IMG/VR virus record: IMGVR_UViG_2700988920_000001
Coordinates: 13,838 to 77,837 of that record
Origin: a virus
Lineage: Duplodnaviria > Caudoviricetes
Strand: one strand, 5' to 3'
DNA: 64,000 nucleotides
Positions 1 to 64,000 of this stretch are shown here, piece by piece; position 1 is the stretch's first letter; each line of letters begins with the position of its first letter. Made by a program: the position numbers and the translations under genes. A model generated the notes under the pieces. That model was not told the DNA's origin. It saw only the letters and a list, made by a program, of their open reading frames with translations, and made no database searches.

Positions 1-116
1 GCTTCTCAAAATGCAAATAGAGGTTTGCCGTTGTGCAAGCCTCTATTTGCATTAAACAAAATTATTGGTATGCGCATTGCTTGTTTTATCGAGGCTAACC
101 AATAGGAGGAACAGCC

Positions 117-590
117 ATGAAATATTTATTAACGATGATCTTGTGTGCGTTTAGTTCGTTAGGCCTTTCAGCAACCACTGCGGTGTATAACTCGACAACT
201 AACGGCACACTAACTTCGGCGATGAACTCAAACAAGGTAACTGTGGGTGCCTCGTCTGAATCCGCCACTCAGAATGGCGTTTCAAGCACAAACACCGCCA
301 CGGAGAATATGCTTACCGATACAACAACTACGGTAACAGGTGCGTTCTCATCCACACGTAGTGAAGTGCATTCTGGCGGCCTAGTTGTTGGGTCTTTATC
401 TAATACAGGCAGTAACGCCACAGCCGTAAATGGGACCACAACAGGTACTGTGGTCAACACTTTTACAGAGACTTACTCTGACTCTAACGGTGCTTACAGC
501 AACTCTAGCACGTCCACCGACTCGTTAAGCGGAACTAACACCTCTGCGTATACCGAGTCTTACACGTATTCAGAGTCTTACGTTAAGTAG
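117..590 (+). CDS. Secreted Ser/Thr/Asn-rich predicted beta-strand protein
   Basis: RBS AGGAGG; Sec signal peptide MKYLLTMILCAFSSLGLSA; mature part is low-complexity S/T/N with NG/GG turns. Confidence 0.8.
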   Translation: MKYLLTMILCAFSSLGLSATTAVYNSTTNGTLTSAMNSNKVTVGASSESATQNGVSSTNTATENMLTDTTTTVTGAFSSTRSEVHSGGLVVGSLSNTGSNATAVNGTTTGTVVNTFTETYSDSNGAYSNSSTSTDSLSGTNTSAYTESYTYSESYVK

Positions 591-598
591 GTGACACC

Positions 599-1027
599 AT
601 GAAAAGGGCAACCATATTGCTATTGTTGCCTTTCTTTGCTTCAGCAGAGTCGGTAAGCAATAGCGAATCATCTTCTTACAGCTCAGGTGCCAACATAAAC
701 AACCAGACTGTAATTAACGAATCAAGCTCTTACCTGATAGAGGATGTAAGATGCCCAGTACCAACGTTAGGTCTGGTAGGCGGCACAAGTCAGGTTACAA
801 GGGGAAGTAAGACAACCCAAAATCACATAGGAGTGGGTCTAACAATACCCCTACTTTCAGGTAAGTGCGACGAAGCTGTAAGGCTCAAGATCAGAAAAAT
901 GGAGTTTGATTTGGCAGACAGAGAAAGACTCCTAACTATTAAAGAACAGTCGCATATAATTAAGATGCTGGATTCTTGTAATAAACTAGGGATGAGTAAG
1001 TATGAATGTAACGAACTTATTGATTAG
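599..1027 (+). CDS. Exported protein with beta-hairpin and coiled coil (possible outer-membrane oligomer)
   Basis: Signal peptide MKRATILLLLPFFASA; CPVP...IGVGLTIPLLSGKC followed by a charged helix; 4 Cys. Confidence 0.7.
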   Translation: MKRATILLLLPFFASAESVSNSESSSYSSGANINNQTVINESSSYLIEDVRCPVPTLGLVGGTSQVTRGSKTTQNHIGVGLTIPLLSGKCDEAVRLKIRKMEFDLADRERLLTIKEQSHIIKMLDSCNKLGMSKYECNELID

Positions 1028-1187
1028 CTTACTAGTGCTTACTGGCTGCACGATTAATTTGCAAATAGACACTGATTACGCTTCGCAAAATGCAAGTGAC
1101 GGAGCTATATCCGAAACCGTACAAGCAGAAGCGACCACAACACCAACCGTAGACGTCACCGCCGACATACAAGGAGAAGGACTATGA
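1002..1187 (+). CDS. Small lipoprotein
   Basis: Hydrophobic N-terminus with lipobox LTGC; overlaps neighbouring genes. Confidence 0.7.
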   Translation: MNVTNLLISLLVLTGCTINLQIDTDYASQNASDGAISETVQAEATTTPTVDVTADIQGEGL

Positions 1188-1405
1188 CCATACTATCGCC
1201 AGACGTCGAAATGGTTATCGACGTGATTCGAGAGATCGATCCAAAGTACAATTTGTCTGAAAACTTAATAGGTAACTGCATGCGAGACGCCATTGGCAAC
1301 TACTCTCAGGCAGCAAGAACCTTGTGTGTAGGGCAGAACGACGACTTCTGCCGTGGCGTGCTTCTAACGCTCCACCTACACCACATTGGTGCACTCAATA
1401 AATAA
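1184..1405 (+). CDS. Hypothetical protein
   Basis: ATGA overlap with previous gene, RBS AAGGAC. Confidence 0.7.
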   Translation: MTILSPDVEMVIDVIREIDPKYNLSENLIGNCMRDAIGNYSQAARTLCVGQNDDFCRGVLLTLHLHHIGALNK

Positions 1406-1465
1406 TGGTACAGAGTTTGCACCTATGAGATCGGGGATGGGGTTCAGTAGCTGCAAACTTGATGT

Positions 1466-1480
1466 TTGGTCTAAGACCAA
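1466..1480. repeat. 15-bp palindrome TTGGTCTNAGACCAA copy 1 (TAA centre)
   Basis: TTGGTCTAAGACCAA, intergenic, within a promoter-like region. Confidence 0.95.
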
Positions 1481-1520
1481 GTTTAATGGTATAAATGATT
1501 GACTAATCGCATACCGGAGA

Positions 1521-1901
1521 TTGCAAATGGCTACTGAACTTCCGCATCGCTACACGTTAGTTGTAGCTTTACAAATTGGCTCTCAAGCTGACATGGTTAA
1601 AGGCATGGCCGAGTTATCAAAAATTCTGCCTGAACACATCGAAGCTGACGAAAAAGGCTGGAAAGTTAACAACATCAACCCTGAATTTGTAGACAAAGTG
1701 AAGGCTGTCTTCAAAGAAGATAAAGTGAAGCTGACTGAAGACTTCGAGATCAACTTCATGTTCTATCTTGGCTGGGTTGTTGGTAAACGTATGACTACGC
1801 TAGTCTTGAGCCACGAAGAGCCTGAGCACCACTTCAACTCTACGCCTTGGAAGTGGGCTGGACACAAGGTGGCGAAGAATGAAAGTAGCAACGACAGTTA
1901 A
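1521..1901 (+). CDS. Hypothetical protein
   Basis: 126-aa ORF with GGAG RBS and phage-typical codon use (start could be ATG 1527). Confidence 0.75.
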   Translation: MQMATELPHRYTLVVALQIGSQADMVKGMAELSKILPEHIEADEKGWKVNNINPEFVDKVKAVFKEDKVKLTEDFEINFMFYLGWVVGKRMTTLVLSHEEPEHHFNSTPWKWAGHKVAKNESSNDS

Positions 1902-1926
1902 TCTCATAGCAAGCGTGATGACAGGG

Positions 1927-1955
1927 TTGTATTTCACTATGTTTATTGTTAGTAT
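1927..1955 (+). promoter_or_regulatory. sigma70-type promoter
   Basis: TTGTAT-N17-TAGTAT. Confidence 0.6.
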
Positions 1956-1961
1956 TACCTC

Positions 1962-2051
1962 GTCCTACTGACAGGACTCCTTGTATTTCGCTTGTTTTGA
2001 AGCAAGACACTGCGGCTTTTACTTTACCCGGCTTTATGCCGGGTTCTTTTT
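1962..2051 (+). ncRNA. Candidate small RNA or attenuated leader
   Basis: ~90 nt between promoter and intrinsic terminator ACCCGGC-tttat-GCCGGGT-TCTTTTT; no ORF. Confidence 0.5.
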
Positions 2052-2108
2052 GTCTTAAATATACCTAATGGAGTACAATTGTTTGGCCCTAGCAGGGCTG
2101 GAGTTGTT

Positions 2109-2369
2109 ATGTTTGAACGCATTACCATAGCTGGACTGCACAGCAGCCCTAAGACCTTCAAGTACGGCACAATCGTGCGAATTCTTAGAAAGAACGGAGC
2201 CAAGCCGTTAGACTTATTCAGAGTAGAGAGAGAAATGTACGAGCACGGCCGATCTACTTTTAAAAAGTTCACGTTAACTGACTCAAGTGTTAAAGTTCTA
2301 CCTAAGTCCAATCATTCTTCCAGGAGAAAATCATGGCTAAACCTGCCAGTATTAACCTCTCAACAGTGA
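2109..2369 (+). CDS. Hypothetical basic protein
   Basis: GGAG RBS before ATG 2109 (ORF track starts at 2079). Confidence 0.5.
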   Translation: MFERITIAGLHSSPKTFKYGTIVRILRKNGAKPLDLFRVEREMYEHGRSTFKKFTLTDSSVKVLPKSNHSSRRKSWLNLPVLTSQQ

Positions 2370-4792
2370 AGCGCGGCGACACCTATATGGTGGACTTCTT
2401 CTTTACCGATACCGACGGAACGACAGACATTTCTGCTGTCACTATCGACGCTCAGGCAAGAAGAGAGATTGACGGAGCTTTGTGGTTTGACCTAAAGCCT
2501 AAAGTCGTTGACGCGTCAAAGGGGCACTTTAGAATCCACCTTACCGGAGACGAGACCAGAGCAATAACAGAATCCCCTGTTAACTCGTTCTCAGGTATTT
2601 ACGACATTCAGTTCAGTTGGCAAGGCCCATCTGAAATATACGTGTCTACCATTATCGACGGCTCTATTTCAATCTCTAAAGATGTCACTCAGCCAGTTTC
2701 GCTTATGAACACTGGGTCTAATCCTGGCGCGCCTACCCCTGCCGCGGATCAGACTGTAAACGTCTACTTCAGTCTCGATCCTGGCACGCCTAATTACAGT
2801 GACGTGGTAACTGCCGAAGAATTGACTCCAGTGCAGTATCAAATTGCAGCTTCGATGGGTTTAGCTAACGTCAATGTAATCGATGAAGTTGGCGAAGCGG
2901 TTGCGCTTACCAAAAAGTATCGAGATGAAGCAGCAGCTATCGTTACTGGCGGTACTGCAACCGTCGATCCGGAGCCAGGTAAGATCCCGTTAGCAGACGA
3001 AAAAGGTAAGATTCGCGAAGGGTGGCTTCCTGATGTAGCAGTATTTTCCTCGAAGTCTGCCGTTACCGCAGTGCAAACTCTAGCACATGAACAGTTTGCC
3101 GCTTCAGGGTTTATCAATTACGGCAAGAACATTGTAGCCAGCTTGTTCCCTACCATTAACGAGGGTTTGAATTGTCGTATCGACGCACCAGATATGCTGC
3201 TAATGGGTCGTGTCGTCACTAGTCAGCAAGGAGGTTCTTCAAAGACAGCTTACCCTGTCGTAGCCGTTGCAGGTTTCGTGGTTAAGATTTTAGGCGTTAA
3301 CGATCGACCTTCTATTACAGGCGCGAGGGTTAAATTCCCAAAATCACCGGACGGTACGGTTACTTACAATAAGTCAACGGGAGAGTCAGTAACACACGCC
3401 GACCAATCAGCCGCTTTCTTATCGGCGGACGCTGACCCTAGTGTAGAGGTTGTTACCAATCGAGTTGATGTGTATGGGTTTGAGTTCGGCAAACGAGAAA
3501 TAAACCAATCCAAACCGTTTCTGTACCTATGCGGGTGTAACCAATCACAAGCTACATCCATTGACGGTATAGATACCGTTGTAGGAGACAATAACCCGGT
3601 ATTCGATGGTGACACTTCTGTAGGTAAAGGGGTTAATCTATTGAACGCAGACACCGAGCAAAGGATCCGATTAGTTAACAACCCCGACAACAATGTTTGG
3701 GTAGAAGGTGACACTATCTACCAGTTTGATGTTCAGCAAATAACTATTGCTGGCCCAGGTAACGGAGACTGGAAGAATATTAATCCTGCTAAAGGCGACT
3801 TTTTATTCGATGACAACAGACCTGTGCTGTCAAAAGCTGGGCTACCGTTCGTTAAGTCTTCCGAACAAGGTGTGTTTGAAGACGGTAAAGGTAACTACTT
3901 CCTAGTGTGCGGGTCAGTCCCTAGACTTAACCAAGGTGCTTTCCACCCAACATACAACCCTGAAGGTGTGTCTACATTCATGGCCGGAGGAACTTGGTCT
4001 AAACCGTACTACGCTCACAACTACATAAACTCTACTGCCAGTTGTTTTAAGTTCAACCCTTCCGATTCATTGGAAGACGGATTCATTCGAACTGTTGGAG
4101 GTAAAGTCTGGGTAGGTAGCATTGAGAGCGGATCATCTGGTCACCCTAGTAATAAATCGTATGAAGTTATTTACCCTTCTGGTCAAGGAGGGGTAGTTGA
4201 CTGTCGTCGATCTGCCGAAGACATGGGAAGTAGAGAGGAGGCATCTAAGATAGCAATTAAATATGTCAATGGTTCCTACAGAGGAGAAGAACTTTACAAC
4301 TCAACCACTGTTTCTGGCGAGTTTACATTTACATACACTACAGATCTGTCTGGACTAGTTACGCTGCCTAGAGAGTGTCTGGATGATACAGTAGAGTGTA
4401 TCGTTGGGTCAGTACGTACAACCCTACAAGTGACTGACGGCAAGGTGACGCTACCTGACGGCGCTAAGACTGTAACGTTCACCACTAGAGCTAATGTCAC
4501 AAAACCATCTAAAAATAAGCCAGTATTAAACGCATATGATGGGGTTTTAGGAGTGTTTGACGCTACAAAGAAACATACGTTGCTGGATTTTACCATAGAA
4601 AACGGAATCATATCTGACTACAACGCAGGGTCAGCTCCGTATAGTGCAAACCTCATCTATCAGATCAGTAATAGCGGGCAAGCCTCTCTAGGTATTATTT
4701 CTGATGGAAAATATTTAGAACTCTCTACCTCTTACGGTTACACAAAGAATAAAGCTCGTGCTGGAGTACAAATACCCGGAGTCGACCTTTAA
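2333..4792 (+). CDS. Tail fibre / receptor-binding protein
   Basis: N-terminal BppU-like baseplate-attachment pattern (GHFRIHLT...YDIQF); GGTATVDPEPGKIPLAD and AASGFINYGK motifs that I recall from Vibrio phage fibres; beta-rich body. Confidence 0.75.
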   Translation: MAKPASINLSTVKRGDTYMVDFFFTDTDGTTDISAVTIDAQARREIDGALWFDLKPKVVDASKGHFRIHLTGDETRAITESPVNSFSGIYDIQFSWQGPSEIYVSTIIDGSISISKDVTQPVSLMNTGSNPGAPTPAADQTVNVYFSLDPGTPNYSDVVTAEELTPVQYQIAASMGLANVNVIDEVGEAVALTKKYRDEAAAIVTGGTATVDPEPGKIPLADEKGKIREGWLPDVAVFSSKSAVTAVQTLAHEQFAASGFINYGKNIVASLFPTINEGLNCRIDAPDMLLMGRVVTSQQGGSSKTAYPVVAVAGFVVKILGVNDRPSITGARVKFPKSPDGTVTYNKSTGESVTHADQSAAFLSADADPSVEVVTNRVDVYGFEFGKREINQSKPFLYLCGCNQSQATSIDGIDTVVGDNNPVFDGDTSVGKGVNLLNADTEQRIRLVNNPDNNVWVEGDTIYQFDVQQITIAGPGNGDWKNINPAKGDFLFDDNRPVLSKAGLPFVKSSEQGVFEDGKGNYFLVCGSVPRLNQGAFHPTYNPEGVSTFMAGGTWSKPYYAHNYINSTASCFKFNPSDSLEDGFIRTVGGKVWVGSIESGSSGHPSNKSYEVIYPSGQGGVVDCRRSAEDMGSREEASKIAIKYVNGSYRGEELYNSTTVSGEFTFTYTTDLSGLVTLPRECLDDTVECIVGSVRTTLQVTDGKVTLPDGAKTVTFTTRANVTKPSKNKPVLNAYDGVLGVFDATKKHTLLDFTIENGIISDYNAGSAPYSANLIYQISNSGQASLGIISDGKYLELSTSYGYTKNKARAGVQIPGVDL

Positions 4793-4796
4793 TATA

Positions 4797-4820
4797 AAGG
4801 GCGTCTCATTAGACGCCCTT
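4797..4820 (+). terminator. Intrinsic terminator-like hairpin
   Basis: AAGGGCGTCT-catt-AGACGCCCTT right after the fibre gene. Confidence 0.7.
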
Positions 4821-4874
4821 CTATTTGCTTGCTAGAATACAAAAGTCAACAGACAACTACCTTAATCAACTAAC

Positions 4875-4889
4875 TTGGTCTGAGACCAA
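4875..4889. repeat. 15-bp palindrome copy 2
   Basis: TTGGTCTGAGACCAA just upstream of the RBS of MTase 1. Confidence 0.95.
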
Positions 4890-4908
4890 AACCTATAAGG
4901 ACTGAACA

Positions 4909-5544
4909 ATGGCTACTGCCTCTATGAAACGTTCTGCGAAGGACGACAAAATCAATTTGTACACAACACCGGAATGGGCAACTCAAGCGCTTATAGATAC
5001 TGGCGAATTAGACGGTTGTATGTCTTTCTGGGAGCCTTGTTGCGGCATGGGACACATCTCTAACGTCATCATTCACAATATTGAGAACCGTTGGACGCCA
5101 GGCAAGACAATCGCCTCTACTGACCTGCACGATCACGGCTATGAGTTTGGTACGCCTGACATTGACTTCCTGATGTCTAACGACATCGGTGCAGACTGTG
5201 TCATCACCAACCCACCGTTTGACCGTGTAGGGACGCACTTCTCTATGCTGAAGCATGCGCTGTCTATGCCTAACGTGAAGAAGGTGTGTTTCTTTATGCC
5301 TATGCAATTTCTTGAAACACCTTACCGTGCTAAGTGGCTGATGGATACTGAATGTCTTGTTCGCGTATGGTCGTTTGCTGATCGCGTTAAATGTTTGACC
5401 AAAGGCGATGAATCTCTGTCAAAGGACAACACAGCTAAACACTTTGCTTGGTTTGTCTTCGAGAAGAACCACTACGGTGACGCGGCTATTGGTTATCTGT
5501 TCAAGCCTGACGAAATGCGCCGAGGTAAGAAAAATGCAAAATAG
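4909..5544 (+). CDS. DNA adenine (N6) methyltransferase, small phage type
   Basis: YTTP, EPCCGMG (SAM motif I), TNPPF (motif IV), AWFVF. Confidence 0.85.
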   Translation: MATASMKRSAKDDKINLYTTPEWATQALIDTGELDGCMSFWEPCCGMGHISNVIIHNIENRWTPGKTIASTDLHDHGYEFGTPDIDFLMSNDIGADCVITNPPFDRVGTHFSMLKHALSMPNVKKVCFFMPMQFLETPYRAKWLMDTECLVRVWSFADRVKCLTKGDESLSKDNTAKHFAWFVFEKNHYGDAAIGYLFKPDEMRRGKKNAK

Positions 5545-6055
5545 ATACTTCATGTTTAAAAGTCGTTTCATCTCTCACGAGATCATTACTCGATTCAACG
5601 AACTTAACAACGAGCGCGAAGCTATTCTGAGCAGTCTTCGAGAACAATTCGGGTTGGTAGGCTTCGTTTTTAACCCAGACGGAACGCCAAAATACCTTCT
5701 GAAAGAGTTGATGTCAGACTTCGATGAAGACCGATTTTCTCCTGGCCGTATCAACCGATCAGGTAACGACTTCTTAGGGCTAGAACCTACTGACGCTGAG
5801 ATTGTCGCGGTATGTAAGAGCGCTGTGTCGATCTCTTTGTCAGAAGTTGTGTTGGATTGTCTTGAGTTTAAACCACAAACACACCTGCACGGAGAACCTT
5901 CTCCTGAGATTAAACTTGTTGAAGGTATCATCATGGTAAAAGTCATTGAGTACAACGACTTACCCTATGACCCACCTGTCTCGTTTGTGGAAATCTCAGA
6001 GAGCCTGTACAATGCTCCTATCTTGAAGTTGTTAGAGAAACATCTAACCGAATAA
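5534..6055 (+). CDS. Hypothetical protein
   Basis: Likely start MQNRYF after GAGG RBS, overlapping the MTase stop. Confidence 0.7.
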   Translation: MQNRYFMFKSRFISHEIITRFNELNNEREAILSSLREQFGLVGFVFNPDGTPKYLLKELMSDFDEDRFSPGRINRSGNDFLGLEPTDAEIVAVCKSAVSISLSEVVLDCLEFKPQTHLHGEPSPEIKLVEGIIMVKVIEYNDLPYDPPVSFVEISESLYNAPILKLLEKHLTE

Positions 6056-6079
6056 AATCAAAACCTGTAAGGACTTAGC

Positions 6080-6562
6080 ATGAAGATACTCGACGCATAC
6101 CACTTCGATGTCGAGGCCAGGAACGTAAACGACCAAGCTCAAAACCAACACCTTGAGTATATTTTAGGCTTGGTCGTAGGCTGTAAAGACTTAGGTGCGA
6201 TAGACGCCAGCACGACAATTTACGTACCGTACGACCTTTGGGTTGTACATGGCGGAAAAGGCTGCATTACCCCTTACGGCGTACAGCTAGTCCATGGCTT
6301 AGATGAGGTGTGTACCAGTTTGGAAGGTAAGCACATCCCAAGACGAAACTTTTTGGTCCCAGACCAAGCCTCACCCACCGGACAGATAGTACGAAAGCAC
6401 TTCTGCTCTTACGCGATAAACCCGTCTGGAATGATGACAAAAATCAATGACAGACCTTATTGTGGACAACGTGGAAAAGGTGAAGAAGTTACTTATGTTC
6501 TTGACGAAGTTACTTGCCCAGAGTGTCTTATGGAGTTAAAACAGGTGAATCAATCTCATTAA
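6080..6562 (+). CDS. Hypothetical protein with C-terminal Zn-binding motif
   Basis: TAAGGACT RBS; YC...VTCPEC. Confidence 0.7.
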   Translation: MKILDAYHFDVEARNVNDQAQNQHLEYILGLVVGCKDLGAIDASTTIYVPYDLWVVHGGKGCITPYGVQLVHGLDEVCTSLEGKHIPRRNFLVPDQASPTGQIVRKHFCSYAINPSGMMTKINDRPYCGQRGKGEEVTYVLDEVTCPECLMELKQVNQSH

Positions 6563-6588
6563 CCCCCAAAAAAGAAGGAGACTCACCC

Positions 6589-6999
6589 ATGGGTGACCTA
6601 ACCAAGAATATTAGTAGGCACGAGGTGGCATGTAAGTGCGATGGCCGATTTGGCCCATGTAACGCGCAAACTATGGATTGGGAAACCATCCAGGTAGTGC
6701 AGGAAGCTTGCGACCACTTCGCTAAGAAGCTAGGGCTGAACAAGGTTACGCTAATCATTAACAGCGGCTGTCGCTGCCAGCCTTACAATGACAAACCTAA
6801 ATCTGAAGGTGGCGTAGGCGCGACTAAAGGTAGCTACCATAAGTTGTTCTGCGCTTTGGACCACAAGATCACTCAGATCACACCCAAAGAATTGTATGAG
6901 TACTACATCGAAAAATACCCTGGCAAGTACGGCATCGCCTTGTACTCAAAATCTGGCTTCGTACACTTAGACTCACGACCATATAAGGCACGTTGGTAA
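6589..6999 (+). CDS. Endolysin, peptidase M15 family
   Basis: LTKNISRHEVACKC, SGCRCQPYN, GSYH...ALD, FVHLDSR; AAGGAG RBS before ATG 6589. Confidence 0.88.
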   Translation: MGDLTKNISRHEVACKCDGRFGPCNAQTMDWETIQVVQEACDHFAKKLGLNKVTLIINSGCRCQPYNDKPKSEGGVGATKGSYHKLFCALDHKITQITPKELYEYYIEKYPGKYGIALYSKSGFVHLDSRPYKARW

Positions 7000-7001
7000 T
7001 T

Positions 7002-7358
7002 ATGAATAAACCGCAAAGATTGATCTTAAATCTGAAGGGCGGTGATGAGGTGAGGCTTGGCGGCCTCACCCTATTGACTGTTCACGAAGTCGGTCAGCCT
7101 ATGCTGAAAGCGACTATCTCAGCTCAAATCCTAAAAGGTGATGAGCACTGTATCTTCGACCACAACGAAGACAACTGGAAAGACTTAGAGTCTCTGGATT
7201 CTGTTGTTGTTGGTCTTGGTGACCGTTTACTTATCGGTACGGTCGAAATTCTGGTAGCATCTATCAGCAAACGATACGGCGAAGTGCGTCTGTCGTTTCA
7301 GTCATATGACGAAGAGACTGCTAAGCTTTTGAAAAACCTAAAGGAATCATTACGATGA
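7002..7358 (+). CDS. Putative tandem CsrA-like protein
   Basis: Two segments resemble the CsrA beta-strand pattern (LILNLKGGDEVRLGG..LTVHEV; GLGDRLLIGTVEILV...GEVRLSF). Confidence 0.5.
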   Translation: MNKPQRLILNLKGGDEVRLGGLTLLTVHEVGQPMLKATISAQILKGDEHCIFDHNEDNWKDLESLDSVVVGLGDRLLIGTVEILVASISKRYGEVRLSFQSYDEETAKLLKNLKESLR

Positions 7359-7954
7359 AAAAGTCTACACCCAACAACCCTTTCGCTGGCACTGTACTAG
7401 AAGCGAAACTTGATGATCTGCCATTTACTTACCCAGAGCTTGCTATGCGCACTAACAAGCCTGGCGCAGAGATGGAAATGCCTAAAAAACTGTGGCAAGC
7501 GCTGAACACGGCTTACCCTCAAATCATGGACGCTTGTTTCAAAGCTGATCGTCTTAAATCCTCTTTGGTCTACGGCGCTAAGCTTCGAGATTTCAATTAC
7601 AGTGCTTTCCCAGCACCGCAGCGCAAACTTAAGCCTAGCGAGCTAGAACTGCTTCACGCAATCCTAGGCATCATCTCAGAAGGCGGTGAGCTGCTTCAGA
7701 TGTACATGGATCGTCTTAACTCTGGTCACCCAATTGACCGCACTAACGCGGTAGAAGAGATCGGCGATCTAGAGTGGTTCATGCAGCTAGCGCGTAAGTC
7801 TGTCATCTGTACGCAAGAAGAAACAATGATGATCAACATCAAAAAACTTGCTGAACGCTTCCCTGACGGCTTCTCTGAAGAAATGGCTCTAGTCCGTAAC
7901 GAAGAAGCAGAGCGCAAACTTCTTGAAGAAGAAACCAAAAAGTTAGACAAATAA
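7355..7954 (+). CDS. mazG: MazG-like nucleotide pyrophosphohydrolase
   Basis: GIISEGGEL, EEIGDLEWF, NIKKLAERFPDGFS. Confidence 0.85.
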   Translation: MKKSTPNNPFAGTVLEAKLDDLPFTYPELAMRTNKPGAEMEMPKKLWQALNTAYPQIMDACFKADRLKSSLVYGAKLRDFNYSAFPAPQRKLKPSELELLHAILGIISEGGELLQMYMDRLNSGHPIDRTNAVEEIGDLEWFMQLARKSVICTQEETMMINIKKLAERFPDGFSEEMALVRNEEAERKLLEEETKKLDK

Positions 7955-7980
7955 CAACCAACGATACCCGTAGAGGACTT

Positions 7981-9333
7981 ATGACTTTCAAACTTAATCA
8001 AGGCCAACTTCACGCTGAACAACGTTTACGCGAGTTTATGGCTGACCCAAACCGTCAAGTTATCATTGTTGTTGGCCCTGGCGGTTCTGGTAAAACTCAC
8101 AGTACCGCTGATTTCGTAGGCAAGAACTTTGACCAACTTAAGCCTGTGTGTCTGACTGCACCGACAAACAAAGCCACTGGGGTACTTGGTAACTTTGCTA
8201 AGGATGTTGGTCGCTTCATCCCTACTATGACCATCTACAAGTTGTTAGGTATCGTGGTAGGTGCTGACGGTGAAGAGAAAACCACCTTCTCTGCGCACGA
8301 CGGTATGCTTGATCGATTCAAGACCGTCATTCTTGATGAAGGCTCTATGGCCGGGTACGTTCTGTGTAACAAGATCCGCGACAAACTGGAAGAGAACCCA
8401 TACGTCAAGATCATTGTGATGATGGACAAGTGCCAGCTTCCGCCAGTTAACGAAACCATGACTCAGTTACTTGAGTTTGGTGAAGTGATTGAGCTGACAG
8501 AAGACATGCGCTCAGGCAACGGCCCACTGCTTCAAGTTAAGCGTGCAGTGCGTGACATCACCCTTGCTCGCCTTAAAGGCAAGCTGACTAAAGAGATTTC
8601 TCACAAGTTCGAGACTCACGTAGAAGGCGAAGACCAGTCAGGTGTTCACCTGTTAACAGGTAAAGATTTCGATGACGCTATGCTAGATCAGTTCGACACT
8701 GAAGAGTATCGCAACGACCCTAATACGGTTCGAGCGCTGGCATGGACTAACAAAGAAGTTGATCGCATGAACCGCATCATCCGAAGTCGTATCTATGGCA
8801 AAGGGTGTGAAGCGTATGTGGTTGGTGAACGCATCTGTGTTCTTACGCCTGTGCGCGGTGAGAACGATGAGCCTATCTTAGATACTGACGAAGAAGTTAC
8901 CGTCAAGTCTCTTGAAGTGGTTGATTACGTTGACTACACAGACCAAGACGCCACTGACGACGTACGACGCACATATAAAGCTTTTCGTGCAGAGTTAGAA
9001 CGCGCTAATGGTCAAGTCGTTAAGGTGCATCTGCTTCACCCTGACAGCAAACGCAAGTTCGAGCGTCGTCTTAGCTTCATTGCTGACCAATGTCACGCTA
9101 AGAAACGTCCTTGGAAGCAGTTCTGGGCATTCAAAGAAGAGTTGTTCGTCAACGCACGACCAGCGCACGCTCTGACTATACACAAGAGCCAGGGCCAGAC
9201 GTTTAAGTGTGTATTCTTGAACCTCCGTGATGCCATGAACAACAAGAATAACGTTGAACGTTCTCAGCTTGTCTATGTTGGTGTGTCTCGCCCGACCACT
9301 GACCTCGTAGTTAACCTCAAAACTTTCTACTGA
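7981..9333 (+). CDS. SF1B DNA helicase (Dda/RecD2-like)
   Basis: GPGGSGKT, APTNKA, DEGSM, QLPPV, TIHKSQGQT, YVGVSR. Confidence 0.92.
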   Translation: MTFKLNQGQLHAEQRLREFMADPNRQVIIVVGPGGSGKTHSTADFVGKNFDQLKPVCLTAPTNKATGVLGNFAKDVGRFIPTMTIYKLLGIVVGADGEEKTTFSAHDGMLDRFKTVILDEGSMAGYVLCNKIRDKLEENPYVKIIVMMDKCQLPPVNETMTQLLEFGEVIELTEDMRSGNGPLLQVKRAVRDITLARLKGKLTKEISHKFETHVEGEDQSGVHLLTGKDFDDAMLDQFDTEEYRNDPNTVRALAWTNKEVDRMNRIIRSRIYGKGCEAYVVGERICVLTPVRGENDEPILDTDEEVTVKSLEVVDYVDYTDQDATDDVRRTYKAFRAELERANGQVVKVHLLHPDSKRKFERRLSFIADQCHAKKRPWKQFWAFKEELFVNARPAHALTIHKSQGQTFKCVFLNLRDAMNNKNNVERSQLVYVGVSRPTTDLVVNLKTFY

Positions 9334-9346
9334 TAGGTTTGTTTAA

Positions 9347-9375
9347 TTGACGGCTACTTCGTTTAGGAGTAGCCT
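9347..9375 (+). promoter_or_regulatory. sigma70-type promoter with internal inverted repeat
   Basis: TTGACG-N17-TAGCCT; GGCTACT/AGTAGCC. Confidence 0.55.
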
Positions 9376-9411
9376 TATCATTCAATCATCTAATCAATAG
9401 AGGTTAATACC

Positions 9412-9699
9412 ATGAAACTACTTAAAAAAGGCTCGCCAGAGTGGAATATGCGCGTTAAACAATCTACGTCGTACAACGAGCGAATCGACTACGAAAAAAT
9501 CAAAGAAACGCTCGAAAATGCAGAAGCTGAAGACTGCATCCAAATCAATTGTCAGCACCGTCACCGCTCTAACCTAGTAGCAGGGTTGACCCGTAAAGGA
9601 CTTATTCAAAAACAAGACTACAAACTTAGCCTATCTAAAGATGAAGAAGATGAAGAGATCATCCTTATCGAAAAACTAGAGGTTAAGTCTGCCAAGTAG
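9412..9699 (+). CDS. Hypothetical protein
   Basis: GAGG RBS, 95-aa ORF. Confidence 0.75.
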   Translation: MKLLKKGSPEWNMRVKQSTSYNERIDYEKIKETLENAEAEDCIQINCQHRHRSNLVAGLTRKGLIQKQDYKLSLSKDEEDEEIILIEKLEVKSAK

Positions 9700-9722
9700 T
9701 CCACAGTTCAAGGAGTACAGGC

Positions 9723-12686
9723 GTGTACTTATTTTACCAACAATCAACTGAGAAAGACGACGAAGGCCGTGGAGAGAGCTGGAAAAGCCTTAAAGACTCT
9801 CCTGATGCACGCGAAGCTTTAGCTGGTAGAGAAGTCCAAATGGTCTCAATGTTGGCTATCTCTAGCACCAATGCGGACTTGGACTACGAAAGCCTCAAAT
9901 ATCGAGGCGACTTGTATTTCGATATTGACAACGAAAACTTAGAAATCTCAATCGCTTCCACCATAGAGCTGGTAAAAAAGCTGGAAGAGAAGGGAGTTTA
10001 CGACTACGTAATCTACCTATCAGGCAAGAAAGGGTTTCACGTCACGGTCCCTGCTAAGGTATTCAACAGCAGCAATGCGAGCGGCGTTAAGTGGCTCCCC
10101 TATATCTATGGTAAAATGGCGTTTACCCATTTCGCTGTAGAAGGTTTAGACCCGTCAGTATACTCAGGCGGCAAAGGCAGACTTTGGCGTCAACCTAACG
10201 TCAAGCGACAGGATAACGGCCAATATAAAGTGCCTATTCGTCGCTCAGACTTAGACGGCATGACAGTCGAGTCATACAAAGAACTTGCTTCAAAACCAAA
10301 TCACGATCTACTTAGCCACCTGGAAAAGCAGGAAGTAAAACTCAACTTAGATATGGCAACGATTTTTGAAGAAGCTGCCATTGTCGTTAAGAAAGAGATG
10401 GAAGAAAAAGAATCGTACCGTTACGAGTCTATTCCTGAACTGGAGATGTTGAGTGAAGTCCCTGGCTGTATCCAGAAACTGGTGGACGGTGAAGACGTTA
10501 AAGAAGGCGCTAACTTCAACAAAGCGGCGATGAACCTGGCTGGTTACTTAAAGTCAACCAACAAGATCGGAACTGACTTAGCAGAAGACCTAAGTGCTCG
10601 TCTGGCGTCTCACAACCATTACGGAAGTGCTTCGTACACAAACGAGCGTGCAAGACGACAACACCTTAAAGGTGCAATTCGTCGAGCTAAGCACGATAAA
10701 GCGATGGGATGTAACCCGGCTTACATCCTTTCCTCTGTTGAACGTTGTGGGGGGTGTGTCATCTGTGACGGCACACTGGACAAACGCAAAGACAAAGGCA
10801 AGAAAAAGGGTAAAGAAGAATGGAACAACGGAGAAGCTGAAGATGGCCTCCGCCATAACATCTTCGAGCAAGGGTGTGCGTATTTAAAGCAGTACGGTCC
10901 GCGCTCAATCAAAACGTTGACGACATTCTTAATTGAACCAGAATCGGCAGATATCTACTACAACCAAGAGATGCGAGGCTTTCGCCGTGAGTCTTTAAAG
11001 TGTGTGATCAGATACCAAGCCGGTGACGGCGAAGAAAAGACCGCTAGAGTGATCATAGAAGAGGATGCTTGGGATAGTCCCTCACTGTTCAAGAAGCAGT
11101 TTTCAGGCATCGACAACCTTGCAATCACTTGTAGCGAAGATGACCTTGCAGATTTGAGGCACCACATTATGTCAAAGCACAATGATATCGACACGTCTAT
11201 CCGTACCCAGACAATCGGTCTAGACGTAAAAGAGATACCATGTGGCGACAAAATGTCTAAGGTGCTTGTGTATACAGAGCCTGGCTACACGGCGTCTGGT
11301 AACGTGGTACGCGTTCCGGTTCATTACGAATCAGACGCACGTAGTCAGATAGTAGGCCAACCTGAAATACATAAAGCACCAGACTTGAACCCAAACGACA
11401 AAGACGACGTACGTGTCTGTAAAGACATCTTCAAAGTTAATGAAGCTTGGGTTTGCGCTACGATGGTAGGCTGGATGTCGGCTACAGCGTTAAAGCCGCA
11501 TATCACCAGCATCAATAACGAGTTCCCTTTGTTGGCTGTTACTGGTCGACCTGGTACTGGTAAGACGACTATCGCGTCACTTATGGCTGACTTGGCCGGG
11601 TGTACGTACGGACAGACTGGCGAACCAGCTTCTGCTAACTCAAGTCCCGCATTTATTGAACGTTACATTGCAACGTCTACATCAACACCACGCCTGCTAG
11701 ACGAGTGTAATATGCCAGCGTTCCGGTCTAACCCTAAATTGTTGGAAACGATGAAGATGGTATGGAACGGTCTAGAGATCGGTAAAGGCAGTGTGGCTGG
11801 CTCTTCTGCTAAAGCTGCAATTGCTACTCGCTCGATTCGAATGTCTGGCCCACTAGCATACATCTCTGAGCAACCGCAGCAGGATGACGCACTTCGCCAA
11901 CGTTCTATCGAAGTCATTATGACGATGACTTCTCACGGTACGACGCAGACAGGCGAGCATATCCCTCGCGATGAGCTTCCTAAAGATGTGCTGGAGATCG
12001 TAGATAGTTTTGAGTGGGTAACTGAACACGAACAACGCGCAAGACTTCGCGGCATTGCCAAGCTTATGATCCACCAAGCGCTTAAGACTAAGAAAAGTTG
12101 GGTGCGCGACAAGCTGAAGTATTATGCTGAAGTTATTCGCGCGGCGCGCTGTCACGGACGACAAAAGTACGGTTGGCGCATTATTCTTATGGGTCTGGAC
12201 CTGTACGAGATTTCGCTAGCTGGACGCGGCATCGACGTTTCTACTGAAGTCGCTCATGCGCGTCATGTGATCATCAACCGATTGCTAGACGACAAAGTCA
12301 CTGACACTGGTAACGTGAACGTTAACACTGACGTTATCAAGTTCGTAGGTGCTATGGCTGAGCGTAGTGCAGTCGCTGAGATTCGCGAGAACGACAGTAA
12401 GATACTCATTGTCCGTGACGCGGAATACACTAAGACAGACTGCCACCTCATCTTGTCGATAGACGCGGTCTGGTATGCGATAGCTCAACAGGCTAGAACA
12501 TCTGGCGTTAACCTTAAGTTTGGTCGATGTGACCAGTTCGTATCAGCGATCAAGACGGAAGAGTATTTCGTCAACTACGCTGGCGGCCTACTGACACTAG
12601 ACCTTCACAAACTTAAAGAAGCTGGCGTTAATACGAACTTCTTCTACACAGACGAAGAGTTTGAAGATAAAGCTAGCGGCTGTTAG
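9723..12686 (+). CDS. AEP-type primase fused to Cys-rich domain and P-loop helicase
   Basis: GDLYFDID and SGKKGFHV (AEP motifs I/II); PGC...CNP...CGGCVIC; Walker A GRPGTGKTT, Walker B LLDE; GTG start after AAGGAG. Confidence 0.88.
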   Translation: MYLFYQQSTEKDDEGRGESWKSLKDSPDAREALAGREVQMVSMLAISSTNADLDYESLKYRGDLYFDIDNENLEISIASTIELVKKLEEKGVYDYVIYLSGKKGFHVTVPAKVFNSSNASGVKWLPYIYGKMAFTHFAVEGLDPSVYSGGKGRLWRQPNVKRQDNGQYKVPIRRSDLDGMTVESYKELASKPNHDLLSHLEKQEVKLNLDMATIFEEAAIVVKKEMEEKESYRYESIPELEMLSEVPGCIQKLVDGEDVKEGANFNKAAMNLAGYLKSTNKIGTDLAEDLSARLASHNHYGSASYTNERARRQHLKGAIRRAKHDKAMGCNPAYILSSVERCGGCVICDGTLDKRKDKGKKKGKEEWNNGEAEDGLRHNIFEQGCAYLKQYGPRSIKTLTTFLIEPESADIYYNQEMRGFRRESLKCVIRYQAGDGEEKTARVIIEEDAWDSPSLFKKQFSGIDNLAITCSEDDLADLRHHIMSKHNDIDTSIRTQTIGLDVKEIPCGDKMSKVLVYTEPGYTASGNVVRVPVHYESDARSQIVGQPEIHKAPDLNPNDKDDVRVCKDIFKVNEAWVCATMVGWMSATALKPHITSINNEFPLLAVTGRPGTGKTTIASLMADLAGCTYGQTGEPASANSSPAFIERYIATSTSTPRLLDECNMPAFRSNPKLLETMKMVWNGLEIGKGSVAGSSAKAAIATRSIRMSGPLAYISEQPQQDDALRQRSIEVIMTMTSHGTTQTGEHIPRDELPKDVLEIVDSFEWVTEHEQRARLRGIAKLMIHQALKTKKSWVRDKLKYYAEVIRAARCHGRQKYGWRIILMGLDLYEISLAGRGIDVSTEVAHARHVIINRLLDDKVTDTGNVNVNTDVIKFVGAMAERSAVAEIRENDSKILIVRDAEYTKTDCHLILSIDAVWYAIAQQARTSGVNLKFGRCDQFVSAIKTEEYFVNYAGGLLTLDLHKLKEAGVNTNFFYTDEEFEDKASGC

Positions 12687-12687
12687 T

Positions 12688-12702
12688 TTGGTCTGAGACC
12701 AA
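12688..12702. repeat. 15-bp palindrome copy 3
   Basis: TTGGTCTGAGACCAA immediately after the primase stop codon. Confidence 0.95.
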
Positions 12703-12748
12703 AAGTATTTAGCCCCGTATTAGGGGCTTTAACCTGTAAGGATTAAAA

Positions 12749-13480
12749 ATGATAAAGCTAATGAATGAAGACTGTTTGTCTGCTATGAGAAAGTTAGAAG
12801 ACTCTAGCGTTGACTTAGTATTGACTTCACCTCCATACAACATGAACCTTAGAATACGTAACGGGAAATATTGTTCTAGACAGATAGTCAAAGAAATCAG
12901 CACCAAGTACAAAGCGTTCGATGACAACCTTCCTATGGATAAATACTTTGAATTTAACAAGTCAGTCATCAATGAGTGCCTGAGAGTTTCTGACTTAGTG
13001 TTCTACAACGTTCAAATACTTACAGGGAATAAGCCTGCTTTGTTCCGTCTTATGGGAGAGTTTCACGATAAGCTGAAAGAAGTGATTGTTTGGGATAAGA
13101 TTAACGCTCAGCCAGCCATAGGCGCTAACGTTATGAATTCTCAGTTCGAGCTTATTCTTGTGTTGCAGGACTCTTATCCTGAAAGCCGAGCGTTTAAAAC
13201 AGCACAATTCGACAGAGGCACTTTGTCTAATCACTGGCAGATAAAACGTGGCAAAAAAGTGCATAAAGAACACGGAGCTGTGTTCCCAGAAGAATTGGCT
13301 GACAGAGTGATATCTAACTTCTCAAAAGTCGGTGATGTGATCTTAGACCCATTCATGGGAACAGGAACTACTGGCGCTTCTGCGGTAAAACTTGACAGAA
13401 GTTTTATAGGCATAGAGCTAGACAAAGACTATTACGAGTTTTCTGAGCAAAGGATTCTTGGTCTGAGACCAAAGGAGTAA
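12749..13480 (+). CDS. DNA methyltransferase, beta class (N4-C/N6-A)
   Basis: [10 protein letters not shown]-terminal, [21 protein letters not shown]. Confidence 0.93.
13458..13472. repeat. 15-bp palindrome copy 4
   Basis: TTGGTCTGAGACCAA encodes the last residues of the MTase and abuts the next RBS. Confidence 0.95.
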
Positions 13481-13484
13481 ACTT

Positions 13485-15065
13485 ATGTACACATTGGCTC
13501 ACTACTTCCGTGACGCCCAGTTGTTTGAGTTTCCTGATTGGTTCTACGGCATTCAAATGAAACGATATGACGAGGCTTCGGCCTCGTTAGTTCCGTTGGA
13601 GCCGTGGCCTCACCAGAAGAAAGACTTAAACTTCTTATTGAGAAAAGAACGTGCAGGCCTGTTCAATGACGCAGGTGTAGGTAAAACCATTCCTATGCAG
13701 GCGTTTGGCATCTACATGTCAGCCATTGGCAATAAGACTGTATTCGCTATGCCTCCTAAGCTTCTAGGGCAGTTCGCTGAGTCCATGGTGGACACTTACC
13801 GTGGCGTCGACCAACACCTAGACATCTTCTTGCTTAACGAGAAGCAGAAAGAAGCTGAAGCTATTGTTCAGGGCTGGATAGACAATCCTAAGTCTCGTCC
13901 TGACATCGTGATCATGTCTTACGAGATGTTCGCGTTTCTTCAGCCGATCAAAGCGTCCCCAGCCAAAGTCATCAAAAACTCAAAGACTGGCGCTGAGTAC
14001 ACTCGTCCTGCAGTCAAACCAAAGCGTCACCACCCACTTAAACAGGCAGGATTCAACTGTCTGGTATTCGATGAAGCGCACAAGCTGAAAGAGCCTTCTT
14101 CGGCTACACACAAGCGAGTGTGGCGTTGGATAGGTAGTTCAGAGGGTGAGACTCAATTGGTATTGGCAACGGGTACGCCTGTTTACAACCAGCTCATCGA
14201 CGCTTACGGCATTATTCGACTTCTTACCCCTTACATTTATGGGTCTAAGAAAGCGTTTGAACGTAAGCACGCAATCATCGACCACCAAAGCGATTACCGT
14301 CAGATTATCGGCTGGCAGAACGAAGAAGAGTTGCACCACAACCTTTACATTCACGGCCGCCGTGTTACTAAAGAAGAAGTGTTGAAAGATCTTCCTCCTA
14401 TGATCCCGTATCAGCATGACATCCGTCTTGGTACGGCTCACAAAGAGTTGTACAAACGATTGATGACAGAGCGAGTACTGGAGCTGGAAGAAGAGTTTAT
14501 CGACGCTACCAACGCTTCGAAGTTGCGTCAGGTAGCGCTTCAGCTTATCTCTAACCCTAACAAGTTCTCTGACACACCTATCAAGAACGTTATGGATGAC
14601 TGGTTAGAGAACATGTTCGAAGAGATCGGCATCTATCAGCACAAAGTGATTGTATTCGCCTACTTCAAAGACACCGTTGCCTACTTGGTTAACAAGTACA
14701 AACACTTGAATCCTGCGGTCATTAACGGCGCAGGCGGAGACAGTGAAGAAGCGCGTATCAAGTTCTTGCGCGATCCTAGTTGCCGAGTGCTGTTCTTAAA
14801 CTGGCGTTCTGGTGGTGCAGGTCTAAACCTGCAAATCAGTCCGTACGAATTGTTCTACGAAGTGCCTACCGTGCCTGGCGATTTACAGCAAGCTATCGCA
14901 CGAAGTCACCGAGGCGGTCAGACTCAAGGGGTGCACGTTCACATCCCTCGCGTCTTCAGTACCGTAGCGAATAAGTCACTTAACCAACTTTTATCTAAGC
15001 AGCTTAAAAACAATGAGGTTGTGAAAGATAAACACAAATTACTTGCAGAATTACTTGGAAAATAA
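13485..15065 (+). CDS. SNF2-family (SF2) helicase
   Basis: DAGVGKT, FDEAHKLK, ATGTP, GGAGLNLQ, QAIARSHRGGQ. Confidence 0.92.
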   Translation: MYTLAHYFRDAQLFEFPDWFYGIQMKRYDEASASLVPLEPWPHQKKDLNFLLRKERAGLFNDAGVGKTIPMQAFGIYMSAIGNKTVFAMPPKLLGQFAESMVDTYRGVDQHLDIFLLNEKQKEAEAIVQGWIDNPKSRPDIVIMSYEMFAFLQPIKASPAKVIKNSKTGAEYTRPAVKPKRHHPLKQAGFNCLVFDEAHKLKEPSSATHKRVWRWIGSSEGETQLVLATGTPVYNQLIDAYGIIRLLTPYIYGSKKAFERKHAIIDHQSDYRQIIGWQNEEELHHNLYIHGRRVTKEEVLKDLPPMIPYQHDIRLGTAHKELYKRLMTERVLELEEEFIDATNASKLRQVALQLISNPNKFSDTPIKNVMDDWLENMFEEIGIYQHKVIVFAYFKDTVAYLVNKYKHLNPAVINGAGGDSEEARIKFLRDPSCRVLFLNWRSGGAGLNLQISPYELFYEVPTVPGDLQQAIARSHRGGQTQGVHVHIPRVFSTVANKSLNQLLSKQLKNNEVVKDKHKLLAELLGK

Positions 15066-15074
15066 CGTCACGGT

Positions 15075-15103
15075 TTGACTTCCTTGTGTGCTGAGAGTAA
15101 TAT
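15075..15103 (+). promoter_or_regulatory. sigma70-type promoter
   Basis: TTGACT-N17-TAATAT. Confidence 0.75.
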
Positions 15104-15213
15104 GTACCCATACCGCGATGATTGAATGATTTGATGATTCGCGATATCAACTGAAACTGAAATTGTAACTGTTAATTGTTATCTGATACCTAACCTGAAA
15201 AGAGGAAATTATC

Positions 15214-16203
15214 ATGGGTCTAGTAAAATCATCTGCTCCTGAAGAAATGGAAACTGTCGAAACTAACGAAGTATCTGAAACTGAAACGGCTGAAGTTTCT
15301 GCCGAGCAAGTTAACGAAGTTATTGCTCAAGCGCAGGAAGAAGAAGTGTCAACTGAAACTGAAGTAGCAACTGAGCCTGAAACAGAAGAACCTGTTGAAG
15401 AAGTATCAACTGAGCCTGAAACTGAAACGGCTGAAGAGCCTGTGCAAGAAGAAGTTGAAGAAGTGTCTGAACCTGAAATTGTAGAAGAGAAGAAAATGGA
15501 ATCTAAACCTAAACCTAAAGCCGAAGAAAAGAAAGAAGTGAAATCGACTGAAGTTGCTGTAAGCGAAACTAAGTCTACTGCAGTAGCAAAAGCTGACAAC
15601 AAGCAGGTTGCGGCTAGCCAAGTTATCCAGCAAGCTGAAGACGATGGCTTCGGTGGTCTTGAACTAGGCTTCGGCTCATTCGCGATTATCAAACTAGATA
15701 ACAGCGGTCAGTTCATGGACTCGGACGATAACGAACTTGGTACGCTAATTCGCGCATCTGTTCAACAGTCGACAGCGTCTTACCTTTACGTACAAGAAGG
15801 CAACGACGACAGCCCAGCAGTTTATTCATACGACGGTGTGAACCTAACAGCAGAAACTGAAGACGGTGACAAAACTGTCGAGCAAGTTAAAATGCGTTGG
15901 GTAGACGAAGGCTACGATATGGAATGTCGTAAGTACCTAGAAGTTGTTGCGACAATCGCAGAAGATCATGACGACATCATCGACGGTGAAGTTCCTGAAG
16001 GACTGCTAGACTACGAAGGCGAGACAGTGATGCTTCGTCTACCGCCAGCGTCTATTAAGACATTCTCTGGCAAAGTAGCAACGCTTAAGATGCAGAACAA
16101 GCCGCTACGTGGTGCGGTAATGGACTTCAAAGTAGGCAAACAACGTAAGACAAACAACGGCAAAGCGAAATACTTCCCATGGAAGATCAGCCTAGTTAAG
16201 TAA
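15214..16203 (+). CDS. Probable ssDNA-binding/annealing protein with long acidic N-terminal arm
   Basis: Position between helicase and polymerase; E/T/P-rich N-terminus; globular C-terminus ending GKAKYFPW. Confidence 0.55.
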   Translation: MGLVKSSAPEEMETVETNEVSETETAEVSAEQVNEVIAQAQEEEVSTETEVATEPETEEPVEEVSTEPETETAEEPVQEEVEEVSEPEIVEEKKMESKPKPKAEEKKEVKSTEVAVSETKSTAVAKADNKQVAASQVIQQAEDDGFGGLELGFGSFAIIKLDNSGQFMDSDDNELGTLIRASVQQSTASYLYVQEGNDDSPAVYSYDGVNLTAETEDGDKTVEQVKMRWVDEGYDMECRKYLEVVATIAEDHDDIIDGEVPEGLLDYEGETVMLRLPPASIKTFSGKVATLKMQNKPLRGAVMDFKVGKQRKTNNGKAKYFPWKISLVK

Positions 16204-16216
16204 TTTGTTCTACATT

Positions 16217-16231
16217 TTGGTCTCAGACCAA
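16217..16231. repeat. 15-bp palindrome copy 5 (opposite orientation, TCA centre)
   Basis: TTGGTCTCAGACCAA between stop codon and terminator. Confidence 0.95.
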
Positions 16232-16232
16232 G

Positions 16233-16259
16233 AGGCGGCCAATGTGCCGCCTTTTCTTT
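16233..16259 (+). terminator. Intrinsic terminator
   Basis: AGGCGGC-caatgt-GCCGCCT followed by a T-run. Confidence 0.8.
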
Positions 16260-16284
16260 ACAAACTCCTGAAAGGAACTAATAA

Positions 16285-19200
16285 ATGTCTAAATTCAAAC
16301 CAGCAATATCACAACCGCTAGTTCACGTTGACCAGTGGGCTATCCTAGATTACCAAGCACTGCTAAAACACACGCACAACATGGGGCAAGACCCTGACTG
16401 TGTTTACGGCAGCGTAACAGGTAAAGAAATCAACTCGGCACAACACACAGTACGCGCTTTCCTTGATGCGTACATTCTGCCGATCCTAGACAACGGCTTC
16501 ACACCTCGCCAAATCCTAGTAGCTCACGACGACGGTCACGCTTACCGTTCTAAACTGCTTCCTGCGTACAAAGAGAAGCGTGATCAACGTAAGAACGACG
16601 AAACTGTCACTGACCCTGAGATTTTCCAAGAGCTGAACAAAGCTAGCGACTCAATCAAGCGCATCCTGGCTTACTTAGGTTGTACTCAGGCTCGTGTTAA
16701 AGGCGTTGAAGGTGACGACATCATCGCCCACTTCTGCAAGCTGCCAGGCCTTAAACAGGTATACACAGTGGACGCCGACTTACTTCGTCTAACCGCTGAA
16801 GACACGATGGTCATTCTCAAAAACAAACCTATCTTCCTACAAGATTTGGACGTTGAGAATCTGCCTAAGAACATGCACAAGTTCATCGAACCGTTCATGA
16901 AAGGCGACAACTGCAAAGTTAAAAACCCATTCAAGTACCTCACTTTGTATAAATCAATCGTTGGTGACTCATCTGACGAATACAAAGGCGTACCTCAGAT
17001 GGGCGACAAAGCTTGGGCTGACTTGGTTGAAACGTTCGATTTCGACGGTCTAGACGAGCTGATCAGCATTGTCGAAGACAAAGACTGGAAGAAGCTGGAC
17101 TCTTACGTGAAACATTACGAAGAGACCGCAAACGGTAGCAAAGCGCACAAGCTTCTTAAGAAATTGCACGACGAAGCAGGTCCATGGCGAACTTGCTGGA
17201 CTGTTGCTGAGCTTCACCCTGAGCTGTGTTACAAGCCATTCAATAAAAAGCTTACTCAGATCGACTGGTTCAAACGTGTTCCGAATCGAGCGCGCATCGT
17301 TAAGTTGCTTGAAGACAACTACTGCCCTGAGTTCTTAGAAGACCTAGAGCAGTTCTTACCTGTTGAGTGGCTAATCGACGCTTCTAACTTCGAAGAGTCT
17401 GATATTGACGAGTTCCGTGAAATCTGCGAACAGTCGCCACACATCAGCTTCGACTACGAAGGTGCAACTGATAACCAAGACTGGATCAACACACTTCTAA
17501 ACAGCACCAGCATGAAGTCGTATGTAGATGTTCTTGGCCAAGGCGTAACTGGCGTGTCGTTCAACTTCGGTAACAACTTGCAATACACTTGTTACTTGAC
17601 GATCGACCACAAGAACAGCCACAACCTGCCAATCAAAGTGGTTCGTAAGTTCTTTGAGGCTATCCCTAAAGATAAAATTCGCGTCGCGCACAACTCTCAG
17701 TTCGAAGAAGTTCTAACCTTCACCAACTTGGACGGATACGTGATGCCTATCGGCACTGTTCACGATACGGCGATCATGTCTACGTATGACGACGAGAACA
17801 AAGAATCTCACGGTCTGAAAGCGTTAAGTAAGACGCTTCTTGGCTACAACCAGGCTTCGTATGAAGACACCTTGGCACAGGCTGGCGCTACTAACATGCG
17901 CGAACTGACTGCATGCCAGGTGCTTAAATACGGCCTTGACGACTCGACGGTAACAGGTCACTTATACGATTTGTTCCGTATCAGTCTGTACCTTCAAGAT
18001 ATGATGGACTTCTACGTATCTAACGAGCCTTACGTAAACCACCGTCTAGCGATGTCGTTTATCCAAGGTACTGACATCGACTGGGAACGTCAGAAAGAAA
18101 TTCAGGAAGAAGACGAACGCGATATCGAAGAGTCTATGTCTGAGCTTCGTGAGATTCTCGAAGAGCACTGTAGCAATGTAAACCGAGAAGCAGCAGAAGC
18201 GTTTTTCAACGAAGAGAAGAAGTTCCTTGAAGCGTCTGCACGAGACAAGTACGGCAAGATGGATCGCGCTAAAGTTATCTCTCGCGCCGATGCCGTAGCG
18301 TCAGAAATCGAAAAGATGGACATCGCTGACGACACTTACATGGACATCGCTAACTCGATTCGCGCCAAAGTCCCTCAAGCCAAGAGCAAGAAAGACAAAG
18401 AAGCGCGTGAAGAAGAGATTAAAAACCTCGATCACAAAGTCCTTATCGCATGGATTGTTAAGTTTGACCTACATAAAGCGCTGAACAAGAACATTGAAGA
18501 CTCTGTCTACGTCAAGTACGTCAAGACAGTGCACTCAGCAGAGTTCGCTCCTTCAGTGAAAAACCTAGACACGGTGGCTGAGAAACTTGGTCTTCCTCTT
18601 CCTGGCACAGCGGCGAAAGGCAAACTTGAAGCGTGGGAAGCGTCTGTGCGTGAAATCGACTTTGAAGCCGAGATCGACAAGTATGACGAGTTCAATGACG
18701 ATCAGAAGAAGTTCATCGACTTGCTGGCTAAAGCGCGTAATCACTTCAAACCTGATCAGCGCGGTCACGAAGACTACCAAGCGTTCCAGTCTTTCTGCTG
18801 CAACTTGTTAGGCATTGAAGGCAAAGTGTCTTACTCCGGCACTGAACTGAACTTAGGTTCGCCAAACCAGATGAAAGGTTTGCTGTACTGCATGCTAGGC
18901 CTTCCAGTTCGACTACGAGGCAAACCTAGCCCTGGCCGTACAAGCTTAGGGTTCTGGGAAGGTTCACCTGCTACCGACGCTCTGGCGCAGGATACGGCGC
19001 TTGCTGAAGACATCACAGTCAATCCAGAACGTCACTGGCAAGAGCGCGTAATCAACCTTATTAAGAAGGTGACCGAATGTAATACTCGCATGAGTTTGTA
19101 CCACAATAGCTACCCTTACTTGGCGCACCCTCGTGATGGTAAATTGCACCCTAACGTTCGTAACTGTGGCACTGTAACTCGACGCCCAACTGGCTCGCAG

Positions 19201-20253
19201 CCAAACATTCTTCAAGTTTCTAAACACCAGAAGAAAGGCGCGATGCGTGGTATCTACATTCCGCCTCGCGGTTACTGTGTAGTCCCTATCGACTTTGCAG
19301 GCCAAGAGCTTCGTATTCAGGCGTCAGAGACGAAGGATAAAAACCTATTGCAGGTTTATCTAGGTGAAGAGCTTGCAGGTCAGTACCTGCGTGGTGAAGT
19401 GTTAGACATTACGTACGACATGGTAAAAGACAAGAAGGACTTGAAAGACCTGCACAGCATGACTGCTTCAGGTATCACAGAGCACTTCGGTCTTGATGAA
19501 GCGGGTAAACTTGTACCTGGTGGTCAGCACATTAAATGGACTCCGCCTACGTACGAAGAATATGTTGAAGCGCATAAGAACGAAGACCACGAGTACCATG
19601 ATCTAGCGTCTAAGGTACGTAAACGACCAGCTAAGCAAACTAACTTCTTGCTTTCTTACGGCGGTACGTCTCAGACTCTATCGCACCGTCTGATCATCCC
19701 GGAATCAGTGGCGCAAAGTATCATGGACTCAACGTTAACGCTGTATGCTGGCATTCCAGTAGCTCAGGACGAAACGCTACACTATGCACGTATGAACGGC
19801 TTCGTTACTACGGCTTATGGTAACCGCCGTCATGCTACAGACGAGATTTTCAGTAAGTCTAAAGGTCCGGTTAACCGTCAGGTTCGTCAGCTATACAACT
19901 ACCGAATCCAGGGCTGTGCGGCGGATATCCTTAAAGTGGTGCTGGCTAACTGCGAGAAGCAAGACCTGTGGGACAAATACAATGCAATCATGGTTGCTCC
20001 TGTATATGATGAAGTTGTTGCTTACGTTCCTTTCGAACACGCTTGGGACTTTGTTCAGGACATGCGCTCTATCATGAACTTAACACCTCCTGGTCATGCG
20101 GTTCCGATGGTAGCCGACGTGAGTGTAGGCCCTAACTGGCAAGTGCAGTACGAACTCGGCCACCAACCGACTAAAGAAGAGTTCGACAAGTGCATGAATG
20201 AAAATGTAATCCCAGAAGCTGAAGCTATTTGGGACCGTATCGAAGCTGCTTAA
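16285..20253 (+). CDS. polA: Family A DNA polymerase with 5'-3' and 3'-5' exonuclease domains
   Basis: 5'-exo: AYKEKR, EGDDII, GDSSDEYKGV; 3'-exo: FDYE, AHNSQFE, YGLDD; pol: DFAGQELR, AKQTNFLLSYG, IQGCAADILK, VYDE. Confidence 0.95.
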   Translation: MSKFKPAISQPLVHVDQWAILDYQALLKHTHNMGQDPDCVYGSVTGKEINSAQHTVRAFLDAYILPILDNGFTPRQILVAHDDGHAYRSKLLPAYKEKRDQRKNDETVTDPEIFQELNKASDSIKRILAYLGCTQARVKGVEGDDIIAHFCKLPGLKQVYTVDADLLRLTAEDTMVILKNKPIFLQDLDVENLPKNMHKFIEPFMKGDNCKVKNPFKYLTLYKSIVGDSSDEYKGVPQMGDKAWADLVETFDFDGLDELISIVEDKDWKKLDSYVKHYEETANGSKAHKLLKKLHDEAGPWRTCWTVAELHPELCYKPFNKKLTQIDWFKRVPNRARIVKLLEDNYCPEFLEDLEQFLPVEWLIDASNFEESDIDEFREICEQSPHISFDYEGATDNQDWINTLLNSTSMKSYVDVLGQGVTGVSFNFGNNLQYTCYLTIDHKNSHNLPIKVVRKFFEAIPKDKIRVAHNSQFEEVLTFTNLDGYVMPIGTVHDTAIMSTYDDENKESHGLKALSKTLLGYNQASYEDTLAQAGATNMRELTACQVLKYGLDDSTVTGHLYDLFRISLYLQDMMDFYVSNEPYVNHRLAMSFIQGTDIDWERQKEIQEEDERDIEESMSELREILEEHCSNVNREAAEAFFNEEKKFLEASARDKYGKMDRAKVISRADAVASEIEKMDIADDTYMDIANSIRAKVPQAKSKKDKEAREEEIKNLDHKVLIAWIVKFDLHKALNKNIEDSVYVKYVKTVHSAEFAPSVKNLDTVAEKLGLPLPGTAAKGKLEAWEASVREIDFEAEIDKYDEFNDDQKKFIDLLAKARNHFKPDQRGHEDYQAFQSFCCNLLGIEGKVSYSGTELNLGSPNQMKGLLYCMLGLPVRLRGKPSPGRTSLGFWEGSPATDALAQDTALAEDITVNPERHWQERVINLIKKVTECNTRMSLYHNSYPYLAHPRDGKLHPNVRNCGTVTRRPTGSQPNILQVSKHQKKGAMRGIYIPPRGYCVVPIDFAGQELRIQASETKDKNLLQVYLGEELAGQYLRGEVLDITYDMVKDKKDLKDLHSMTASGITEHFGLDEAGKLVPGGQHIKWTPPTYEEYVEAHKNEDHEYHDLASKVRKRPAKQTNFLLSYGGTSQTLSHRLIIPESVAQSIMDSTLTLYAGIPVAQDETLHYARMNGFVTTAYGNRRHATDEIFSKSKGPVNRQVRQLYNYRIQGCAADILKVVLANCEKQDLWDKYNAIMVAPVYDEVVAYVPFEHAWDFVQDMRSIMNLTPPGHAVPMVADVSVGPNWQVQYELGHQPTKEEFDKCMNENVIPEAEAIWDRIEAA

Positions 20254-20266
20254 TTGGAGAAATAAA

Positions 20267-20449
20267 ATGGCAGGACATACAGTACACGTAGTCAATAACG
20301 AAGACGGTAAAGTGGTAGAGACGTACCCAAATGCTAAGATTGAAATCACGCAGGGTATGCTTTACGTGAAGAGTGCGGCAGATGATGCTATTCTGTGGTT
20401 CTCTAACACGGCCACACACTCAGCTAAAGTAGACAGCTCTGCAAGCTGA
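20267..20449 (+). CDS. Hypothetical protein
   Basis: GGAG RBS, 60 aa. Confidence 0.7.
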   Translation: MAGHTVHVVNNEDGKVVETYPNAKIEITQGMLYVKSAADDAILWFSNTATHSAKVDSSAS

Positions 20450-20466
20450 TAAAATTCAACCTAACT

Positions 20467-20494
20467 AAGGCGGCCAATTGGCCGCCTTTCTTTT
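20467..20494 (+). terminator. Intrinsic terminator
   Basis: AAGGCGGCC-aatt-GGCCGCCTT plus T-run. Confidence 0.8.
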
Positions 20495-20509
20495 ATCTGA
20501 GAGAAAATT

Positions 20510-21043
20510 ATGCGAGTTATCCTAGAATCCCCGTTCAAATCAAACGATCCTAAGCTCTTCTTTGAGAACATGCTCTACGTTAACATGGTCGCCAGACACC
20601 TGACGATTGAGGAGGGTATGTGCCCTTTGTTCTTCCACACGTTCTACACGCAGTTCCTGGATGACAGTAACGACAACGAACGTGCGTTAGGGCTAGACGC
20701 CAGCTTCCACCACCATGACCGTATAGACACGCGCATAATCGCCATAGACAGAGGCCTAAGCCTAGGTATGAAGTTGGGTACTGAATATGGCTTAGAGATT
20801 GGCTGCATGCCTGTTCTGTTCTCTTTAAGTGAGTCTGAATCGATTCAGAGTTGGGTAAGGGACATCAACGAGAATCCGTGTCCGATCAGAAGATGGAAGC
20901 AGATAGAAGCGTTTTGCGAAGAGCTGAAGCCTGTCGATGACATTGGCAACTACACCGACTACGCGGCTTCTAATCTGGAACTTAGAGAGGAAGTTTGCGA
21001 CATACTAAAGCGGACATTTGCACCGCTAAACGAGCACTTATAG
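20510..21043 (+). CDS. Phage protein, possible nucleoside deoxyribosyltransferase-like fold
   Basis: RVILESPF...YTQFLDD...ER.LGL...DRGLSLGM pattern. Confidence 0.6.
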   Translation: MRVILESPFKSNDPKLFFENMLYVNMVARHLTIEEGMCPLFFHTFYTQFLDDSNDNERALGLDASFHHHDRIDTRIIAIDRGLSLGMKLGTEYGLEIGCMPVLFSLSESESIQSWVRDINENPCPIRRWKQIEAFCEELKPVDDIGNYTDYAASNLELREEVCDILKRTFAPLNEHL

Positions 21044-21051
21044 CAGTACAG

Positions 21052-21079
21052 AAGGCGGCCGATTGGTCGCCTTTCGTTT
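21052..21079 (+). terminator. Intrinsic terminator
   Basis: AAGGCGGCC-gatt-GGTCGCCTT. Confidence 0.75.
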
Positions 21080-21109
21080 ATTTATGTTTGAAGTCAGTCA
21101 AACTCCATC

Positions 21110-21430
21110 TACTTTGCGTTTGCAGGTTATGATCGTGGGAAAATAGAGAGCGAGTTATGTATTTACTTGGTCTGTTGTATGATCATACAAGAATCATTAC
21201 TATATTATTATTATTTTATCATCTAAATATATATATATATAAATATACAAAGGACTCTCGCAGCCTAGCTATAGCTAGAAACCACTTCCCAAAAACAAAA
21301 ATAATCGAAATGCAAAAATATTTTTCGGGAAATACAGTGTCGCTCCGAAAATGACTTTTACTGGCGAAGGGCAAAACGGCCTTCGCCAAAAACCCAAAAA
21401 CCCGAAAATCTAGGCACACTATTTTCGTGC
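21110..21430. other. AT-rich non-coding element A (candidate replication origin)
   Basis: (AT)n tract, two hairpins, homologous to 57925-58250. Confidence 0.55.
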
Positions 21431-21475
21431 TGGTTTATTTTCGTTTCTGTTCATTAACATCATTTAGAGGCAATC

Positions 21476-21970
21476 ATGGCTAAGAAACAAGATGGTCGCG
21501 TAGGCTACGAATTTGAAGACAAATTGAAGAGCGTTTTCGGTGAGATCAAAAAGAAACGCCCGTTTGATTTTCATCGTTTTCTTGATACCAAAGCCGCCGG
21601 GCGTGTCGTCGCTGCTCAGTTGGCGGATTACATGATCTCTTTCAAGGATGACAAATCATGCAATCATGTTATCATTGTAGAAGCTAAGGCGAGTGAAGAA
21701 CACGAGTCTCTACGAAGCTGCGCATCTGGACATATCCTACCGCAACAAATCGGCAAGCATAAATCTTGGTTGCGTAGTGGCGGCTCGGGTCTTTTCCTGT
21801 TCTATTGTGAGATGACTGGCGAAGTCGAAGTGTGGGACTCGAAAGATATTGTAGAAGCTCGCTCGGCTGGCAAACCTCTAGACCTAAAGAAACGTCTTGC
21901 TGTAATGGACTACTTAGATCTAGAGAATGAACTTATCAACTTTTTACATGTAGGAGTTAAGCATGTCTAA
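21476..21970 (+). CDS. PD-(D/E)xK nuclease, Holliday-junction resolvase-like
   Basis: GYEFE, ADY, VEAK motifs; replication context. Confidence 0.75.
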   Translation: MAKKQDGRVGYEFEDKLKSVFGEIKKKRPFDFHRFLDTKAAGRVVAAQLADYMISFKDDKSCNHVIIVEAKASEEHESLRSCASGHILPQQIGKHKSWLRSGGSGLFLFYCEMTGEVEVWDSKDIVEARSAGKPLDLKKRLAVMDYLDLENELINFLHVGVKHV

Positions 21971-22133
21971 TATGTACAGTGATCGAGAGCCTGAAAAGTT
22001 TAAACAAGGTTACGAATATGGGGAGAGAATGAACCTGAACAACAAAATAGTTCCTCCAAAAGGACTAACAGAAAAAGAAGAATCAGATTGGCAACGTGGA
22101 GTTACTGCTGCCATCTGTGATCGAATGAGCTAA
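21963..22133 (+). CDS. 56-aa Rmf-like protein (not in ORF track)
   Basis: MSNMYSDREPEKFKQGYEYG...PP...EESDWQRGVTAAICDRMS; AGGAG RBS; fills the gap between genes. Confidence 0.6.
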   Translation: MSNMYSDREPEKFKQGYEYGERMNLNNKIVPPKGLTEKEESDWQRGVTAAICDRMS

Positions 22134-22149
22134 CCAATAAGGGAACACC

Positions 22150-23208
22150 ATGCTTAACCTATTTACCGATCCGCACCTAGGGTTGTCAGCACGTACCAAC
22201 ACGTCAGCCAGCTCAACTAAGCTACTCGATTCGAAGATTAGCCGAATTGCTGTAGGCATTACTCAGAAGTATCTAAACCTGATTTGTGCAGGCGACTTGT
22301 TCCACCGCAGCCACAACCGCGAAGACGTGATCGCTGACGGAATCAAAGTCGCGCAAGGCTGTGACATCGTTATCGGCGGCAACCACGACAACACGAGCCG
22401 TACGGACGACAAGTCATCACTTGATATCGTGGCTAAGGTTGCTGACTCAGTCCTTATGACTGCAGTCGGCCAGGTTGAAGTTCACGCAGGTCTGCAGTTT
22501 GACTCGGGCGAGATTGTGACAATTGTCCCTCACCACTCAAACCAAGAACTGTTTGACCAAGCGATTGAAGAGGCTTGCAAGTCAAAAGGTGACTTAGTCA
22601 TTCTGCACTGCAACTTCAATAACCCGTTTGTAGACGGCATCGACACAGCGCTTAACCTGACTCCTGCACAAGCTGAACAACTGCTTAAGTCATACAGCTT
22701 CGTCGTCATTGGTCACGAGCATAATACGCGTTGGGAAATGAACAACCGTCTACTAGCTTTGGGTAACACTCACCCGACAGGCTTCAGCGACATCTCTAAC
22801 AAATACGTTTGGCACTTTGACAAGACTAAAGAAAATCCTTGGTCTAAGACCAAAATTTGGGATAAGTCGACAGGCTTTATGTGTCTGACCGCTTCTGACA
22901 TCTTCGACCTACCAGAGTCAGAGTTTCTAATCGAAGACGGTGCCACACCACCTAGCTTCGTTGACATCGTCGGCGACTTGCCAGCAGAAGACATGCCTGC
23001 ACTCGCTCACCGTATCGGTCTGATTTGGAAGCACTGGAATCCGTTCATGGTGCGCAACCAGGTTAACGCGGTAACAGAGAAAACTGAGTCTCTGATGGAA
23101 GAAGGTTACAAGATCGAAGACTTCAGCTCTAAGATCATGGACGGCCTGCAAGAGTCGCCTGAGTTGTTGGTGAAGTTTAAATCTGAACTTGAGAAGGTTG
23201 GAGAGTGA
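22150..23208 (+). CDS. SbcD/Mre11-like metallophosphoesterase nuclease
   Basis: DPHLG, GDLFH, GNHD, GHEH. Confidence 0.9.
   Translation: MLNLFTDPHLGLSARTNTSASSTKLLDSKISRIAVGITQKYLNLICAGDLFHRSHNREDVIADGIKVAQGCDIVIGGNHDNTSRTDDKSSLDIVAKVADSVLMTAVGQVEVHAGLQFDSGEIVTIVPHHSNQELFDQAIEEACKSKGDLVILHCNFNNPFVDGIDTALNLTPAQAEQLLKSYSFVVIGHEHNTRWEMNNRLLALGNTHPTGFSDISNKYVWHFDKTKENPWSKTKIWDKSTGFMCLTASDIFDLPESEFLIEDGATPPSFVDIVGDLPAEDMPALAHRIGLIWKHWNPFMVRNQVNAVTEKTESLMEEGYKIEDFSSKIMDGLQESPELLVKFKSELEKVGE
22839..22853. repeat. 15-bp palindrome copy 6 (intragenic)
   Basis: TTGGTCTAAGACCAA inside the SbcD-like gene. Confidence 0.95.
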
Positions 23209-23969
23209 TGAAATATATGGGAAGCAAGGCGAGAATAGCAAAGGACATCTTACCGATAATCCTTGAGGGAAGAAAGCCGGGTCAATATTACGTTGAACCA
23301 TTCGGAGGTGGCGCGAACTCGATATGTGAAGTTGACAATCCTAGAATTTATAACGACGTAAATGACCTTATTGTTGCATGTCTAAAAGAGGTTTCTAATG
23401 GGTGGATTCCTCCTGTTGACATAGATAGAGATTTTTACTCCGAGTGCCGTGACAAGTTTAAAACTGGCATTTATTCAGAAGAAGAAGAGCACGTTATAGG
23501 CTACGTAGGCATTAACGGATCTTATGGTGGCAGATGGTTCGATGGGGGGTATGCCGGAATAACTACAACGAGAGAGGGTAAAATAAGAAACTACCCAGAA
23601 GAGGCGTGGAGAAACGTCATGGCGCAAGCCCCCAAGCTTGCTGGTGTAGAATTCCACAGTGGTTGCTACCTAACTCTGGAAATTCCAGCAAAATCGATAA
23701 TTTATTGCGATCCACCATACAAGGGAACTAAGGAGTATAAATTTGCGGTAAACTCAGGATTTAATTCTGATGAATTTTGGCAGTGGTGTCGAGATATGAC
23801 TAAAGTAGGCCACTCTGTTTTTGTTAGTGAGTACGAAGCCCCAGAAGATTTTGTTTGCGTGTGGGAGAAAGGGTTAAGTAGCAGTCTTAGAGCTAACGGC
23901 GTGATAAAGGGAGACAAGAAGTCATTAGAGAGACTGTTTATTTACCAGCCTAAAGGGGTAGAAGAGTGA
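23205..23969 (+). CDS. Dam-like (D12 class) adenine methyltransferase
   Basis: KYMGSK, YVEPFGGG, YCDPPY, VFVSEY. Confidence 0.92.
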   Translation: MMKYMGSKARIAKDILPIILEGRKPGQYYVEPFGGGANSICEVDNPRIYNDVNDLIVACLKEVSNGWIPPVDIDRDFYSECRDKFKTGIYSEEEEHVIGYVGINGSYGGRWFDGGYAGITTTREGKIRNYPEEAWRNVMAQAPKLAGVEFHSGCYLTLEIPAKSIIYCDPPYKGTKEYKFAVNSGFNSDEFWQWCRDMTKVGHSVFVSEYEAPEDFVCVWEKGLSSSLRANGVIKGDKKSLERLFIYQPKGVEE

Positions 23970-24232
23970 TGGAAAAGAAAACAATCGTATCAGCTACTTG
24001 CCCTAGACTTGGCGAACGCTTCAACGGTCTGACAAAAGGGTTCAAAGGCTACAAAGACGGTCACCACATTTCTACTAACATCGTTATTGAGATGGACATT
24101 CTTGAGCGCTGGGTTAAGACCAAGACTGGCAGTAAGTATTACTACGAGCGATGGGACCCGAGAAATCATGAGTTTCTTGGCGATGATGAGTTCTGCGCTT
24201 TCTGTGGTAAAGACAAAGAATCTCATTCATAG
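23966..24232 (+). CDS. Hypothetical protein
   Basis: Coupled ORF; DGHHISTN...KTKTGSKY; C-terminal CAFC. Confidence 0.7.
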   Translation: MMEKKTIVSATCPRLGERFNGLTKGFKGYKDGHHISTNIVIEMDILERWVKTKTGSKYYYERWDPRNHEFLGDDEFCAFCGKDKESHS

Positions 24233-24239
24233 GTAAACT

Positions 24240-24404
24240 ATGGAAAAGCCAAAAATAACCGCTAGTGAGGCCAAGAGAAACAGAATACTCGCAGAGACAA
24301 AGCGACTTACTGGACTAGGCCTCACTGCAGATCAAATAGCGCGTGAGTTAGGGGTTAAACGAAATCTCATCTTGCGTCTTAAAGACTTAACCAATAAGGA
24401 CTGA
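24240..24404 (+). CDS. 54-aa helix-turn-helix protein (not in ORF track)
   Basis: GLTADQIARELGVKRNLILRL; fills the gap between genes. Confidence 0.7.
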   Translation: MEKPKITASEAKRNRILAETKRLTGLGLTADQIARELGVKRNLILRLKDLTNKD

Positions 24405-24406
24405 TC

Positions 24407-24865
24407 ATGAAATACCTAGCAAACGGCGTATACAAAGTTAAAGTTACTGACGAAGACGGCGACGTAACTGAAATGTTGTCTGAGCTTTCAGACGGCTGTT
24501 GGTATGTTTTCGGTAATGACGTAGGCATAGACGAGGAAAACGTGCAAGTCATTTGCCGTATCCACTGGGAAACACCAGAAGACAGTTTCTGTATCACCCC
24601 TGAACACCCTCGCGCGCAATTCATTGTTGCAGAGATAGACGGCAAAGAAGACCTGCCATACGCTAAAAACCTGTCTCATATTAATCTAGCTACTCATGAG
24701 ATATCAGTTTGGTGTGAGAACGGACACCTGACCTACGAAGACAAGGACGGCAACAAAGAAGAACACTTAGGCGTAGAACACGTCACGTTTTCCCCTAAAC
24801 AGTTCAAGGCGTATGATCGTGATACTGGAATCATCTACGCGGAGTGGAATCACTATGAAGCCTGA
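24407..24865 (+). CDS. Hypothetical protein
   Basis: TAAGGACT RBS, 152 aa. Confidence 0.75.
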   Translation: MKYLANGVYKVKVTDEDGDVTEMLSELSDGCWYVFGNDVGIDEENVQVICRIHWETPEDSFCITPEHPRAQFIVAEIDGKEDLPYAKNLSHINLATHEISVWCENGHLTYEDKDGNKEEHLGVEHVTFSPKQFKAYDRDTGIIYAEWNHYEA

Positions 24866-24989
24866 AACTTATCTAACCATCGCAGCGGTAGCGACAATAT
24901 CCGCAATCTTATTCTTTGTAGCCAAAGAGTACGCTGACTGTTCAGGTCAGCTTGTTCGCTCAGCACTTTGGTTCACTTGCATCTTGTGA
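24855..24989 (+). CDS. 44-aa membrane protein (not in ORF track)
   Basis: MKPETYLTIAAVATISAILFFVAKEYADCSGQLVRSALWFTCIL; GGAG RBS. Confidence 0.55.
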   Translation: MKPETYLTIAAVATISAILFFVAKEYADCSGQLVRSALWFTCIL

Positions 24990-24995
24990 GGACTT

Positions 24996-25211
24996 ATGAA
25001 AGTTAAACTAATGGCCGCGTGTAATCACGCGGCAGTTATCTATCTGCTACTTCCTTTTATGATTAGCTGTGCGTCTGCGTTGTTATGTGTGTTTGTGTCA
25101 GAAAAGCTACCATACATAGATATGATCGAAGCTATCCTGGTTGTGGCAGTTATCCGTTTCTCTAAATTAGAGTTAGAGATTAGAAAATTATTGGAAACCA
25201 ACGAGGACTAA
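24996..25211 (+). CDS. Small two-TM membrane protein
   Basis: Two hydrophobic segments; GAGGAC RBS. Confidence 0.65.
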   Translation: MKVKLMAACNHAAVIYLLLPFMISCASALLCVFVSEKLPYIDMIEAILVVAVIRFSKLELEIRKLLETNED

Positions 25212-25213
25212 CC

Positions 25214-27343
25214 ATGATAACCGCAATCCGCACTAACAACTTCAAGAAGCTAGAGAACTTCTCAGCCTCTTTCAAAGATGGCACCAACCTAGTGTTTGGC
25301 GAAAACGGCGAAGGCAAATCAACCTGCTTCGACGCTATTCGCTTTGCGCTGTTTGGCTCAAAAGGCGTTGCAGGCACAGTAGACAGTCTGACCACCTGGA
25401 ACAAAGACAAAATGTGGGTAGAGCTGGACATCAACGGCCACACTATCCGTCGCACCTCTTCAAACTGTAAGATCACCAAAGACGACGAGGTTGTCGCTTC
25501 TGGTAACGCACCGTCGATCAAGTACGTTGAAGACATGCTGTCTTGTTCAGTAAAAGACTTTGACTTGCTGTATATGTCGAAGCAGAACGAGACGGCAGGG
25601 CTAATCACCTTCGGCGCTACTGAGCTTAACCGTAAAGTTGAAGAGTATGCAGGCGTAGCCGTGATCGACAAGATCATTAAAGCGCTTGGCAGCGAAATCA
25701 ACGGTTGTCAGATTGCTCTTCAAAGTTTTGAGTTTGAGCCAGTGGACGAACTGAAAGAGAAAGAAGCCAAGCTCAGCGCTGAGATTGCGTCGCTTCGTCC
25801 TATCTACGCCCAATTGACAGAGAAGATGAAGACGCTCAGTGAAGAAGCTAACGCCCTGGCGCAGAAGCTGAAAGATGACCGCAACTTCAATCGAGAGCAA
25901 GACGCTATCGCTGCACAGGCTTCAGATCACAACAGCAAGGTAGAAAAACTACAGGCTCAGATCGAAACGCTTAAGTCTTACTTAGACAAAGCTAACGATA
26001 AGCTGCTAGAAGCCAAGGAAGTCGACGCTGATGAACTTGCTTCAGTAAAAGCAGATTTGGACAAGGTGAAAGCGCTCAACCACGAGCTTTCTCGCTTACC
26101 AGTAGCGTCAGATTTAGCGAAAGAGCTAGAAGCAACTAAAGACTACCTTGAGCAACTTAAAGTCTATGAGGCTGGCGTTCCTGCGTTATTATCGGCAGTA
26201 GAAAAAGCTCAAGCAGTGTATGACGAAGCTCGTGACGCGAATGCTAAAGCGCTGAGTGATTACAAGAAAGCGTGCAAAGAAGCTGAAGACGGTGTGTGCT
26301 ATGGATGTAATCGTCCGTTAGAAGGTCACGATCCTGAAACGGCTAAGGTTCACGCCGAAGAAAAAGCTAAAGCGCTGAACAGCACTAAGTCAGAGATGAC
26401 TACGGCAAAATCTGAACTTGATGACGCCACGGCCAAACTCAACGCGCACTACAAGACTAACCCTGGCAACGGTTGGGAAGAGAAAGTAGCACAGCTAGAA
26501 GCTAAGATCGAAACGACTAAGCTGAATCGAGAGTCGCTAGAGAAGCGTCTAAGCGGCCTGGGTCTGGAAGAAACGCTTGAGAGTAAGTTAACTCAGATGC
26601 GATCTGACCAGAAAGAGTACTCTTTAGCAATCGGTGCGGTGAACTCGGCGCAGGAAGACCTAGACTCAGCCAATGTTCGCATGGACAAGCTGAGAGCGAT
26701 GAACGTAGAGCAACCACAACCTAAGCGCGATACGGCAGAAGACGAGAATAAGCTGACTAAGCTCAACGCCGATCTTAACGACGCTATCACTAAGCAAGGT
26801 GAAGCGAAGACAGAAGGCGTGAAGGCTAAAGAGCGTTTAACGTCTGTTCAGAATCAGTTGTCTGGCGCTGAAGCCAACAACAAGAAAATGGCCGAACTAG
26901 AGAAACAACTAGATTTGGCTAAGCAATTACGCAAGTACCTGAACGAAGAGCGTGTCAAGTTTATGGAAGGTGTGTGGCGCACTATCTTAGGTACAGCATC
27001 ACACTTTATCAACAAGTCGACTGACGGTTGGATCACCTCAGTTGGACGTAACGATAAAGGCGATTTCACATTTACGGAGAATAACTATGAAGCGGTGGCG
27101 AAAGAAAGCGCTAGCGGCGCACAGAAAGCGTTTATTGGTACAGCGATTAAAGTCGGACTAGCTCAAGCTAAGATGGGCTCATCGGCCATGATCATGCTGG
27201 ACGAACCTACAGCGGATATGCGTGATGACCGCGCTTCTCAGTTGGCGGCAGGCTTAATGATGTTGCCAGGTCAGAAGATTATGATCACTCACCGTGATTC
27301 TGAGCGCATGATCGCGCAGAATATCATTCACGTAGGCGAGTAA
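25214..27343 (+). CDS. SbcC/Rad50-like ATPase
   Basis: GENGEGKST, long coiled coil with zinc hook CYGC, ASGAQ signature, LDEPT, ITH. Confidence 0.93.
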   Translation: MITAIRTNNFKKLENFSASFKDGTNLVFGENGEGKSTCFDAIRFALFGSKGVAGTVDSLTTWNKDKMWVELDINGHTIRRTSSNCKITKDDEVVASGNAPSIKYVEDMLSCSVKDFDLLYMSKQNETAGLITFGATELNRKVEEYAGVAVIDKIIKALGSEINGCQIALQSFEFEPVDELKEKEAKLSAEIASLRPIYAQLTEKMKTLSEEANALAQKLKDDRNFNREQDAIAAQASDHNSKVEKLQAQIETLKSYLDKANDKLLEAKEVDADELASVKADLDKVKALNHELSRLPVASDLAKELEATKDYLEQLKVYEAGVPALLSAVEKAQAVYDEARDANAKALSDYKKACKEAEDGVCYGCNRPLEGHDPETAKVHAEEKAKALNSTKSEMTTAKSELDDATAKLNAHYKTNPGNGWEEKVAQLEAKIETTKLNRESLEKRLSGLGLEETLESKLTQMRSDQKEYSLAIGAVNSAQEDLDSANVRMDKLRAMNVEQPQPKRDTAEDENKLTKLNADLNDAITKQGEAKTEGVKAKERLTSVQNQLSGAEANNKKMAELEKQLDLAKQLRKYLNEERVKFMEGVWRTILGTASHFINKSTDGWITSVGRNDKGDFTFTENNYEAVAKESASGAQKAFIGTAIKVGLAQAKMGSSAMIMLDEPTADMRDDRASQLAAGLMMLPGQKIMITHRDSERMIAQNIIHVGE

Positions 27344-27353
27344 ATTAATGGGT

Positions 27354-27368
27354 TTGGTCTGAGACCAA
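27354..27368. repeat. 15-bp palindrome copy 7 (extends to 21 bp)
   Basis: GGTTTGGTCTGAGACCAAACC 27351-27371, intergenic. Confidence 0.95.
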
Positions 27369-27389
27369 ACCTTTATTTTTGGAGACACT

Positions 27390-28037
27390 ATGAAAACAAG
27401 ACTAATTGGACTAACTGGCCTGGCCGGACATGGCAAAACAGACGTAGCGAACCTACTGGCAGAAAAGACAGGCTTCATGAAAATCGCTCTTGCCGATCCA
27501 GTAAAACGTGCAGCAGCAGGTATTTACGGACTGCCTGTAGAAGTGTTCTATGAAGGTGGAAGTCAGAACCCAGAATTCTGCCGCAACACTACAGTTATCG
27601 AACCTTACGGCCTGACAGTACGTCAGATGATGCGCGGAGTTGGCGACGCTATGAAGACGCAACACGGGGGCGACTTCTGGATTAACATCACCAAGTGTGA
27701 GGTCCAACGTCACCTGGAAGCAGACCCTAATATCGCTGGCTTCATCATCGAAGATGTTCGCTACGATAAAGACAATCCTTGGGGACCGTCAGGCAGTGAG
27801 TACGACGCGGTAAAATCTTGGGGTGCTAAAATCATCCACGTAGACGCTGCTGATCGTATTGGTCGTACTGATGTTCACAACTCTCACTGCTCAGAGAAAG
27901 GAGTTAACCGACTTGAAGATGACATCGTTATCGACAATAATGGCGCTCTAGACAATTTACCAGGCATCATCGACATGATTGTGTCTGACCTTCGACTAAA
28001 CACCCAACCAGTTACACAGGAAACACAAAATGACTAA
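27390..28037 (+). CDS. Deoxynucleoside monophosphate kinase
   Basis: GLTGLAGHGKT, ALADPVK, IIEDVRY, HCSE. Confidence 0.88.
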   Translation: MKTRLIGLTGLAGHGKTDVANLLAEKTGFMKIALADPVKRAAAGIYGLPVEVFYEGGSQNPEFCRNTTVIEPYGLTVRQMMRGVGDAMKTQHGGDFWINITKCEVQRHLEADPNIAGFIIEDVRYDKDNPWGPSGSEYDAVKSWGAKIIHVDAADRIGRTDVHNSHCSEKGVNRLEDDIVIDNNGALDNLPGIIDMIVSDLRLNTQPVTQETQND

Positions 28038-28425
28038 ATTAAAGCTAAACCCAGAACACCAATCAGCAGTAGTAGCAGGATTTGCTGAGTTTGTTGAGAC
28101 AGTTGACCTCGGAAAATATCAGTCGCTTCAGCCTAATCGCGGCCGAGTACTGATTAAAAAGTACAAAGACGATCCGAAAGAAAACACAAGCGAAGGCGGT
28201 ATCGTTCTTAGCGGCGAAACTCAAGACGCTATGGAAGTTGGCGTGGTAGTGGCAGTTGGCGAAGGTCTGCTGACAAACACAGGAGCGGCTACTGATCTAG
28301 GTTACGCACCTGGCGACGTCGTTTTCATCCCTGAACACTTCGGCCATGACTTCCAATTCGGTGCAGATCGAGAGACGGTTCTTTCAATTCTAGCTTCGGA
28401 TATCATCGCCAAACTGAAACAGTAA
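28030..28425 (+). CDS. groES: GroES-like co-chaperonin
   Basis: LQPNRGRVLIK, TSEGGIVL, GVVVAVGEG, GDVV, SDIIA. Confidence 0.88.
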   Translation: MTKLKLNPEHQSAVVAGFAEFVETVDLGKYQSLQPNRGRVLIKKYKDDPKENTSEGGIVLSGETQDAMEVGVVVAVGEGLLTNTGAATDLGYAPGDVVFIPEHFGHDFQFGADRETVLSILASDIIAKLKQ

Positions 28426-28457
28426 TTGCGATCTAAGTATAAAGTGCTAAATTTATG

Positions 28458-28484
28458 GCCCCGACGTAACAGTCGGGGCTTTTT
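28458..28484 (+). terminator. Intrinsic terminator
   Basis: GCCCCGAC-gtaaca-GTCGGGGC-TTTTT. Confidence 0.85.
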
Positions 28485-28545
28485 CGTATGTCAGACCTGT
28501 GTAAGAATAGTGTCGCCCCTACAATGCAGACGGAGGTAGTTTTAT

Positions 28546-28917
28546 ATGGGTGGTGAAAACGATTCACAAGAACTTGCCATCGTTCGCAATGATTTGAAGC
28601 ACTTAGGAAGAAACCACGACAAGTTAGGACAGAAGGTTGACAGCATAGACGAGAAGATTGAGAAAATTTTCTCTTATATGGCTGCTCAGCAAATCCTTAA
28701 CGAAAACGCAGAGAAAGAGCGAGAGCGTATATTCAAAGCGTCTACCATGTTGCCAGTGGCTATCCTAACTTCAGTTATTTCGAGCGGAGTTAGTTACTTA
28801 ATGACCAAAGCACCAACCCAGAATGCACCCACCCCACAAAGTCAAACGTACATTATCCCCAACAGAGAACAGAAGCAGTTCGACGAGCTGCGAGTGCAAA
28901 CTAATGAAGGCCCGTAA
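28546..28917 (+). CDS. Coiled-coil plus single-TM protein (possible holin-like)
   Basis: N-terminal coiled coil followed by a hydrophobic segment; GGAGG RBS. Confidence 0.5.
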   Translation: MGGENDSQELAIVRNDLKHLGRNHDKLGQKVDSIDEKIEKIFSYMAAQQILNENAEKERERIFKASTMLPVAILTSVISSGVSYLMTKAPTQNAPTPQSQTYIIPNREQKQFDELRVQTNEGP

Positions 28918-28929
28918 AGGGCCTTTTTT
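28907..28929. terminator. Terminator between convergent operons
   Basis: AAGGCCC-gtaaa-GGGCCTTTTTT. Confidence 0.7.
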
Positions 28930-28930
28930 A

Positions 28931-30064
28931 TTAGTAGTCGTCAAAGTAATCTGTGCCGTATATAAACGGTTGACCTAGGTCATCTCCGGTAGTTCCAAAC
29001 CACCCAAACCTTGTGATGGTTACAGAAGGTGCAGTATTTACTCTTGATAATGTGCCAGAAGTCCACGTACCGTCTTGTTGCAGCCATACAGAAGTAGGCA
29101 GTGCTTCGTTCTCTATGACGGATATGCCGAGGTCTCTTCCTATCAACATAGGGTGGTTTGACATGTCCTGAGCGCTAAGCTTGTCCCCGGCGGCTTCTCC
29201 CATTTTATTAGCTGAAGGCGGATTACCTGGCACTGTTGGAGTTGGGTTTGTTAGTGTACGTCTAGTTATCAACGGAGGCCTTGAAGTGTGCATTATGCAC
29301 TCTCCTCTTCGGTTGTATAACGCCATACCGTAGCCTGACACAGGGTCAGGATTTTTAGCGAATGCAGCTAATCTAACCACTCCTGATCTAGGAGTAGTCT
29401 CATTTAGCCAATTGTTAGAAGTCCAGTCTGTATTCCAGTACCCGCCAGTACGGTAAAGACTTATATGCCACGTCCCTCCGCTTGAGAACACATAAGTAGA
29501 TAGACAGTTGTAGCCACTATCAGACACAAAAACAACAGGAGCCGGGCTCGAAGTAGATAAGCCTGTGTTATACGTTTTAGATTTTCCGGCTCCGATCGAC
29601 CTGTCTGTGAACTTGAACACCAGAGCTGCGACACTAGAGTCTTGGTTAATGGCTGCGTTAATGCCAGCAGGGTCATTCATCACGGCCAGGCCGTAACCAC
29701 TTATAGAGGATGGAGGGAGGGTAGCAAATATATAGAACCTGATCGTTTTACCAAGATTAGGGCTAGATGAAGAGATGTATCGCCAAGTAGCCATAGCCAC
29801 GTTTACTGTATTCCCTTCTACCCAGCAACGAACGCTGTACATGTCTAGGTTTGATCCGCTTCCTCCGTTTGTTTTAGAAGTTTGTGTATCTGCATACGCG
29901 TACAGTTTTGCCCCAGAAGGAACATTAGCCATAGTTACCGAGGTAGGGGTTTTGTCAGATCTAGTAACAAAATCAACGTACCCTAAATACACAGGAGGGT
30001 ACCAGCCAGAAGATATGTCTATGTCAGGGTATCCGTCAAAGTTTATTTTAAGTCCGTAACTCAT
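28931..30064 (-). CDS. Tail-tip associated / receptor-binding protein
   Basis: Follows the central fibre; repeated SYGL / SGYGLAV / SGYGMAL modules. Confidence 0.7.
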   Translation of the reverse strand: MSYGLKINFDGYPDIDISSGWYPPVYLGYVDFVTRSDKTPTSVTMANVPSGAKLYAYADTQTSKTNGGSGSNLDMYSVRCWVEGNTVNVAMATWRYISSSSPNLGKTIRFYIFATLPPSSISGYGLAVMNDPAGINAAINQDSSVAALVFKFTDRSIGAGKSKTYNTGLSTSSPAPVVFVSDSGYNCLSTYVFSSGGTWHISLYRTGGYWNTDWTSNNWLNETTPRSGVVRLAAFAKNPDPVSGYGMALYNRRGECIMHTSRPPLITRRTLTNPTPTVPGNPPSANKMGEAAGDKLSAQDMSNHPMLIGRDLGISVIENEALPTSVWLQQDGTWTSGTLSRVNTAPSVTITRFGWFGTTGDDLGQPFIYGTDYFDDY

Positions 30065-33000
30065 GATAATTTTCCAAGTACTACACGAAGTAGACTACCT
30101 TCGTAAACTCGAACAGCGTCCGCAGTTATCTCTAGCCTGCTGCCAGTCTTTCCGTGATTAAGTCTAAGTCTGTCGGTGTCGATAGTTCCGTCAGTGCCTA
30201 TTCTGGTATGGTGACCTTCATACGGCGCGCCACTTTCTGGACCAAACAAACCTTTACCACCTTTTACTGTAGAGCCTATAACCTCAACGCCTTCAACCGT
30301 ACCGCCTTTAATTACAGGGGAGGTGATCAGAGAGTTAGCTCTTATCTCATTAGCGACTATAATGCCGCTGCCTACTTTAACGATTGAAGGAGAGTAGATG
30401 TGGGTATCAACTATGTTAGCGTTAGGCCAAGTAATGCTTTGGAGTGCTAGTGTCCTAGCGTCAGCCCCTAGCTTTATGACGTAAGTTGAGTTAATGGCTT
30501 TAGGTACTGAGTTTACGTCTGCAGAAGCTCCCACTATATATGAGACTAAATGGCGCCAACCGTTTACAACTGAGCCAGCCCAGAAGTCTGGGCTCGGGGT
30601 AGTGTCTGCTTTTGCTAGCGTGTCAAAGTGGTATCTGTCTGAGACTACCTCAGAGTTAGCAGAGTTATATGCTTTCAGTCTGAGGGCGGTTTTAACTCCC
30701 TGAGATGTCTGACCGCTGTAGTAAGAGAACCGAACTTCGTATATAGCGTTGTGGTCTACTGTGAACTTATCAGACTTAAGCTCTCTGTACGCTGTCGGAC
30801 TGTTTACAAACTTAAGGGTTCTGGCTTTCTTTCCGTTAAGACTTATTGCTTCTGATAAGACTGCGCTAGGAGGTAAGAGCCATCCTCTAGTATCACCAAA
30901 CTCACTGAAGTTATTGATAGGTGAGACTACTGTTACCGCTATCTTGTCTGCTGTGATAGCATTTGCAGCTATTTTCTCTGCTGTGATTGCTCCGGCAAGA
31001 ATCTTACTGGCGGTGATGGCGTTAGCGGCTATCTGTGTTGCAGTAACAGCACCAGCGGCTATCTTTGCTGTAGTCACTGCGTTAGCTATTATCTTGTCAG
31101 AAGTCACTGCATTGGCAGTTAGTTTAGGTGTGCTGATAGCGCCGTCAGCTATGTTAGTACCGGTGACTTTGTCTCCTGGCTTAAACAAAACATCGCTAGG
31201 CTTAACCAAATCAGCGGAGCCGTCAGGAAGCTTACCCTGTGCGAGATTGTCTAAAATGTCTTGGTCTTCGGGAGAAATGAACTCGCCAATACGGATGAAC
31301 GTGTAATCAAGAGGATTTAAACTAGGGGTTTCAGTACCTTTATTGTATGCACGCCCTTCAAAGTGGTGGATAGCCGGATTGTAAGTCTTGCTTATGTCTG
31401 CCCCAAATGCATCAGAGGCATAAACAACCCAGGTATACTGCCCAGGTATCTGATCTTTAATAAAGTCGTAGATGTCATCTGGGTTGTCTGTAGTCTTAGC
31501 GGAGTAAGGTCCGTACAACTCTGAGAACGTGGCGCTATTAGTCACCTGAACATAATACTTGTAAGCCGTATTAGGTATTAATCCCACATCAACATAAGTT
31601 ACGCCTTGACCTAAGAGTGTGACGTCTGTAGGGCTTGGGTTGTTGACGTTATTAGCTCTGTAAAACAAGAACGTAGTGTTGCTAGGGAGTATGCCGCTAA
31701 CTTTAGGGATGATGTTCATCTCAAAGTTGTCAGCTTCGAACACTACGTTAGTGATAGGTTTAGTAGAACCAATATCTGCTTGTATAGATACAGGAGCTGA
31801 AGGCGCTCCGTAAATATTGTAACCAATTACGGTTATGTTGTAGTCAGACTTAGGCATGTTATCCAAGTAAAGTTCTAAAGCTTTCCCTGGCTGGTATTTG
31901 AATATTTGTCCGTCAGTAGACGTGACAACAACTTCAAATTCTCTAACATTGTCTATATCAGGATGAGACCAAAGAAGAAGACCATCATAGACACCATCGT
32001 CCAAGAACGGCTGGAAGATCAGATTTTGCACAGGGTGGCAGAATTTAGGGTCAGGTATGTTAGTTGACGGTGGTTTAGGGGTAACAACAGCCACTGCATC
32101 ATCAAATATTTCTGCCGCAGTCTGTTTAAGAACCAACTCGATACCTTTACCGTCTGTCAACTTCCAAGAGGCAACTTCGAACTCTAACTGGTCATATCCA
32201 AACTCTTTCTCGTCGAAGCGTACAGGAAGACCAGCGTTGAACTTAAACCCTCTCAAGTTCATAGGGACTGTGACAGTTAGACCATATCTGTTCTCTTTAA
32301 GTACGATGTTAGCGAGGCGATAAGCCTGATGTGGGTTTAGGACGTACTCAAGGTCTAAGTCTTTTGTAAGCTCTTCTCCGTCTTCTGCCACGTAATCAGG
32401 GTGGGTCACAGGCTCAAAGTCTACTTGTTGGTAGAAGTTGTTAGGGTCTAAATGCTGCCCTTTCACCGTATTTATTCGATCGCCTAACGGGGTATCTGGG
32501 ACTATTTGTATAGGACCGTTAAGGTCTGAAAGCTTTACAACTTGGTCTTGCGGTGCTGGTCCTCTGTACGCTGCAACGTGCAAATGGTACTGGCCGTTGG
32601 TGTACAACAACTTACCTCCGCATGCAGCAAGCATCTTGTTCATGATGTTTTCGTACGACTCGTCAAAGTCGTAGATGCCGTCTATTGCGTAGCGGATAGG
32701 GACAGCAGGAGTAGGTGCAGAAGGATCATCAGGATCTGGCGCAGGCTGCTCAGAGTACATCAGTTCGCCACAAACTGAATATGCGTCTCTGAATGATAGT
32801 GTGTTGATCTCACTCTCTTTAGCTCTGAAGTGATGACGAAGAAAGTGGTATACCACAGCAGCGGCATTGTTTGTGAAGCCTTTAAACATAGGAGTGTCAA
32901 GCTTCATCCCTTGCACCAAACACTTTATATTAGGCAGGCCGTTAGGGAAGTGCTCAGCGCTATGGCGCAGTGCTACATGCACAAAAGTTACACCTTTGCC

Positions 33001-33543
33001 TACCATTTTATCCGTCCATGACGGGACATCGGTAAGCATCTTAGGAAGGTCGGCAACACTTTGCTGATCGCCTTTAATTACGTTTATCTTCCAATACTCG
33101 TGATCCCAGTTGTCTTGTTTGTCGTCACCAAAGTAAACCTCAACGACATCTTCACAAGGGTGGCACGCTAAAGGTATTACAAGGTGCAAGTACTTGTTTG
33201 TTTTGGTTACCGTACGAGTTCTTTTCTCACAATGCTTGCCGCCGTGGTAGTAAGTGCAGTGCTCGTACTCTTCCTGAACATCTATCGAGTTGCTGTACTC
33301 TTCAGCGAACAGCATAGGTCCGCCAACCATTGCAGTGCCTACTATTGCCCTGAATGGCTGGTTAGGCGATCGTATGGTCTGCTTGGCGTTTGATGGGCTT
33401 GTGCCTGGAGTTTTTGGGATGTCCATAGTAGCAACAGCATACAACCCAGCAGCGGCCATACCGATTGCTACTGCGGTTAGAAGTGTAGCACCTGCTACCG
33501 AAGCAGCTACGCCTACGGCTACACCGATTATCACTGGTGGCAT
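30061..33543 (-). CDS. Central tail fibre / tip attachment protein (gpJ-like)
   Basis: Tal-like N-terminus (FPNGLPNI, RINTVKG), FN3-like domains, 10-aa KIxAxA(V/I)T repeats, C-terminal LRVVLGKL. Confidence 0.88.
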   Translation of the reverse strand: MPPVIIGVAVGVAASVAGATLLTAVAIGMAAAGLYAVATMDIPKTPGTSPSNAKQTIRSPNQPFRAIVGTAMVGGPMLFAEEYSNSIDVQEEYEHCTYYHGGKHCEKRTRTVTKTNKYLHLVIPLACHPCEDVVEVYFGDDKQDNWDHEYWKINVIKGDQQSVADLPKMLTDVPSWTDKMVGKGVTFVHVALRHSAEHFPNGLPNIKCLVQGMKLDTPMFKGFTNNAAAVVYHFLRHHFRAKESEINTLSFRDAYSVCGELMYSEQPAPDPDDPSAPTPAVPIRYAIDGIYDFDESYENIMNKMLAACGGKLLYTNGQYHLHVAAYRGPAPQDQVVKLSDLNGPIQIVPDTPLGDRINTVKGQHLDPNNFYQQVDFEPVTHPDYVAEDGEELTKDLDLEYVLNPHQAYRLANIVLKENRYGLTVTVPMNLRGFKFNAGLPVRFDEKEFGYDQLEFEVASWKLTDGKGIELVLKQTAAEIFDDAVAVVTPKPPSTNIPDPKFCHPVQNLIFQPFLDDGVYDGLLLWSHPDIDNVREFEVVVTSTDGQIFKYQPGKALELYLDNMPKSDYNITVIGYNIYGAPSAPVSIQADIGSTKPITNVVFEADNFEMNIIPKVSGILPSNTTFLFYRANNVNNPSPTDVTLLGQGVTYVDVGLIPNTAYKYYVQVTNSATFSELYGPYSAKTTDNPDDIYDFIKDQIPGQYTWVVYASDAFGADISKTYNPAIHHFEGRAYNKGTETPSLNPLDYTFIRIGEFISPEDQDILDNLAQGKLPDGSADLVKPSDVLFKPGDKVTGTNIADGAISTPKLTANAVTSDKIIANAVTTAKIAAGAVTATQIAANAITASKILAGAITAEKIAANAITADKIAVTVVSPINNFSEFGDTRGWLLPPSAVLSEAISLNGKKARTLKFVNSPTAYRELKSDKFTVDHNAIYEVRFSYYSGQTSQGVKTALRLKAYNSANSEVVSDRYHFDTLAKADTTPSPDFWAGSVVNGWRHLVSYIVGASADVNSVPKAINSTYVIKLGADARTLALQSITWPNANIVDTHIYSPSIVKVGSGIIVANEIRANSLITSPVIKGGTVEGVEVIGSTVKGGKGLFGPESGAPYEGHHTRIGTDGTIDTDRLRLNHGKTGSRLEITADAVRVYEGSLLRVVLGKLS

Positions 33544-33947
33544 TACTCAACCCTCCAAGTACAGATCACTTTATCCATAGTCAGTGCAACCATGCCGTTT
33601 TCTCCCATAGCCCAAGCGCGAGTACTAAACAAAATAGCCAAAGACTCACCAGCTTCAGTTTTAACCAAGGCTAGATCGCCGCGCCCGGCTTCTTCTACTG
33701 GTATTTCAGTCATCATAGTGTCAATTGTTGACTTTATATCGCCTTGGCCGTAAGTTTTTAGCGCTCGCTTGGATCCAAGAAGAGTTTTGTATTTTCCACG
33801 GAAATCTTCAGCGATGTCAAAGCCTGCATACAAATTAACGATGTCTGCAACGGCAAGGCAGCAGTCTTTCTTTCCCCACTCGAAAGGGATATTGGAATGT
33901 TCTTTTATTTGGTCTGCAATAACTCTAGGCCAGTTTTGAATTCTCAT
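33543..33947 (-). CDS. Tail-associated NlpC/P60-like protein
   Basis: FEWGKKDCC, FRGKY, RGDLAL. Confidence 0.8.
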   Translation of the reverse strand: MRIQNWPRVIADQIKEHSNIPFEWGKKDCCLAVADIVNLYAGFDIAEDFRGKYKTLLGSKRALKTYGQGDIKSTIDTMMTEIPVEEAGRGDLALVKTEAGESLAILFSTRAWAMGENGMVALTMDKVICTWRVE

Positions 33948-34534
33948 TATTGATCTTCTCTCGGAACAAGTGGAACACTTTGCTTATCGCTTCCCCAGTA
34001 AAGGTCTCGTTCTGACATTTGAGCTACGTACTGACAGAAGTAGTCTCCAGGATTTATCGACCTGAAGCTCTCGTCTGTGTATCGTTCAGGTCTGCTTTTA
34101 GCCCAGTCCGCCGTTTTGCTTACAGCCTGAACTAAAACTTCTTCATTTCCGTATCGGCTTATAGCTACAGAAGATACCCTGCCTTGGAAGTATGAAGCTG
34201 CGTTGATAAGTTGACCTTTGCCATCTAGAGCACCGTAAAACAGTTCAACTTCTCTGTTTATAACGTTTTTAGTCACAACCTCAGTAAGTGTCTTAGGGTC
34301 TATGCCTGACAACCCTAAAGTCACTGAGTGTGAACCTATGTTAGAGTCTGAGGTTACATCACCTACTTTACCGAAGTAGCCTACGCCTGACCATATCTTA
34401 TTATTAAAGCTTATGTCGCCAATACCAGTGTGGGCGTAAACAGCCCCGCCAGGCCAATCTATGTAGACCAGCCTGACAGGTTCAACAACTTCTTGCTCTA
34501 GAGCATTAAGTAAGTCTTGATCGATTAAGTACAT
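33947..34534 (-). CDS. Minor tail protein (tail tip)
   Basis: HTGIG...WSGVG; RYTDE; synteny. Confidence 0.75.
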   Translation of the reverse strand: MYLIDQDLLNALEQEVVEPVRLVYIDWPGGAVYAHTGIGDISFNNKIWSGVGYFGKVGDVTSDSNIGSHSVTLGLSGIDPKTLTEVVTKNVINREVELFYGALDGKGQLINAASYFQGRVSSVAISRYGNEEVLVQAVSKTADWAKSRPERYTDESFRSINPGDYFCQYVAQMSERDLYWGSDKQSVPLVPREDQ

Positions 34535-35139
34535 CAGTTAACTACCTCCAAACACTCGAAGCTGAAACCGTTACTCATGTCACGACTGCTTCGTTTACCC
34601 TGCTTGTCGTCTTTTAGTCGACAGATCACACTAAAGTCGTCATAAACTACGGACGCGTTATTTGCTGGAGCTCTTAGCATTCGCGGCTGGAACTCCAGCT
34701 GAGCCTTACCTAAAGAATCTGATCTTACTTCCACAGTAATCATGTGTAGACGGTCTGAAATCTTAACGTAATCTCCAGGCTTGAATATTACGCGATTAGT
34801 AGGGCAATCCTTTATTTTGCATATATTCCCTACGTTATCGCTGCCATCTACAGTAGGCCTGCCGCTTATGGACCCTCTACGCTCAAAAAAGGCAAAGTCT
34901 TTTGCGTAGAACTTACCAACTACACCTTTAAGTGACACTAGAAATGCCTGTAGATCTTTGGCTTGGTCTTGTTCTAGATCGTCGTAAGAGAATTTTAGGA
35001 CCCAGCGTTCGCCGGGTCTTCGTTCTATCTGCTCTGAGTTGTCGTATGGAGACTGGTAAATAGTGTTGTTAAACTCTAAATTCATCTCCATAGACGTAGG
35101 GTATAGGTCATCAGGCAAATATCTTATTGGGTCTGCCAC
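34534..35139 (-). CDS. Distal tail protein
   Basis: QSPY...PGERW...FLVSLKG; directly after the tape measure gene. Confidence 0.75.
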   Translation of the reverse strand: MADPIRYLPDDLYPTSMEMNLEFNNTIYQSPYDNSEQIERRPGERWVLKFSYDDLEQDQAKDLQAFLVSLKGVVGKFYAKDFAFFERRGSISGRPTVDGSDNVGNICKIKDCPTNRVIFKPGDYVKISDRLHMITVEVRSDSLGKAQLEFQPRMLRAPANNASVVYDDFSVICRLKDDKQGKRSSRDMSNGFSFECLEVVN

Positions 35140-35150
35140 AGCGTAGCTCC

Positions 35151-38100
35151 TTAAGTTCTTGAAACCATTTTAGACAGCTTGGCGATCTGTCCGTTGCTTG
35201 ACAAATCTTCAGCAACTTTTTGTTTGCCCATTTCAGCGGCTTCTTCCATAGCCCGGCCCAAACGCTCTTCAAAGTCTTCGTTGCCAGTTGCATCAATCAT
35301 ATACTTATTATCGTATGTGATGTAATAGACGTTTCCGCCACTGTTGCCAGATACTAAGTTGTTTGATGCTTGGTTGTTTAGGATATACCCGTTGGTCTCA
35401 GGAGTGAATATCTCTCTTCCTGTTTCACCGACTAAGTAGCTCTTGCCTGCCTGTACGGGACCACCAAATTGACGGGACCCGGAAATGTTTTCGCCAATGC
35501 CAGACGCCACACCAGTCATTAGACCAGCGGCAGCAGACGCGGCACCAGCTAGGAGCATAGTACCAGCAGCAGCAGCCGCTGCTGCACCAAACGAGGCAAT
35601 GTTAATGAACATTGCTGCAGGACCCCAAGCTGCGGCTAAACTTGGACCAAGACCAAGCATTTGAGTGAAAAACGCCAAAGATGATGCTGCACTTGCCTGC
35701 TCAGTAGCAGCAGTAGCCATATTAGATGCCTGTTTGACACCTTCATTCGCTACTTTAGCTGAAGTTACCATAGAGTCCATGGCAATCTCTTCGGTAGTGA
35801 AGATCTTCTTCATAAGATGGTTAGCGGCCATTTCTGCGCCAACTCTAACCATAGTATTTACTACCGTCCCTAGCATCTCTCTTGAGATGTTTTTGGCCGC
35901 TTCAGTCCAGCTTTGCTCCATGAACAGAGCTTCTTCTATGTTATTGGCTACAGCTTCTGACCAGTCATCGCGCCATTTAGCCAGATGCTCATGTTGGCTG
36001 TCCCAATAAGACTGTTCAATCTCCTCCTTAGCCTCGGCAATCATGCGAGCGAACTCGACTTCCTCAAGGCCGTATTTAGCCATGATCTCTTTACGACTTT
36101 CAAGGTACTCAGATAGACGCTCCATGTCGGTAATGTACTGCATAGTACCCTTACCTTCTTCGCCAAGACCCTTACCTTTGCCGAAGTCCTTCATCATTTT
36201 GGCGAAGTCTTTCTCGGCTTCTTTGGCTTTCTTCTTCTCGTCTGTGAGTCGCTTGTTCTCATCAATAAGCTTTTGCAGCTCAGGAAGTTGCGCCTTAATT
36301 GCTTCGGTTTCTTTGATGAAAGCAGCACGCTGTTGTTCGGACAGCATGTTAAACGCTGAAGTAGATTGGAAGTTCTCTCTGCGCGCAATAGCGTTACGGT
36401 ACTGAGCAAGAGTGTTTTCTTCAGACGCCTGTTTGTTGCCTTTTAGTTTCTCGTTAGCTACTTCAAGCTTGGTTGCGAACTCTTTAACCTCTTTGGCGTG
36501 CTTTCCGAAACCCTCGGCTTTCATCATGTCTTCTTGCAGAGACAACACAAGTTTGCTCTGTTCAGCGTTGAGCTTGTCAGTCTGAGCAATTATCTGTTCG
36601 TTAAGCTGAGCTTGTTTACGAAGAAGCTCAGCATACGCTTTAGTGTCAGAAGCTGTGCCAGTGTTAATGTCCTTTATTTTCTGCATCTCTGTGGCGAGTT
36701 TTGCAGTTTCGTTGGCGAACTTCTGATTTAGTTGGAGGCGAGCCGAGTCGACGTTAGCGATCTGCGCCTTTAACGCTTCCTCTTTGGTTATTAGATTTAA
36801 CTTAGCTTGGTACTCGATATTCTCGTTCTTCATGCTGAGAATGGTCTGAGCACGCGTAGACTCAGCAGCAAGAGAGTTATCTTTAAGAATCTCAGTTTCT
36901 AGTCGAGCAAACTCAAGGTTGCGTCGGTTGAACTCTTCTTTGCGTTTAAGTTCGGCTACTTGCTCTTCAGTGAGAGTTACACCGATACCCAATTCATTGT
37001 TTGTTGCTTTAGCCGTTTCAAAGAATTTAGAGAAAGTTTCTTCCGCTTTAGGTGTCCCTGTGCCAGCGTTGCCAGCGTCAGCACCAATATCAGCAGCAAT
37101 CTTAGAGAACGAAGCGCCTCCTGCCATGTCAGCTTCTGTCTTGAACATTGGCAAGAACATCAGGTACATGTCTCGTTCAGCTTTACGGAAGTTCTCGTAC
37201 TGCTCGACTACCCATCCTATATTATCGGCCAGGAACTTAGCAGAGTGAGAGGCGGTGACAATGGCCTGGCTTACGCTGTCAAAGAAGAAGTCTAGATCGT
37301 TGTCGACTAGTTCCATGATTGCGTAGTTTAGTTTTTTAACTGCTGGCTGCGCCTTCTCGAAGGCATCGATCATCTTGGATTGGATTTTAGAGTTGATGAT
37401 CTGCCACTGACCTGATGTTGATGTAGCCATGAAGTCCGCCATCGCCTTGCCAGCGCCGTCAACAGAGGTCTTAAGTCGGTTGGTCTCTCTTACGATGTCC
37501 TTCAAGTTAGCTTGGAAAGCGATCATTGCTGGTGCAGCACGAACGCCAAAGATAGATACGATGTCGGCAGTAGTAGCGCCAGCTTTCTCTAACTCTTGCA
37601 TGATTTCTGTTAGAGAGTACATGTCGCCTTCTGTGTCACGAACGCTAACGCCTAGATCACGTAGTACAGAAGCTACTTTGTCGGTTGGTTCTAACAAGTT
37701 CACATACGCACGACGAAGAGCAGTACCAGCACGAGAACCTTTAATACCTACGTTGTGGAAGGTTTCCAGGGCGGCTACGGTCTCTTCGATGCTTCCGCCA
37801 GCAGCATGCGCAACAGGAGCAACGTAAGACAGAGACTTAGACATCTCTTTGATGGTTGAGTTAGAGTTGGTGATTGCAGCAGCAAGAATGTCGGTAACAC
37901 GAGTAGCGTTCTTCAGAGACTCAGCCGTAGACGCGATAGACATACTAAAGCCAAGCATGACGTTAGTCATGATGTCGGCAGACTCGTAGACGTCAATCAT
38001 ACCGATCTGAGCTAATTGCAATGAAGGTGTCAGTGCGCCAATGGCTTGCTGAGCATTCAGACCAGCCATACCAAGAGCGACCATACCTTCAGCCGCCTGT

Positions 38101-39272
38101 ACTGCGGTGAATACGGTTACCTTAGAAGCGTGCAGAGCAGCATCAGCCATCTGATTTTGAGTGTTGATGATGGATTCGGCAGTAGATACATACAGGTTAC
38201 CGTTCTTCTCGTAAGCCTCGCCCATTTGTCCGGTTACAGCGTAAATACGGTACATAGACTTCTCAAACTCAGCACCTACTAGAACAGTTTGTTGCATAGA
38301 AGATACAAACGCGTAAGTGGCTGTAGCTGCTATGATGGTGCCACTGGTGTAGATGCCGAACGACAGACTGAGCGCAGACATACCAGCACGGAACATAGCA
38401 GTTGCGTTGTTAGCTCGTCCCATTGCACGAGTGTTACCGTCTAGCTCGGCAGTGCCTTTCTTCTTCTGGTTGATCAGTGCGGTGTAACTGTTGGTGTTCT
38501 TGGCGTAAACAGCACGAGACTGAGACAGCGCTTTATTGTAACGAGAAATTTGAGCTTCTTGCTTGGTGTAGTAGTCTGTCCAAGCTTTGCTACGTTTTCG
38601 AGCTTCTTCAATTTCAAACTTGGTTTCTTGCTCAGCGATCTTTTTCATCTGAGCTGCCATCATTTGACGCTTAGATTGCGCTGAAGCAGTCCAGGTATCT
38701 TGAGATTGTTTTAGGAAGTTGGTGTAGCGAGCAATCTGAGTCTCTTGTTTCTTATAGTAGTCGGTCCAGTCGCGCTGACGCTTGTCTATCGCAGACTTCT
38801 CTTCTGCCACAAGTTGAGCGTTGACAGTTTTTGCTTGAGCGAATCGAGCTTTATTTGCTGCTTCCTGAGCCGCTGCAAGCTCCATGGCTTCTTTCTTGAG
38901 CTGCTGGTTAGCCCTCACCATGTCTTGCGTTGCAGATCCGTACGTGCCTCGCCACGCGTTAACTTTGTGAGAGTTGTTCTCAATGCTTCTGTCAAGTTGA
39001 TCGAAGAAGCGTTTAACACTGGTCTCGCTTTGACGAGAGTCTTTCTCTACTTGCTTGGTGGCTTTCTCTGATACAGAAGCGACTTGCTGCATAGACTTAG
39101 ATATGCTGGTCTGAGCTTCAGCAACTTTTCTAAGTTCTTCGATGGCTTTTGATGATGGGATTAGACTTTTAGAAGCTTCGCTGGCAGCCGCCGTCATCTT
39201 CTCTAGTCTTGATATGAGGGATTCTACTTTCTGTTCAGCAGAAGCAGAGTTGAAATCTAAATTAAAGCTCAC
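35151..39272 (-). CDS. Tape measure protein
   Basis: 1373 aa, helical Ala-rich; TP901-type core (GIKGSRAGTALR); GGPV...YLVGETGRE.F.P. Confidence 0.95.
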   Translation of the reverse strand: MSFNLDFNSASAEQKVESLISRLEKMTAAASEASKSLIPSSKAIEELRKVAEAQTSISKSMQQVASVSEKATKQVEKDSRQSETSVKRFFDQLDRSIENNSHKVNAWRGTYGSATQDMVRANQQLKKEAMELAAAQEAANKARFAQAKTVNAQLVAEEKSAIDKRQRDWTDYYKKQETQIARYTNFLKQSQDTWTASAQSKRQMMAAQMKKIAEQETKFEIEEARKRSKAWTDYYTKQEAQISRYNKALSQSRAVYAKNTNSYTALINQKKKGTAELDGNTRAMGRANNATAMFRAGMSALSLSFGIYTSGTIIAATATYAFVSSMQQTVLVGAEFEKSMYRIYAVTGQMGEAYEKNGNLYVSTAESIINTQNQMADAALHASKVTVFTAVQAAEGMVALGMAGLNAQQAIGALTPSLQLAQIGMIDVYESADIMTNVMLGFSMSIASTAESLKNATRVTDILAAAITNSNSTIKEMSKSLSYVAPVAHAAGGSIEETVAALETFHNVGIKGSRAGTALRRAYVNLLEPTDKVASVLRDLGVSVRDTEGDMYSLTEIMQELEKAGATTADIVSIFGVRAAPAMIAFQANLKDIVRETNRLKTSVDGAGKAMADFMATSTSGQWQIINSKIQSKMIDAFEKAQPAVKKLNYAIMELVDNDLDFFFDSVSQAIVTASHSAKFLADNIGWVVEQYENFRKAERDMYLMFLPMFKTEADMAGGASFSKIAADIGADAGNAGTGTPKAEETFSKFFETAKATNNELGIGVTLTEEQVAELKRKEEFNRRNLEFARLETEILKDNSLAAESTRAQTILSMKNENIEYQAKLNLITKEEALKAQIANVDSARLQLNQKFANETAKLATEMQKIKDINTGTASDTKAYAELLRKQAQLNEQIIAQTDKLNAEQSKLVLSLQEDMMKAEGFGKHAKEVKEFATKLEVANEKLKGNKQASEENTLAQYRNAIARRENFQSTSAFNMLSEQQRAAFIKETEAIKAQLPELQKLIDENKRLTDEKKKAKEAEKDFAKMMKDFGKGKGLGEEGKGTMQYITDMERLSEYLESRKEIMAKYGLEEVEFARMIAEAKEEIEQSYWDSQHEHLAKWRDDWSEAVANNIEEALFMEQSWTEAAKNISREMLGTVVNTMVRVGAEMAANHLMKKIFTTEEIAMDSMVTSAKVANEGVKQASNMATAATEQASAASSLAFFTQMLGLGPSLAAAWGPAAMFINIASFGAAAAAAAGTMLLAGAASAAAGLMTGVASGIGENISGSRQFGGPVQAGKSYLVGETGREIFTPETNGYILNNQASNNLVSGNSGGNVYYITYDNKYMIDATGNEDFEERLGRAMEEAAEMGKQKVAEDLSSNGQIAKLSKMVSRT

Positions 39273-39333
39273 GGCGTCTGTCCTCTATGTAGTCATAAAG
39301 ACAGTCTACCGTGAGCTTTTAGTTTAGTCACTG

Positions 39334-39702
39334 TTAACCGTGTTTGGCTTTTCTCTTTTCTCGTTCTATGGCACGTTTGCGTTCTGCTGCCATTTCTTTA
39401 AGTACCCAAGCTTCAACGGTTGTCATCACCATACAAAATTCGTAAATCTCGTCAGGATCGTCTGACATGCATATTTCTGCTGCTGATCTTAAGTCTGAGA
39501 GTGGTAGAGGTTGTGACCCGGTTTCGTTGTGTTGTCTTCTGGCATCTAACAAATTCCATCCCCGATAATATGGAAGGATTTTGTCAGTGATAATGGGGCG
39601 GTCCTTTAAAGCTTGTGGTGTCTTGCCTCGTTTGTGCAAGTCTTCCAACATTTTAAGCTTATCAGGGCTTCCCCATTTACGCTGCCATTCGACTATTTTT
39701 TT
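39334..39702 (-). CDS. Tail assembly chaperone, frameshift extension (gpT-like)
   Basis: -1 frame is open from the A7 slippery site into MLEDLHK... Confidence 0.8.
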   Translation of the reverse strand, partial: KKIVEWQRKWGSPDKLKMLEDLHKRGKTPQALKDRPIITDKILPYYRGWNLLDARRQHNETGSQPLPLSDLRSAAEICMSDDPDEIYEFCMVMTTVEAWVLKEMAAERKRAIEREKRKAKHG

Positions 39703-40142
39703 AGTTCTTCACCGATCTTCTGTGTTGCCGAGATGCGCCAGTGTTCGCGCTCATCAGACTTACCTTTAACGAATTCGTAGATCTCGTCTACAGCCAAGTA
39801 ACCTTCGGCAGCCTCAACTGAGTAAGGGACTTCGTTACCTTCTTCATCTACTACTTCTTCCCAACCTACTAGAAGAAAACGTGCAGCAGCTTCGATGAAA
39901 CCACGTTGACCTAGTTCGTCAGCCGCTTCGCCGCCAGCAGTAAGCGCTTTTTCATTTTCTTTGAAGAAGTTTGCGATGTAGTTGTTGTAGCCTTTAGAGC
40001 CACCGCGGGCAATGATGAGTTTACAGCCGCCCATAAAGTCAAACGGAATACCGTTCTTAGCTTTGTCTTCGTCTACCTTAAGACCAGCAAGGCAGAAACC
40101 AGTCGATTTAATTTTTTGGGCGCTGTTTTTAGTTGTAGTCAT
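39693..40142 (-). CDS. Tail assembly chaperone (gpG-like)
   Basis: AGGAG RBS before ATG 40142; LLVGWE...VPYS; ends CTA AAA AAA TAG. Confidence 0.85.
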   Translation of the reverse strand: MTTTKNSAQKIKSTGFCLAGLKVDEDKAKNGIPFDFMGGCKLIIARGGSKGYNNYIANFFKENEKALTAGGEAADELGQRGFIEAAARFLLVGWEEVVDEEGNEVPYSVEAAEGYLAVDEIYEFVKGKSDEREHWRISATQKIGEELKK

Positions 40143-40225
40143 GATGTAGCTCCTGATTGAATGATTAAATAATTTAAGCATATAGCTCAGTATTTATAAC
40201 CTAAATAAGGAACTTTAACAACCGC

Positions 40226-40705
40226 CTACAAACTGTAGACGGTGACAATCATGTCATCTGTGAAACCTTCGTCTTGGTTTACGCAGAATATCTTGTACAG
40301 ATAGTTTTGAGATGGGTTGTTTTGGTTCTGTAAGTATACCTCCAACATAGACAAGTTGTGTGCAGAGCTTTTCTTCATCTTGTCGGTGATACTCGTGTAA
40401 GTACCTTTAGTAGCCATCACCATAACAGTAAATCTATCTGAAGTAGCAACGTCTTCTGCGGCAATGGCGGCGCGAGACTTAGACTCAGCGATAAGCGTGT
40501 AAGGATCTGATGCTGAGTGCTCATACTGAAGCGTCCAATGCTGAACACCTGACACCACACTTCTGACAAACTTAAGCGCTCCTACATCTGAGCCTAAACC
40601 AGGCAGTTCTATGAAGTCTGCGGTATCCTCTTGAACGTCTAACAGCTTTATTGACGTTTGCTTAGAGGCAGGCAGCTTAGAACAGATTTTACTGCTTCCT
40701 ATCAT
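40226..40705 (-). CDS. Hypothetical protein in tail operon
   Basis: Coupled ORF, 159 aa. Confidence 0.7.
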   Translation of the reverse strand: MIGSSKICSKLPASKQTSIKLLDVQEDTADFIELPGLGSDVGALKFVRSVVSGVQHWTLQYEHSASDPYTLIAESKSRAAIAAEDVATSDRFTVMVMATKGTYTSITDKMKKSSAHNLSMLEVYLQNQNNPSQNYLYKIFCVNQDEGFTDDMIVTVYSL

Positions 40706-40956
40706 CCTTTATACGCCTCCGAGTCGTCGATAAAGAACCCCCCTGAGCTAGGAGTTAGTTTAACCATACATCCGCGAACGAACAATGTGTCTGGGTGTTC
40801 TATCTTTGTTGGGTGTGTTGTGTAATCTACTCCGTTGAAATACGAGACGGTGATAGAAGTGTTTTGGTCTGGGACCACAGCAACTTCAGGTTTAGAAACG
40901 TTTGCACCAAAATTAAGGATCACTTCTTTCTCGTAACGTGGTACTGGTCTTTTCAT
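40702..40956 (-). CDS. Hypothetical protein in tail operon
   Basis: GAGG RBS, 84 aa. Confidence 0.7.
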   Translation of the reverse strand: MKRPVPRYEKEVILNFGANVSKPEVAVVPDQNTSITVSYFNGVDYTTHPTKIEHPDTLFVRGCMVKLTPSSGGFFIDDSEAYKG

Positions 40957-40992
40957 TATTACCTCTTAAGCGCTGTGGATGTGCCTTTAATG

Positions 40993-41049
<57 letters not shown>

Positions 41050-41071
41050 CTAGTTTAGATCGCGCTCTTAC

Positions 41072-42031
41072 TTATGCGTCAGTCTTAGTCCAAGTGATAG
41101 TACGAGAAGGAGACTGAGTGTCAGCGTTGGCACGGAACGCCGCTTCAATCATGATGTCACTATCAACACCACCGATCTGATCGTCGTAAGTAGTCGCTTT
41201 ACAGTTCTTCATCACCGCTTTGTAGTTAGCACCGTCTGGTGCAGTAAGCGTAATGTCGATCTCAAACTTGTCGTTAGCTTTAAAGCCTTCGTAAATCTTA
41301 CGGTTAGCGAAGTAAAGAGTCAGGTTAGCAACACAACTGAAACGACCAGAAGCGTTACCAGCACCGTAGAACTTACCTACCGCAGCTTGGCGGCGTAGGT
41401 TGTTGTTCATCTCAAGCGAACCAGCTTGGACTTCAGTTTCGATAACTGTACCAGTCTTGTCTTTGACGACAATAGTAACTGAGTTAGTGTCGAACTGATT
41501 AGACATATCTGGGTCTGTGTAAGTTGCACCAGTCTTGCCCGTAGTGGCAGGGCCTTCAACTTCAACGCCCATGATGTTAACGCTAGCGCCAACGAATGTG
41601 TTTGCGTCAAACTGAAGCGTCATTGAGTTGAACTGAGCGTCTTTGTACCATTGGTAGTAGTCGCCGTCGCCAGCTTCGAAGAAACGCTCGAACGTGAAGT
41701 AGTGCTTTGTTGCGCCGTTATAGACGTCAGCACCAGTAGCCCAAGTAGTGCCAGAAGTCTGCATAACACCCATCAAGAACGTATCGAACCAAGCGCCGTA
41801 ACAAACTTCAACCGGAATATCGCCGCCTGAAGAGCCTGTCATGATCCGTGCGTTAGAGAACTGTCGGTCTGGACGCAGAACAGCAGAGTCAGCAGACTCT
41901 AATTGCTCGCTTACGCCAATAGACGTAACAGGGATATTCAAGAACCCTGGGGTCGCTGGCACCGTATTATTTTTTGACGGCTGTCGAATAATGGAGATTC
42001 GGGCCGTTGAAGTATCCGATAAAACAGTCAT
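41072..42031 (-). CDS. Major tail tube protein
   Basis: SAVLRPDRQ, GGDIPVE, FTFER, NNNLR; followed by a terminator; synteny. Confidence 0.85.
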   Translation of the reverse strand: MTVLSDTSTARISIIRQPSKNNTVPATPGFLNIPVTSIGVSEQLESADSAVLRPDRQFSNARIMTGSSGGDIPVEVCYGAWFDTFLMGVMQTSGTTWATGADVYNGATKHYFTFERFFEAGDGDYYQWYKDAQFNSMTLQFDANTFVGASVNIMGVEVEGPATTGKTGATYTDPDMSNQFDTNSVTIVVKDKTGTVIETEVQAGSLEMNNNLRRQAAVGKFYGAGNASGRFSCVANLTLYFANRKIYEGFKANDKFEIDITLTAPDGANYKAVMKNCKATTYDDQIGGVDSDIMIEAAFRANADTQSPSRTITWTKTDA

Positions 42032-42051
42032 TGGTTTTCTCCGTCAATGAG

Positions 42052-42492
42052 TTATGGGTTTACAGTATGCTCAAATGATACTTGTAAAACCTTAGTATTC
42101 CAACCGCCTAATTTGTAGTCTGATAGTTTTCTTACATCACGAAGAAGCGTATCGCCTACTCTGGTAGAGTGGAAATTGTCGTAAACAAAATCGGACAACT
42201 TCGCTCCACCAGTATTGGCCTGACCTTTTGGCGCGTACAACGTAAGGATGATACTGCCATAGATTCTAGAAGCGCCTTTGCCTACGACAAGTTTACGCTT
42301 CTGATCGTCCTCAACAGAGAACGAGATGAAAGGGTATTCTTGATCGAAAGCATCTACTAGGTTAGAGACGTTGAAGTCGTCATTAACTAAATCGCCTGTA
42401 TCTTCGACACAGACACGAACATGCTCTTGATTGGCTTTGCTTATAATTGCCTGTTCAATCACACTTTTTATTTTAAGAAACTCACCAGCCAT
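42052..42492 (-). CDS. Tail terminator protein
   Basis: G.IILTLYAPKGQ; synteny. Confidence 0.65.
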   Translation of the reverse strand: MAGEFLKIKSVIEQAIISKANQEHVRVCVEDTGDLVNDDFNVSNLVDAFDQEYPFISFSVEDDQKRKLVVGKGASRIYGSIILTLYAPKGQANTGGAKLSDFVYDNFHSTRVGDTLLRDVRKLSDYKLGGWNTKVLQVSFEHTVNP

Positions 42493-43063
42493 ACAACTCT
42501 CCTGCGCCGAATGTGGTCTTAGCGTGTCGTTTCCAATTTACATTAGGGCCACCGTTAAACCAAGCATTGAACGCGTCTTCTGCTGCCATTTGAGCAGATG
42601 GCCTCCAAATGTGCCCGGCCACAGCTTCATCTAGTTGAGCGTTTATCGCGTAGTAACCTTTGATAGGGTTAACTAACGATACTTGAGTGATGGTTACTGT
42701 TCCCCACAACGCCCTATCTAATTCGTTAGCGTCATCGGTTAAACGCTTCAGTATGGTGCGTATGATGTCTGATGTTTTACCCTCGCGAGTGCGCTGGTCA
42801 CCTTCGTTACCGACTGGTGGTCTACCCTTCTGAAACAGAACAGGCGGCATAGACCCGTTAACCGAAATACGCCAGTTGTAAGCAGCGTTAGAAGAGTCGT
42901 GCATCATTGCGCCGCCTAAGTTCTCAGACTGCATGACAGTAGAGTGAGCGCGAGTGACAGCGGCTTGAAGACAAACTTTAGGCCCTTGTCTTAACCAGTT
43001 AGCCATTTTCTCAAGTTCTTTTCTGTTTTTACTGTCAAAGCTGCGCTGATCGAACTTAGCCAT
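42482..43063 (-). CDS. Neck/tail-completion protein
   Basis: HDSSNAAYNWRIS; LVNPIKGYY; synteny. Confidence 0.6.
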   Translation of the reverse strand: MAKFDQRSFDSKNRKELEKMANWLRQGPKVCLQAAVTRAHSTVMQSENLGGAMMHDSSNAAYNWRISVNGSMPPVLFQKGRPPVGNEGDQRTREGKTSDIIRTILKRLTDDANELDRALWGTVTITQVSLVNPIKGYYAINAQLDEAVAGHIWRPSAQMAAEDAFNAWFNGGPNVNWKRHAKTTFGAGELYGW

Positions 43064-43064
43064 A

Positions 43065-44042
43065 TCACGCCTCCAACGTTGCTGCTATTTGAGGCTTGCT
43101 GATACGGCTTATGGTTGCTTGCAGATCTGGACTACGTTTATTGCTGCGTACGCGGTCAATTCGCCAAGTCTTACCGTTCTTGTCTTCTATGATGAGTCCG
43201 GCACGGAATTTTGAGCTGAATCGATGCTGCGCTTTGATATAGATAACCTTTTGGTTGTCTATACCTGGGTAGCGACCTTCGTTAATGTCTCCGTCATACT
43301 CGCCTTCTGAAGCTGAGAACGGTGACACCTTAGCGTTAGTCATAAAGTCCCAAACACCGGATACAGGATCGTAAGCAGTAACAGGCTCGATTAGCTTGTA
43401 ATCTTCAATATTTTGACCTGTATCAATCAAAGTACCTGAAGCAAACCCTGAGTCGTAGAATACTTGTCTGATGGCGTGCATCTTGCCGTTGTATTCGAAC
43501 TCGCACAGTTCATTTGCTTCGTCCAATAGTGAAGGTGCAGCATAGAAAGCCATCCGACTAGATTGTTCTCTATCACTGTACTTCTCGTTACTTGACGAAA
43601 GGTACTCGACGGCAATGTAAAACTTGCCAATAGACTTAGACACTAGAAGCATGTCATCGACGTTCTGAGGATCGGCAGGAGCCCACTTGATAACGTCTGT
43701 GTGCGCACTTGACTCGTTAGATACCGAGTGGACTACGTTCATTCTCTCGTAAACTTCTACCGCGTCTGTGTCTGTTCTACCTTGGCCTATGATGTACACT
43801 TCTTGCGTCAAGTGGTGACGAATTACCATGCTGGCTGGAAGCGTGTCGGCTGGTTTGGTGAACAGCATTCTACGCTGTAGCGGCTTGTGAAAGTTTGGCA
43901 AGAAGCGGTCTACCACATCAAGCCTAGCGTACAGGGAAGGTGACACTTCAAAGGTGCCGTCAGCTTTAAGTATGCAAAACGGCTCAACTTTGTCTGCGTC
44001 TGCTGATTTAGATAGGCGTGCACCTCTTTGCTCTCTTTCCAC
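43065..44042 (-). CDS. Head-closure-like virion protein
   Basis: Synteny; YDPVSG and C-terminal WRIDRV. Confidence 0.55.
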   Translation of the reverse strand: MEREQRGARLSKSADADKVEPFCILKADGTFEVSPSLYARLDVVDRFLPNFHKPLQRRMLFTKPADTLPASMVIRHHLTQEVYIIGQGRTDTDAVEVYERMNVVHSVSNESSAHTDVIKWAPADPQNVDDMLLVSKSIGKFYIAVEYLSSSNEKYSDREQSSRMAFYAAPSLLDEANELCEFEYNGKMHAIRQVFYDSGFASGTLIDTGQNIEDYKLIEPVTAYDPVSGVWDFMTNAKVSPFSASEGEYDGDINEGRYPGIDNQKVIYIKAQHRFSSKFRAGLIIEDKNGKTWRIDRVRSNKRSPDLQATISRISKPQIAATLEA

Positions 44043-44050
44043 TTTAGCAC

Positions 44051-44530
44051 CTACTGTCTAACGTTATCGAATCCAGGTTTAGAAATACCGAATATGGCCG
44101 TACCTTGCGTGGTTTCTGTTACAGGGGTGAGCGGAGTATCAATACCTAGAGCGGTACTCTTCGCCTTAGCCATCTCATCCTTCCAATCCTCAAGAACTTC
44201 TTCCCAATTTATGTTGAATCGGCTGTCAGCGTTCTCTCCGTCGCCAATTTTCTGGAAAAACGACAAACGGCCTGACAGGGCAAGCTTGTAACAAAGGAAG
44301 TATTTTCCGTAGGCTTTAATAGCAATCTGCTGCATGGTGACTTCTTGTGTACCGGAAGTGTCGTTTAGCAGGTCCATCACTTTAGGGAACCAACCGAAGT
44401 AGTCTAGAAGCAACTCGTCATACAACCCTGAGTTCTTGATGCGTTCGTCTGCGATGTCAGTATTATCGACACCGAGCTGGGTTTTAACCATGCTCGGTGT
44501 GATCACTGACGATAAGTCAGGTAATGCCAT
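44051..44530 (-). CDS. Head-tail adaptor
   Basis: Helical, VKTQLGV; synteny. Confidence 0.6.
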   Translation of the reverse strand: MALPDLSSVITPSMVKTQLGVDNTDIADERIKNSGLYDELLLDYFGWFPKVMDLLNDTSGTQEVTMQQIAIKAYGKYFLCYKLALSGRLSFFQKIGDGENADSRFNINWEEVLEDWKDEMAKAKSTALGIDTPLTPVTETTQGTAIFGISKPGFDNVRQ

Positions 44531-44531
44531 A

Positions 44532-45008
44532 TTAGCCTTCTTTCACTTGTAGAATACCAGCTTCAATTTGGCTGATTGTCCAGGCGTCAACAATGACTTC
44601 TTTGTAATCAGAGGTGATCTTGGTGTGGTCAAACGGGTTAACCATATAACCAGCCTTGTCGCTCGCACGAACTTCTAAGGTCTTAGGCCAAACTTTCTCA
44701 GCAGGACTAAGTTCTTCATCCTTAACGACGTCTTCACCACCTTCGGTAGGTGTAGGTCCTTCGTCTGGATTAGAGTCTTCTTGCTGTTCAGCTTCGCCTT
44801 CATCGACTTGGCTTTTGGCCAAGAATTCTTTGAACTTGGTTTCTAGTGTTGCTTTTTCTACTGATAGTTCCGCCTTCTTCTGAATAAGATCAGCTTCTTC
44901 ATCGCTGTCAGCGTCTACGTCAAGTAGTTGCTGCTCTAAATCGACAAGTTGATCGTTGATCTCTTCGATTGCGTCTTGAAAGCCTTTCTCTGAACGTGGT
45001 GTACCCAT
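44532..45008 (-). CDS. Acidic hypothetical protein downstream of the capsid gene
   Basis: AGGAG RBS before ATG 45008 (the longer ORF crosses a terminator). Confidence 0.7.
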   Translation of the reverse strand: MGTPRSEKGFQDAIEEINDQLVDLEQQLLDVDADSDEEADLIQKKAELSVEKATLETKFKEFLAKSQVDEGEAEQQEDSNPDEGPTPTEGGEDVVKDEELSPAEKVWPKTLEVRASDKAGYMVNPFDHTKITSDYKEVIVDAWTISQIEAGILQVKEG

Positions 45009-45065
45009 GGTATAGCTCCTGTTGGTTAAATAGGTGTTGTCACTATAGAATTGTACTCTACAACG

Positions 45066-45097
45066 AAAAAAGCCGATAGTACATACTATCGGCTTTT
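45066..45097 (-). terminator. Terminator after major capsid gene
   Basis: AAAAGCCGATAGT-n4-ACTATCGGCTTTT. Confidence 0.85.
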
Positions 45098-45115
45098 CCA
45101 ACTTAGGCGAAAGTG

Positions 45116-46360
45116 TTAAGCGCCAACGTTTACAAGCTCAAAGGCCTCGTCATAGAGACGTGTCACGTGCTGACCGTAGTCCATACGCAAGGCTTGAGCA
45201 CGGCGTAGAACGAAACGCTCTACAGCCTCATATGACGCGAACACGTTCACAACTTTACGAAGAGCAAAGCGTGTGTCTAGGAATAGAGACATGTCCGCAC
45301 CAACAATCGCGTCGTCAATCAACAGAACTGGCACGTTGCCTAGCATGAAGTTAACAGGACGCATTTGAGTGTTAAGACGACCGTCAGTGCCGTCATCTTG
45401 AGTCACGACAGGGCGACCAGAACGTTCTTGGTACTTCAAGTACGTGTCTAGACCCATGATTGCTGCGTTTAGGCTGCGTTTTTGGTATTCAGAGTGCAGA
45501 ATCTTCAAGAACGCTTTCTGAGTTACACCGTTACCGCCGCCAGCAGAGCTATCAAACGAAGAGATGTTCTTCGCTGTTAGCGCAGTCATGCCGTTGTCTT
45601 TGTCACCCATGATGATGGCTTTGATATCGCCTTCAACCATACGGATACGTTCACCACGAGTCTGAGCCTCTACCGCAGTAGCTACTAGATCTAGGGAAGC
45701 GTATTGAGCAGCTTCGTCAGTGATACGAATACCAATTGACTTGGTTGCGATACGGCGTGAGGTGTCAGACGCTGTGATGCTTAGCATTACTTGAGGCTCG
45801 TCATCTTGGCCGATTGGCATAGATTTAGAGTCTTCTGGTCCTGTCACATTGATGATCGGTTGAATGTAGTGAGCGCCAGCGATTGACTCGTTTACAGCGA
45901 TCATCGAGTTGAAGCCTTGTTCAACGTCTGAGTTGTCACGTTGAAGTGATGAACGAATACGGTCCATCAAGATTTCAGGGTAGAACATACGACCAGCTAC
46001 CGAACCATCGTTACCGCCAGGGGCTACGATGCTGCCAGGACCGTTAGAAGTAGCGTCAAGACCCATAGCGCCTGGGGCCATGCCAGCGAATACTTGCGCC
46101 ATAGAAGGCGATACGATACCACGGCTTGCGTCTGCTTTAGGGTAGATACCTACAGACTGACATACTTGATCAAAAGGTTGACCGTAAGTGTGGTCAGCGC
46201 CTTCTTTGCTTAGCTTGGCATTTACGTGTTGGCGTAAAGAAATGCCAGACTTCGCAGCAGCTTTATAGTCGCTCAAGTTAAGCTCAGCTTCTTTCATCTG
46301 AGCTTGACCGTTAGCGCCTTGCTGCATAAAACGAACTTTTACGTTATTTTGTTCACTCAT
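45116..46360 (-). CDS. Major capsid protein
   Basis: 414 aa after protease and decoration genes; high-expression codon bias; followed by a terminator. Confidence 0.85.
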   Translation of the reverse strand: MSEQNNVKVRFMQQGANGQAQMKEAELNLSDYKAAAKSGISLRQHVNAKLSKEGADHTYGQPFDQVCQSVGIYPKADASRGIVSPSMAQVFAGMAPGAMGLDATSNGPGSIVAPGGNDGSVAGRMFYPEILMDRIRSSLQRDNSDVEQGFNSMIAVNESIAGAHYIQPIINVTGPEDSKSMPIGQDDEPQVMLSITASDTSRRIATKSIGIRITDEAAQYASLDLVATAVEAQTRGERIRMVEGDIKAIIMGDKDNGMTALTAKNISSFDSSAGGGNGVTQKAFLKILHSEYQKRSLNAAIMGLDTYLKYQERSGRPVVTQDDGTDGRLNTQMRPVNFMLGNVPVLLIDDAIVGADMSLFLDTRFALRKVVNVFASYEAVERFVLRRAQALRMDYGQHVTRLYDEAFELVNVGA

Positions 46361-46406
46361 TTTCTCTATCCCTTCAATAAGTTGCTGAGCAAGTCTAACG
46401 GTTTAG

Positions 46407-46868
46407 TTAGATACGTTCAATGATAACTTTACAGTTAGCTGCAGTCTTGTCACCAAGGATTTCGTAAATGCGCCAGCGGCTCTTAGTCGCAGCTTGATCG
46501 GCAGCAACTTTTACAAGGCCTTTGATGTACGGATCAGCTACTCCGACTTTGTCGCCTAACGCAGCTTGAGCTTCAGCGACTACAAGGCTACCAACTGCCG
46601 CAGTGTTAGCAGTTTTAACCGCTACAGCAAGGCGAAGACCTTTCTTAACCGTACCGAACGGGAAGCCGTCGTTAACAGTAAACTCGCGGAAAGACTCGAT
46701 CTGACCGTCGATCAGGTCGTCAGCGCCACAAAGCTCAAAAGATTTCTCTGCCAGCTTAACAAGCTTACCCAGATCGCCCATACCGACTTGATTGTCGGCA
46801 ACGCCGATAGCTTCACCGTCTTTAACGTCATTTACGCCAACTTTAAGGCCGCGTTTGAATTCAGTCAT
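46407..46868 (-). CDS. Head decoration protein
   Basis: 153 aa beta-rich protein between protease and capsid genes. Confidence 0.7.
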   Translation of the reverse strand: MTEFKRGLKVGVNDVKDGEAIGVADNQVGMGDLGKLVKLAEKSFELCGADDLIDGQIESFREFTVNDGFPFGTVKKGLRLAVAVKTANTAAVGSLVVAEAQAALGDKVGVADPYIKGLVKVAADQAATKSRWRIYEILGDKTAANCKVIIERI

Positions 46869-46883
46869 GAGATTAACCCCTAA

Positions 46884-48359
46884 TTATGATGGTTTATGGA
46901 TTGTGCAGAACGTATTGTCTACATTTGCGGCCGAGTCACGGTTTTCAACGTTAGCCTGCGACTTTGGTCCACCAATGCTGAAAGTTTCAGAGAACATAGT
47001 ATTGCTTTTCTCGTACATTTTAGCAAGAGAAGCTGCTGACAGCTCACTTGTGTCAGTAGGTGCTTGACCTAGAGCCACTTGAAGGCGTTCGATTGATGCT
47101 TGAGCGATTGGTTTTAGCGATGCTATAGCGCCTTCAGCAGCAGCAAGCTTAGTTTCCAATTGAACAATTTTGTCTTCTAACTTGACGTTAGTGCTTGTTA
47201 GTTCGGTAACTTTAGCGAACATTTCAGAGAAACCAGCAGACGCTTCAGCCGCAGGAACTACAGCAGCAGCTTCTTCAGTCTGTTCTGTGTTTTCAGTTTC
47301 TTCTGTAGTTTCGGTGGTTTCTTCAGTTTCAGTCTCTTCAGACTCTTCCTGTTCTTCCACTTCTTCTGCTTTAACCTTTGCGCCTAGAGCAGCCGCAGCG
47401 AGTGCTGTTTCGTCTAGCACAGCTTTCTTCTTACCTTTAAGCATTTCATCACCATTACTTAGTTCAGTGGTTGAGTTTTCGGCAGCAGAAAACTGTGCCT
47501 GACCATTACTATTATCATAATTAGATGATAAGTTGGCAACAACCTTATCAAATGTTTGAATTTCGTCAATAAGGCCGAGCTGTAAACTTTCTTCTGCGAA
47601 GAAGGTTTTACCTTCTGCCCACACATCTTTTGACGCCGCAGACAATTGTGTACGACCACGTACCATCGCGTCAATGAAAAATCCGTACAGTTTCTCAGCT
47701 TTTGACTCCGCTTCTTTGATCGCTTCTTCGCTGATAGGTTCAGCAGGGTTGCCGAGTGCTTTATATTTACCAGCACGAACCACTTTAAGATCGATGCCCA
47801 TCTTTTTGTACATTTCGCTGTAAGAAGCCATGGTAATGATCACACCGACAGACCCTTGCTCAGAAACTTTGTTAGCCGTGATTTTGCGTGCTGAAGAAGC
47901 CAACCACATGCCAGCAGAAAAAGTGAACATCGAAGTGTGCGCTTCGATAGGCTTAACGTTGCGGTCAATGTTTACCAAGAACTCTGACAAGTCACTGATA
48001 CCGTGGGCAGAACCACCGCCAGTATTGATCTCCATCAAGATACTTGAAATCTCTTCGTCCATAGCCAGAGAGTGAGCCGCGTCGCGAATCTCATCATAAG
48101 ACACTACGCCAAAGAAGCGATTCCAGAAGCTGTACTGGTTACTTAGCGATCCGTTGACGTGAATGATACCAACATTACCTTCAACCTGAATAAGGTGTTT
48201 ACCGATGCCAGCATGTTTGTCATCTTCATCGTCGTCATCGTCTACGCCGAAAAACGCTTTCGCGTCTTTGGTTGGGCTTTCCAAGAACGCGCTAAGCTTC
48301 ATGATGCGCTCAAGGCTGTCTTGAGTTCCCAACCACATGTTATTTAAAGTCAATTTCAT
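46884..48359 (-). CDS. S49 prohead protease with scaffold extension
   Basis: INTGGG, SAGMWLAS, GSVGVI, AGKYK; acidic coiled-coil C-terminus. Confidence 0.9.
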   Translation of the reverse strand: MKLTLNNMWLGTQDSLERIMKLSAFLESPTKDAKAFFGVDDDDDEDDKHAGIGKHLIQVEGNVGIIHVNGSLSNQYSFWNRFFGVVSYDEIRDAAHSLAMDEEISSILMEINTGGGSAHGISDLSEFLVNIDRNVKPIEAHTSMFTFSAGMWLASSARKITANKVSEQGSVGVIITMASYSEMYKKMGIDLKVVRAGKYKALGNPAEPISEEAIKEAESKAEKLYGFFIDAMVRGRTQLSAASKDVWAEGKTFFAEESLQLGLIDEIQTFDKVVANLSSNYDNSNGQAQFSAAENSTTELSNGDEMLKGKKKAVLDETALAAAALGAKVKAEEVEEQEESEETETEETTETTEETENTEQTEEAAAVVPAAEASAGFSEMFAKVTELTSTNVKLEDKIVQLETKLAAAEGAIASLKPIAQASIERLQVALGQAPTDTSELSAASLAKMYEKSNTMFSETFSIGGPKSQANVENRDSAANVDNTFCTIHKPS

Positions 48360-48369
48360 TTGTCGTCAC

Positions 48370-49818
48370 CTATTGAGAATCGCCGCCAGCCTTGCTAGGC
48401 GTGCCAGGGGTAAGAGTCTGTTCCATGCCGCCTGTATTATCTGGTTCACCGTTGTAAGTATTTGATTCACTTTTATCTAGGAATCTTGTACCAGAAAGTT
48501 TAGGCATCTCAGCTCGGTAAGGTCGGCCAAGGTCTAAACAGGCTTGTTCGTCAGAGATAATACCAAGAGAAAGCTGGTTTAGTATACGCTGTTGACGAGT
48601 CATCTTATACGCTTCACGCTCGCTGTCAGGGCGAAGCTCAATCGGGTCCATGACAAACTTAACGTAACCTTTGACGCCTAGAAGACGTGTAGCCAGAGTC
48701 AAAGCACGACTCATTACGTCACAAACAGGTCCTTGAATAGCTTTGGCGATCTTCAAGTAGATAAGCGTCTCAGAGTTTGCCAACGACTGAGAACCTTCGC
48801 TTCGAATACCGAGAATAGACGGAGGCGCTTTTAGTGAGGTGGCCTGCATGTTACTTACCTGTTGAAGCAGCGGCACGTAATCAGCTTTCTGTCCGCCGAT
48901 GTCAGCGACGTCAACGTCCATACTGTCGTAAACCACCACACCATCTTCAGGACGTAACTCTGACACAGCACGTTGTACTTGGCTCTGTACGTCTGTCATG
49001 TACGCCATCATTTTAGACTCATCGTCACGCACTTCTTCAGAGGCTGACGCACGTACCTTGTCAGAATTTAAGGTAACCACTAGTCGACTGTGACCAGAGC
49101 GGAACACTACGCGACGCATGTCGTCAATGAAATCGTTGTTCTGGAAGGTGTCGATCAGAGATGACTTATACATAGGAGTCGCGTAAGTTTCGTTAGCACC
49201 TAAGTTAAGTTCACTGATAAAGAAGTTGGCAATATCAAGCTCAATGTCGTTACCGCCACCTGCTGAAGGTTTTTGCTTAGGGAAGACCATTCCGTCATCC
49301 TTCTGCACGTACGTCAGAGTTTCGTAAGCAACAGACTGAAGACGATCAGGAAGGCCAGACTTATCAAGCACAAGCTCAGCCGCCACCGCACCAGACACGG
49401 CAGCTTCGCGCAAAGACGTCTCAACAAATTGACGTACAGTAGGCTTCTTGTTGAATTTCTTGGTGTAGTCGTTCAACGTGTCCATGCGTGCGATAATTTG
49501 GTTGGCTACGTTAGTCACATCCTGACTAAATTCGCCTGTTACACTGTCATATCCTACTGCGCGAAAGTTAGTAAGCGCCAAATGCACAATAGAGAACACA
49601 GCATTACTGGTGTATCGCTCATCGGTAGCCAAACGACGTATCGCTTTTACTACGTCCGTCTCCTGACGGATATCACCGATCTGTAGCGTTCGGTTTTGTT
49701 CAGTAGGTCGACGAATGTCTTGACCTGGATTGACGTTCCCTTGAGGCGGTGCAGAGACAACTTTAGTGTTGACTTTTCTAGGTAGCACCGCGTCAATGGA
49801 GTTAGGTGTTTTTGCCAT
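48370..49818 (-). CDS. Portal protein
   Basis: 482 aa upstream of the protease; PPSILG; LGIISDEQA. Confidence 0.8.
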   Translation of the reverse strand: MAKTPNSIDAVLPRKVNTKVVSAPPQGNVNPGQDIRRPTEQNRTLQIGDIRQETDVVKAIRRLATDERYTSNAVFSIVHLALTNFRAVGYDSVTGEFSQDVTNVANQIIARMDTLNDYTKKFNKKPTVRQFVETSLREAAVSGAVAAELVLDKSGLPDRLQSVAYETLTYVQKDDGMVFPKQKPSAGGGNDIELDIANFFISELNLGANETYATPMYKSSLIDTFQNNDFIDDMRRVVFRSGHSRLVVTLNSDKVRASASEEVRDDESKMMAYMTDVQSQVQRAVSELRPEDGVVVYDSMDVDVADIGGQKADYVPLLQQVSNMQATSLKAPPSILGIRSEGSQSLANSETLIYLKIAKAIQGPVCDVMSRALTLATRLLGVKGYVKFVMDPIELRPDSEREAYKMTRQQRILNQLSLGIISDEQACLDLGRPYRAEMPKLSGTRFLDKSESNTYNGEPDNTGGMEQTLTPGTPSKAGGDSQ

Positions 49819-49891
49819 GGACGGTTTCTCCTGTGATAGCTTAAGAGTAGTATGCTATTTTAACGACGTGAATTCTATAGGAGACGCAATA

Positions 49892-51766
49892 ATGTCTGCA
49901 CCCGACACAGAAAATGAAGTCTTTAAACTCAACCCAATCGCCCAAGGCTTCCTAGATAGGCTTATCTTAGCCCTAGATACAGAGGCCGCTTACGGCAACA
50001 TGACTAACTGGATCGAGAAAAACACCATGCTAGAAGGGCGTGCGTTCTCGTTCAAAGATCACGAATTTCAGATTGACATCATAAACGACACTAGCCGTCG
50101 TGTCGTGGTGAGAAAATGTTCACAGGTGGGTTTGTCAGAGTGTTCTGCCCGTTTGGCGATTGGTGTAACCGCTACAGCCAAAGATAGCCACTTCATCTAC
50201 GTAATGCCTACCAAAGCGTTTGCTGGATCGTTTGCAACTTCGCGTATACAGCCAATCATCAACAACTCTGAGGTAGTTAAGGCGATGACCACGATGGGAT
50301 CGTCTAAATCCACCTTCCTGAAAGAGATCGGCACCAGCTTCTTGCACATCGGTGGTACGGCGGGGTCAACTTCAGGCGCTATCTCAGTACCTGCTAAGCG
50401 CCTGTTCTTCGACGAATTCGACTTCTGCGACCCTCGCGTATCAGGTCAGTACGAGTCACGTTTAAAGCACGCACCTGAATGCTCAGAAACGCACGTAAAA
50501 GGCTGGATCACTTGGTTCTCAACTCCAACCCTTCCGTATTACGGAGTAGACGAGAAGTTCCAAAACTCAGACCAGAAACACTACAACGTTATCTGTAACG
50601 GTTGTAAGACTTGCTTCGCACCAGACTACGAACGCGACATTAAGATACCCGGCACGCCTGAAGGTTGGAAAATCAAATCGCTCACACCAGAAGACGTCCA
50701 CTTAGACCGATATCAGTTCGATAAAGCTTATATGGCGTGTCCTGAGTGCGGTAAGGACGTTTGGGAAGAGCTTTGTACGCCAGAAAATCGCAAGTGGGTG
50801 CCAAAATACCCTGGCCGTAAAATCTCAGGCTGGCAAGTCCACCCGTGGGACTGTCCAAAGATCAACTCGATACCTTCCATCATCCAGCAGATCACAGGTT
50901 ACGAGAACTTTGCCGACTACTACAACTTCACCGTCGGGCTTCCATACGAAGACAACACCAACTCTTTCGTTTCTGGCCCAATCCTAGGCGATGTACACCG
51001 TTGTGTGTGGAACCCTGACGGAGGAAGCGGATACTTCATGGGCGTCGACGTTGGCCGAACTTCTCATATCATTATTGGCAAGCCTAAGTGGTCAGGCACT
51101 GGCGCAGGCAGACGCACGCTGATCGAAGTGCACTACCTAGAGCGACACAGAACAACAAAAGACAAACCTCTAGCGAATCGAGTTATCGAGCTGATGAAGT
51201 TCTACGGCGTGCGCTGCTGTGTTATCGACTCGCAGCCAGAGTTCTCAACCGTCAACACCGTAGCGGCAAAATACCCTACGAAAACGTTCGGTTGCGAGTA
51301 CCAAGAAAACCGACCAGCCGATCAGAAAGCGACGAAAGAAAGTAAGGAGTTGTCGAACATCAAGATCAAGGAAGACGCTAACATCGTGAAAGCCTTCCGC
51401 ACAGGTACATTCAACGACCTAATGAAGATGCACAACGGCGGCATGATCGTCTATCCTGCAATGGTCAACGACACAGTAAAACAGGAGCTTCACGAAGCGG
51501 CAGACAACTTCAAGAACTTGAAAAAGGTTCGTCAGCCTACGCCAACAGGCGAAGTGAAGGAGTCTTACGTGAAACTGAACGGCAACGACCACTATCTTCA
51601 CGCACTGAACTACCTAGCGATGGCAATAGAAATCAAAGGGGCGATTGAATACTCTTCAGATAGCGCTGCGCCAATGACTATCGGCGCTTTCAACTCTTAC
51701 GGCAAGCAGGACAACAAGCCTGCGGTGTTGGTAGGTTCTGAGCGTAATAACATGCGACGCATGTAG
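49892..51766 (+). CDS. terL: Terminase large subunit, lambda GpA-like
   Basis: VRKCSQVGLSE, FFDEFD, FSTPT, CxxC pairs, MGVDVG, DHYLHA; AGGAG RBS before ATG 49892. Confidence 0.92.
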   Translation: MSAPDTENEVFKLNPIAQGFLDRLILALDTEAAYGNMTNWIEKNTMLEGRAFSFKDHEFQIDIINDTSRRVVVRKCSQVGLSECSARLAIGVTATAKDSHFIYVMPTKAFAGSFATSRIQPIINNSEVVKAMTTMGSSKSTFLKEIGTSFLHIGGTAGSTSGAISVPAKRLFFDEFDFCDPRVSGQYESRLKHAPECSETHVKGWITWFSTPTLPYYGVDEKFQNSDQKHYNVICNGCKTCFAPDYERDIKIPGTPEGWKIKSLTPEDVHLDRYQFDKAYMACPECGKDVWEELCTPENRKWVPKYPGRKISGWQVHPWDCPKINSIPSIIQQITGYENFADYYNFTVGLPYEDNTNSFVSGPILGDVHRCVWNPDGGSGYFMGVDVGRTSHIIIGKPKWSGTGAGRRTLIEVHYLERHRTTKDKPLANRVIELMKFYGVRCCVIDSQPEFSTVNTVAAKYPTKTFGCEYQENRPADQKATKESKELSNIKIKEDANIVKAFRTGTFNDLMKMHNGGMIVYPAMVNDTVKQELHEAADNFKNLKKVRQPTPTGEVKESYVKLNGNDHYLHALNYLAMAIEIKGAIEYSSDSAAPMTIGAFNSYGKQDNKPAVLVGSERNNMRRM

Positions 51767-51769
51767 AAA

Positions 51770-51857
51770 GAAAAATGCCGCGACTCATGGACAAGAAGTC
51801 GCGGCAATAACCGAGCTCACTCGGTTTAAGCTATACGCCAGGCTACACCCAACCCTT
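51770..51857 (-). ncRNA. Candidate small RNA
   Basis: TTGTAA-N17-GATATT (51891-51863), two hairpins, terminator TGCCGCGACT...AGTCGCGGCA-TTTTT. Confidence 0.4.
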
Positions 51858-51925
51858 AGTACAATATCGACTTTAGCGGATGTGGTTACAAATTGAAAGG
51901 CTAATTTAGCTTATCGGGACAAAAC

Positions 51926-51949
51926 AAAGGCCGCAATTGCGGCCTTTTT
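51926..51949. terminator. Bidirectional terminator
   Basis: AAAGGCCGC-aatt-GCGGCCTTTTT. Confidence 0.8.
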
Positions 51950-52020
51950 ATTTAGTTCAACAGATTGGACTTGGGGGATGGGGGAGTGTCCGCTCTATAA
52001 AACTAAATGTGTGTTGTACG

Positions 52021-52365
52021 TTACGTATGTTCGGCTTGGCTGACTTCTACTGGCTCTTGTTCAGGGCCGACATTCAATTTGTTTGGCTTAATTGGCCGGG
52101 CTTCCTTCAATCCCTGACCCTGAAGCGTATTGATTAGGTCGTTCGCCGTCTCTAACCAGAGCGTATTTGTCGTCAAACTGGACAGCCACTTCAGGCATTT
52201 TACCAGCAAACGCGTTAAGAAGCGCTCCACAATCACCGTCCACGGTGTCTTTTCTACGAATTTCTTCACTACGTCTTTGACAGATTGCAGTAAGATGCCT
52301 GCTAACAGGTCTTTCACCACAATCTCAAACATAGCCTTGAAAAAGGCGATAATCGCTACTTTCAT
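52021..52365 (-). CDS. Amphipathic/membrane protein, possible holin-like
   Basis: AAGGA RBS before MKVAIIAFF; hydrophobic and amphipathic helices. Confidence 0.55.
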   Translation of the reverse strand: MKVAIIAFFKAMFEIVVKDLLAGILLQSVKDVVKKFVEKTPWTVIVERFLTRLLVKCLKWLSSLTTNTLWLETANDLINTLQGQGLKEARPIKPNKLNVGPEQEPVEVSQAEHT

Positions 52366-52513
52366 GGTATTTTCCTTAAATTTGAGAGATTTTAAGCGAA
52401 AAGAGCTTAATTTTTCACAAAACAAGCCCATTTTACGGCGTTTTTGAGCAAAATCGAGCCAATTTTGGTCTAAATCGTCTCGATTCTATCAGAAAGTTGA
52501 CCGTTATTGAGCT

Positions 52514-53146
52514 TTATTTGTCGGCTCGACAGTAAATCTTACATTGCTTTTCTAGCTCAGCCACAAATTCTCGCTTAAAGTCTTCGCCGTGTCCGCTCGT
52601 CACTTCCATGATTGCCGCTTCTAATGCCTGAATTCGGCGCAGGTTGACCACGCTTTCCATGTTCTTACGGATAACTTCACCGAAATTACGACACGCGTCA
52701 AGTACCGATTTCGCCTCAGAGACCGAAATACCACTTCGAATACCGCGCCCAGAAGGATTCATTACCTGAAGTCTGAGCGCGTTAACCAGGTTACGCTGCA
52801 AACCTAACTCTTCCATCATGTCGAAGTCGGTGTCTACCGCGTCGACCTGCAAAATCTCAGGAGGAAGCAAGTCGACCAGCGTTTGCAGTTCAGCAGGCTG
52901 AAGCAGTTTGGACTTCAGACCTTCAGAAATGATGTCGATTGCATCGAGGAAAGGCGAAGTGCCGTTAGAAGCTGAGCGCACGTTATCTTGCGCCATCACC
53001 AATTTAGCCCGAGCGTTAACTGCTTTGGTAGTCTGCTCTTCTGTCAGGTCTTCGGCCTGCTCTTCTGGTGACTTGCTTAACTCGTGAAACAGGTGATCGG
53101 CGTCGTCGCCAGTTAGAAAATCATCATCGTCGTCGTACTGTGACAT
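52514..53146 (-). CDS. Helical protein, candidate terminase small subunit
   Basis: 210 aa near terL; no diagnostic motif. Confidence 0.4.
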   Translation of the reverse strand: MSQYDDDDDFLTGDDADHLFHELSKSPEEQAEDLTEEQTTKAVNARAKLVMAQDNVRSASNGTSPFLDAIDIISEGLKSKLLQPAELQTLVDLLPPEILQVDAVDTDFDMMEELGLQRNLVNALRLQVMNPSGRGIRSGISVSEAKSVLDACRNFGEVIRKNMESVVNLRRIQALEAAIMEVTSGHGEDFKREFVAELEKQCKIYCRADK

Positions 53147-53203
53147 GGTGTAAATCCTGTCTTTGGTTGGGTACTTCCAGTCTATGATATTTCTGTGTCG
53201 CAG

Positions 53204-53291
53204 AAAAGGAAAAGCCCCGACTGAACTTAATCAGTCGGGGCTTGCCATGCCTTATCAACCAGATACCGAGTTATCCGCGCTTCCGTATCTG
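53204..53291 (-). ncRNA. Candidate small RNA or attenuated leader
   Basis: TTGACA-N17-TACTAT (53326-53298), GGA-containing hairpin, strong terminator. Confidence 0.55.
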
Positions 53292-53333
53292 TTGTTGATA
53301 GTAAGCGTTGGTTTAGGGTTTGTCAACACCGTC

Positions 53334-53690
53334 CTAAGTAGCTTGTTCTACTATACGATCTAGAATCATACCTAGTCGGCTGTTGCTGTCTATTTTGAAG
53401 TTGCCTGTAAGCAGCCAATTGAAGAAGCAGTAAGGCCACAGCAGCCACTGAAACACAACGAGAAGGCAGTACAGGATACGCCACCCTACCACGCCAGTCT
53501 TGTTGTAAGTGCTGCAACGGTAGAGCGTGTAACCACTAAGAGCTTCTTCAAGAGCTTCTCTAGCTTCACTTTTCTCGTCCCAATTTTTTACTAGTTTAAG
53601 ACTGTCTAGTTTATCCACAACGCTATCAATCAATACATCTTTGTCGTGGCACCACACCGATCTGTGGTTTACGTAACGCTTGTTAATCAT
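53334..53690 (-). CDS. Hypothetical membrane protein
   Basis: Trp-rich hydrophobic segment; GGAG RBS. Confidence 0.7.
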   Translation of the reverse strand: MINKRYVNHRSVWCHDKDVLIDSVVDKLDSLKLVKNWDEKSEAREALEEALSGYTLYRCSTYNKTGVVGWRILYCLLVVFQWLLWPYCFFNWLLTGNFKIDSNSRLGMILDRIVEQAT

Positions 53691-53720
53691 TTATTTTCTC
53701 CGTCTGGTTTGTCAATAAGG

Positions 53721-54296
53721 TTACGGCGTAAGTTTTCTAGAAGTTGGTTCTTCTGGCGGACTAGGCTTGCACGGCGAAGCCAACACCTCACGCTCTTCCT
53801 CACTCAGAATCTCACGATTACGCACAAAGTTCATTGGGTGATCGTGTATTGACCGAAGCGCTTTGATGTCACCGACGTAAAAACGAATCGCCTCTAAATC
53901 GCCAGAGCTGATCACCTTTTGCAGATCGATAAGTTTGTTAATCTCCAAACCTAACACCTCTTCTGCACGAGTCTGGCCAGATTTGACGTAAGAGATAGTT
54001 TCCTCTTTCGCTGGTTCAGTTGATTTATGTGGAAGAGAAGAAGCAGCAGGTCTAGGCAGAATACGTCGGCCATGATATATTTCGTCGCAACGCTCACAAT
54101 ACTTAGGTAACTCACCACCCTTACAAGCTGTGAAAACGTTGAGCGCTTCTACATCAAGCTCGAAACCGCGCATCTCGTGAAAGCCAAGCTTACAACGAAG
54201 CGAGTTAGGCTTCGTCGGCGCGATACGTGAGAGTTTCATCCCACCAACATCAACTTCGACCATCTTGTGTGGTTGATATCCTGACATACTACTCAC
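53721..54296 (-). CDS. Hypothetical protein with C/H Zn motif
   Basis: LRCKLGFH...CERC. Confidence 0.7.
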   Translation of the reverse strand: MSSMSGYQPHKMVEVDVGGMKLSRIAPTKPNSLRCKLGFHEMRGFELDVEALNVFTACKGGELPKYCERCDEIYHGRRILPRPAASSLPHKSTEPAKEETISYVKSGQTRAEEVLGLEINKLIDLQKVISSGDLEAIRFYVGDIKALRSIHDHPMNFVRNREILSEEEREVLASPCKPSPPEEPTSRKLTP

Positions 54297-54840
54297 CTTC
54301 CTCTTCGACAGGCTCTACCAAATTCGACAAAACAATCATGCCGCCTTCACCGTCAAACGCCAGGCCGAGAACGTCAGCAATCTCTTCATTCATAGCAATG
54401 AACTGTTCAGCACGAGCGTTCTTCTCGTCTTCATCAAGTCCGCCATGCACCAACTCAATCGCCTCCTTCTGAAGCGCTCTCGCCAACATCAAGAACATCG
54501 CCACGGCTTTGTTAGAACTTGTGTAGATCTGCTTGTCGCCTTCAGCCAGATCGGAAGTTGCGATTTTACTGGTCTTAACTTCAATCTCGCCCAGAAGAAG
54601 CTCAAGCAAATCTTCTAACTTGAAGCCGTCTTTGTGGTCGAAAGTCATCAAGATCGGGTTGTTGATAAGCGGTTTGATAAGTTCGTGAACTTCGCTGATT
54701 GCGTTTACGCGAGCGGCGTGCTCACGTTTATGACCTTCGGATTTTGTAACTAAAATCTCGTGAACAGATTTAGCTTTGAGCTCCATAATTTGGCGGACGA
54801 TTTTGCTTAGTTGTTTGTCAAATGCGTTTAAGTTTTCCAT
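54289..54840 (-). CDS. Hypothetical protein
   Basis: AAGGA RBS, 183 aa. Confidence 0.75.
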   Translation of the reverse strand: MENLNAFDKQLSKIVRQIMELKAKSVHEILVTKSEGHKREHAARVNAISEVHELIKPLINNPILMTFDHKDGFKLEDLLELLLGEIEVKTSKIATSDLAEGDKQIYTSSNKAVAMFLMLARALQKEAIELVHGGLDEDEKNARAEQFIAMNEEIADVLGLAFDGEGGMIVLSNLVEPVEEEGE

Positions 54841-54868
54841 GGTTATTTTTCCTTTTTAGCTGCTGCGG

Positions 54869-55276
54869 CTACCAACGAGAAACGACGTAAGCTATATCGC
54901 CACTCTTAATGCCTTGTTTGATGAGACGGTCATACTCGTCTTCTGAGCGCGCACGACCCAAACGAACTTCGCCGTGACCAAACACAAACAGCTTCTTGAT
55001 TGAGTCGTCAAAATACGCTTCACGGAATAGCTTACCTTCGAGACTCGCCACTTCATCGCGCAACATTTTCTCAGTTTGGATGACTGCCTTGTCGATTTGC
55101 TCCTGAAGCTTGTTCATCAGTTCTAGCGAGTTGAGAAGCGCTTGTGGCATCGAGTCCGCTCCTGTCGACACTTGCCAGGAATTTTTGTCTCCGCCTGAAG
55201 TGTTCGTGTCGCCTAATGCGAGTTTGACGATAGATTTGGTGTCGTCGTATTGGTGATAGCTTGTCGATACTTGCAT
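54869..55276 (-). CDS. Hypothetical protein
   Basis: 135 aa with RBS. Confidence 0.75.
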   Translation of the reverse strand: MQVSTSYHQYDDTKSIVKLALGDTNTSGGDKNSWQVSTGADSMPQALLNSLELMNKLQEQIDKAVIQTEKMLRDEVASLEGKLFREAYFDDSIKKLFVFGHGEVRLGRARSEDEYDRLIKQGIKSGDIAYVVSRW

Positions 55277-55304
55277 GGTTATTTCCCCTTCTTAGCTAGA
55301 GTTT

Positions 55305-55574
55305 CTACTTACGGCTAGTCTTGCCGCCCTTGATACGAGCACAGGTAGCACAGCCGCCACGGCCGCTGTGAATGATTGAGCCTAGCGTGACGTCCATAAC
55401 CTTGTGCGTGTTGGAAGTCATGCAGACTTTGCGAACCTTACACTTGCCTACGGTGCTGTTGACCGAGACGATAAGGAAAGAGCCGTCTTCGTTACGGGCT
55501 AGGGTGGTGCCGTTAGCTTCACAGATTGCTTGCGCTTTGCTTGCGGCGATTTGGGCTTTTGAGTTATTTGACAT
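55305..55574 (-). CDS. Small Zn-ribbon protein
   Basis: C...H...GCATC; AAGGACT RBS. Confidence 0.7.
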   Translation of the reverse strand: MSNNSKAQIAASKAQAICEANGTTLARNEDGSFLIVSVNSTVGKCKVRKVCMTSNTHKVMDVTLGSIIHSGRGGCATCARIKGGKTSRK

Positions 55575-55590
55575 CGTTAGTCCTTCTGTC

Positions 55591-55637
55591 GGTTTGGTTT
55601 TGGTTAGGTTTGGTTTGGTTTGGATTGGGTTTAGTTT
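55591..55637. repeat. Degenerate (GGTTT)n / (AAACC)n pentamer tract
   Basis: ggtttggttttggttaggtttggtttggtttggattgggtttagttt. Confidence 0.85.
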
Positions 55638-56023
55638 AGAGAAGCTAGTCGTTTACATAAGATTTTGTCTAGCTCCAACATCGCTCGCGACTGACGAGAT
55701 AGGAGAACTAGAGACTCTTGGTCTAGCGAGTTAGCCTTCTCTGAGTTCAGAAAGTTGTCCAGCTTGGCTAGGCGTGATGACAAGTCTGACTGTTCTAACT
55801 CTAGTCGGGCTAGAAAGTTGTCAGGCACAATACAGTCGTTGTTTTCGTGAAGCTCGAGCATGTCGTTGTGAGCGGTGTCTTTATCGCAGATACGTAGACA
55901 GATTGTCGCGCCGTTCACTTCGCCAATAGTGATTTCAGTGTCGCAGTATCCGCCTTTGAGAAGGTCAGAGACCTCTTCGTTGACCATAGCTTCGAGTTTT
56001 TCAGCGTTGATTTTGATGTTCAT
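55631..56023 (-). CDS. Hypothetical protein with C-terminal crAss001_48-like helical hairpin
   Basis: RLELEQSDL..RLAKLDNFL...LL.RQ..AM....KIL..RL. Confidence 0.65.
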   Translation of the reverse strand: MNIKINAEKLEAMVNEEVSDLLKGGYCDTEITIGEVNGATICLRICDKDTAHNDMLELHENNDCIVPDNFLARLELEQSDLSSRLAKLDNFLNSEKANSLDQESLVLLSRQSRAMLELDKILCKRLASLN

Positions 56024-56147
56024 GATTAGAGCCCTGTCGGTTTGGTTTAGGTTAGAGTTTAGAGTTGCCGACTCAGGTCACGATTAGATTGAGGGTCAAA
56101 TTAGTCCTGAGTCGGCAGTGTTGAGGTTTGTGGCTTCAACGTAGGGA

Positions 56148-56176
56148 ATGATAGACGAGATTGGGGTGGGTGTAAA
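56148..56176 (-). promoter_or_regulatory. Leftward early promoter
   Basis: TTTACA-N17-TATCAT on the minus strand. Confidence 0.7.
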
Positions 56177-56326
56177 TAGCTGCGGAGTTTTTATTTGAAA
56201 ATATGGAATTTTGTCGGGGTCGATAATATATACAACGACTTCGACCACTCTCAAAAATGTGGGGTACGGGTCTCAACCCAAACTTTCCAACCCTCCCGAC
56301 CCTCCACCATTAACAAAACAACATTT

Positions 56327-56370
56327 ACATCATTCAATGTATTGACATCATTCACTCCATCCCTTATACT
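56327..56370 (+). promoter_or_regulatory. Rightward early promoter with ACATCATTCA direct repeats
   Basis: TTGACA-N17-TATACT; ACATCATTCA at 56327 and 56345. Confidence 0.85.
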
Positions 56371-56408
56371 CTCCCCATACCCACTACTATCCTATAAGGA
56401 CTAATATC

Positions 56409-57509
56409 ATGACTAACAAATACCTATCTATCTTCGCTGAACAAACCAAAGCTATCGAAGCAGAGCAAACCGCTTCCCTGTCCAGCGCCATCAACCAATC
56501 CATCACCAACTACACACAGCTAGCGGAAGCAGCTTCACAAGCTCTATCCCTGGACATCACGCCAGAAGCTCACCGTCTCTACGGCCTACTTGCCTCTACT
56601 GCTTCGACTGATTCAGTATCAAGCCTATCAGGCGCAGAGCTGGCATCAACTGTCATCTCCCTAATCACCGCTTACTTCAACGGCAACAAAGAAGCGTTAC
56701 AGCCTGTTGTTGATGCAACGTGCATGTGGATAGCATCGAAACACAACAATGATGTAAAGACTGCAAACATACCTAATAACCTACGTCTTTTGGTCTCTCG
56801 CAAATCATCAGCGTATGCACAAGAGAATGACATCGACACAAAATTAATTCTGTCTGTTGAGGATAAAAACATCATCATCAAAGAAGCACCGCTTAAACCT
56901 AAGAAACTTACTTCCAAAGCACAGAAGGTGTTTACTGCTATTACTGGTCTCGATCACTCAAGTAGGGACGAACTAGTACAGCTTATCTCTACAGATGCGC
57001 AGCTTATGAGCATGTTCGCAACTGTTATCGCCCCTATCTCTTCCGCATCCGCCTCTAACTCTAAGCCTAACCAGGAAGCCAAACAGCAACTTAAAGCGCG
57101 CCTGGAAGCAGCCGTGAACAAAGAAGACAAGCTTATGGATGAGTACGACTTCGCCAAGGAAGAGGAAGAGGCGCTTCTAGAGAAGCTGATAGTGGCAAAA
57201 GAGGCACTAGAAGAAAACGAAAAGCTTCTAACCAATCAGCGCAAGCTTACCGAAGGAGCCGCAATCAAGGCTAAACGCGCTCGTAAGCCTGAGTCTGTAG
57301 AAGCAGCCAACGATGAGCTTGAAGTGGCTCAGAATCGCATGGAAGAGCTTTTAACAGCTAATACAGAACTTACTTCAGAAGTTAACGCCCTAGCGAAGAA
57401 GGTTGAGAAGGCGATGAAGTCCGTAGCGAGCGCAGATGAAGCGTACAATGCCCAGGCGAACTATGTCGCGCAACTTTCAAAGCAAGTTAATTCTGTAGCT
57501 GTACACTAA
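56409..57509 (+). CDS. Early coiled-coil protein
   Basis: TAAGGACT RBS; Ala/Glu/Lys heptads in the C-terminal half. Confidence 0.8.
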   Translation: MTNKYLSIFAEQTKAIEAEQTASLSSAINQSITNYTQLAEAASQALSLDITPEAHRLYGLLASTASTDSVSSLSGAELASTVISLITAYFNGNKEALQPVVDATCMWIASKHNNDVKTANIPNNLRLLVSRKSSAYAQENDIDTKLILSVEDKNIIIKEAPLKPKKLTSKAQKVFTAITGLDHSSRDELVQLISTDAQLMSMFATVIAPISSASASNSKPNQEAKQQLKARLEAAVNKEDKLMDEYDFAKEEEEALLEKLIVAKEALEENEKLLTNQRKLTEGAAIKAKRARKPESVEAANDELEVAQNRMEELLTANTELTSEVNALAKKVEKAMKSVASADEAYNAQANYVAQLSKQVNSVAVH

Positions 57510-57536
57510 TCAAAATCACCTATAAGGACTAATACG

Positions 57537-57746
57537 ATGGAAATCAAATCGACTGAACTCGCCCTAGGCCCTCACGCAGGTTTAATCATCAAAGAGGCTA
57601 AACACCCTCGCCTAAATGGGATGAAGCTGGTGGAAGTCACACACAAGCGAATTGAGGGGTTTTGCGCTCGGGCTGTGGTTAGCTTGAGTATGACGACGGT
57701 AGAAGTATTCGAACTGTTCAAGAAGGAAGTTAGGTTGTCAGTGTAA
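57537..57746 (+). CDS. Hypothetical protein
   Basis: CCTATAAGGACTAATA RBS. Confidence 0.75.
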   Translation: MEIKSTELALGPHAGLIIKEAKHPRLNGMKLVEVTHKRIEGFCARAVVSLSMTTVEVFELFKKEVRLSV

Positions 57747-57791
57747 GGAAAGAAATCAGCTAAATTGCTAAGCCTGAAACTAGAAATCATT

Positions 57792-57819
57792 AAGCGCTCG
57801 TTTTGAGCGCTTTTCTTTT
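57792..57819 (+). terminator. Intrinsic terminator
   Basis: AAGCGCTC-gtttt-GAGCGCTT plus T-run. Confidence 0.8.
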
Positions 57820-57924
57820 GCCTGTTACATAAGATTTGTGAAGCTAGTCACGTTTCATTTTTCAAACAGAGATGATTTTTGTGAACTAAACACGAAAAAC
57901 CTATGGAACAAAAATATTGCGTCG

Positions 57925-58250
57925 TTACATTGCGAAATTTTGGAAGGTGACAGGGGTGATTTGGGTCACGGTTTGGTGTGAAGTTGTTGCAGCGAGAGCC
58001 GTATGATTTAGAAGTCGAGAAATGGCATATATATATATATATATTTTTTCTAATAAAAAGAAGAAGAATATATAAGCCATTTTTAATACGTTGAACCATT
58101 TGCTTGAAATGCAAAAATGCTTTTTGGCAAAACAAGTGTCAGCCGGAAAATGAACTTTTGTGGTTATTAGGGAGGCCGATTTTGCTTGGACAGCGACTTC
58201 CCCAAAATCGAACCTAACCCCAAAACCGAAAATATATTTACGCATTTCGA
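57925..58250. other. AT-rich non-coding element B (candidate replication origin)
   Basis: (AT)n tract and core homologous to 21110-21430, inside a ~0.8 kb gene-free gap. Confidence 0.55.
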
Positions 58251-58634
58251 ACATTTACGCCTTTTAAGTCATACACAAAACCACCAACCCAAGCCACACA
58301 AGGTCTCGCAGCCGCCAAAATTATAACCTCAAATAGCGTCTACCGGAGCCAAGTAGACATCAAAGTACGTGTGTCGACGCCACTAAAACCCAACTAGCGC
58401 CATTTCTCGGCACTGAGGTTTTCGTATTCAAGAAAAGAGTGGACTGCATTTACGAACATATCTATATCATACGTCTGATATAGACAACACCAAATGACTC
58501 AATCCCCCTAATAAAGTTTTTCTTTGCATTTCCACCAATGTCGTCACGCCGAGAGTGTGACCAATTTACACTAATATATTTTTTCGCTCCGCGCACGAGT
58601 AGGTTAACATCACTTAATTTCTCGTACACCTCCG

Positions 58635-58663
58635 TTGACCTTTGTACACTCGTACATTATACT
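58635..58663 (+). promoter_or_regulatory. sigma70 promoter with GTACA repeats
   Basis: TTGACC-N17-TATACT; CTCGTACA twice plus TTGTACA. Confidence 0.75.
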
Positions 58664-58707
58664 CCTTACCGAACCCTAACCATTTAATCCAAGAAAGGAC
58701 TAAAACC

Positions 58708-60459
58708 ATGACTGACTTTATCAACCGTGTAGCCAAAATCGCACAAGAGAGCTCAGAGCGTGAAAATGCACGCAATAACCTGAAACAAGCAAAAGATTTG
58801 CTTGGCGCAATGAATCAATCTGAGATAGAAGCGGCTGAACAACTGTCCGTGAAGTACGACTCGCTTTCACGGCCATGTGTCGCTTTGATCACTCGCGCAC
58901 TCGCGGACGTTCTGCGTCGCCACCGTGAGAACGGGATACCTTTGACCCCGTTTGCCAAGATCAATGAAGTAACTATTTCCGATCCTAATTCCATTGTCCG
59001 CTTGCTGACTTCCCGTGGTAAGCGCATCCCAACGACGCCATTCATGCGATCTAAGGAAGTAGACAAACACCCAACGCTTAACGCACTGGCTTTAATGGCT
59101 GGTATCAACCGAGGCTCGTTCACTTCAGTAACTCAAGGCCGTCAACATTTAAGCGCTAAAGACCTGGAAGCGTGGCGTGATGCGCTATCACAAATCGGCG
59201 TCTATAACGACATCGAAGAATTGGCGGCGCTATCTAACCCTAAAACATTCTTATCCGCTGTCATTGATGAAATCATTAATCTTGAGTCTTCTATGACGGT
59301 TGAGCGCGTGCAAGAGTGGGCCGAGATGGTGGAGACGGTAGAGCCGGACTCTATCGGCCAAGAGTTTATTGATAGTGAGCTTGCTCGTGCTCGTTCTGTT
59401 ACGCTTCCACACGTCTTTGACTCTATGGTCAACATCTGGCGCGGTCAGCTCATCGACAACGATATTGAGTGTTTTGTGGCTCGTTCGCTGTCTGATGTGC
59501 TAAGCACACGCACGAGCTCACGCCGCTTTAGTCGTGGCCTTCAGAATCTGATCATCTCGGTTCATTCCGGTATGGGTGCGTTTAACTCTCGCGTTAAATA
59601 CCCGGCTCGCAACTACACATCCTATAAACATCGCTATTCGGTGGAAGGTGAGACAGGTCTAACCAGTGACATTCTAATGGCGTACTGCTTCTATCTTGGG
59701 ATTAACCCGGTTGCGATGGTTTACTGGCTGGCGGAGTCTGAGCAGCATAACCCAGGCTCGGCGTTTGCGGTGAAGGGCAGCTACGACCCGTTAGACGTGG
59801 TGAAGTGGGTAGGCACTATCAGCCCAGTTGAGTATGACAAGTTTATCTCGGCGACACTTAGCCTCGGTATTGTGCCTGATGAGATGCGCTTCCCGTTGTC
59901 ACTGCTGGCTGCTAAGTTTGTGTATCCGTGCATGCCTGACTATAACACCCTAGTTAAATCGCTAGGCTCGCAGGGTGACGCGTACCGTCAACCAATTGAA
60001 GAGTATTTATCCGTCCTTGACACGTCGACGGCTGAGTGTCGTTTACCACGTCGCTATAACTCGCACCTAGAAGCGGCTAACAGCCATGACATTAAGGTGC
60101 GTGACATCTACGACAACGTGCTGGCTTCAGGTTATTACGTTTACGGCTTGTCGCTTCAACACGGCAACCTGGGCGAGGCGGTTTCTAGTGAAATGGAAGA
60201 TTTAGAGAGCGAAGCACAGATCATCGAGTACGCAAAAGAGAAGCTGATGCAGATGATCGGCGGCTCGGAGTCAGCCTATTGCCATCTAGTTAAAGACAAG
60301 GACGGCGACATCGATCACTCGGCTTCCTGCCAGGCTCGCCCGTTCAGCCCTCGCGAGATGTTAAACGCGGCTAAGCTTTATCGCGGTTTGTTTGAGTCGC
60401 TGTCTAATGCAAGTAAGTCAGATGATGACGACGATCTATTAACGTTGATGAACGGATAA
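58708..60459 (+). CDS. Large early protein with XRE-like HTH
   Basis: AAGGACT RBS before MTDFINR; TLNALALMAGINRGSFTSVTQG. Confidence 0.65.
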   Translation: MTDFINRVAKIAQESSERENARNNLKQAKDLLGAMNQSEIEAAEQLSVKYDSLSRPCVALITRALADVLRRHRENGIPLTPFAKINEVTISDPNSIVRLLTSRGKRIPTTPFMRSKEVDKHPTLNALALMAGINRGSFTSVTQGRQHLSAKDLEAWRDALSQIGVYNDIEELAALSNPKTFLSAVIDEIINLESSMTVERVQEWAEMVETVEPDSIGQEFIDSELARARSVTLPHVFDSMVNIWRGQLIDNDIECFVARSLSDVLSTRTSSRRFSRGLQNLIISVHSGMGAFNSRVKYPARNYTSYKHRYSVEGETGLTSDILMAYCFYLGINPVAMVYWLAESEQHNPGSAFAVKGSYDPLDVVKWVGTISPVEYDKFISATLSLGIVPDEMRFPLSLLAAKFVYPCMPDYNTLVKSLGSQGDAYRQPIEEYLSVLDTSTAECRLPRRYNSHLEAANSHDIKVRDIYDNVLASGYYVYGLSLQHGNLGEAVSSEMEDLESEAQIIEYAKEKLMQMIGGSESAYCHLVKDKDGDIDHSASCQARPFSPREMLNAAKLYRGLFESLSNASKSDDDDDLLTLMNG

Positions 60460-60485
60460 TTTTAAATTTTTAAGAGGTTAATACT

Positions 60486-60866
60486 ATGGCTACTACATTC
60501 ATTAGATTCATAGAGCAAAAGACTTACGAGATTATGGCAAAGCATGGAGCATTCGTTGCATTCTCTGAAAAGCAGATAGCTCACTGTCTGAAATCTAACA
60601 AAGAAAAAGGTTTTAGTGGTGATAAGCGTGATTACTGGTTGGACTCTATTACGGGAATAAACGTACCTAAAGTTAACATAGCCGATTTCGAAACTGAGAT
60701 CGAAAACATGCAGGTCTTAGAGCGCGAAGACTATCTTAACACTTACTCCAAAGAGGATATAATCCGTCGATATCTGCGCGAAGGTAGGCCTATTAGCCAG
60801 GTTTACTGGTTTGGGTTTACCTATGACGATGTACGAAAGGTGAAAAGGGCCATCTTGAGGAGTTAA
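60486..60866 (+). CDS. Early protein, paralog of 61389-61808
   Basis: KHGAFVAFSEKQ; REDYLNTYSK. Confidence 0.8.
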   Translation: MATTFIRFIEQKTYEIMAKHGAFVAFSEKQIAHCLKSNKEKGFSGDKRDYWLDSITGINVPKVNIADFETEIENMQVLEREDYLNTYSKEDIIRRYLREGRPISQVYWFGFTYDDVRKVKRAILRS

Positions 60867-60891
60867 AGCAGCATAAAATTTCTGTATAAAA

Positions 60892-60936
60892 ACATCATTT
60901 AGGCTATTGACGTCATGAGTCTCTTTCGACCATACT
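60892..60936 (+). promoter_or_regulatory. Early promoter cassette (degenerate)
   Basis: ACATCATTTA...TTGACG-N18-CATACT. Confidence 0.65.
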
Positions 60937-61005
60937 CTATTCATCGGGTAACGCTTATACCTGAAGCCGAAAGAGGCTCAACGTTTTCCAGTAAGGACTT
61001 AAATC

Positions 61006-61269
61006 ATGGCTAAACAAAACCCAAATATCCAAATCAGTCGCGTACCTGACGGCTCTATCTACTTGTCAGTTAAGCTCAATAAACTTATCGCTCGCCCTGT
61101 TTACGACTTTGACGTGCTGCTTAGTCAGTTTGGTTTTCTTATCGAACGCCGTGAAGACCTAACAATTTACGACTTGATCGAGCGCGTGCGTAAATACTCA
61201 GATAACTTTAAAACTCAGTTGCTTTGTGACGCTGTCGAGCGCCAGGCTGAAGAATTACTGGGCCGTTAA
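61006..61269 (+). CDS. Hypothetical early protein
   Basis: TAAGGACT RBS. Confidence 0.75.
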   Translation: MAKQNPNIQISRVPDGSIYLSVKLNKLIARPVYDFDVLLSQFGFLIERREDLTIYDLIERVRKYSDNFKTQLLCDAVERQAEELLGR

Positions 61270-61287
61270 TTAAAATTTTTCACGAAA

Positions 61288-61331
61288 ACATCATTCAAAG
61301 TATTTACATCATTCAGTCTCTCAGCTATACT
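61288..61331 (+). promoter_or_regulatory. Early promoter cassette
   Basis: ACATCATTCA x2; TTTACA-N17-TATACT. Confidence 0.85.
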
Positions 61332-61388
61332 CTTTTCATGGTTTAGCTGAGAGACCAAAACAATAAACAACCTTTAAGGACTAATATC

Positions 61389-61808
61389 ATGACTACTTCA
61401 TTCTCTAAATTCGTAGAAACCAAAACTAGCGCACTTCTAGACAAGCACGGTGCATTCTTCGCATTCTCTAACAAGCAGCTTGACGAAGGCCTGGAAGAGA
61501 ACAAAGCAAAAGGTTTCAGCGCTGACAAAGCTGACTACTGTCAGGTCGTAGGCGGCATGATTTTGCCTAAGAGCAACGTGGAAGTTTTTAACGCTGAGTA
61601 TGACGCGGTGATGTCTGCGGCTCGTGAAGAGTATCTGAACACGTACACAAAAGCGCAGATCATCGGCTATGAGCTATCGAACCATGAAGCTGGTTACACT
61701 AACGACATTAGCGACACAGTAGACGCGGTTGCTCACCTGGGCTTTACTCGTGACGACGTGCGCGAGGTTTACGTGACTTGGTATAAAGAGAACAAAGATT
61801 ATTTCTAG
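61389..61808 (+). CDS. Conserved phage early protein (AFFAFS...ELSNHE type)
   Basis: KHGAFFAFSNKQ...IIGYELSNHE. Confidence 0.8.
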   Translation: MTTSFSKFVETKTSALLDKHGAFFAFSNKQLDEGLEENKAKGFSADKADYCQVVGGMILPKSNVEVFNAEYDAVMSAAREEYLNTYTKAQIIGYELSNHEAGYTNDISDTVDAVAHLGFTRDDVREVYVTWYKENKDYF

Positions 61809-61821
61809 TTTTTGCGTAAAA

Positions 61822-61865
61822 ACATCATTCAACCTATTTACATCATTCAACTGATAGGGTAACAT
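61822..61865 (+). promoter_or_regulatory. Early promoter cassette
   Basis: ACATCATTCA x2; TTTACA-N17-TAACAT. Confidence 0.8.
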
Positions 61866-61915
61866 TGCTCTATCAGTTGGAAACAACAATAAACAACCTT
61901 TAAGGACTCAATATC

Positions 61916-62446
61916 ATGGCCACAAAACCTAAACTAATCACACTGAGTTTTCCAGTTCCATACGGTACGCAGCCGGACAAACAATTCTCTCGCCACGTCC
62001 AGCCAGGCGATCTGATTGTTTGTCCGGCTGCGTATAAGGAGCAATGCTCACCATATTGTGAGGTTATCACCCCTCACTTTTTCACACGTCAAACCGCCGA
62101 AGAGTTAAAGCACGTTAAGCGCGTGATTGTTTGGCCTGCCGTCCCTGGGCATAAGACCAAATTTTTAGAAGCGTTATTGCGTAGCCTGAAGCAAGGCAAA
62201 GATATTGTATTGTGTACGACGCAGGTCAGTGAAACTGGTTTTATCTCGTTGCGCCGCCTCACTCGTTATGCAGAATTAAACGTTTGTGACGTTCAAACAA
62301 TGGAGCGTTGCAAGACTTCAGAGTTTGCTTATATGGCGCTCATCAATGACCAGTGCGATAAGCTGGCAAACAAAATTAATCGTATCCGTTGTTTAACTGA
62401 ACTGAAGAAAGGAAAAAGTGATGCAATCAACAACTCGAAGAGCTAG
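61916..62446 (+). CDS. Hypothetical early protein
   Basis: TAAGGACT RBS, 176 aa. Confidence 0.75.
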   Translation: MATKPKLITLSFPVPYGTQPDKQFSRHVQPGDLIVCPAAYKEQCSPYCEVITPHFFTRQTAEELKHVKRVIVWPAVPGHKTKFLEALLRSLKQGKDIVLCTTQVSETGFISLRRLTRYAELNVCDVQTMERCKTSEFAYMALINDQCDKLANKINRIRCLTELKKGKSDAINNSKS

Positions 62447-62654
62447 CCGCTCAATGCTAGGACTAGCGGTGGCTATGGCCAGGACATCTGTACGAGTAAG
62501 CAATTTAAAACTCTTACGCGAACTAGATAGACCGTACCACATCCCTAAGAAGCGCGAGCCTAAACCGCGCAAAGTCTGGTACACCGTTGACTCTCCTGAA
62601 GTCATCGCAGCCACAAAACAGTTTAAGGAGAAACACTCTCATGAAACTAAGTAA
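62418..62654 (+). CDS. Small basic hypothetical protein
   Basis: AAGGA RBS; overlaps neighbours. Confidence 0.6.
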   Translation: MMQSTTRRASRSMLGLAVAMARTSVRVSNLKLLRELDRPYHIPKKREPKPRKVWYTVDSPEVIAATKQFKEKHSHETK

Positions 62655-63057
62655 AACACACCTCATGCTATCAACTAAAGATCTAGGCGGCTTCCGCGGT
62701 TTTGAAGTTGAGCGCGATAAAATCCCGGCGCTAGCTGGCTTAACTGAAAAGGATCTACAGTGTCGCAGCACGATGGCAATGGTAGCGCTTCAGGTTAGCC
62801 GTTACGTTTATATCAATAATTTTTCTGATGCTAATAAGCGTGGGATGCTTTGCTTGCAAGGATCGCTTCCAGTTATCGAAGAAGACAACATTAAACTTGA
62901 TTTTGATTCTTGTACGGTGGGCATCTTCCCGACTCCTATTGCAGTTAACTGGTACATTATCGAAGGCGACTCAACTTTATTCCACGGTGTGACCGTCACA
63001 GTTGAACAGGCTAAGCAAGAAGCCGAGAATAAAGTCTCTGAATTATTCGGGAATTAA
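62641..63057 (+). CDS. Hypothetical protein
   Basis: TAAGGAG RBS before MKLSKT. Confidence 0.75.
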   Translation: MKLSKTHLMLSTKDLGGFRGFEVERDKIPALAGLTEKDLQCRSTMAMVALQVSRYVYINNFSDANKRGMLCLQGSLPVIEEDNIKLDFDSCTVGIFPTPIAVNWYIIEGDSTLFHGVTVTVEQAKQEAENKVSELFGN

Positions 63058-63084
63058 TCCCCCTACCTATAAGGAATCAAAACC

Positions 63085-63399
63085 ATGCAAACCGTATTAG
63101 CCGTTTTAATTATTCTGTCCGTGTTATCTATCGCTTGGTCGATGGGCTTCTTTAAGCGTTACCAGCTCATTAACGTTCGTGATATTGACGAGCGTGTGGG
63201 CGAGGTTCGCTTCAATATCGACTACCTGGTATTTAGTCCGCTAAAGCGCACGCTTAAAGAGAAATCGGTCAAGGTCGTGCTGTTCGATGGCGACCTGTAT
63301 ATCGATGACGGCTACATGACGCCGCTGATGTGGGAGTCAGAGAAGCTGGCCAACGACACAGCTAAGATGTTGATGGACTTGAATGTGAGTTTGGTCTGA
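63085..63399 (+). CDS. Membrane-anchored hypothetical protein
   Basis: N-terminal TM helix; CCTATAAGGA RBS. Confidence 0.75.
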   Translation: MQTVLAVLIILSVLSIAWSMGFFKRYQLINVRDIDERVGEVRFNIDYLVFSPLKRTLKEKSVKVVLFDGDLYIDDGYMTPLMWESEKLANDTAKMLMDLNVSLV

Positions 63400-63401
63400 G
63401 C

Positions 63402-63416
63402 TTGGTCTGAGACCAA
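63402..63416. repeat. 15-bp palindrome copy 8
   Basis: TTGGTCTGAGACCAA preceded by a partial copy TTGGTCTGAG (63391-63400). Confidence 0.95.
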
Positions 63417-63584
63417 AAGTATTTAGCCATAATTGTTCAGACGACGATTAATTTGTTTGTAGGTTACACAGAAAATAACCTCAAACGTGTATCGTAAAAT
63501 CCCGGCCTCTTACCAATAGCCAAAAACCCTATTATAAGAGGCCAAAACTAACCAAAGTTTTAAATTATTTTCGGAGATCGAATC

Positions 63585-64000
63585 ATGAAAAATCACATGA
63601 AAGTCAACCCTATCAAGTGGATTGAACTCGCAGCAAGTCAAATTTCTAGCACTCTTCACAATCTTAAAGCGCTGCACGATAGCGGCGATGTTGGTGCAGC
63701 AGTCAAAGACCAAGTTGATTTACTCGAAGACTTTGTAAAGGTGGCTGGCCTGCCTAGTGAGTCGTTTAATACTCATCGAACTGTCGCTCGTTTGAGCTTC
63801 CCTGGCAAAGCAAAGTCATCTGTATTTACTAACTTAATGGTGCGCTGCTTAGAGCATGAATTTGATGTTTCTGTCGCTGTCGAGCACACCGGATATCTAC
63901 TCATTGACATCGAAGAAGCGTTCAACCGCATGGACATCAGCGAAGATGAGTATTTGCGTTTGCGCGAACAGCTTCAACTTACCCGAAAAGCGGCATTAAC
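63585..64000 (+). CDS. Hypothetical protein, truncated by the window end
   Basis: GGAG RBS, MKNHMKVNPIKW... open to position 64000. Confidence 0.7.
   Translation, partial: MKNHMKVNPIKWIELAASQISSTLHNLKALHDSGDVGAAVKDQVDLLEDFVKVAGLPSESFNTHRTVARLSFPGKAKSSVFTNLMVRCLEHEFDVSVAVEHTGYLLIDIEEAFNRMDISEDEYLRLREQLQLTRKAAL

Follow-up and report, generated by a model that had tools for sequence, protein, structure and literature searches.

A 15-bp palindrome at early gene boundaries of Vibrio siphophages, a putative multi-copy binding site

What is a perfect 15-bp palindrome doing, again and again, at the gene boundaries of a phage genome? We scanned the window, by which we mean the whole 64,000-nucleotide stretch analyzed here (positions 13838-77837 of the 77.8-kb phage genome G000). 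The scan recovered all eight exact copies of TTGGTCTNAGACCAA that the original prediction had listed and its two near copies (6353, one mismatch; 40864, two mismatches), and added a two-mismatch copy at 35642 that it had missed (Table 1). At up to two mismatches the window holds 11 matches, against a mean of 0.26 and a maximum of 1 in 100 dinucleotide shuffles. The whole genome carries 12 exact copies, two with one mismatch and two with two mismatches. To judge from these counts and from the comparisons below, the palindrome is not a product of chance and its sequence is under selection.

Table 1. Palindrome copies and the inserted methylase segment in the window (window coordinates)
Feature	Positions	Strand	Setting
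Exact copy, centre A	1466..1480		3' of the hairpin that follows gene 1184-1405
Exact copy, centre G	4875..4889		leader of methyltransferase-like gene 4909-5544, 19 nt before ATG
One-mismatch copy (T7>C)	6353..6367		within ORF 6080-6562
Exact copy	12688..12702		1 nt past primase stop; left boundary of methylase insertion
Inserted segment with N6/N4 DNA methylase (ORF 12749-13480)	12703..13457	+	PF01555, E 9e-36
Exact copy	13458..13472		abuts AGGAG, 12 nt before SNF2-helicase ATG 13485; right boundary of methylase insertion
Exact copy	16217..16231		13 nt past stop of ORF 15214-16203
Exact copy	22839..22853		deep within SbcD-like gene 22150-23208; read P-W-S-K-T-K
Exact copy	27354..27368		10 nt past SbcC-like stop, 21 nt before dNMP-kinase ATG 27390
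Two-mismatch copy, weak	35642..35656		within tape-measure gene
Two-mismatch copy	40864..40878		within minus-strand ORF 40702-40956
Exact copy	63402..63416		2 nt past stop of ORF 63085-63399

Widened by its flanks, the consensus reads Y-TTGGTCT-N-AGACCAA-R, that is, two 7-bp arms around a 1-bp centre. The arms are invariant and the flanks variable in G000 and its relatives. G or C occupies the centre in 10/12 copies of G000, 10/11 of phiVP505, 31/33 of K120 and 22/27 of K478b (first 42 kb only), with no consistent polarity across genomes. Variation among one-mismatch copies is confined mostly to positions 7 or 9, beside the centre (13 of 16 in our own tally), and of roughly 90 exact and 16 near copies none shows a compensating change in both arms. 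Half-sites standing alone show no enrichment (G000, 28 against 19.8 expected; K120, 25 against 21.9 expected), and the recognized unit is therefore the dyad. Partial duplications of the left arm stand beside full copies in three cases; copy 63402 is preceded by such a partial duplicate (TTGGTCTGAG-C).

Copies typically lie 1-90 nt past a stop codon and 9-55 nt ahead of the next start. K120 has 42 plus-strand junctions whose gap is 15 bp or more; 22 of these hold a copy, 9-55 nt ahead of the start codon, and the same stereotyped placement is seen in G000. The original prediction had held placement to be too varied for a simple operator; this does not describe most copies, which follow one order of stop codon, palindrome, ribosome-binding site and start codon. 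Its count of six intergenic copies (1466, 4875, 12688, 16217, 27354 and 63402) agrees with the ORF map and flanks. So does its statement that the minus-strand virion operon of the window has no exact copy, two two-mismatch copies being all that lies there, of which the one at 40864 may be a chance occurrence; the positions matching the other, 35642, hold one-mismatch copies in phiVP505 (14208) and K120 (68438). This exclusion is not absolute in relatives, where exact copies occur at phiVP505 7435 (head/tail) and K120 73090 (between tail genes). Conserved intragenic copies far from any start also exist (22839; K120 9221, 60352 and 42797), as does an intragenic copy at the 3' end of RdgC that is retained in relatives, and K120 has a copy between convergent genes (56707).

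The palindrome is kept in the relatives of the window phage. Against the 12 exact copies of G000, phiVP505 has 11 and K120 g1 and K478b have 33 each. The four genomes are only 73-88% identical in DNA, and orthologous copies stay exact at ~27% DNA divergence, between flanks that have drifted apart. Copy 22839 is exact in phiVP505 and has one mismatch in K120 (58283) and K478b (58662). Copy 6353 is exact in K120 (42797) and has one mismatch in phiVP505, and copy 4875 has one mismatch in K120 (41326). The relatives found were Vibrio phages and distant Pseudomonas phages only, and none of the MAR10, D65, 431E45.1, 1.232.O and R01 records (0/5) has the palindrome at up to two mismatches. These phages are culturable, with V. 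parahaemolyticus as host of phiVP505 and V. crassostreae as host of the K and E series; their lifestyle is apparently virulent. In 251 Vibrio genomes we found 12 single copies, against 19 matches for a reversed control, and none of five named Vibrio species carries a copy. Scanning the full genome, relatives and hosts, as the original prediction had proposed, thus found the motif kept in the former and at chance level in the latter, and neither result speaks against that prediction. On these comparisons the palindrome can be described as a lineage-specific sequence that appears to punctuate the early and replication genes of a group of roughly 80-kb Vibrio siphophages.

A host factor could nevertheless be the reader: a Vibrio regulator or nucleoid protein would bind the palindrome and couple early genes to host physiology. 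The phage regulator P0001, discussed below, is homologous to AphA, a quorum-sensing regulator of the host, and the arms resemble the half-sites (TGGT...ACCA type) of GntR-family regulators. The chance-level occurrence in the 251 Vibrio genomes largely refutes this explanation. Moreover, the phage shows no enrichment of the AphA-box consensus (1 match at 3 mismatches, control 3), and we rejected a host-regulator operator, AphA box or other, on both counts. A further point against it is that a GC-rich sister lineage, presumably with a different host, has another palindrome at the same position. We regard a host factor as most improbable.

This sister lineage (IMG/VR G001-G004; GC 0.6; helicase 36% identical to that of the window phage) carries CCTGTAWWTACAGG, with 10-14 copies per genome at up to one mismatch and 0 for the control. 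In G003, 9 of the 12 core copies lie 7-28 nt ahead of an ATG. Since the sister palindrome differs in sequence and occupies the same position, the motif tracks the phage lineage and not the host. A different sequence with the same syntax would be expected if the sites and a phage factor evolve together. Three of the four sister records encode a tyrosine integrase (PF00589 profile), which makes a repressor-type role natural there; G000 has none.

Promoters account for few of the sites. Copy 1466 has its left arm TTGGTC 18 bp upstream of TGgTATAAA (1487-1495), ahead of a gene starting at ATG 1527. From the letters, it would overlap the -35 element and spacer of a putative promoter-like site, which a consensus promoter scan did not list; the layout is repeated in K120 at 36718. 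Copy 4875 lies downstream of a terminator-like sequence (4797-4820) and a promoter-like one (4810-4838). Most copies are not adjacent to promoter-like sites, the main rightward early promoter-like site (TTGACA-17-TATACT, ~56350-56380) has no copy, and classical promoter repression therefore explains few sites at most. A logo of the flanks of the copies shows no conserved hexamers, and promoter-like matches are no commoner than in shuffles (21 against 22.8). The base 3' of the palindrome is A or G in 12/12 copies of G000 and 33/33 of K120, with no T run. An intrinsic terminator was rejected as well, as none of the 19 terminator-like sites in window positions 1-20000 is a copy. Separate terminator-like hairpins stand before or after some copies; 3' of copy 16217, for example, a GC-rich hairpin with a T run precedes the DNA polymerase gene at 16285, and its K120 orthologue (52618) has the same hairpin.

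The explanation that we tentatively prefer, while rating it a little short of an even chance, is that a dimeric DNA-binding protein encoded by the phage recognizes the many copies as its binding sites, in the manner of stoperators or of the Cluster O repeats described below. Each copy would be bound as double-stranded DNA by a symmetric dimer. With sites at the 5' boundary of many genes, the protein would act on the entire rightward gene array at once, blocking RNA polymerase between cistrons and, at copy 1466, occluding the promoter. Three elements of this proposal are our inference: a protein as the ligand, DNA and not RNA as what it reads, and its effect on expression. What the sequences themselves show, namely copy number, placement, conservation, absence from hosts, the sister palindrome and the gain and loss junctions described below, supports it. 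The promoter-like site behind a terminator hairpin at copy 1466 and K120 36718 may be added to these.

Against this dimer-site reading, the placement of nearly all copies in transcribed leaders fits a role at the RNA level equally well. The palindrome would then be a hairpin of 6-7 bp with a 3-nt loop upstream of ribosome-binding sites in polycistronic mRNA. Its reader would be an RNA-binding protein or an endoribonuclease with sequence specificity, and cutting of long transcripts, protection of ends or tuning of downstream translation would be possible effects. On the sense strand, most copies indeed follow a stop codon and precede the next ribosome-binding site. Predicted hairpin energies range from -6.0 to -7.7 kcal/mol for the Vibrio type (z from -2.5 to -2.8) and from -5.5 to -12.3 for the sister type; four of the five folded stretches fall at -5.5 to -7.7, and the value of -12.3 belongs to a single G003 copy in which the stem continues into the flanks. 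In our tally the variation is concentrated at positions 7-9, the would-be loop, and two of the three non-central variants retain a G-U pair on the sense strand. An RNA-library contig spans the primase-helicase copy, a weak point as the library may contain DNA, and contigs cannot reveal RNA ends. The lack of arm-to-arm compensation argues the other way, as does the flanking -1/+15 pair in K120 (8 C/A, 7 T/G, 0 C/G), where C is never matched by G, indicating that sequence and not pairing is constrained. The conserved copies deep in genes, far from starts, and the one between convergent genes are also at odds with an RNA element. Rfam covariance models gave 0 matches at gathering score in the window, on which ground a known RNA family was rejected, and family scans yielded no RNA-binding or RNase candidate. 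We consider an RNA element rather unlikely.

KorB sites of IncP plasmids, P1 C1 operators and the conserved inverted repeats of phiC31 offer one parallel: in each case a single protein coordinates a whole replicon through at least a dozen scattered sites, of which some lie at promoters and others at a distance from them. The Vibrio palindrome differs from these systems in its unrelated sequence, in the apparently virulent lifestyle of the phages, and in that no ParB/KorB-like, C1-like or phiC31-repressor-like protein was detected in Pfam and PHROG scans. Stoperators of Cluster A mycobacteriophages offer a second parallel: the bound repressor stops transcription elongation, the sites are orientation-dependent, and lytic derivatives such as D29 reportedly keep them. 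D29 itself seems to have arisen by deletion from a temperate parent (PMC5712189/PMC9283540), and stoperators are asymmetric and read by a monomer (PMC9283540). In the L5 gp71 type, many repressor sites are scattered across the genome in short intergenic regions inside operons and one lies at a promoter, much as here. Unlike stoperators, the Vibrio site is a perfect dyad without consistent polarity, and unlike the temperate stoperator phages, G000 has no PF00589 match.

The closest parallel is found in the Cluster O mycobacteriophages, Corndog and its relatives, which carry a 17-bp palindromic repeat, TGTTCGGNNNCCGAACA, in 34 copies in Corndog; in 2015 its authors inferred a dimeric protein and could assign no function (PMC4351075). 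In both repeats a variable centre, which lacks consistent orientation to transcription, separates two inverted 7-bp arms that do not vary. Both occur in tens of copies per ~70-80-kb genome, mainly between genes in the narrow gaps of the non-structural operon and in part intragenic, and neither is a motif of the host genomes examined. Indels in both have a copy at either end, whereas relatives have a single copy there. The Cluster O repeat has a 3-bp centre and the Vibrio palindrome a 1-bp centre, the sequences are unrelated, and so are the phages and hosts. We rejected common descent with the mycobacteriophage repeat, since the sequence differs and the relatives are Vibrio and distant Pseudomonas phages. 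The Vibrio palindrome would thus appear to be the same phenomenon in an unrelated phage group. To it the present analysis adds a sister palindrome at the same position, a census of junctions, and natural forms with and without an insertion in public runs.

That the copies might be crossover sites for module exchange had also been proposed, with a check of gain and loss breakpoints; several such junctions do fall exactly on copies. The clearest is the methylase segment (Table 1), which is missing from phiVP505, K120 and variants in public runs X1 and X5. Copies 12688 and 13458 both align to a single phiVP505 copy, and contigs of X1 and X5 contain the joined form without the methylase (joint 12687>13458, 16 shared letters), X5 also showing loose ends at 12685/12687. 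Likeness of X5 contigs to the window ends at 27353 and 27372, at copy 27354. An exonuclease gene is inserted flush behind the copy at genome position 9298, and orthologous copies in G000, phiVP505 and K120 precede different genes, including the gene behind the phiVP505 counterpart of copy 63402. The same 12 nt follow copies 63402 and 12688. Only about 14% of the length of the early regions (7-21 kb) aligns between K120 and K478b, with 17 and 18 copies. Homology-block ends fall within 10 bp of a copy in 4 of 62 cases, against 0.39 expected under uniform ends; with the null limited to non-coding bases from a crude gene list, the count is 1 of 17 against 0.88 expected, which is not significant.

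These junctions could mean that a gene-cassette system uses the palindrome as its core site, regulation being secondary. A phage enzyme, either an unrecognized recombinase or an RdgC-FtsK-gamma fusion with a resolvase and an SbcCD-like nuclease, would cut or synapse copies, and insertion of a circular or donor segment with one copy would leave a gene flanked by two. The methylase fits this, lying between two identical copies where relatives have one, with both forms in nature. So do the exonuclease gene and the different genes behind orthologous copies, the unrelated early genes of K120 and K478b that are all separated by the same palindrome, and the three partial left-arm duplications, which look like junction scars. 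The clade does encode RdgC fused to a sequence-reading FtsK-gamma winged helix, a Holliday-junction resolvase, a ligase and an SbcCD-like nuclease. Other features argue against dedicated sites. Copy 13458 sits in the final codons of the methylase ORF, whose last seven codons and stop come from the right-hand palindrome and the helicase ribosome-binding site; this junction truncates the gene. No palindrome is near the methylase homologue of Pseudoalteromonas phage Y7, and the homology ends at the copy. The junction looks like an opportunistic crossover rather than a tidy cassette. Some indels have no copy at their ends (e.g., 24225-24854). The putative FtsK-gamma recognition helix reads GYNQAYRIME in G000 and phiVP505 and GYNRAARIME in K120 and K478b, while the site is identical, and FtsK-gamma is absent from the sister lineage (0/5 records). 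The original prediction had seen no recombinase in the window; the whole G000 genome indeed lacks a tyrosine integrase, and Pfam and PHROG scans of 73 ORFs found no serine recombinase, transposase or HUH enzyme. We consider dedicated recombination sites quite unlikely. Slightly less probable still is a gene-capture system in which early genes are cassettes each beginning with a copy, inserted, excised as circles and traded between co-infecting phages by one of these candidate functions. It would amount to an integron-like logic without an integron integrase that evolved in Vibrio phages, the sister lineage using another core site. An integron attC array itself was rejected, G000 having no tyrosine recombinase and the site being a 15-bp perfect palindrome, not a long imperfect attC.

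A conserved island of 15-17 bp yields the same pattern through ordinary homologous or microhomology recombination. Crossover of this type has been proposed for the Cluster O repeats (PMC4351075) and for the PeSLs of T4-type phages, which are composites of a strong sigma-70 promoter and a terminator stem-loop (PMC2839356). Like the Vibrio copies, PeSLs are described there as short conserved motifs between small early genes of hyperplastic regions, whose recombination leads to insertions, deletions, replacements and possibly circles. Unlike them, the Vibrio copies have no conserved adjacent promoter and a hairpin without a T run. We favour the view that crossover at copies is a by-product of the conserved island, not its function. 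On the dimer-site reading, the 15-17 bp would also serve as a preferred crossover point when related phages recombine, because they are the only sequence common to otherwise unrelated early genes, so that genes would be gained and lost exactly there.

A selfish or neutral small repeat, a REP-like mobile or gene-converting element spreading into intergenic gaps without benefit to the phage, might also produce many copies. The three-fold range of copy number among relatives (12 against 33), the centre base biased within a genome (C in 26/33 copies of K120), which suggests copying between sites, and the partial duplications beside copies are in line with it. Such a repeat would hardly keep orthologous copies exact across ~27% DNA divergence with diverged flanks, nor would it be retained within genes (22839; RdgC 3' end) or be replaced by a different palindrome at the same place in the sister lineage. 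In addition, 15 bp is too short for terminal repeats or coding, and no RAYT-like or transposase gene was seen. This origin is highly improbable.

Which protein could bind the palindrome? Two helix-turn-helix candidates named in the original prediction fared poorly: that at 24240-24404 matches an HTH only weakly, lacks conservation in K120 and is replaced in natural variants, and that at 58708 (ORF 58642-60459) has no family match. The sole predicted sequence-specific regulator conserved in the clade is P0001, an AphA/PadR-like protein encoded just outside the window (genome 6188-6730), with a copy 36 nt ahead of its start. It matches V. cholerae AphA (PDB 1yg2, E 6.9e-9) and is conserved in phiVP505, K120 and K478b, although overall identity among the clade homologues is just 29-30%. 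The putative recognition helix of P0001, S-H-Q-Q-V/I-Y-R, is invariant in the homologues of MAR10, D65, 431E45.1 and 1.232.O and identical in host AphA. P0001 fits poorly, because the helix is shared with palindrome-free phages and the clade homologues have diverged though the site is identical. A PadR match was found in none of the four sister records, though palindromes are present. P0001 is thus a weakly linked candidate and, overall, an unlikely binder. No immunity repressor or integrase was found in the clade. No protein is common to G000 and G003 and missing from PMBT3, of a related palindrome-free lineage, and comparative genomics therefore yields no binder.

Literature searches found no description of the motif and no paper on these phages. 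The group is tractable, combining a three-fold range of copy number, a temperate sister with another palindrome, natural insertion variants at copies and culturable phages. Multi-copy operators would amount to a global early-gene switch in a virulent marine phage. Crossover points would explain the shuffling of highly variable early regions, including host-takeover and anti-defence genes. The motif also serves as an annotation aid that marks true gene starts. In K120, it exposed spurious small ORFs called over intergenic gaps.

The 15-bp palindrome TTGGTCTNAGACCAA, a dyad with 7-nt arms and a 1-nt centre, is a real, conserved and phage-specific element that marks gene boundaries and crossover points. 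The eight exact and two near copies of the original prediction were all recovered at the window positions it had assigned, and we detected one more copy with two mismatches (35642) that was missing from its list. With up to two mismatches allowed, the window holds 11 matches against a mean of 0.26 in shuffled sequence. The whole record (77,837 bp, rated complete in IMG/VR), of which the window forms bases 13838-77837, contains 12 exact copies.

Palindrome copies outside the window and in related Vibrio phages
Sequence	Class of copy	Genome position	Exact copies	One-mismatch copies
This genome, outside the window	exact	1142, 2266, 3927, 6137		
This genome, outside the window	1 mismatch	9298		
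phiVP505			11	4
K120 g1			33	6
K478b			33	5

The closest GenBank relative is Vibrio phage phiVP505 (host V. parahaemolyticus), with 87.7% DNA identity over 93% of a 12-kb probe, followed at ~73% identity by phages of roughly 82-85 kb from V. crassostreae and oyster seawater (K120 g1, hereafter K120, K478b, 264E42.1, 51E28.1 and others). By capsid protein the group has 23 Vibrio phage records, and beyond them the only remoter relatives were three Pseudomonas phages represented by five records (PMBT3, Lana and UAntarctica; 32% identity). The motif scan of relatives proposed earlier showed that the sites are kept in phiVP505, K120 and K478b, and orthologous copies remain exact although their flanks diverge. 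A repeated palindrome with 6-nt arms was sought in PMBT3, and none was found.

In 251 Vibrio genomes, scanned as candidate hosts, the motif occurred as 12 single copies, compared with 19 matches for a reversed control pattern; V. diabolicus, V. atlanticus, V. rotiferianus, V. anguillarum and V. chagasii had no copy. The motif was also absent, at up to two mismatches, from all five other Vibrio phages encoding an AphA-like protein (MAR10, R01, D65, 431E45.1 and 1.232.O), and an exact-pattern scan of IMG/VR gave, among the matches listed, single copies in unrelated contigs. Since the relatives conserve the sites and neither host genomes nor other phages are enriched, the motif is a property of the phage and not of a host regulon. 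The arms hold AGACC/GGTCT, and a restriction site was considered and rejected because both words were neither avoided nor enriched outside the copies. In MAR10 (NC_019713.1), other sequences are heavily repeated: 9-mers of the TTTACTAAA type occur about 60 times, the dyad TTACT-N3-AGTAA 14 times, and an AGGAGG-containing 21-nt word, CCTAAGTGCCTAGGAGGTTTC, which looks start-associated, 8-9 times.

The plus strand of the genome carries a long early and replication gene array, encoding a Dda-like helicase, primase, SNF2 helicase, family A polymerase, SbcCD-like nuclease, dNMP kinase and GroES; a minus-strand virion operon follows this array. Six of the eight exact window copies are intergenic, as originally predicted; of the other two, one occupies the final codons of the methylase ORF and one lies deep within the SbcD-like gene. 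A copy usually follows a stop codon by 1-90 nt and precedes a start codon by 0-45 nt, an interval that includes the ribosome-binding site; in several cases the palindrome directly adjoins AGGAG. Of the 79 junctions between consecutive plus-strand genes in the K120 annotation, 42 are at least 15 bp wide, and in 22 of these 42 a copy lies 9-55 nt upstream of the next start. Six more K120 copies fall 'inside' tiny annotated ORFs that span intergenic gaps and that we take to be spurious.

Separate terminator-like hairpins lie directly upstream of some copies and directly downstream of others. Reading the letters ourselves, we found that copy 1466 (K120 36718) overlaps the -35/spacer of a promoter-like TGnTATAAA site behind a terminator hairpin. 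Promoter-like matches overall were no commoner than in shuffles, and the strongest promoter-like site of the rightward array (~56350-56380) has no palindrome copy. This strong sigma-70-like site (window 56350-56385; TTGACA, 17 bp, TATACT), in the divergent region upstream of the rightward gene 56409-57509, is probably the main early promoter. The 124-aa product of 1527-1898, behind the promoter-overlapping copy, was discarded as a lead: its Atlas model was poor (pLDDT 0.40), and neither a PDB match nor any other usable hit emerged.

Comparison of relatives provided evidence on gene gain and loss. The N6/N4 methylase segment (window 12703-13457) is bracketed by two copies that both align to one phiVP505 copy, and K120 likewise has one copy at this site. 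We used contigs of related strains from four public sequencing runs, all of low depth, for presence and junctions. Contigs of X1 (an RNA library) and X5 (oyster metagenome DNA) joined 12687 to 13458, the two sides sharing 16 letters, indicating that methylase-plus and methylase-minus forms coexist in nature. X5 contigs also ceased to resemble the window at 12685/12687 and to either side of the 27354 copy. In Pseudoalteromonas phage Y7, source of the nearest methylase relative, the palindrome is not nearby; homology to the Y7 methylase stops at the right-hand copy, whose own sequence specifies the final seven residues.

Compared with phiVP505, this genome carries an inserted gene for a DnaQ-like exonuclease immediately after, and flush with, the genome-9298 copy; K120 has different genes again at this place, and one flank of the copy differs from phiVP505 at window 63402 and at genome 1142. 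The early regions of K120 and K478b (7-21 kb) are alignable over ~14% of their length, yet hold 17 and 18 copies, and homology blocks stop 2-3 bp from the copies at 23651 and 24810. The statistical support is modest: block ends fell within 10 bp of a copy in 4 of 62 cases, where 0.39 would be expected if ends were spread uniformly (P ~7e-4); under a null restricted to bases called non-coding by a crude gene list, the test was not significant. The coincidence of gain and loss breakpoints with the sites, proposed earlier as a check, was borne out at the methylase, the exonuclease and the K120/K478b blocks, but not at the 24225-24854 indel, which has no copy at its ends, nor against the non-coding null. 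A dedicated recombination role, which these breakpoints might suggest, appears improbable to us.

At that indel, X1 and X3 contigs replaced window 24225-24854 (an HTH-like ORF, 24240-24404, and an ORF at 24407-24865) with 76 other letters. At genome ~990-1130, the 3' end of ORF 640-1137 contains a tandem duplication of a ~67-bp segment, directly upstream of the 1142 copy, where the phiVP505 sequence differs. A partial duplicate of the left arm and centre (TTGGTCTNRG) also lies 1-3 nt directly before a full copy at window 63391-63401, K120 10981 and K478b 23426; such duplicates may be recombination scars.

A helicase alignment and profile retrieved 15 IMG/VR loci, whereas the ligase alone as query retrieved none. 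Seven of the 15 (35-37% helicase identity, GC ~0.6) share a palindrome unlike the Vibrio type, CCTGTAWWTACAGG. At up to one mismatch it occurs 12, 10, 14 and 10 times in the whole records G001, G002, G003 and G004 of this sister lineage (loci L139, L140, L144 and L145, with L154-L157 for G003), and a reversed control gave 0. In G003, an ATG follows 9 of 12 copies of the 12-nt core by 7-28 nt, which indicates the same boundary syntax as in the Vibrio lineage. A tyrosine integrase that includes an arm-binding domain is encoded by three of these four records, which marks the sister lineage as temperate. The original prediction had seen no recombinase in the window, and a tyrosine integrase was not found in the whole Vibrio phage genome either. 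That position is kept while sequence differs, in presumably different hosts, points to a phage-encoded factor that would read the sites and evolve together with them.

Sequence constraint bears on whether the element acts as DNA or RNA. In the logo, the dyad gains one further base at either end (T/C before, A/G after), and at this outer position C is never paired with G. The centre is G/C in most copies, its strand polarity varying among genomes. Isolated half-sites were not enriched, indicating that the full dyad is the recognised unit. A role in RNA would accord with the small hairpins predicted for both palindromes and with most copies lying in transcribed leaders, but what stays constant in the arms is sequence rather than pairing: 13 of 16 one-mismatch copies are changed at position 7 or 9, adjoining the centre, and none of the 16 has a compensating pair of changes. 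Conserved copies deep within genes and between convergent genes also speak for DNA, and dyad symmetry that tolerates change at its centre is typical of a dimeric DNA-binding protein. A search of Rfam gave no family match. We consider an RNA role less likely, and the fixed arms, the intragenic and convergent copies and the tolerant centre lead us to favour a palindrome read as DNA. Of the readings weighed, a multi-copy protein-binding site is the most likely, although we hold it tentatively.

Which protein might read it was sought among phage products. P0001, an AphA/PadR-like protein (180 aa, genome 6188-6730, ~7.1-7.6 kb before the window start), has a copy 36 nt upstream of its start and is the only predicted sequence-specific regulator kept across the clade. 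Its best solved relative is V. cholerae AphA (PDB 1yg2, E 6.9e-9), and its bacterial relatives are Vibrionaceae AphA proteins. An AphA-box consensus was not enriched in the phage. P0001 is a weak candidate for the reader: phages that lack the palindrome have homologues with an identical putative recognition helix, the clade's own homologues share just 29-30% identity although their site does not vary, and none of the four sister-lineage records gave a PadR match. Its homologues occur in 56 phage records, all of Vibrio phages, with a putative recognition helix that is invariant and identical to that of host AphA. AphA is the low-cell-density quorum-sensing regulator of Vibrio, which a phage homologue could mimic or compete with.

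An RdgC protein with a C-terminal FtsK-gamma winged-helix domain (genome 8170-9336; PF04381 E 4e-94, PF09397 E 7e-18) would be an attractive reader, being symmetric, sequence-reading and linked to recombination. The conserved C-terminal L-V-S-D-Q of this domain is encoded by the palindrome itself. Two observations count against this candidate: the FtsK-gamma helix differs between the two Vibrio subgroups, and neither the sister lineage nor PMBT3 has the domain. The two HTH proteins named in the original prediction (24240 and 58708) gained no support as readers: the first shows a weak HTH match, is not kept in K120 and is replaced in natural variants, and the second (ORF 58642-60459) matched no family. 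A three-way comparison identified no protein of this genome common to G003 yet missing from PMBT3. Pfam searches of 64 G003 ORFs gave no clear regulator; a relaxed threshold added a weak ribbon-helix-helix match (E 0.01-0.2) and a weak excisionase-like HTH beside the integrase. P0002, annotated 'DNA binding protein' in relatives (genome 155-652; K120 14883-15293; phiVP505 pA_0069; phrog_624), was rejected as a DenV-like pyrimidine-dimer glycosylase; it had no PDB sequence match, and Atlas feature and structure searches (TM 0.87) showed resemblance to the pyrimidine-dimer DNA glycosylases of the endonuclease V family.

Dispersed operators of KorB, P1 C1 and the phiC31 repressor offer analogies. 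Stoperators would share the mode of action proposed here, but they are asymmetric and found in temperate phages. The closest description is that of Cluster O mycobacteriophages, whose 17-bp palindrome has 34 invariant copies and is of unknown function, mostly intergenic in the non-structural operon and not in the host, with indels between copies (PMC4351075). PeSLs have a similar shuffling role but are promoter-terminator composites, unlike the palindrome (PMC2839356). Our literature search, in sources other than subscription journals, found no paper on these phages or the motif.

Several minor features were observed in the window. Two paralogous DUF7659 genes lie in the early region (60486-60866 and 61389-61808; E 2e-25 and 2e-35), with no K120 homologue found. 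AT-rich intergenic stretches contain (AT)7 at 21227-21240 and (AT)9 at 58027-58044. A run of 28 A beside a hairpin (40996-41023) separates two minus-strand tail genes, so that the sense strand reads as a terminator-like hairpin and 28 T; the matching place in K120 has a hairpin and a palindrome copy (73090).
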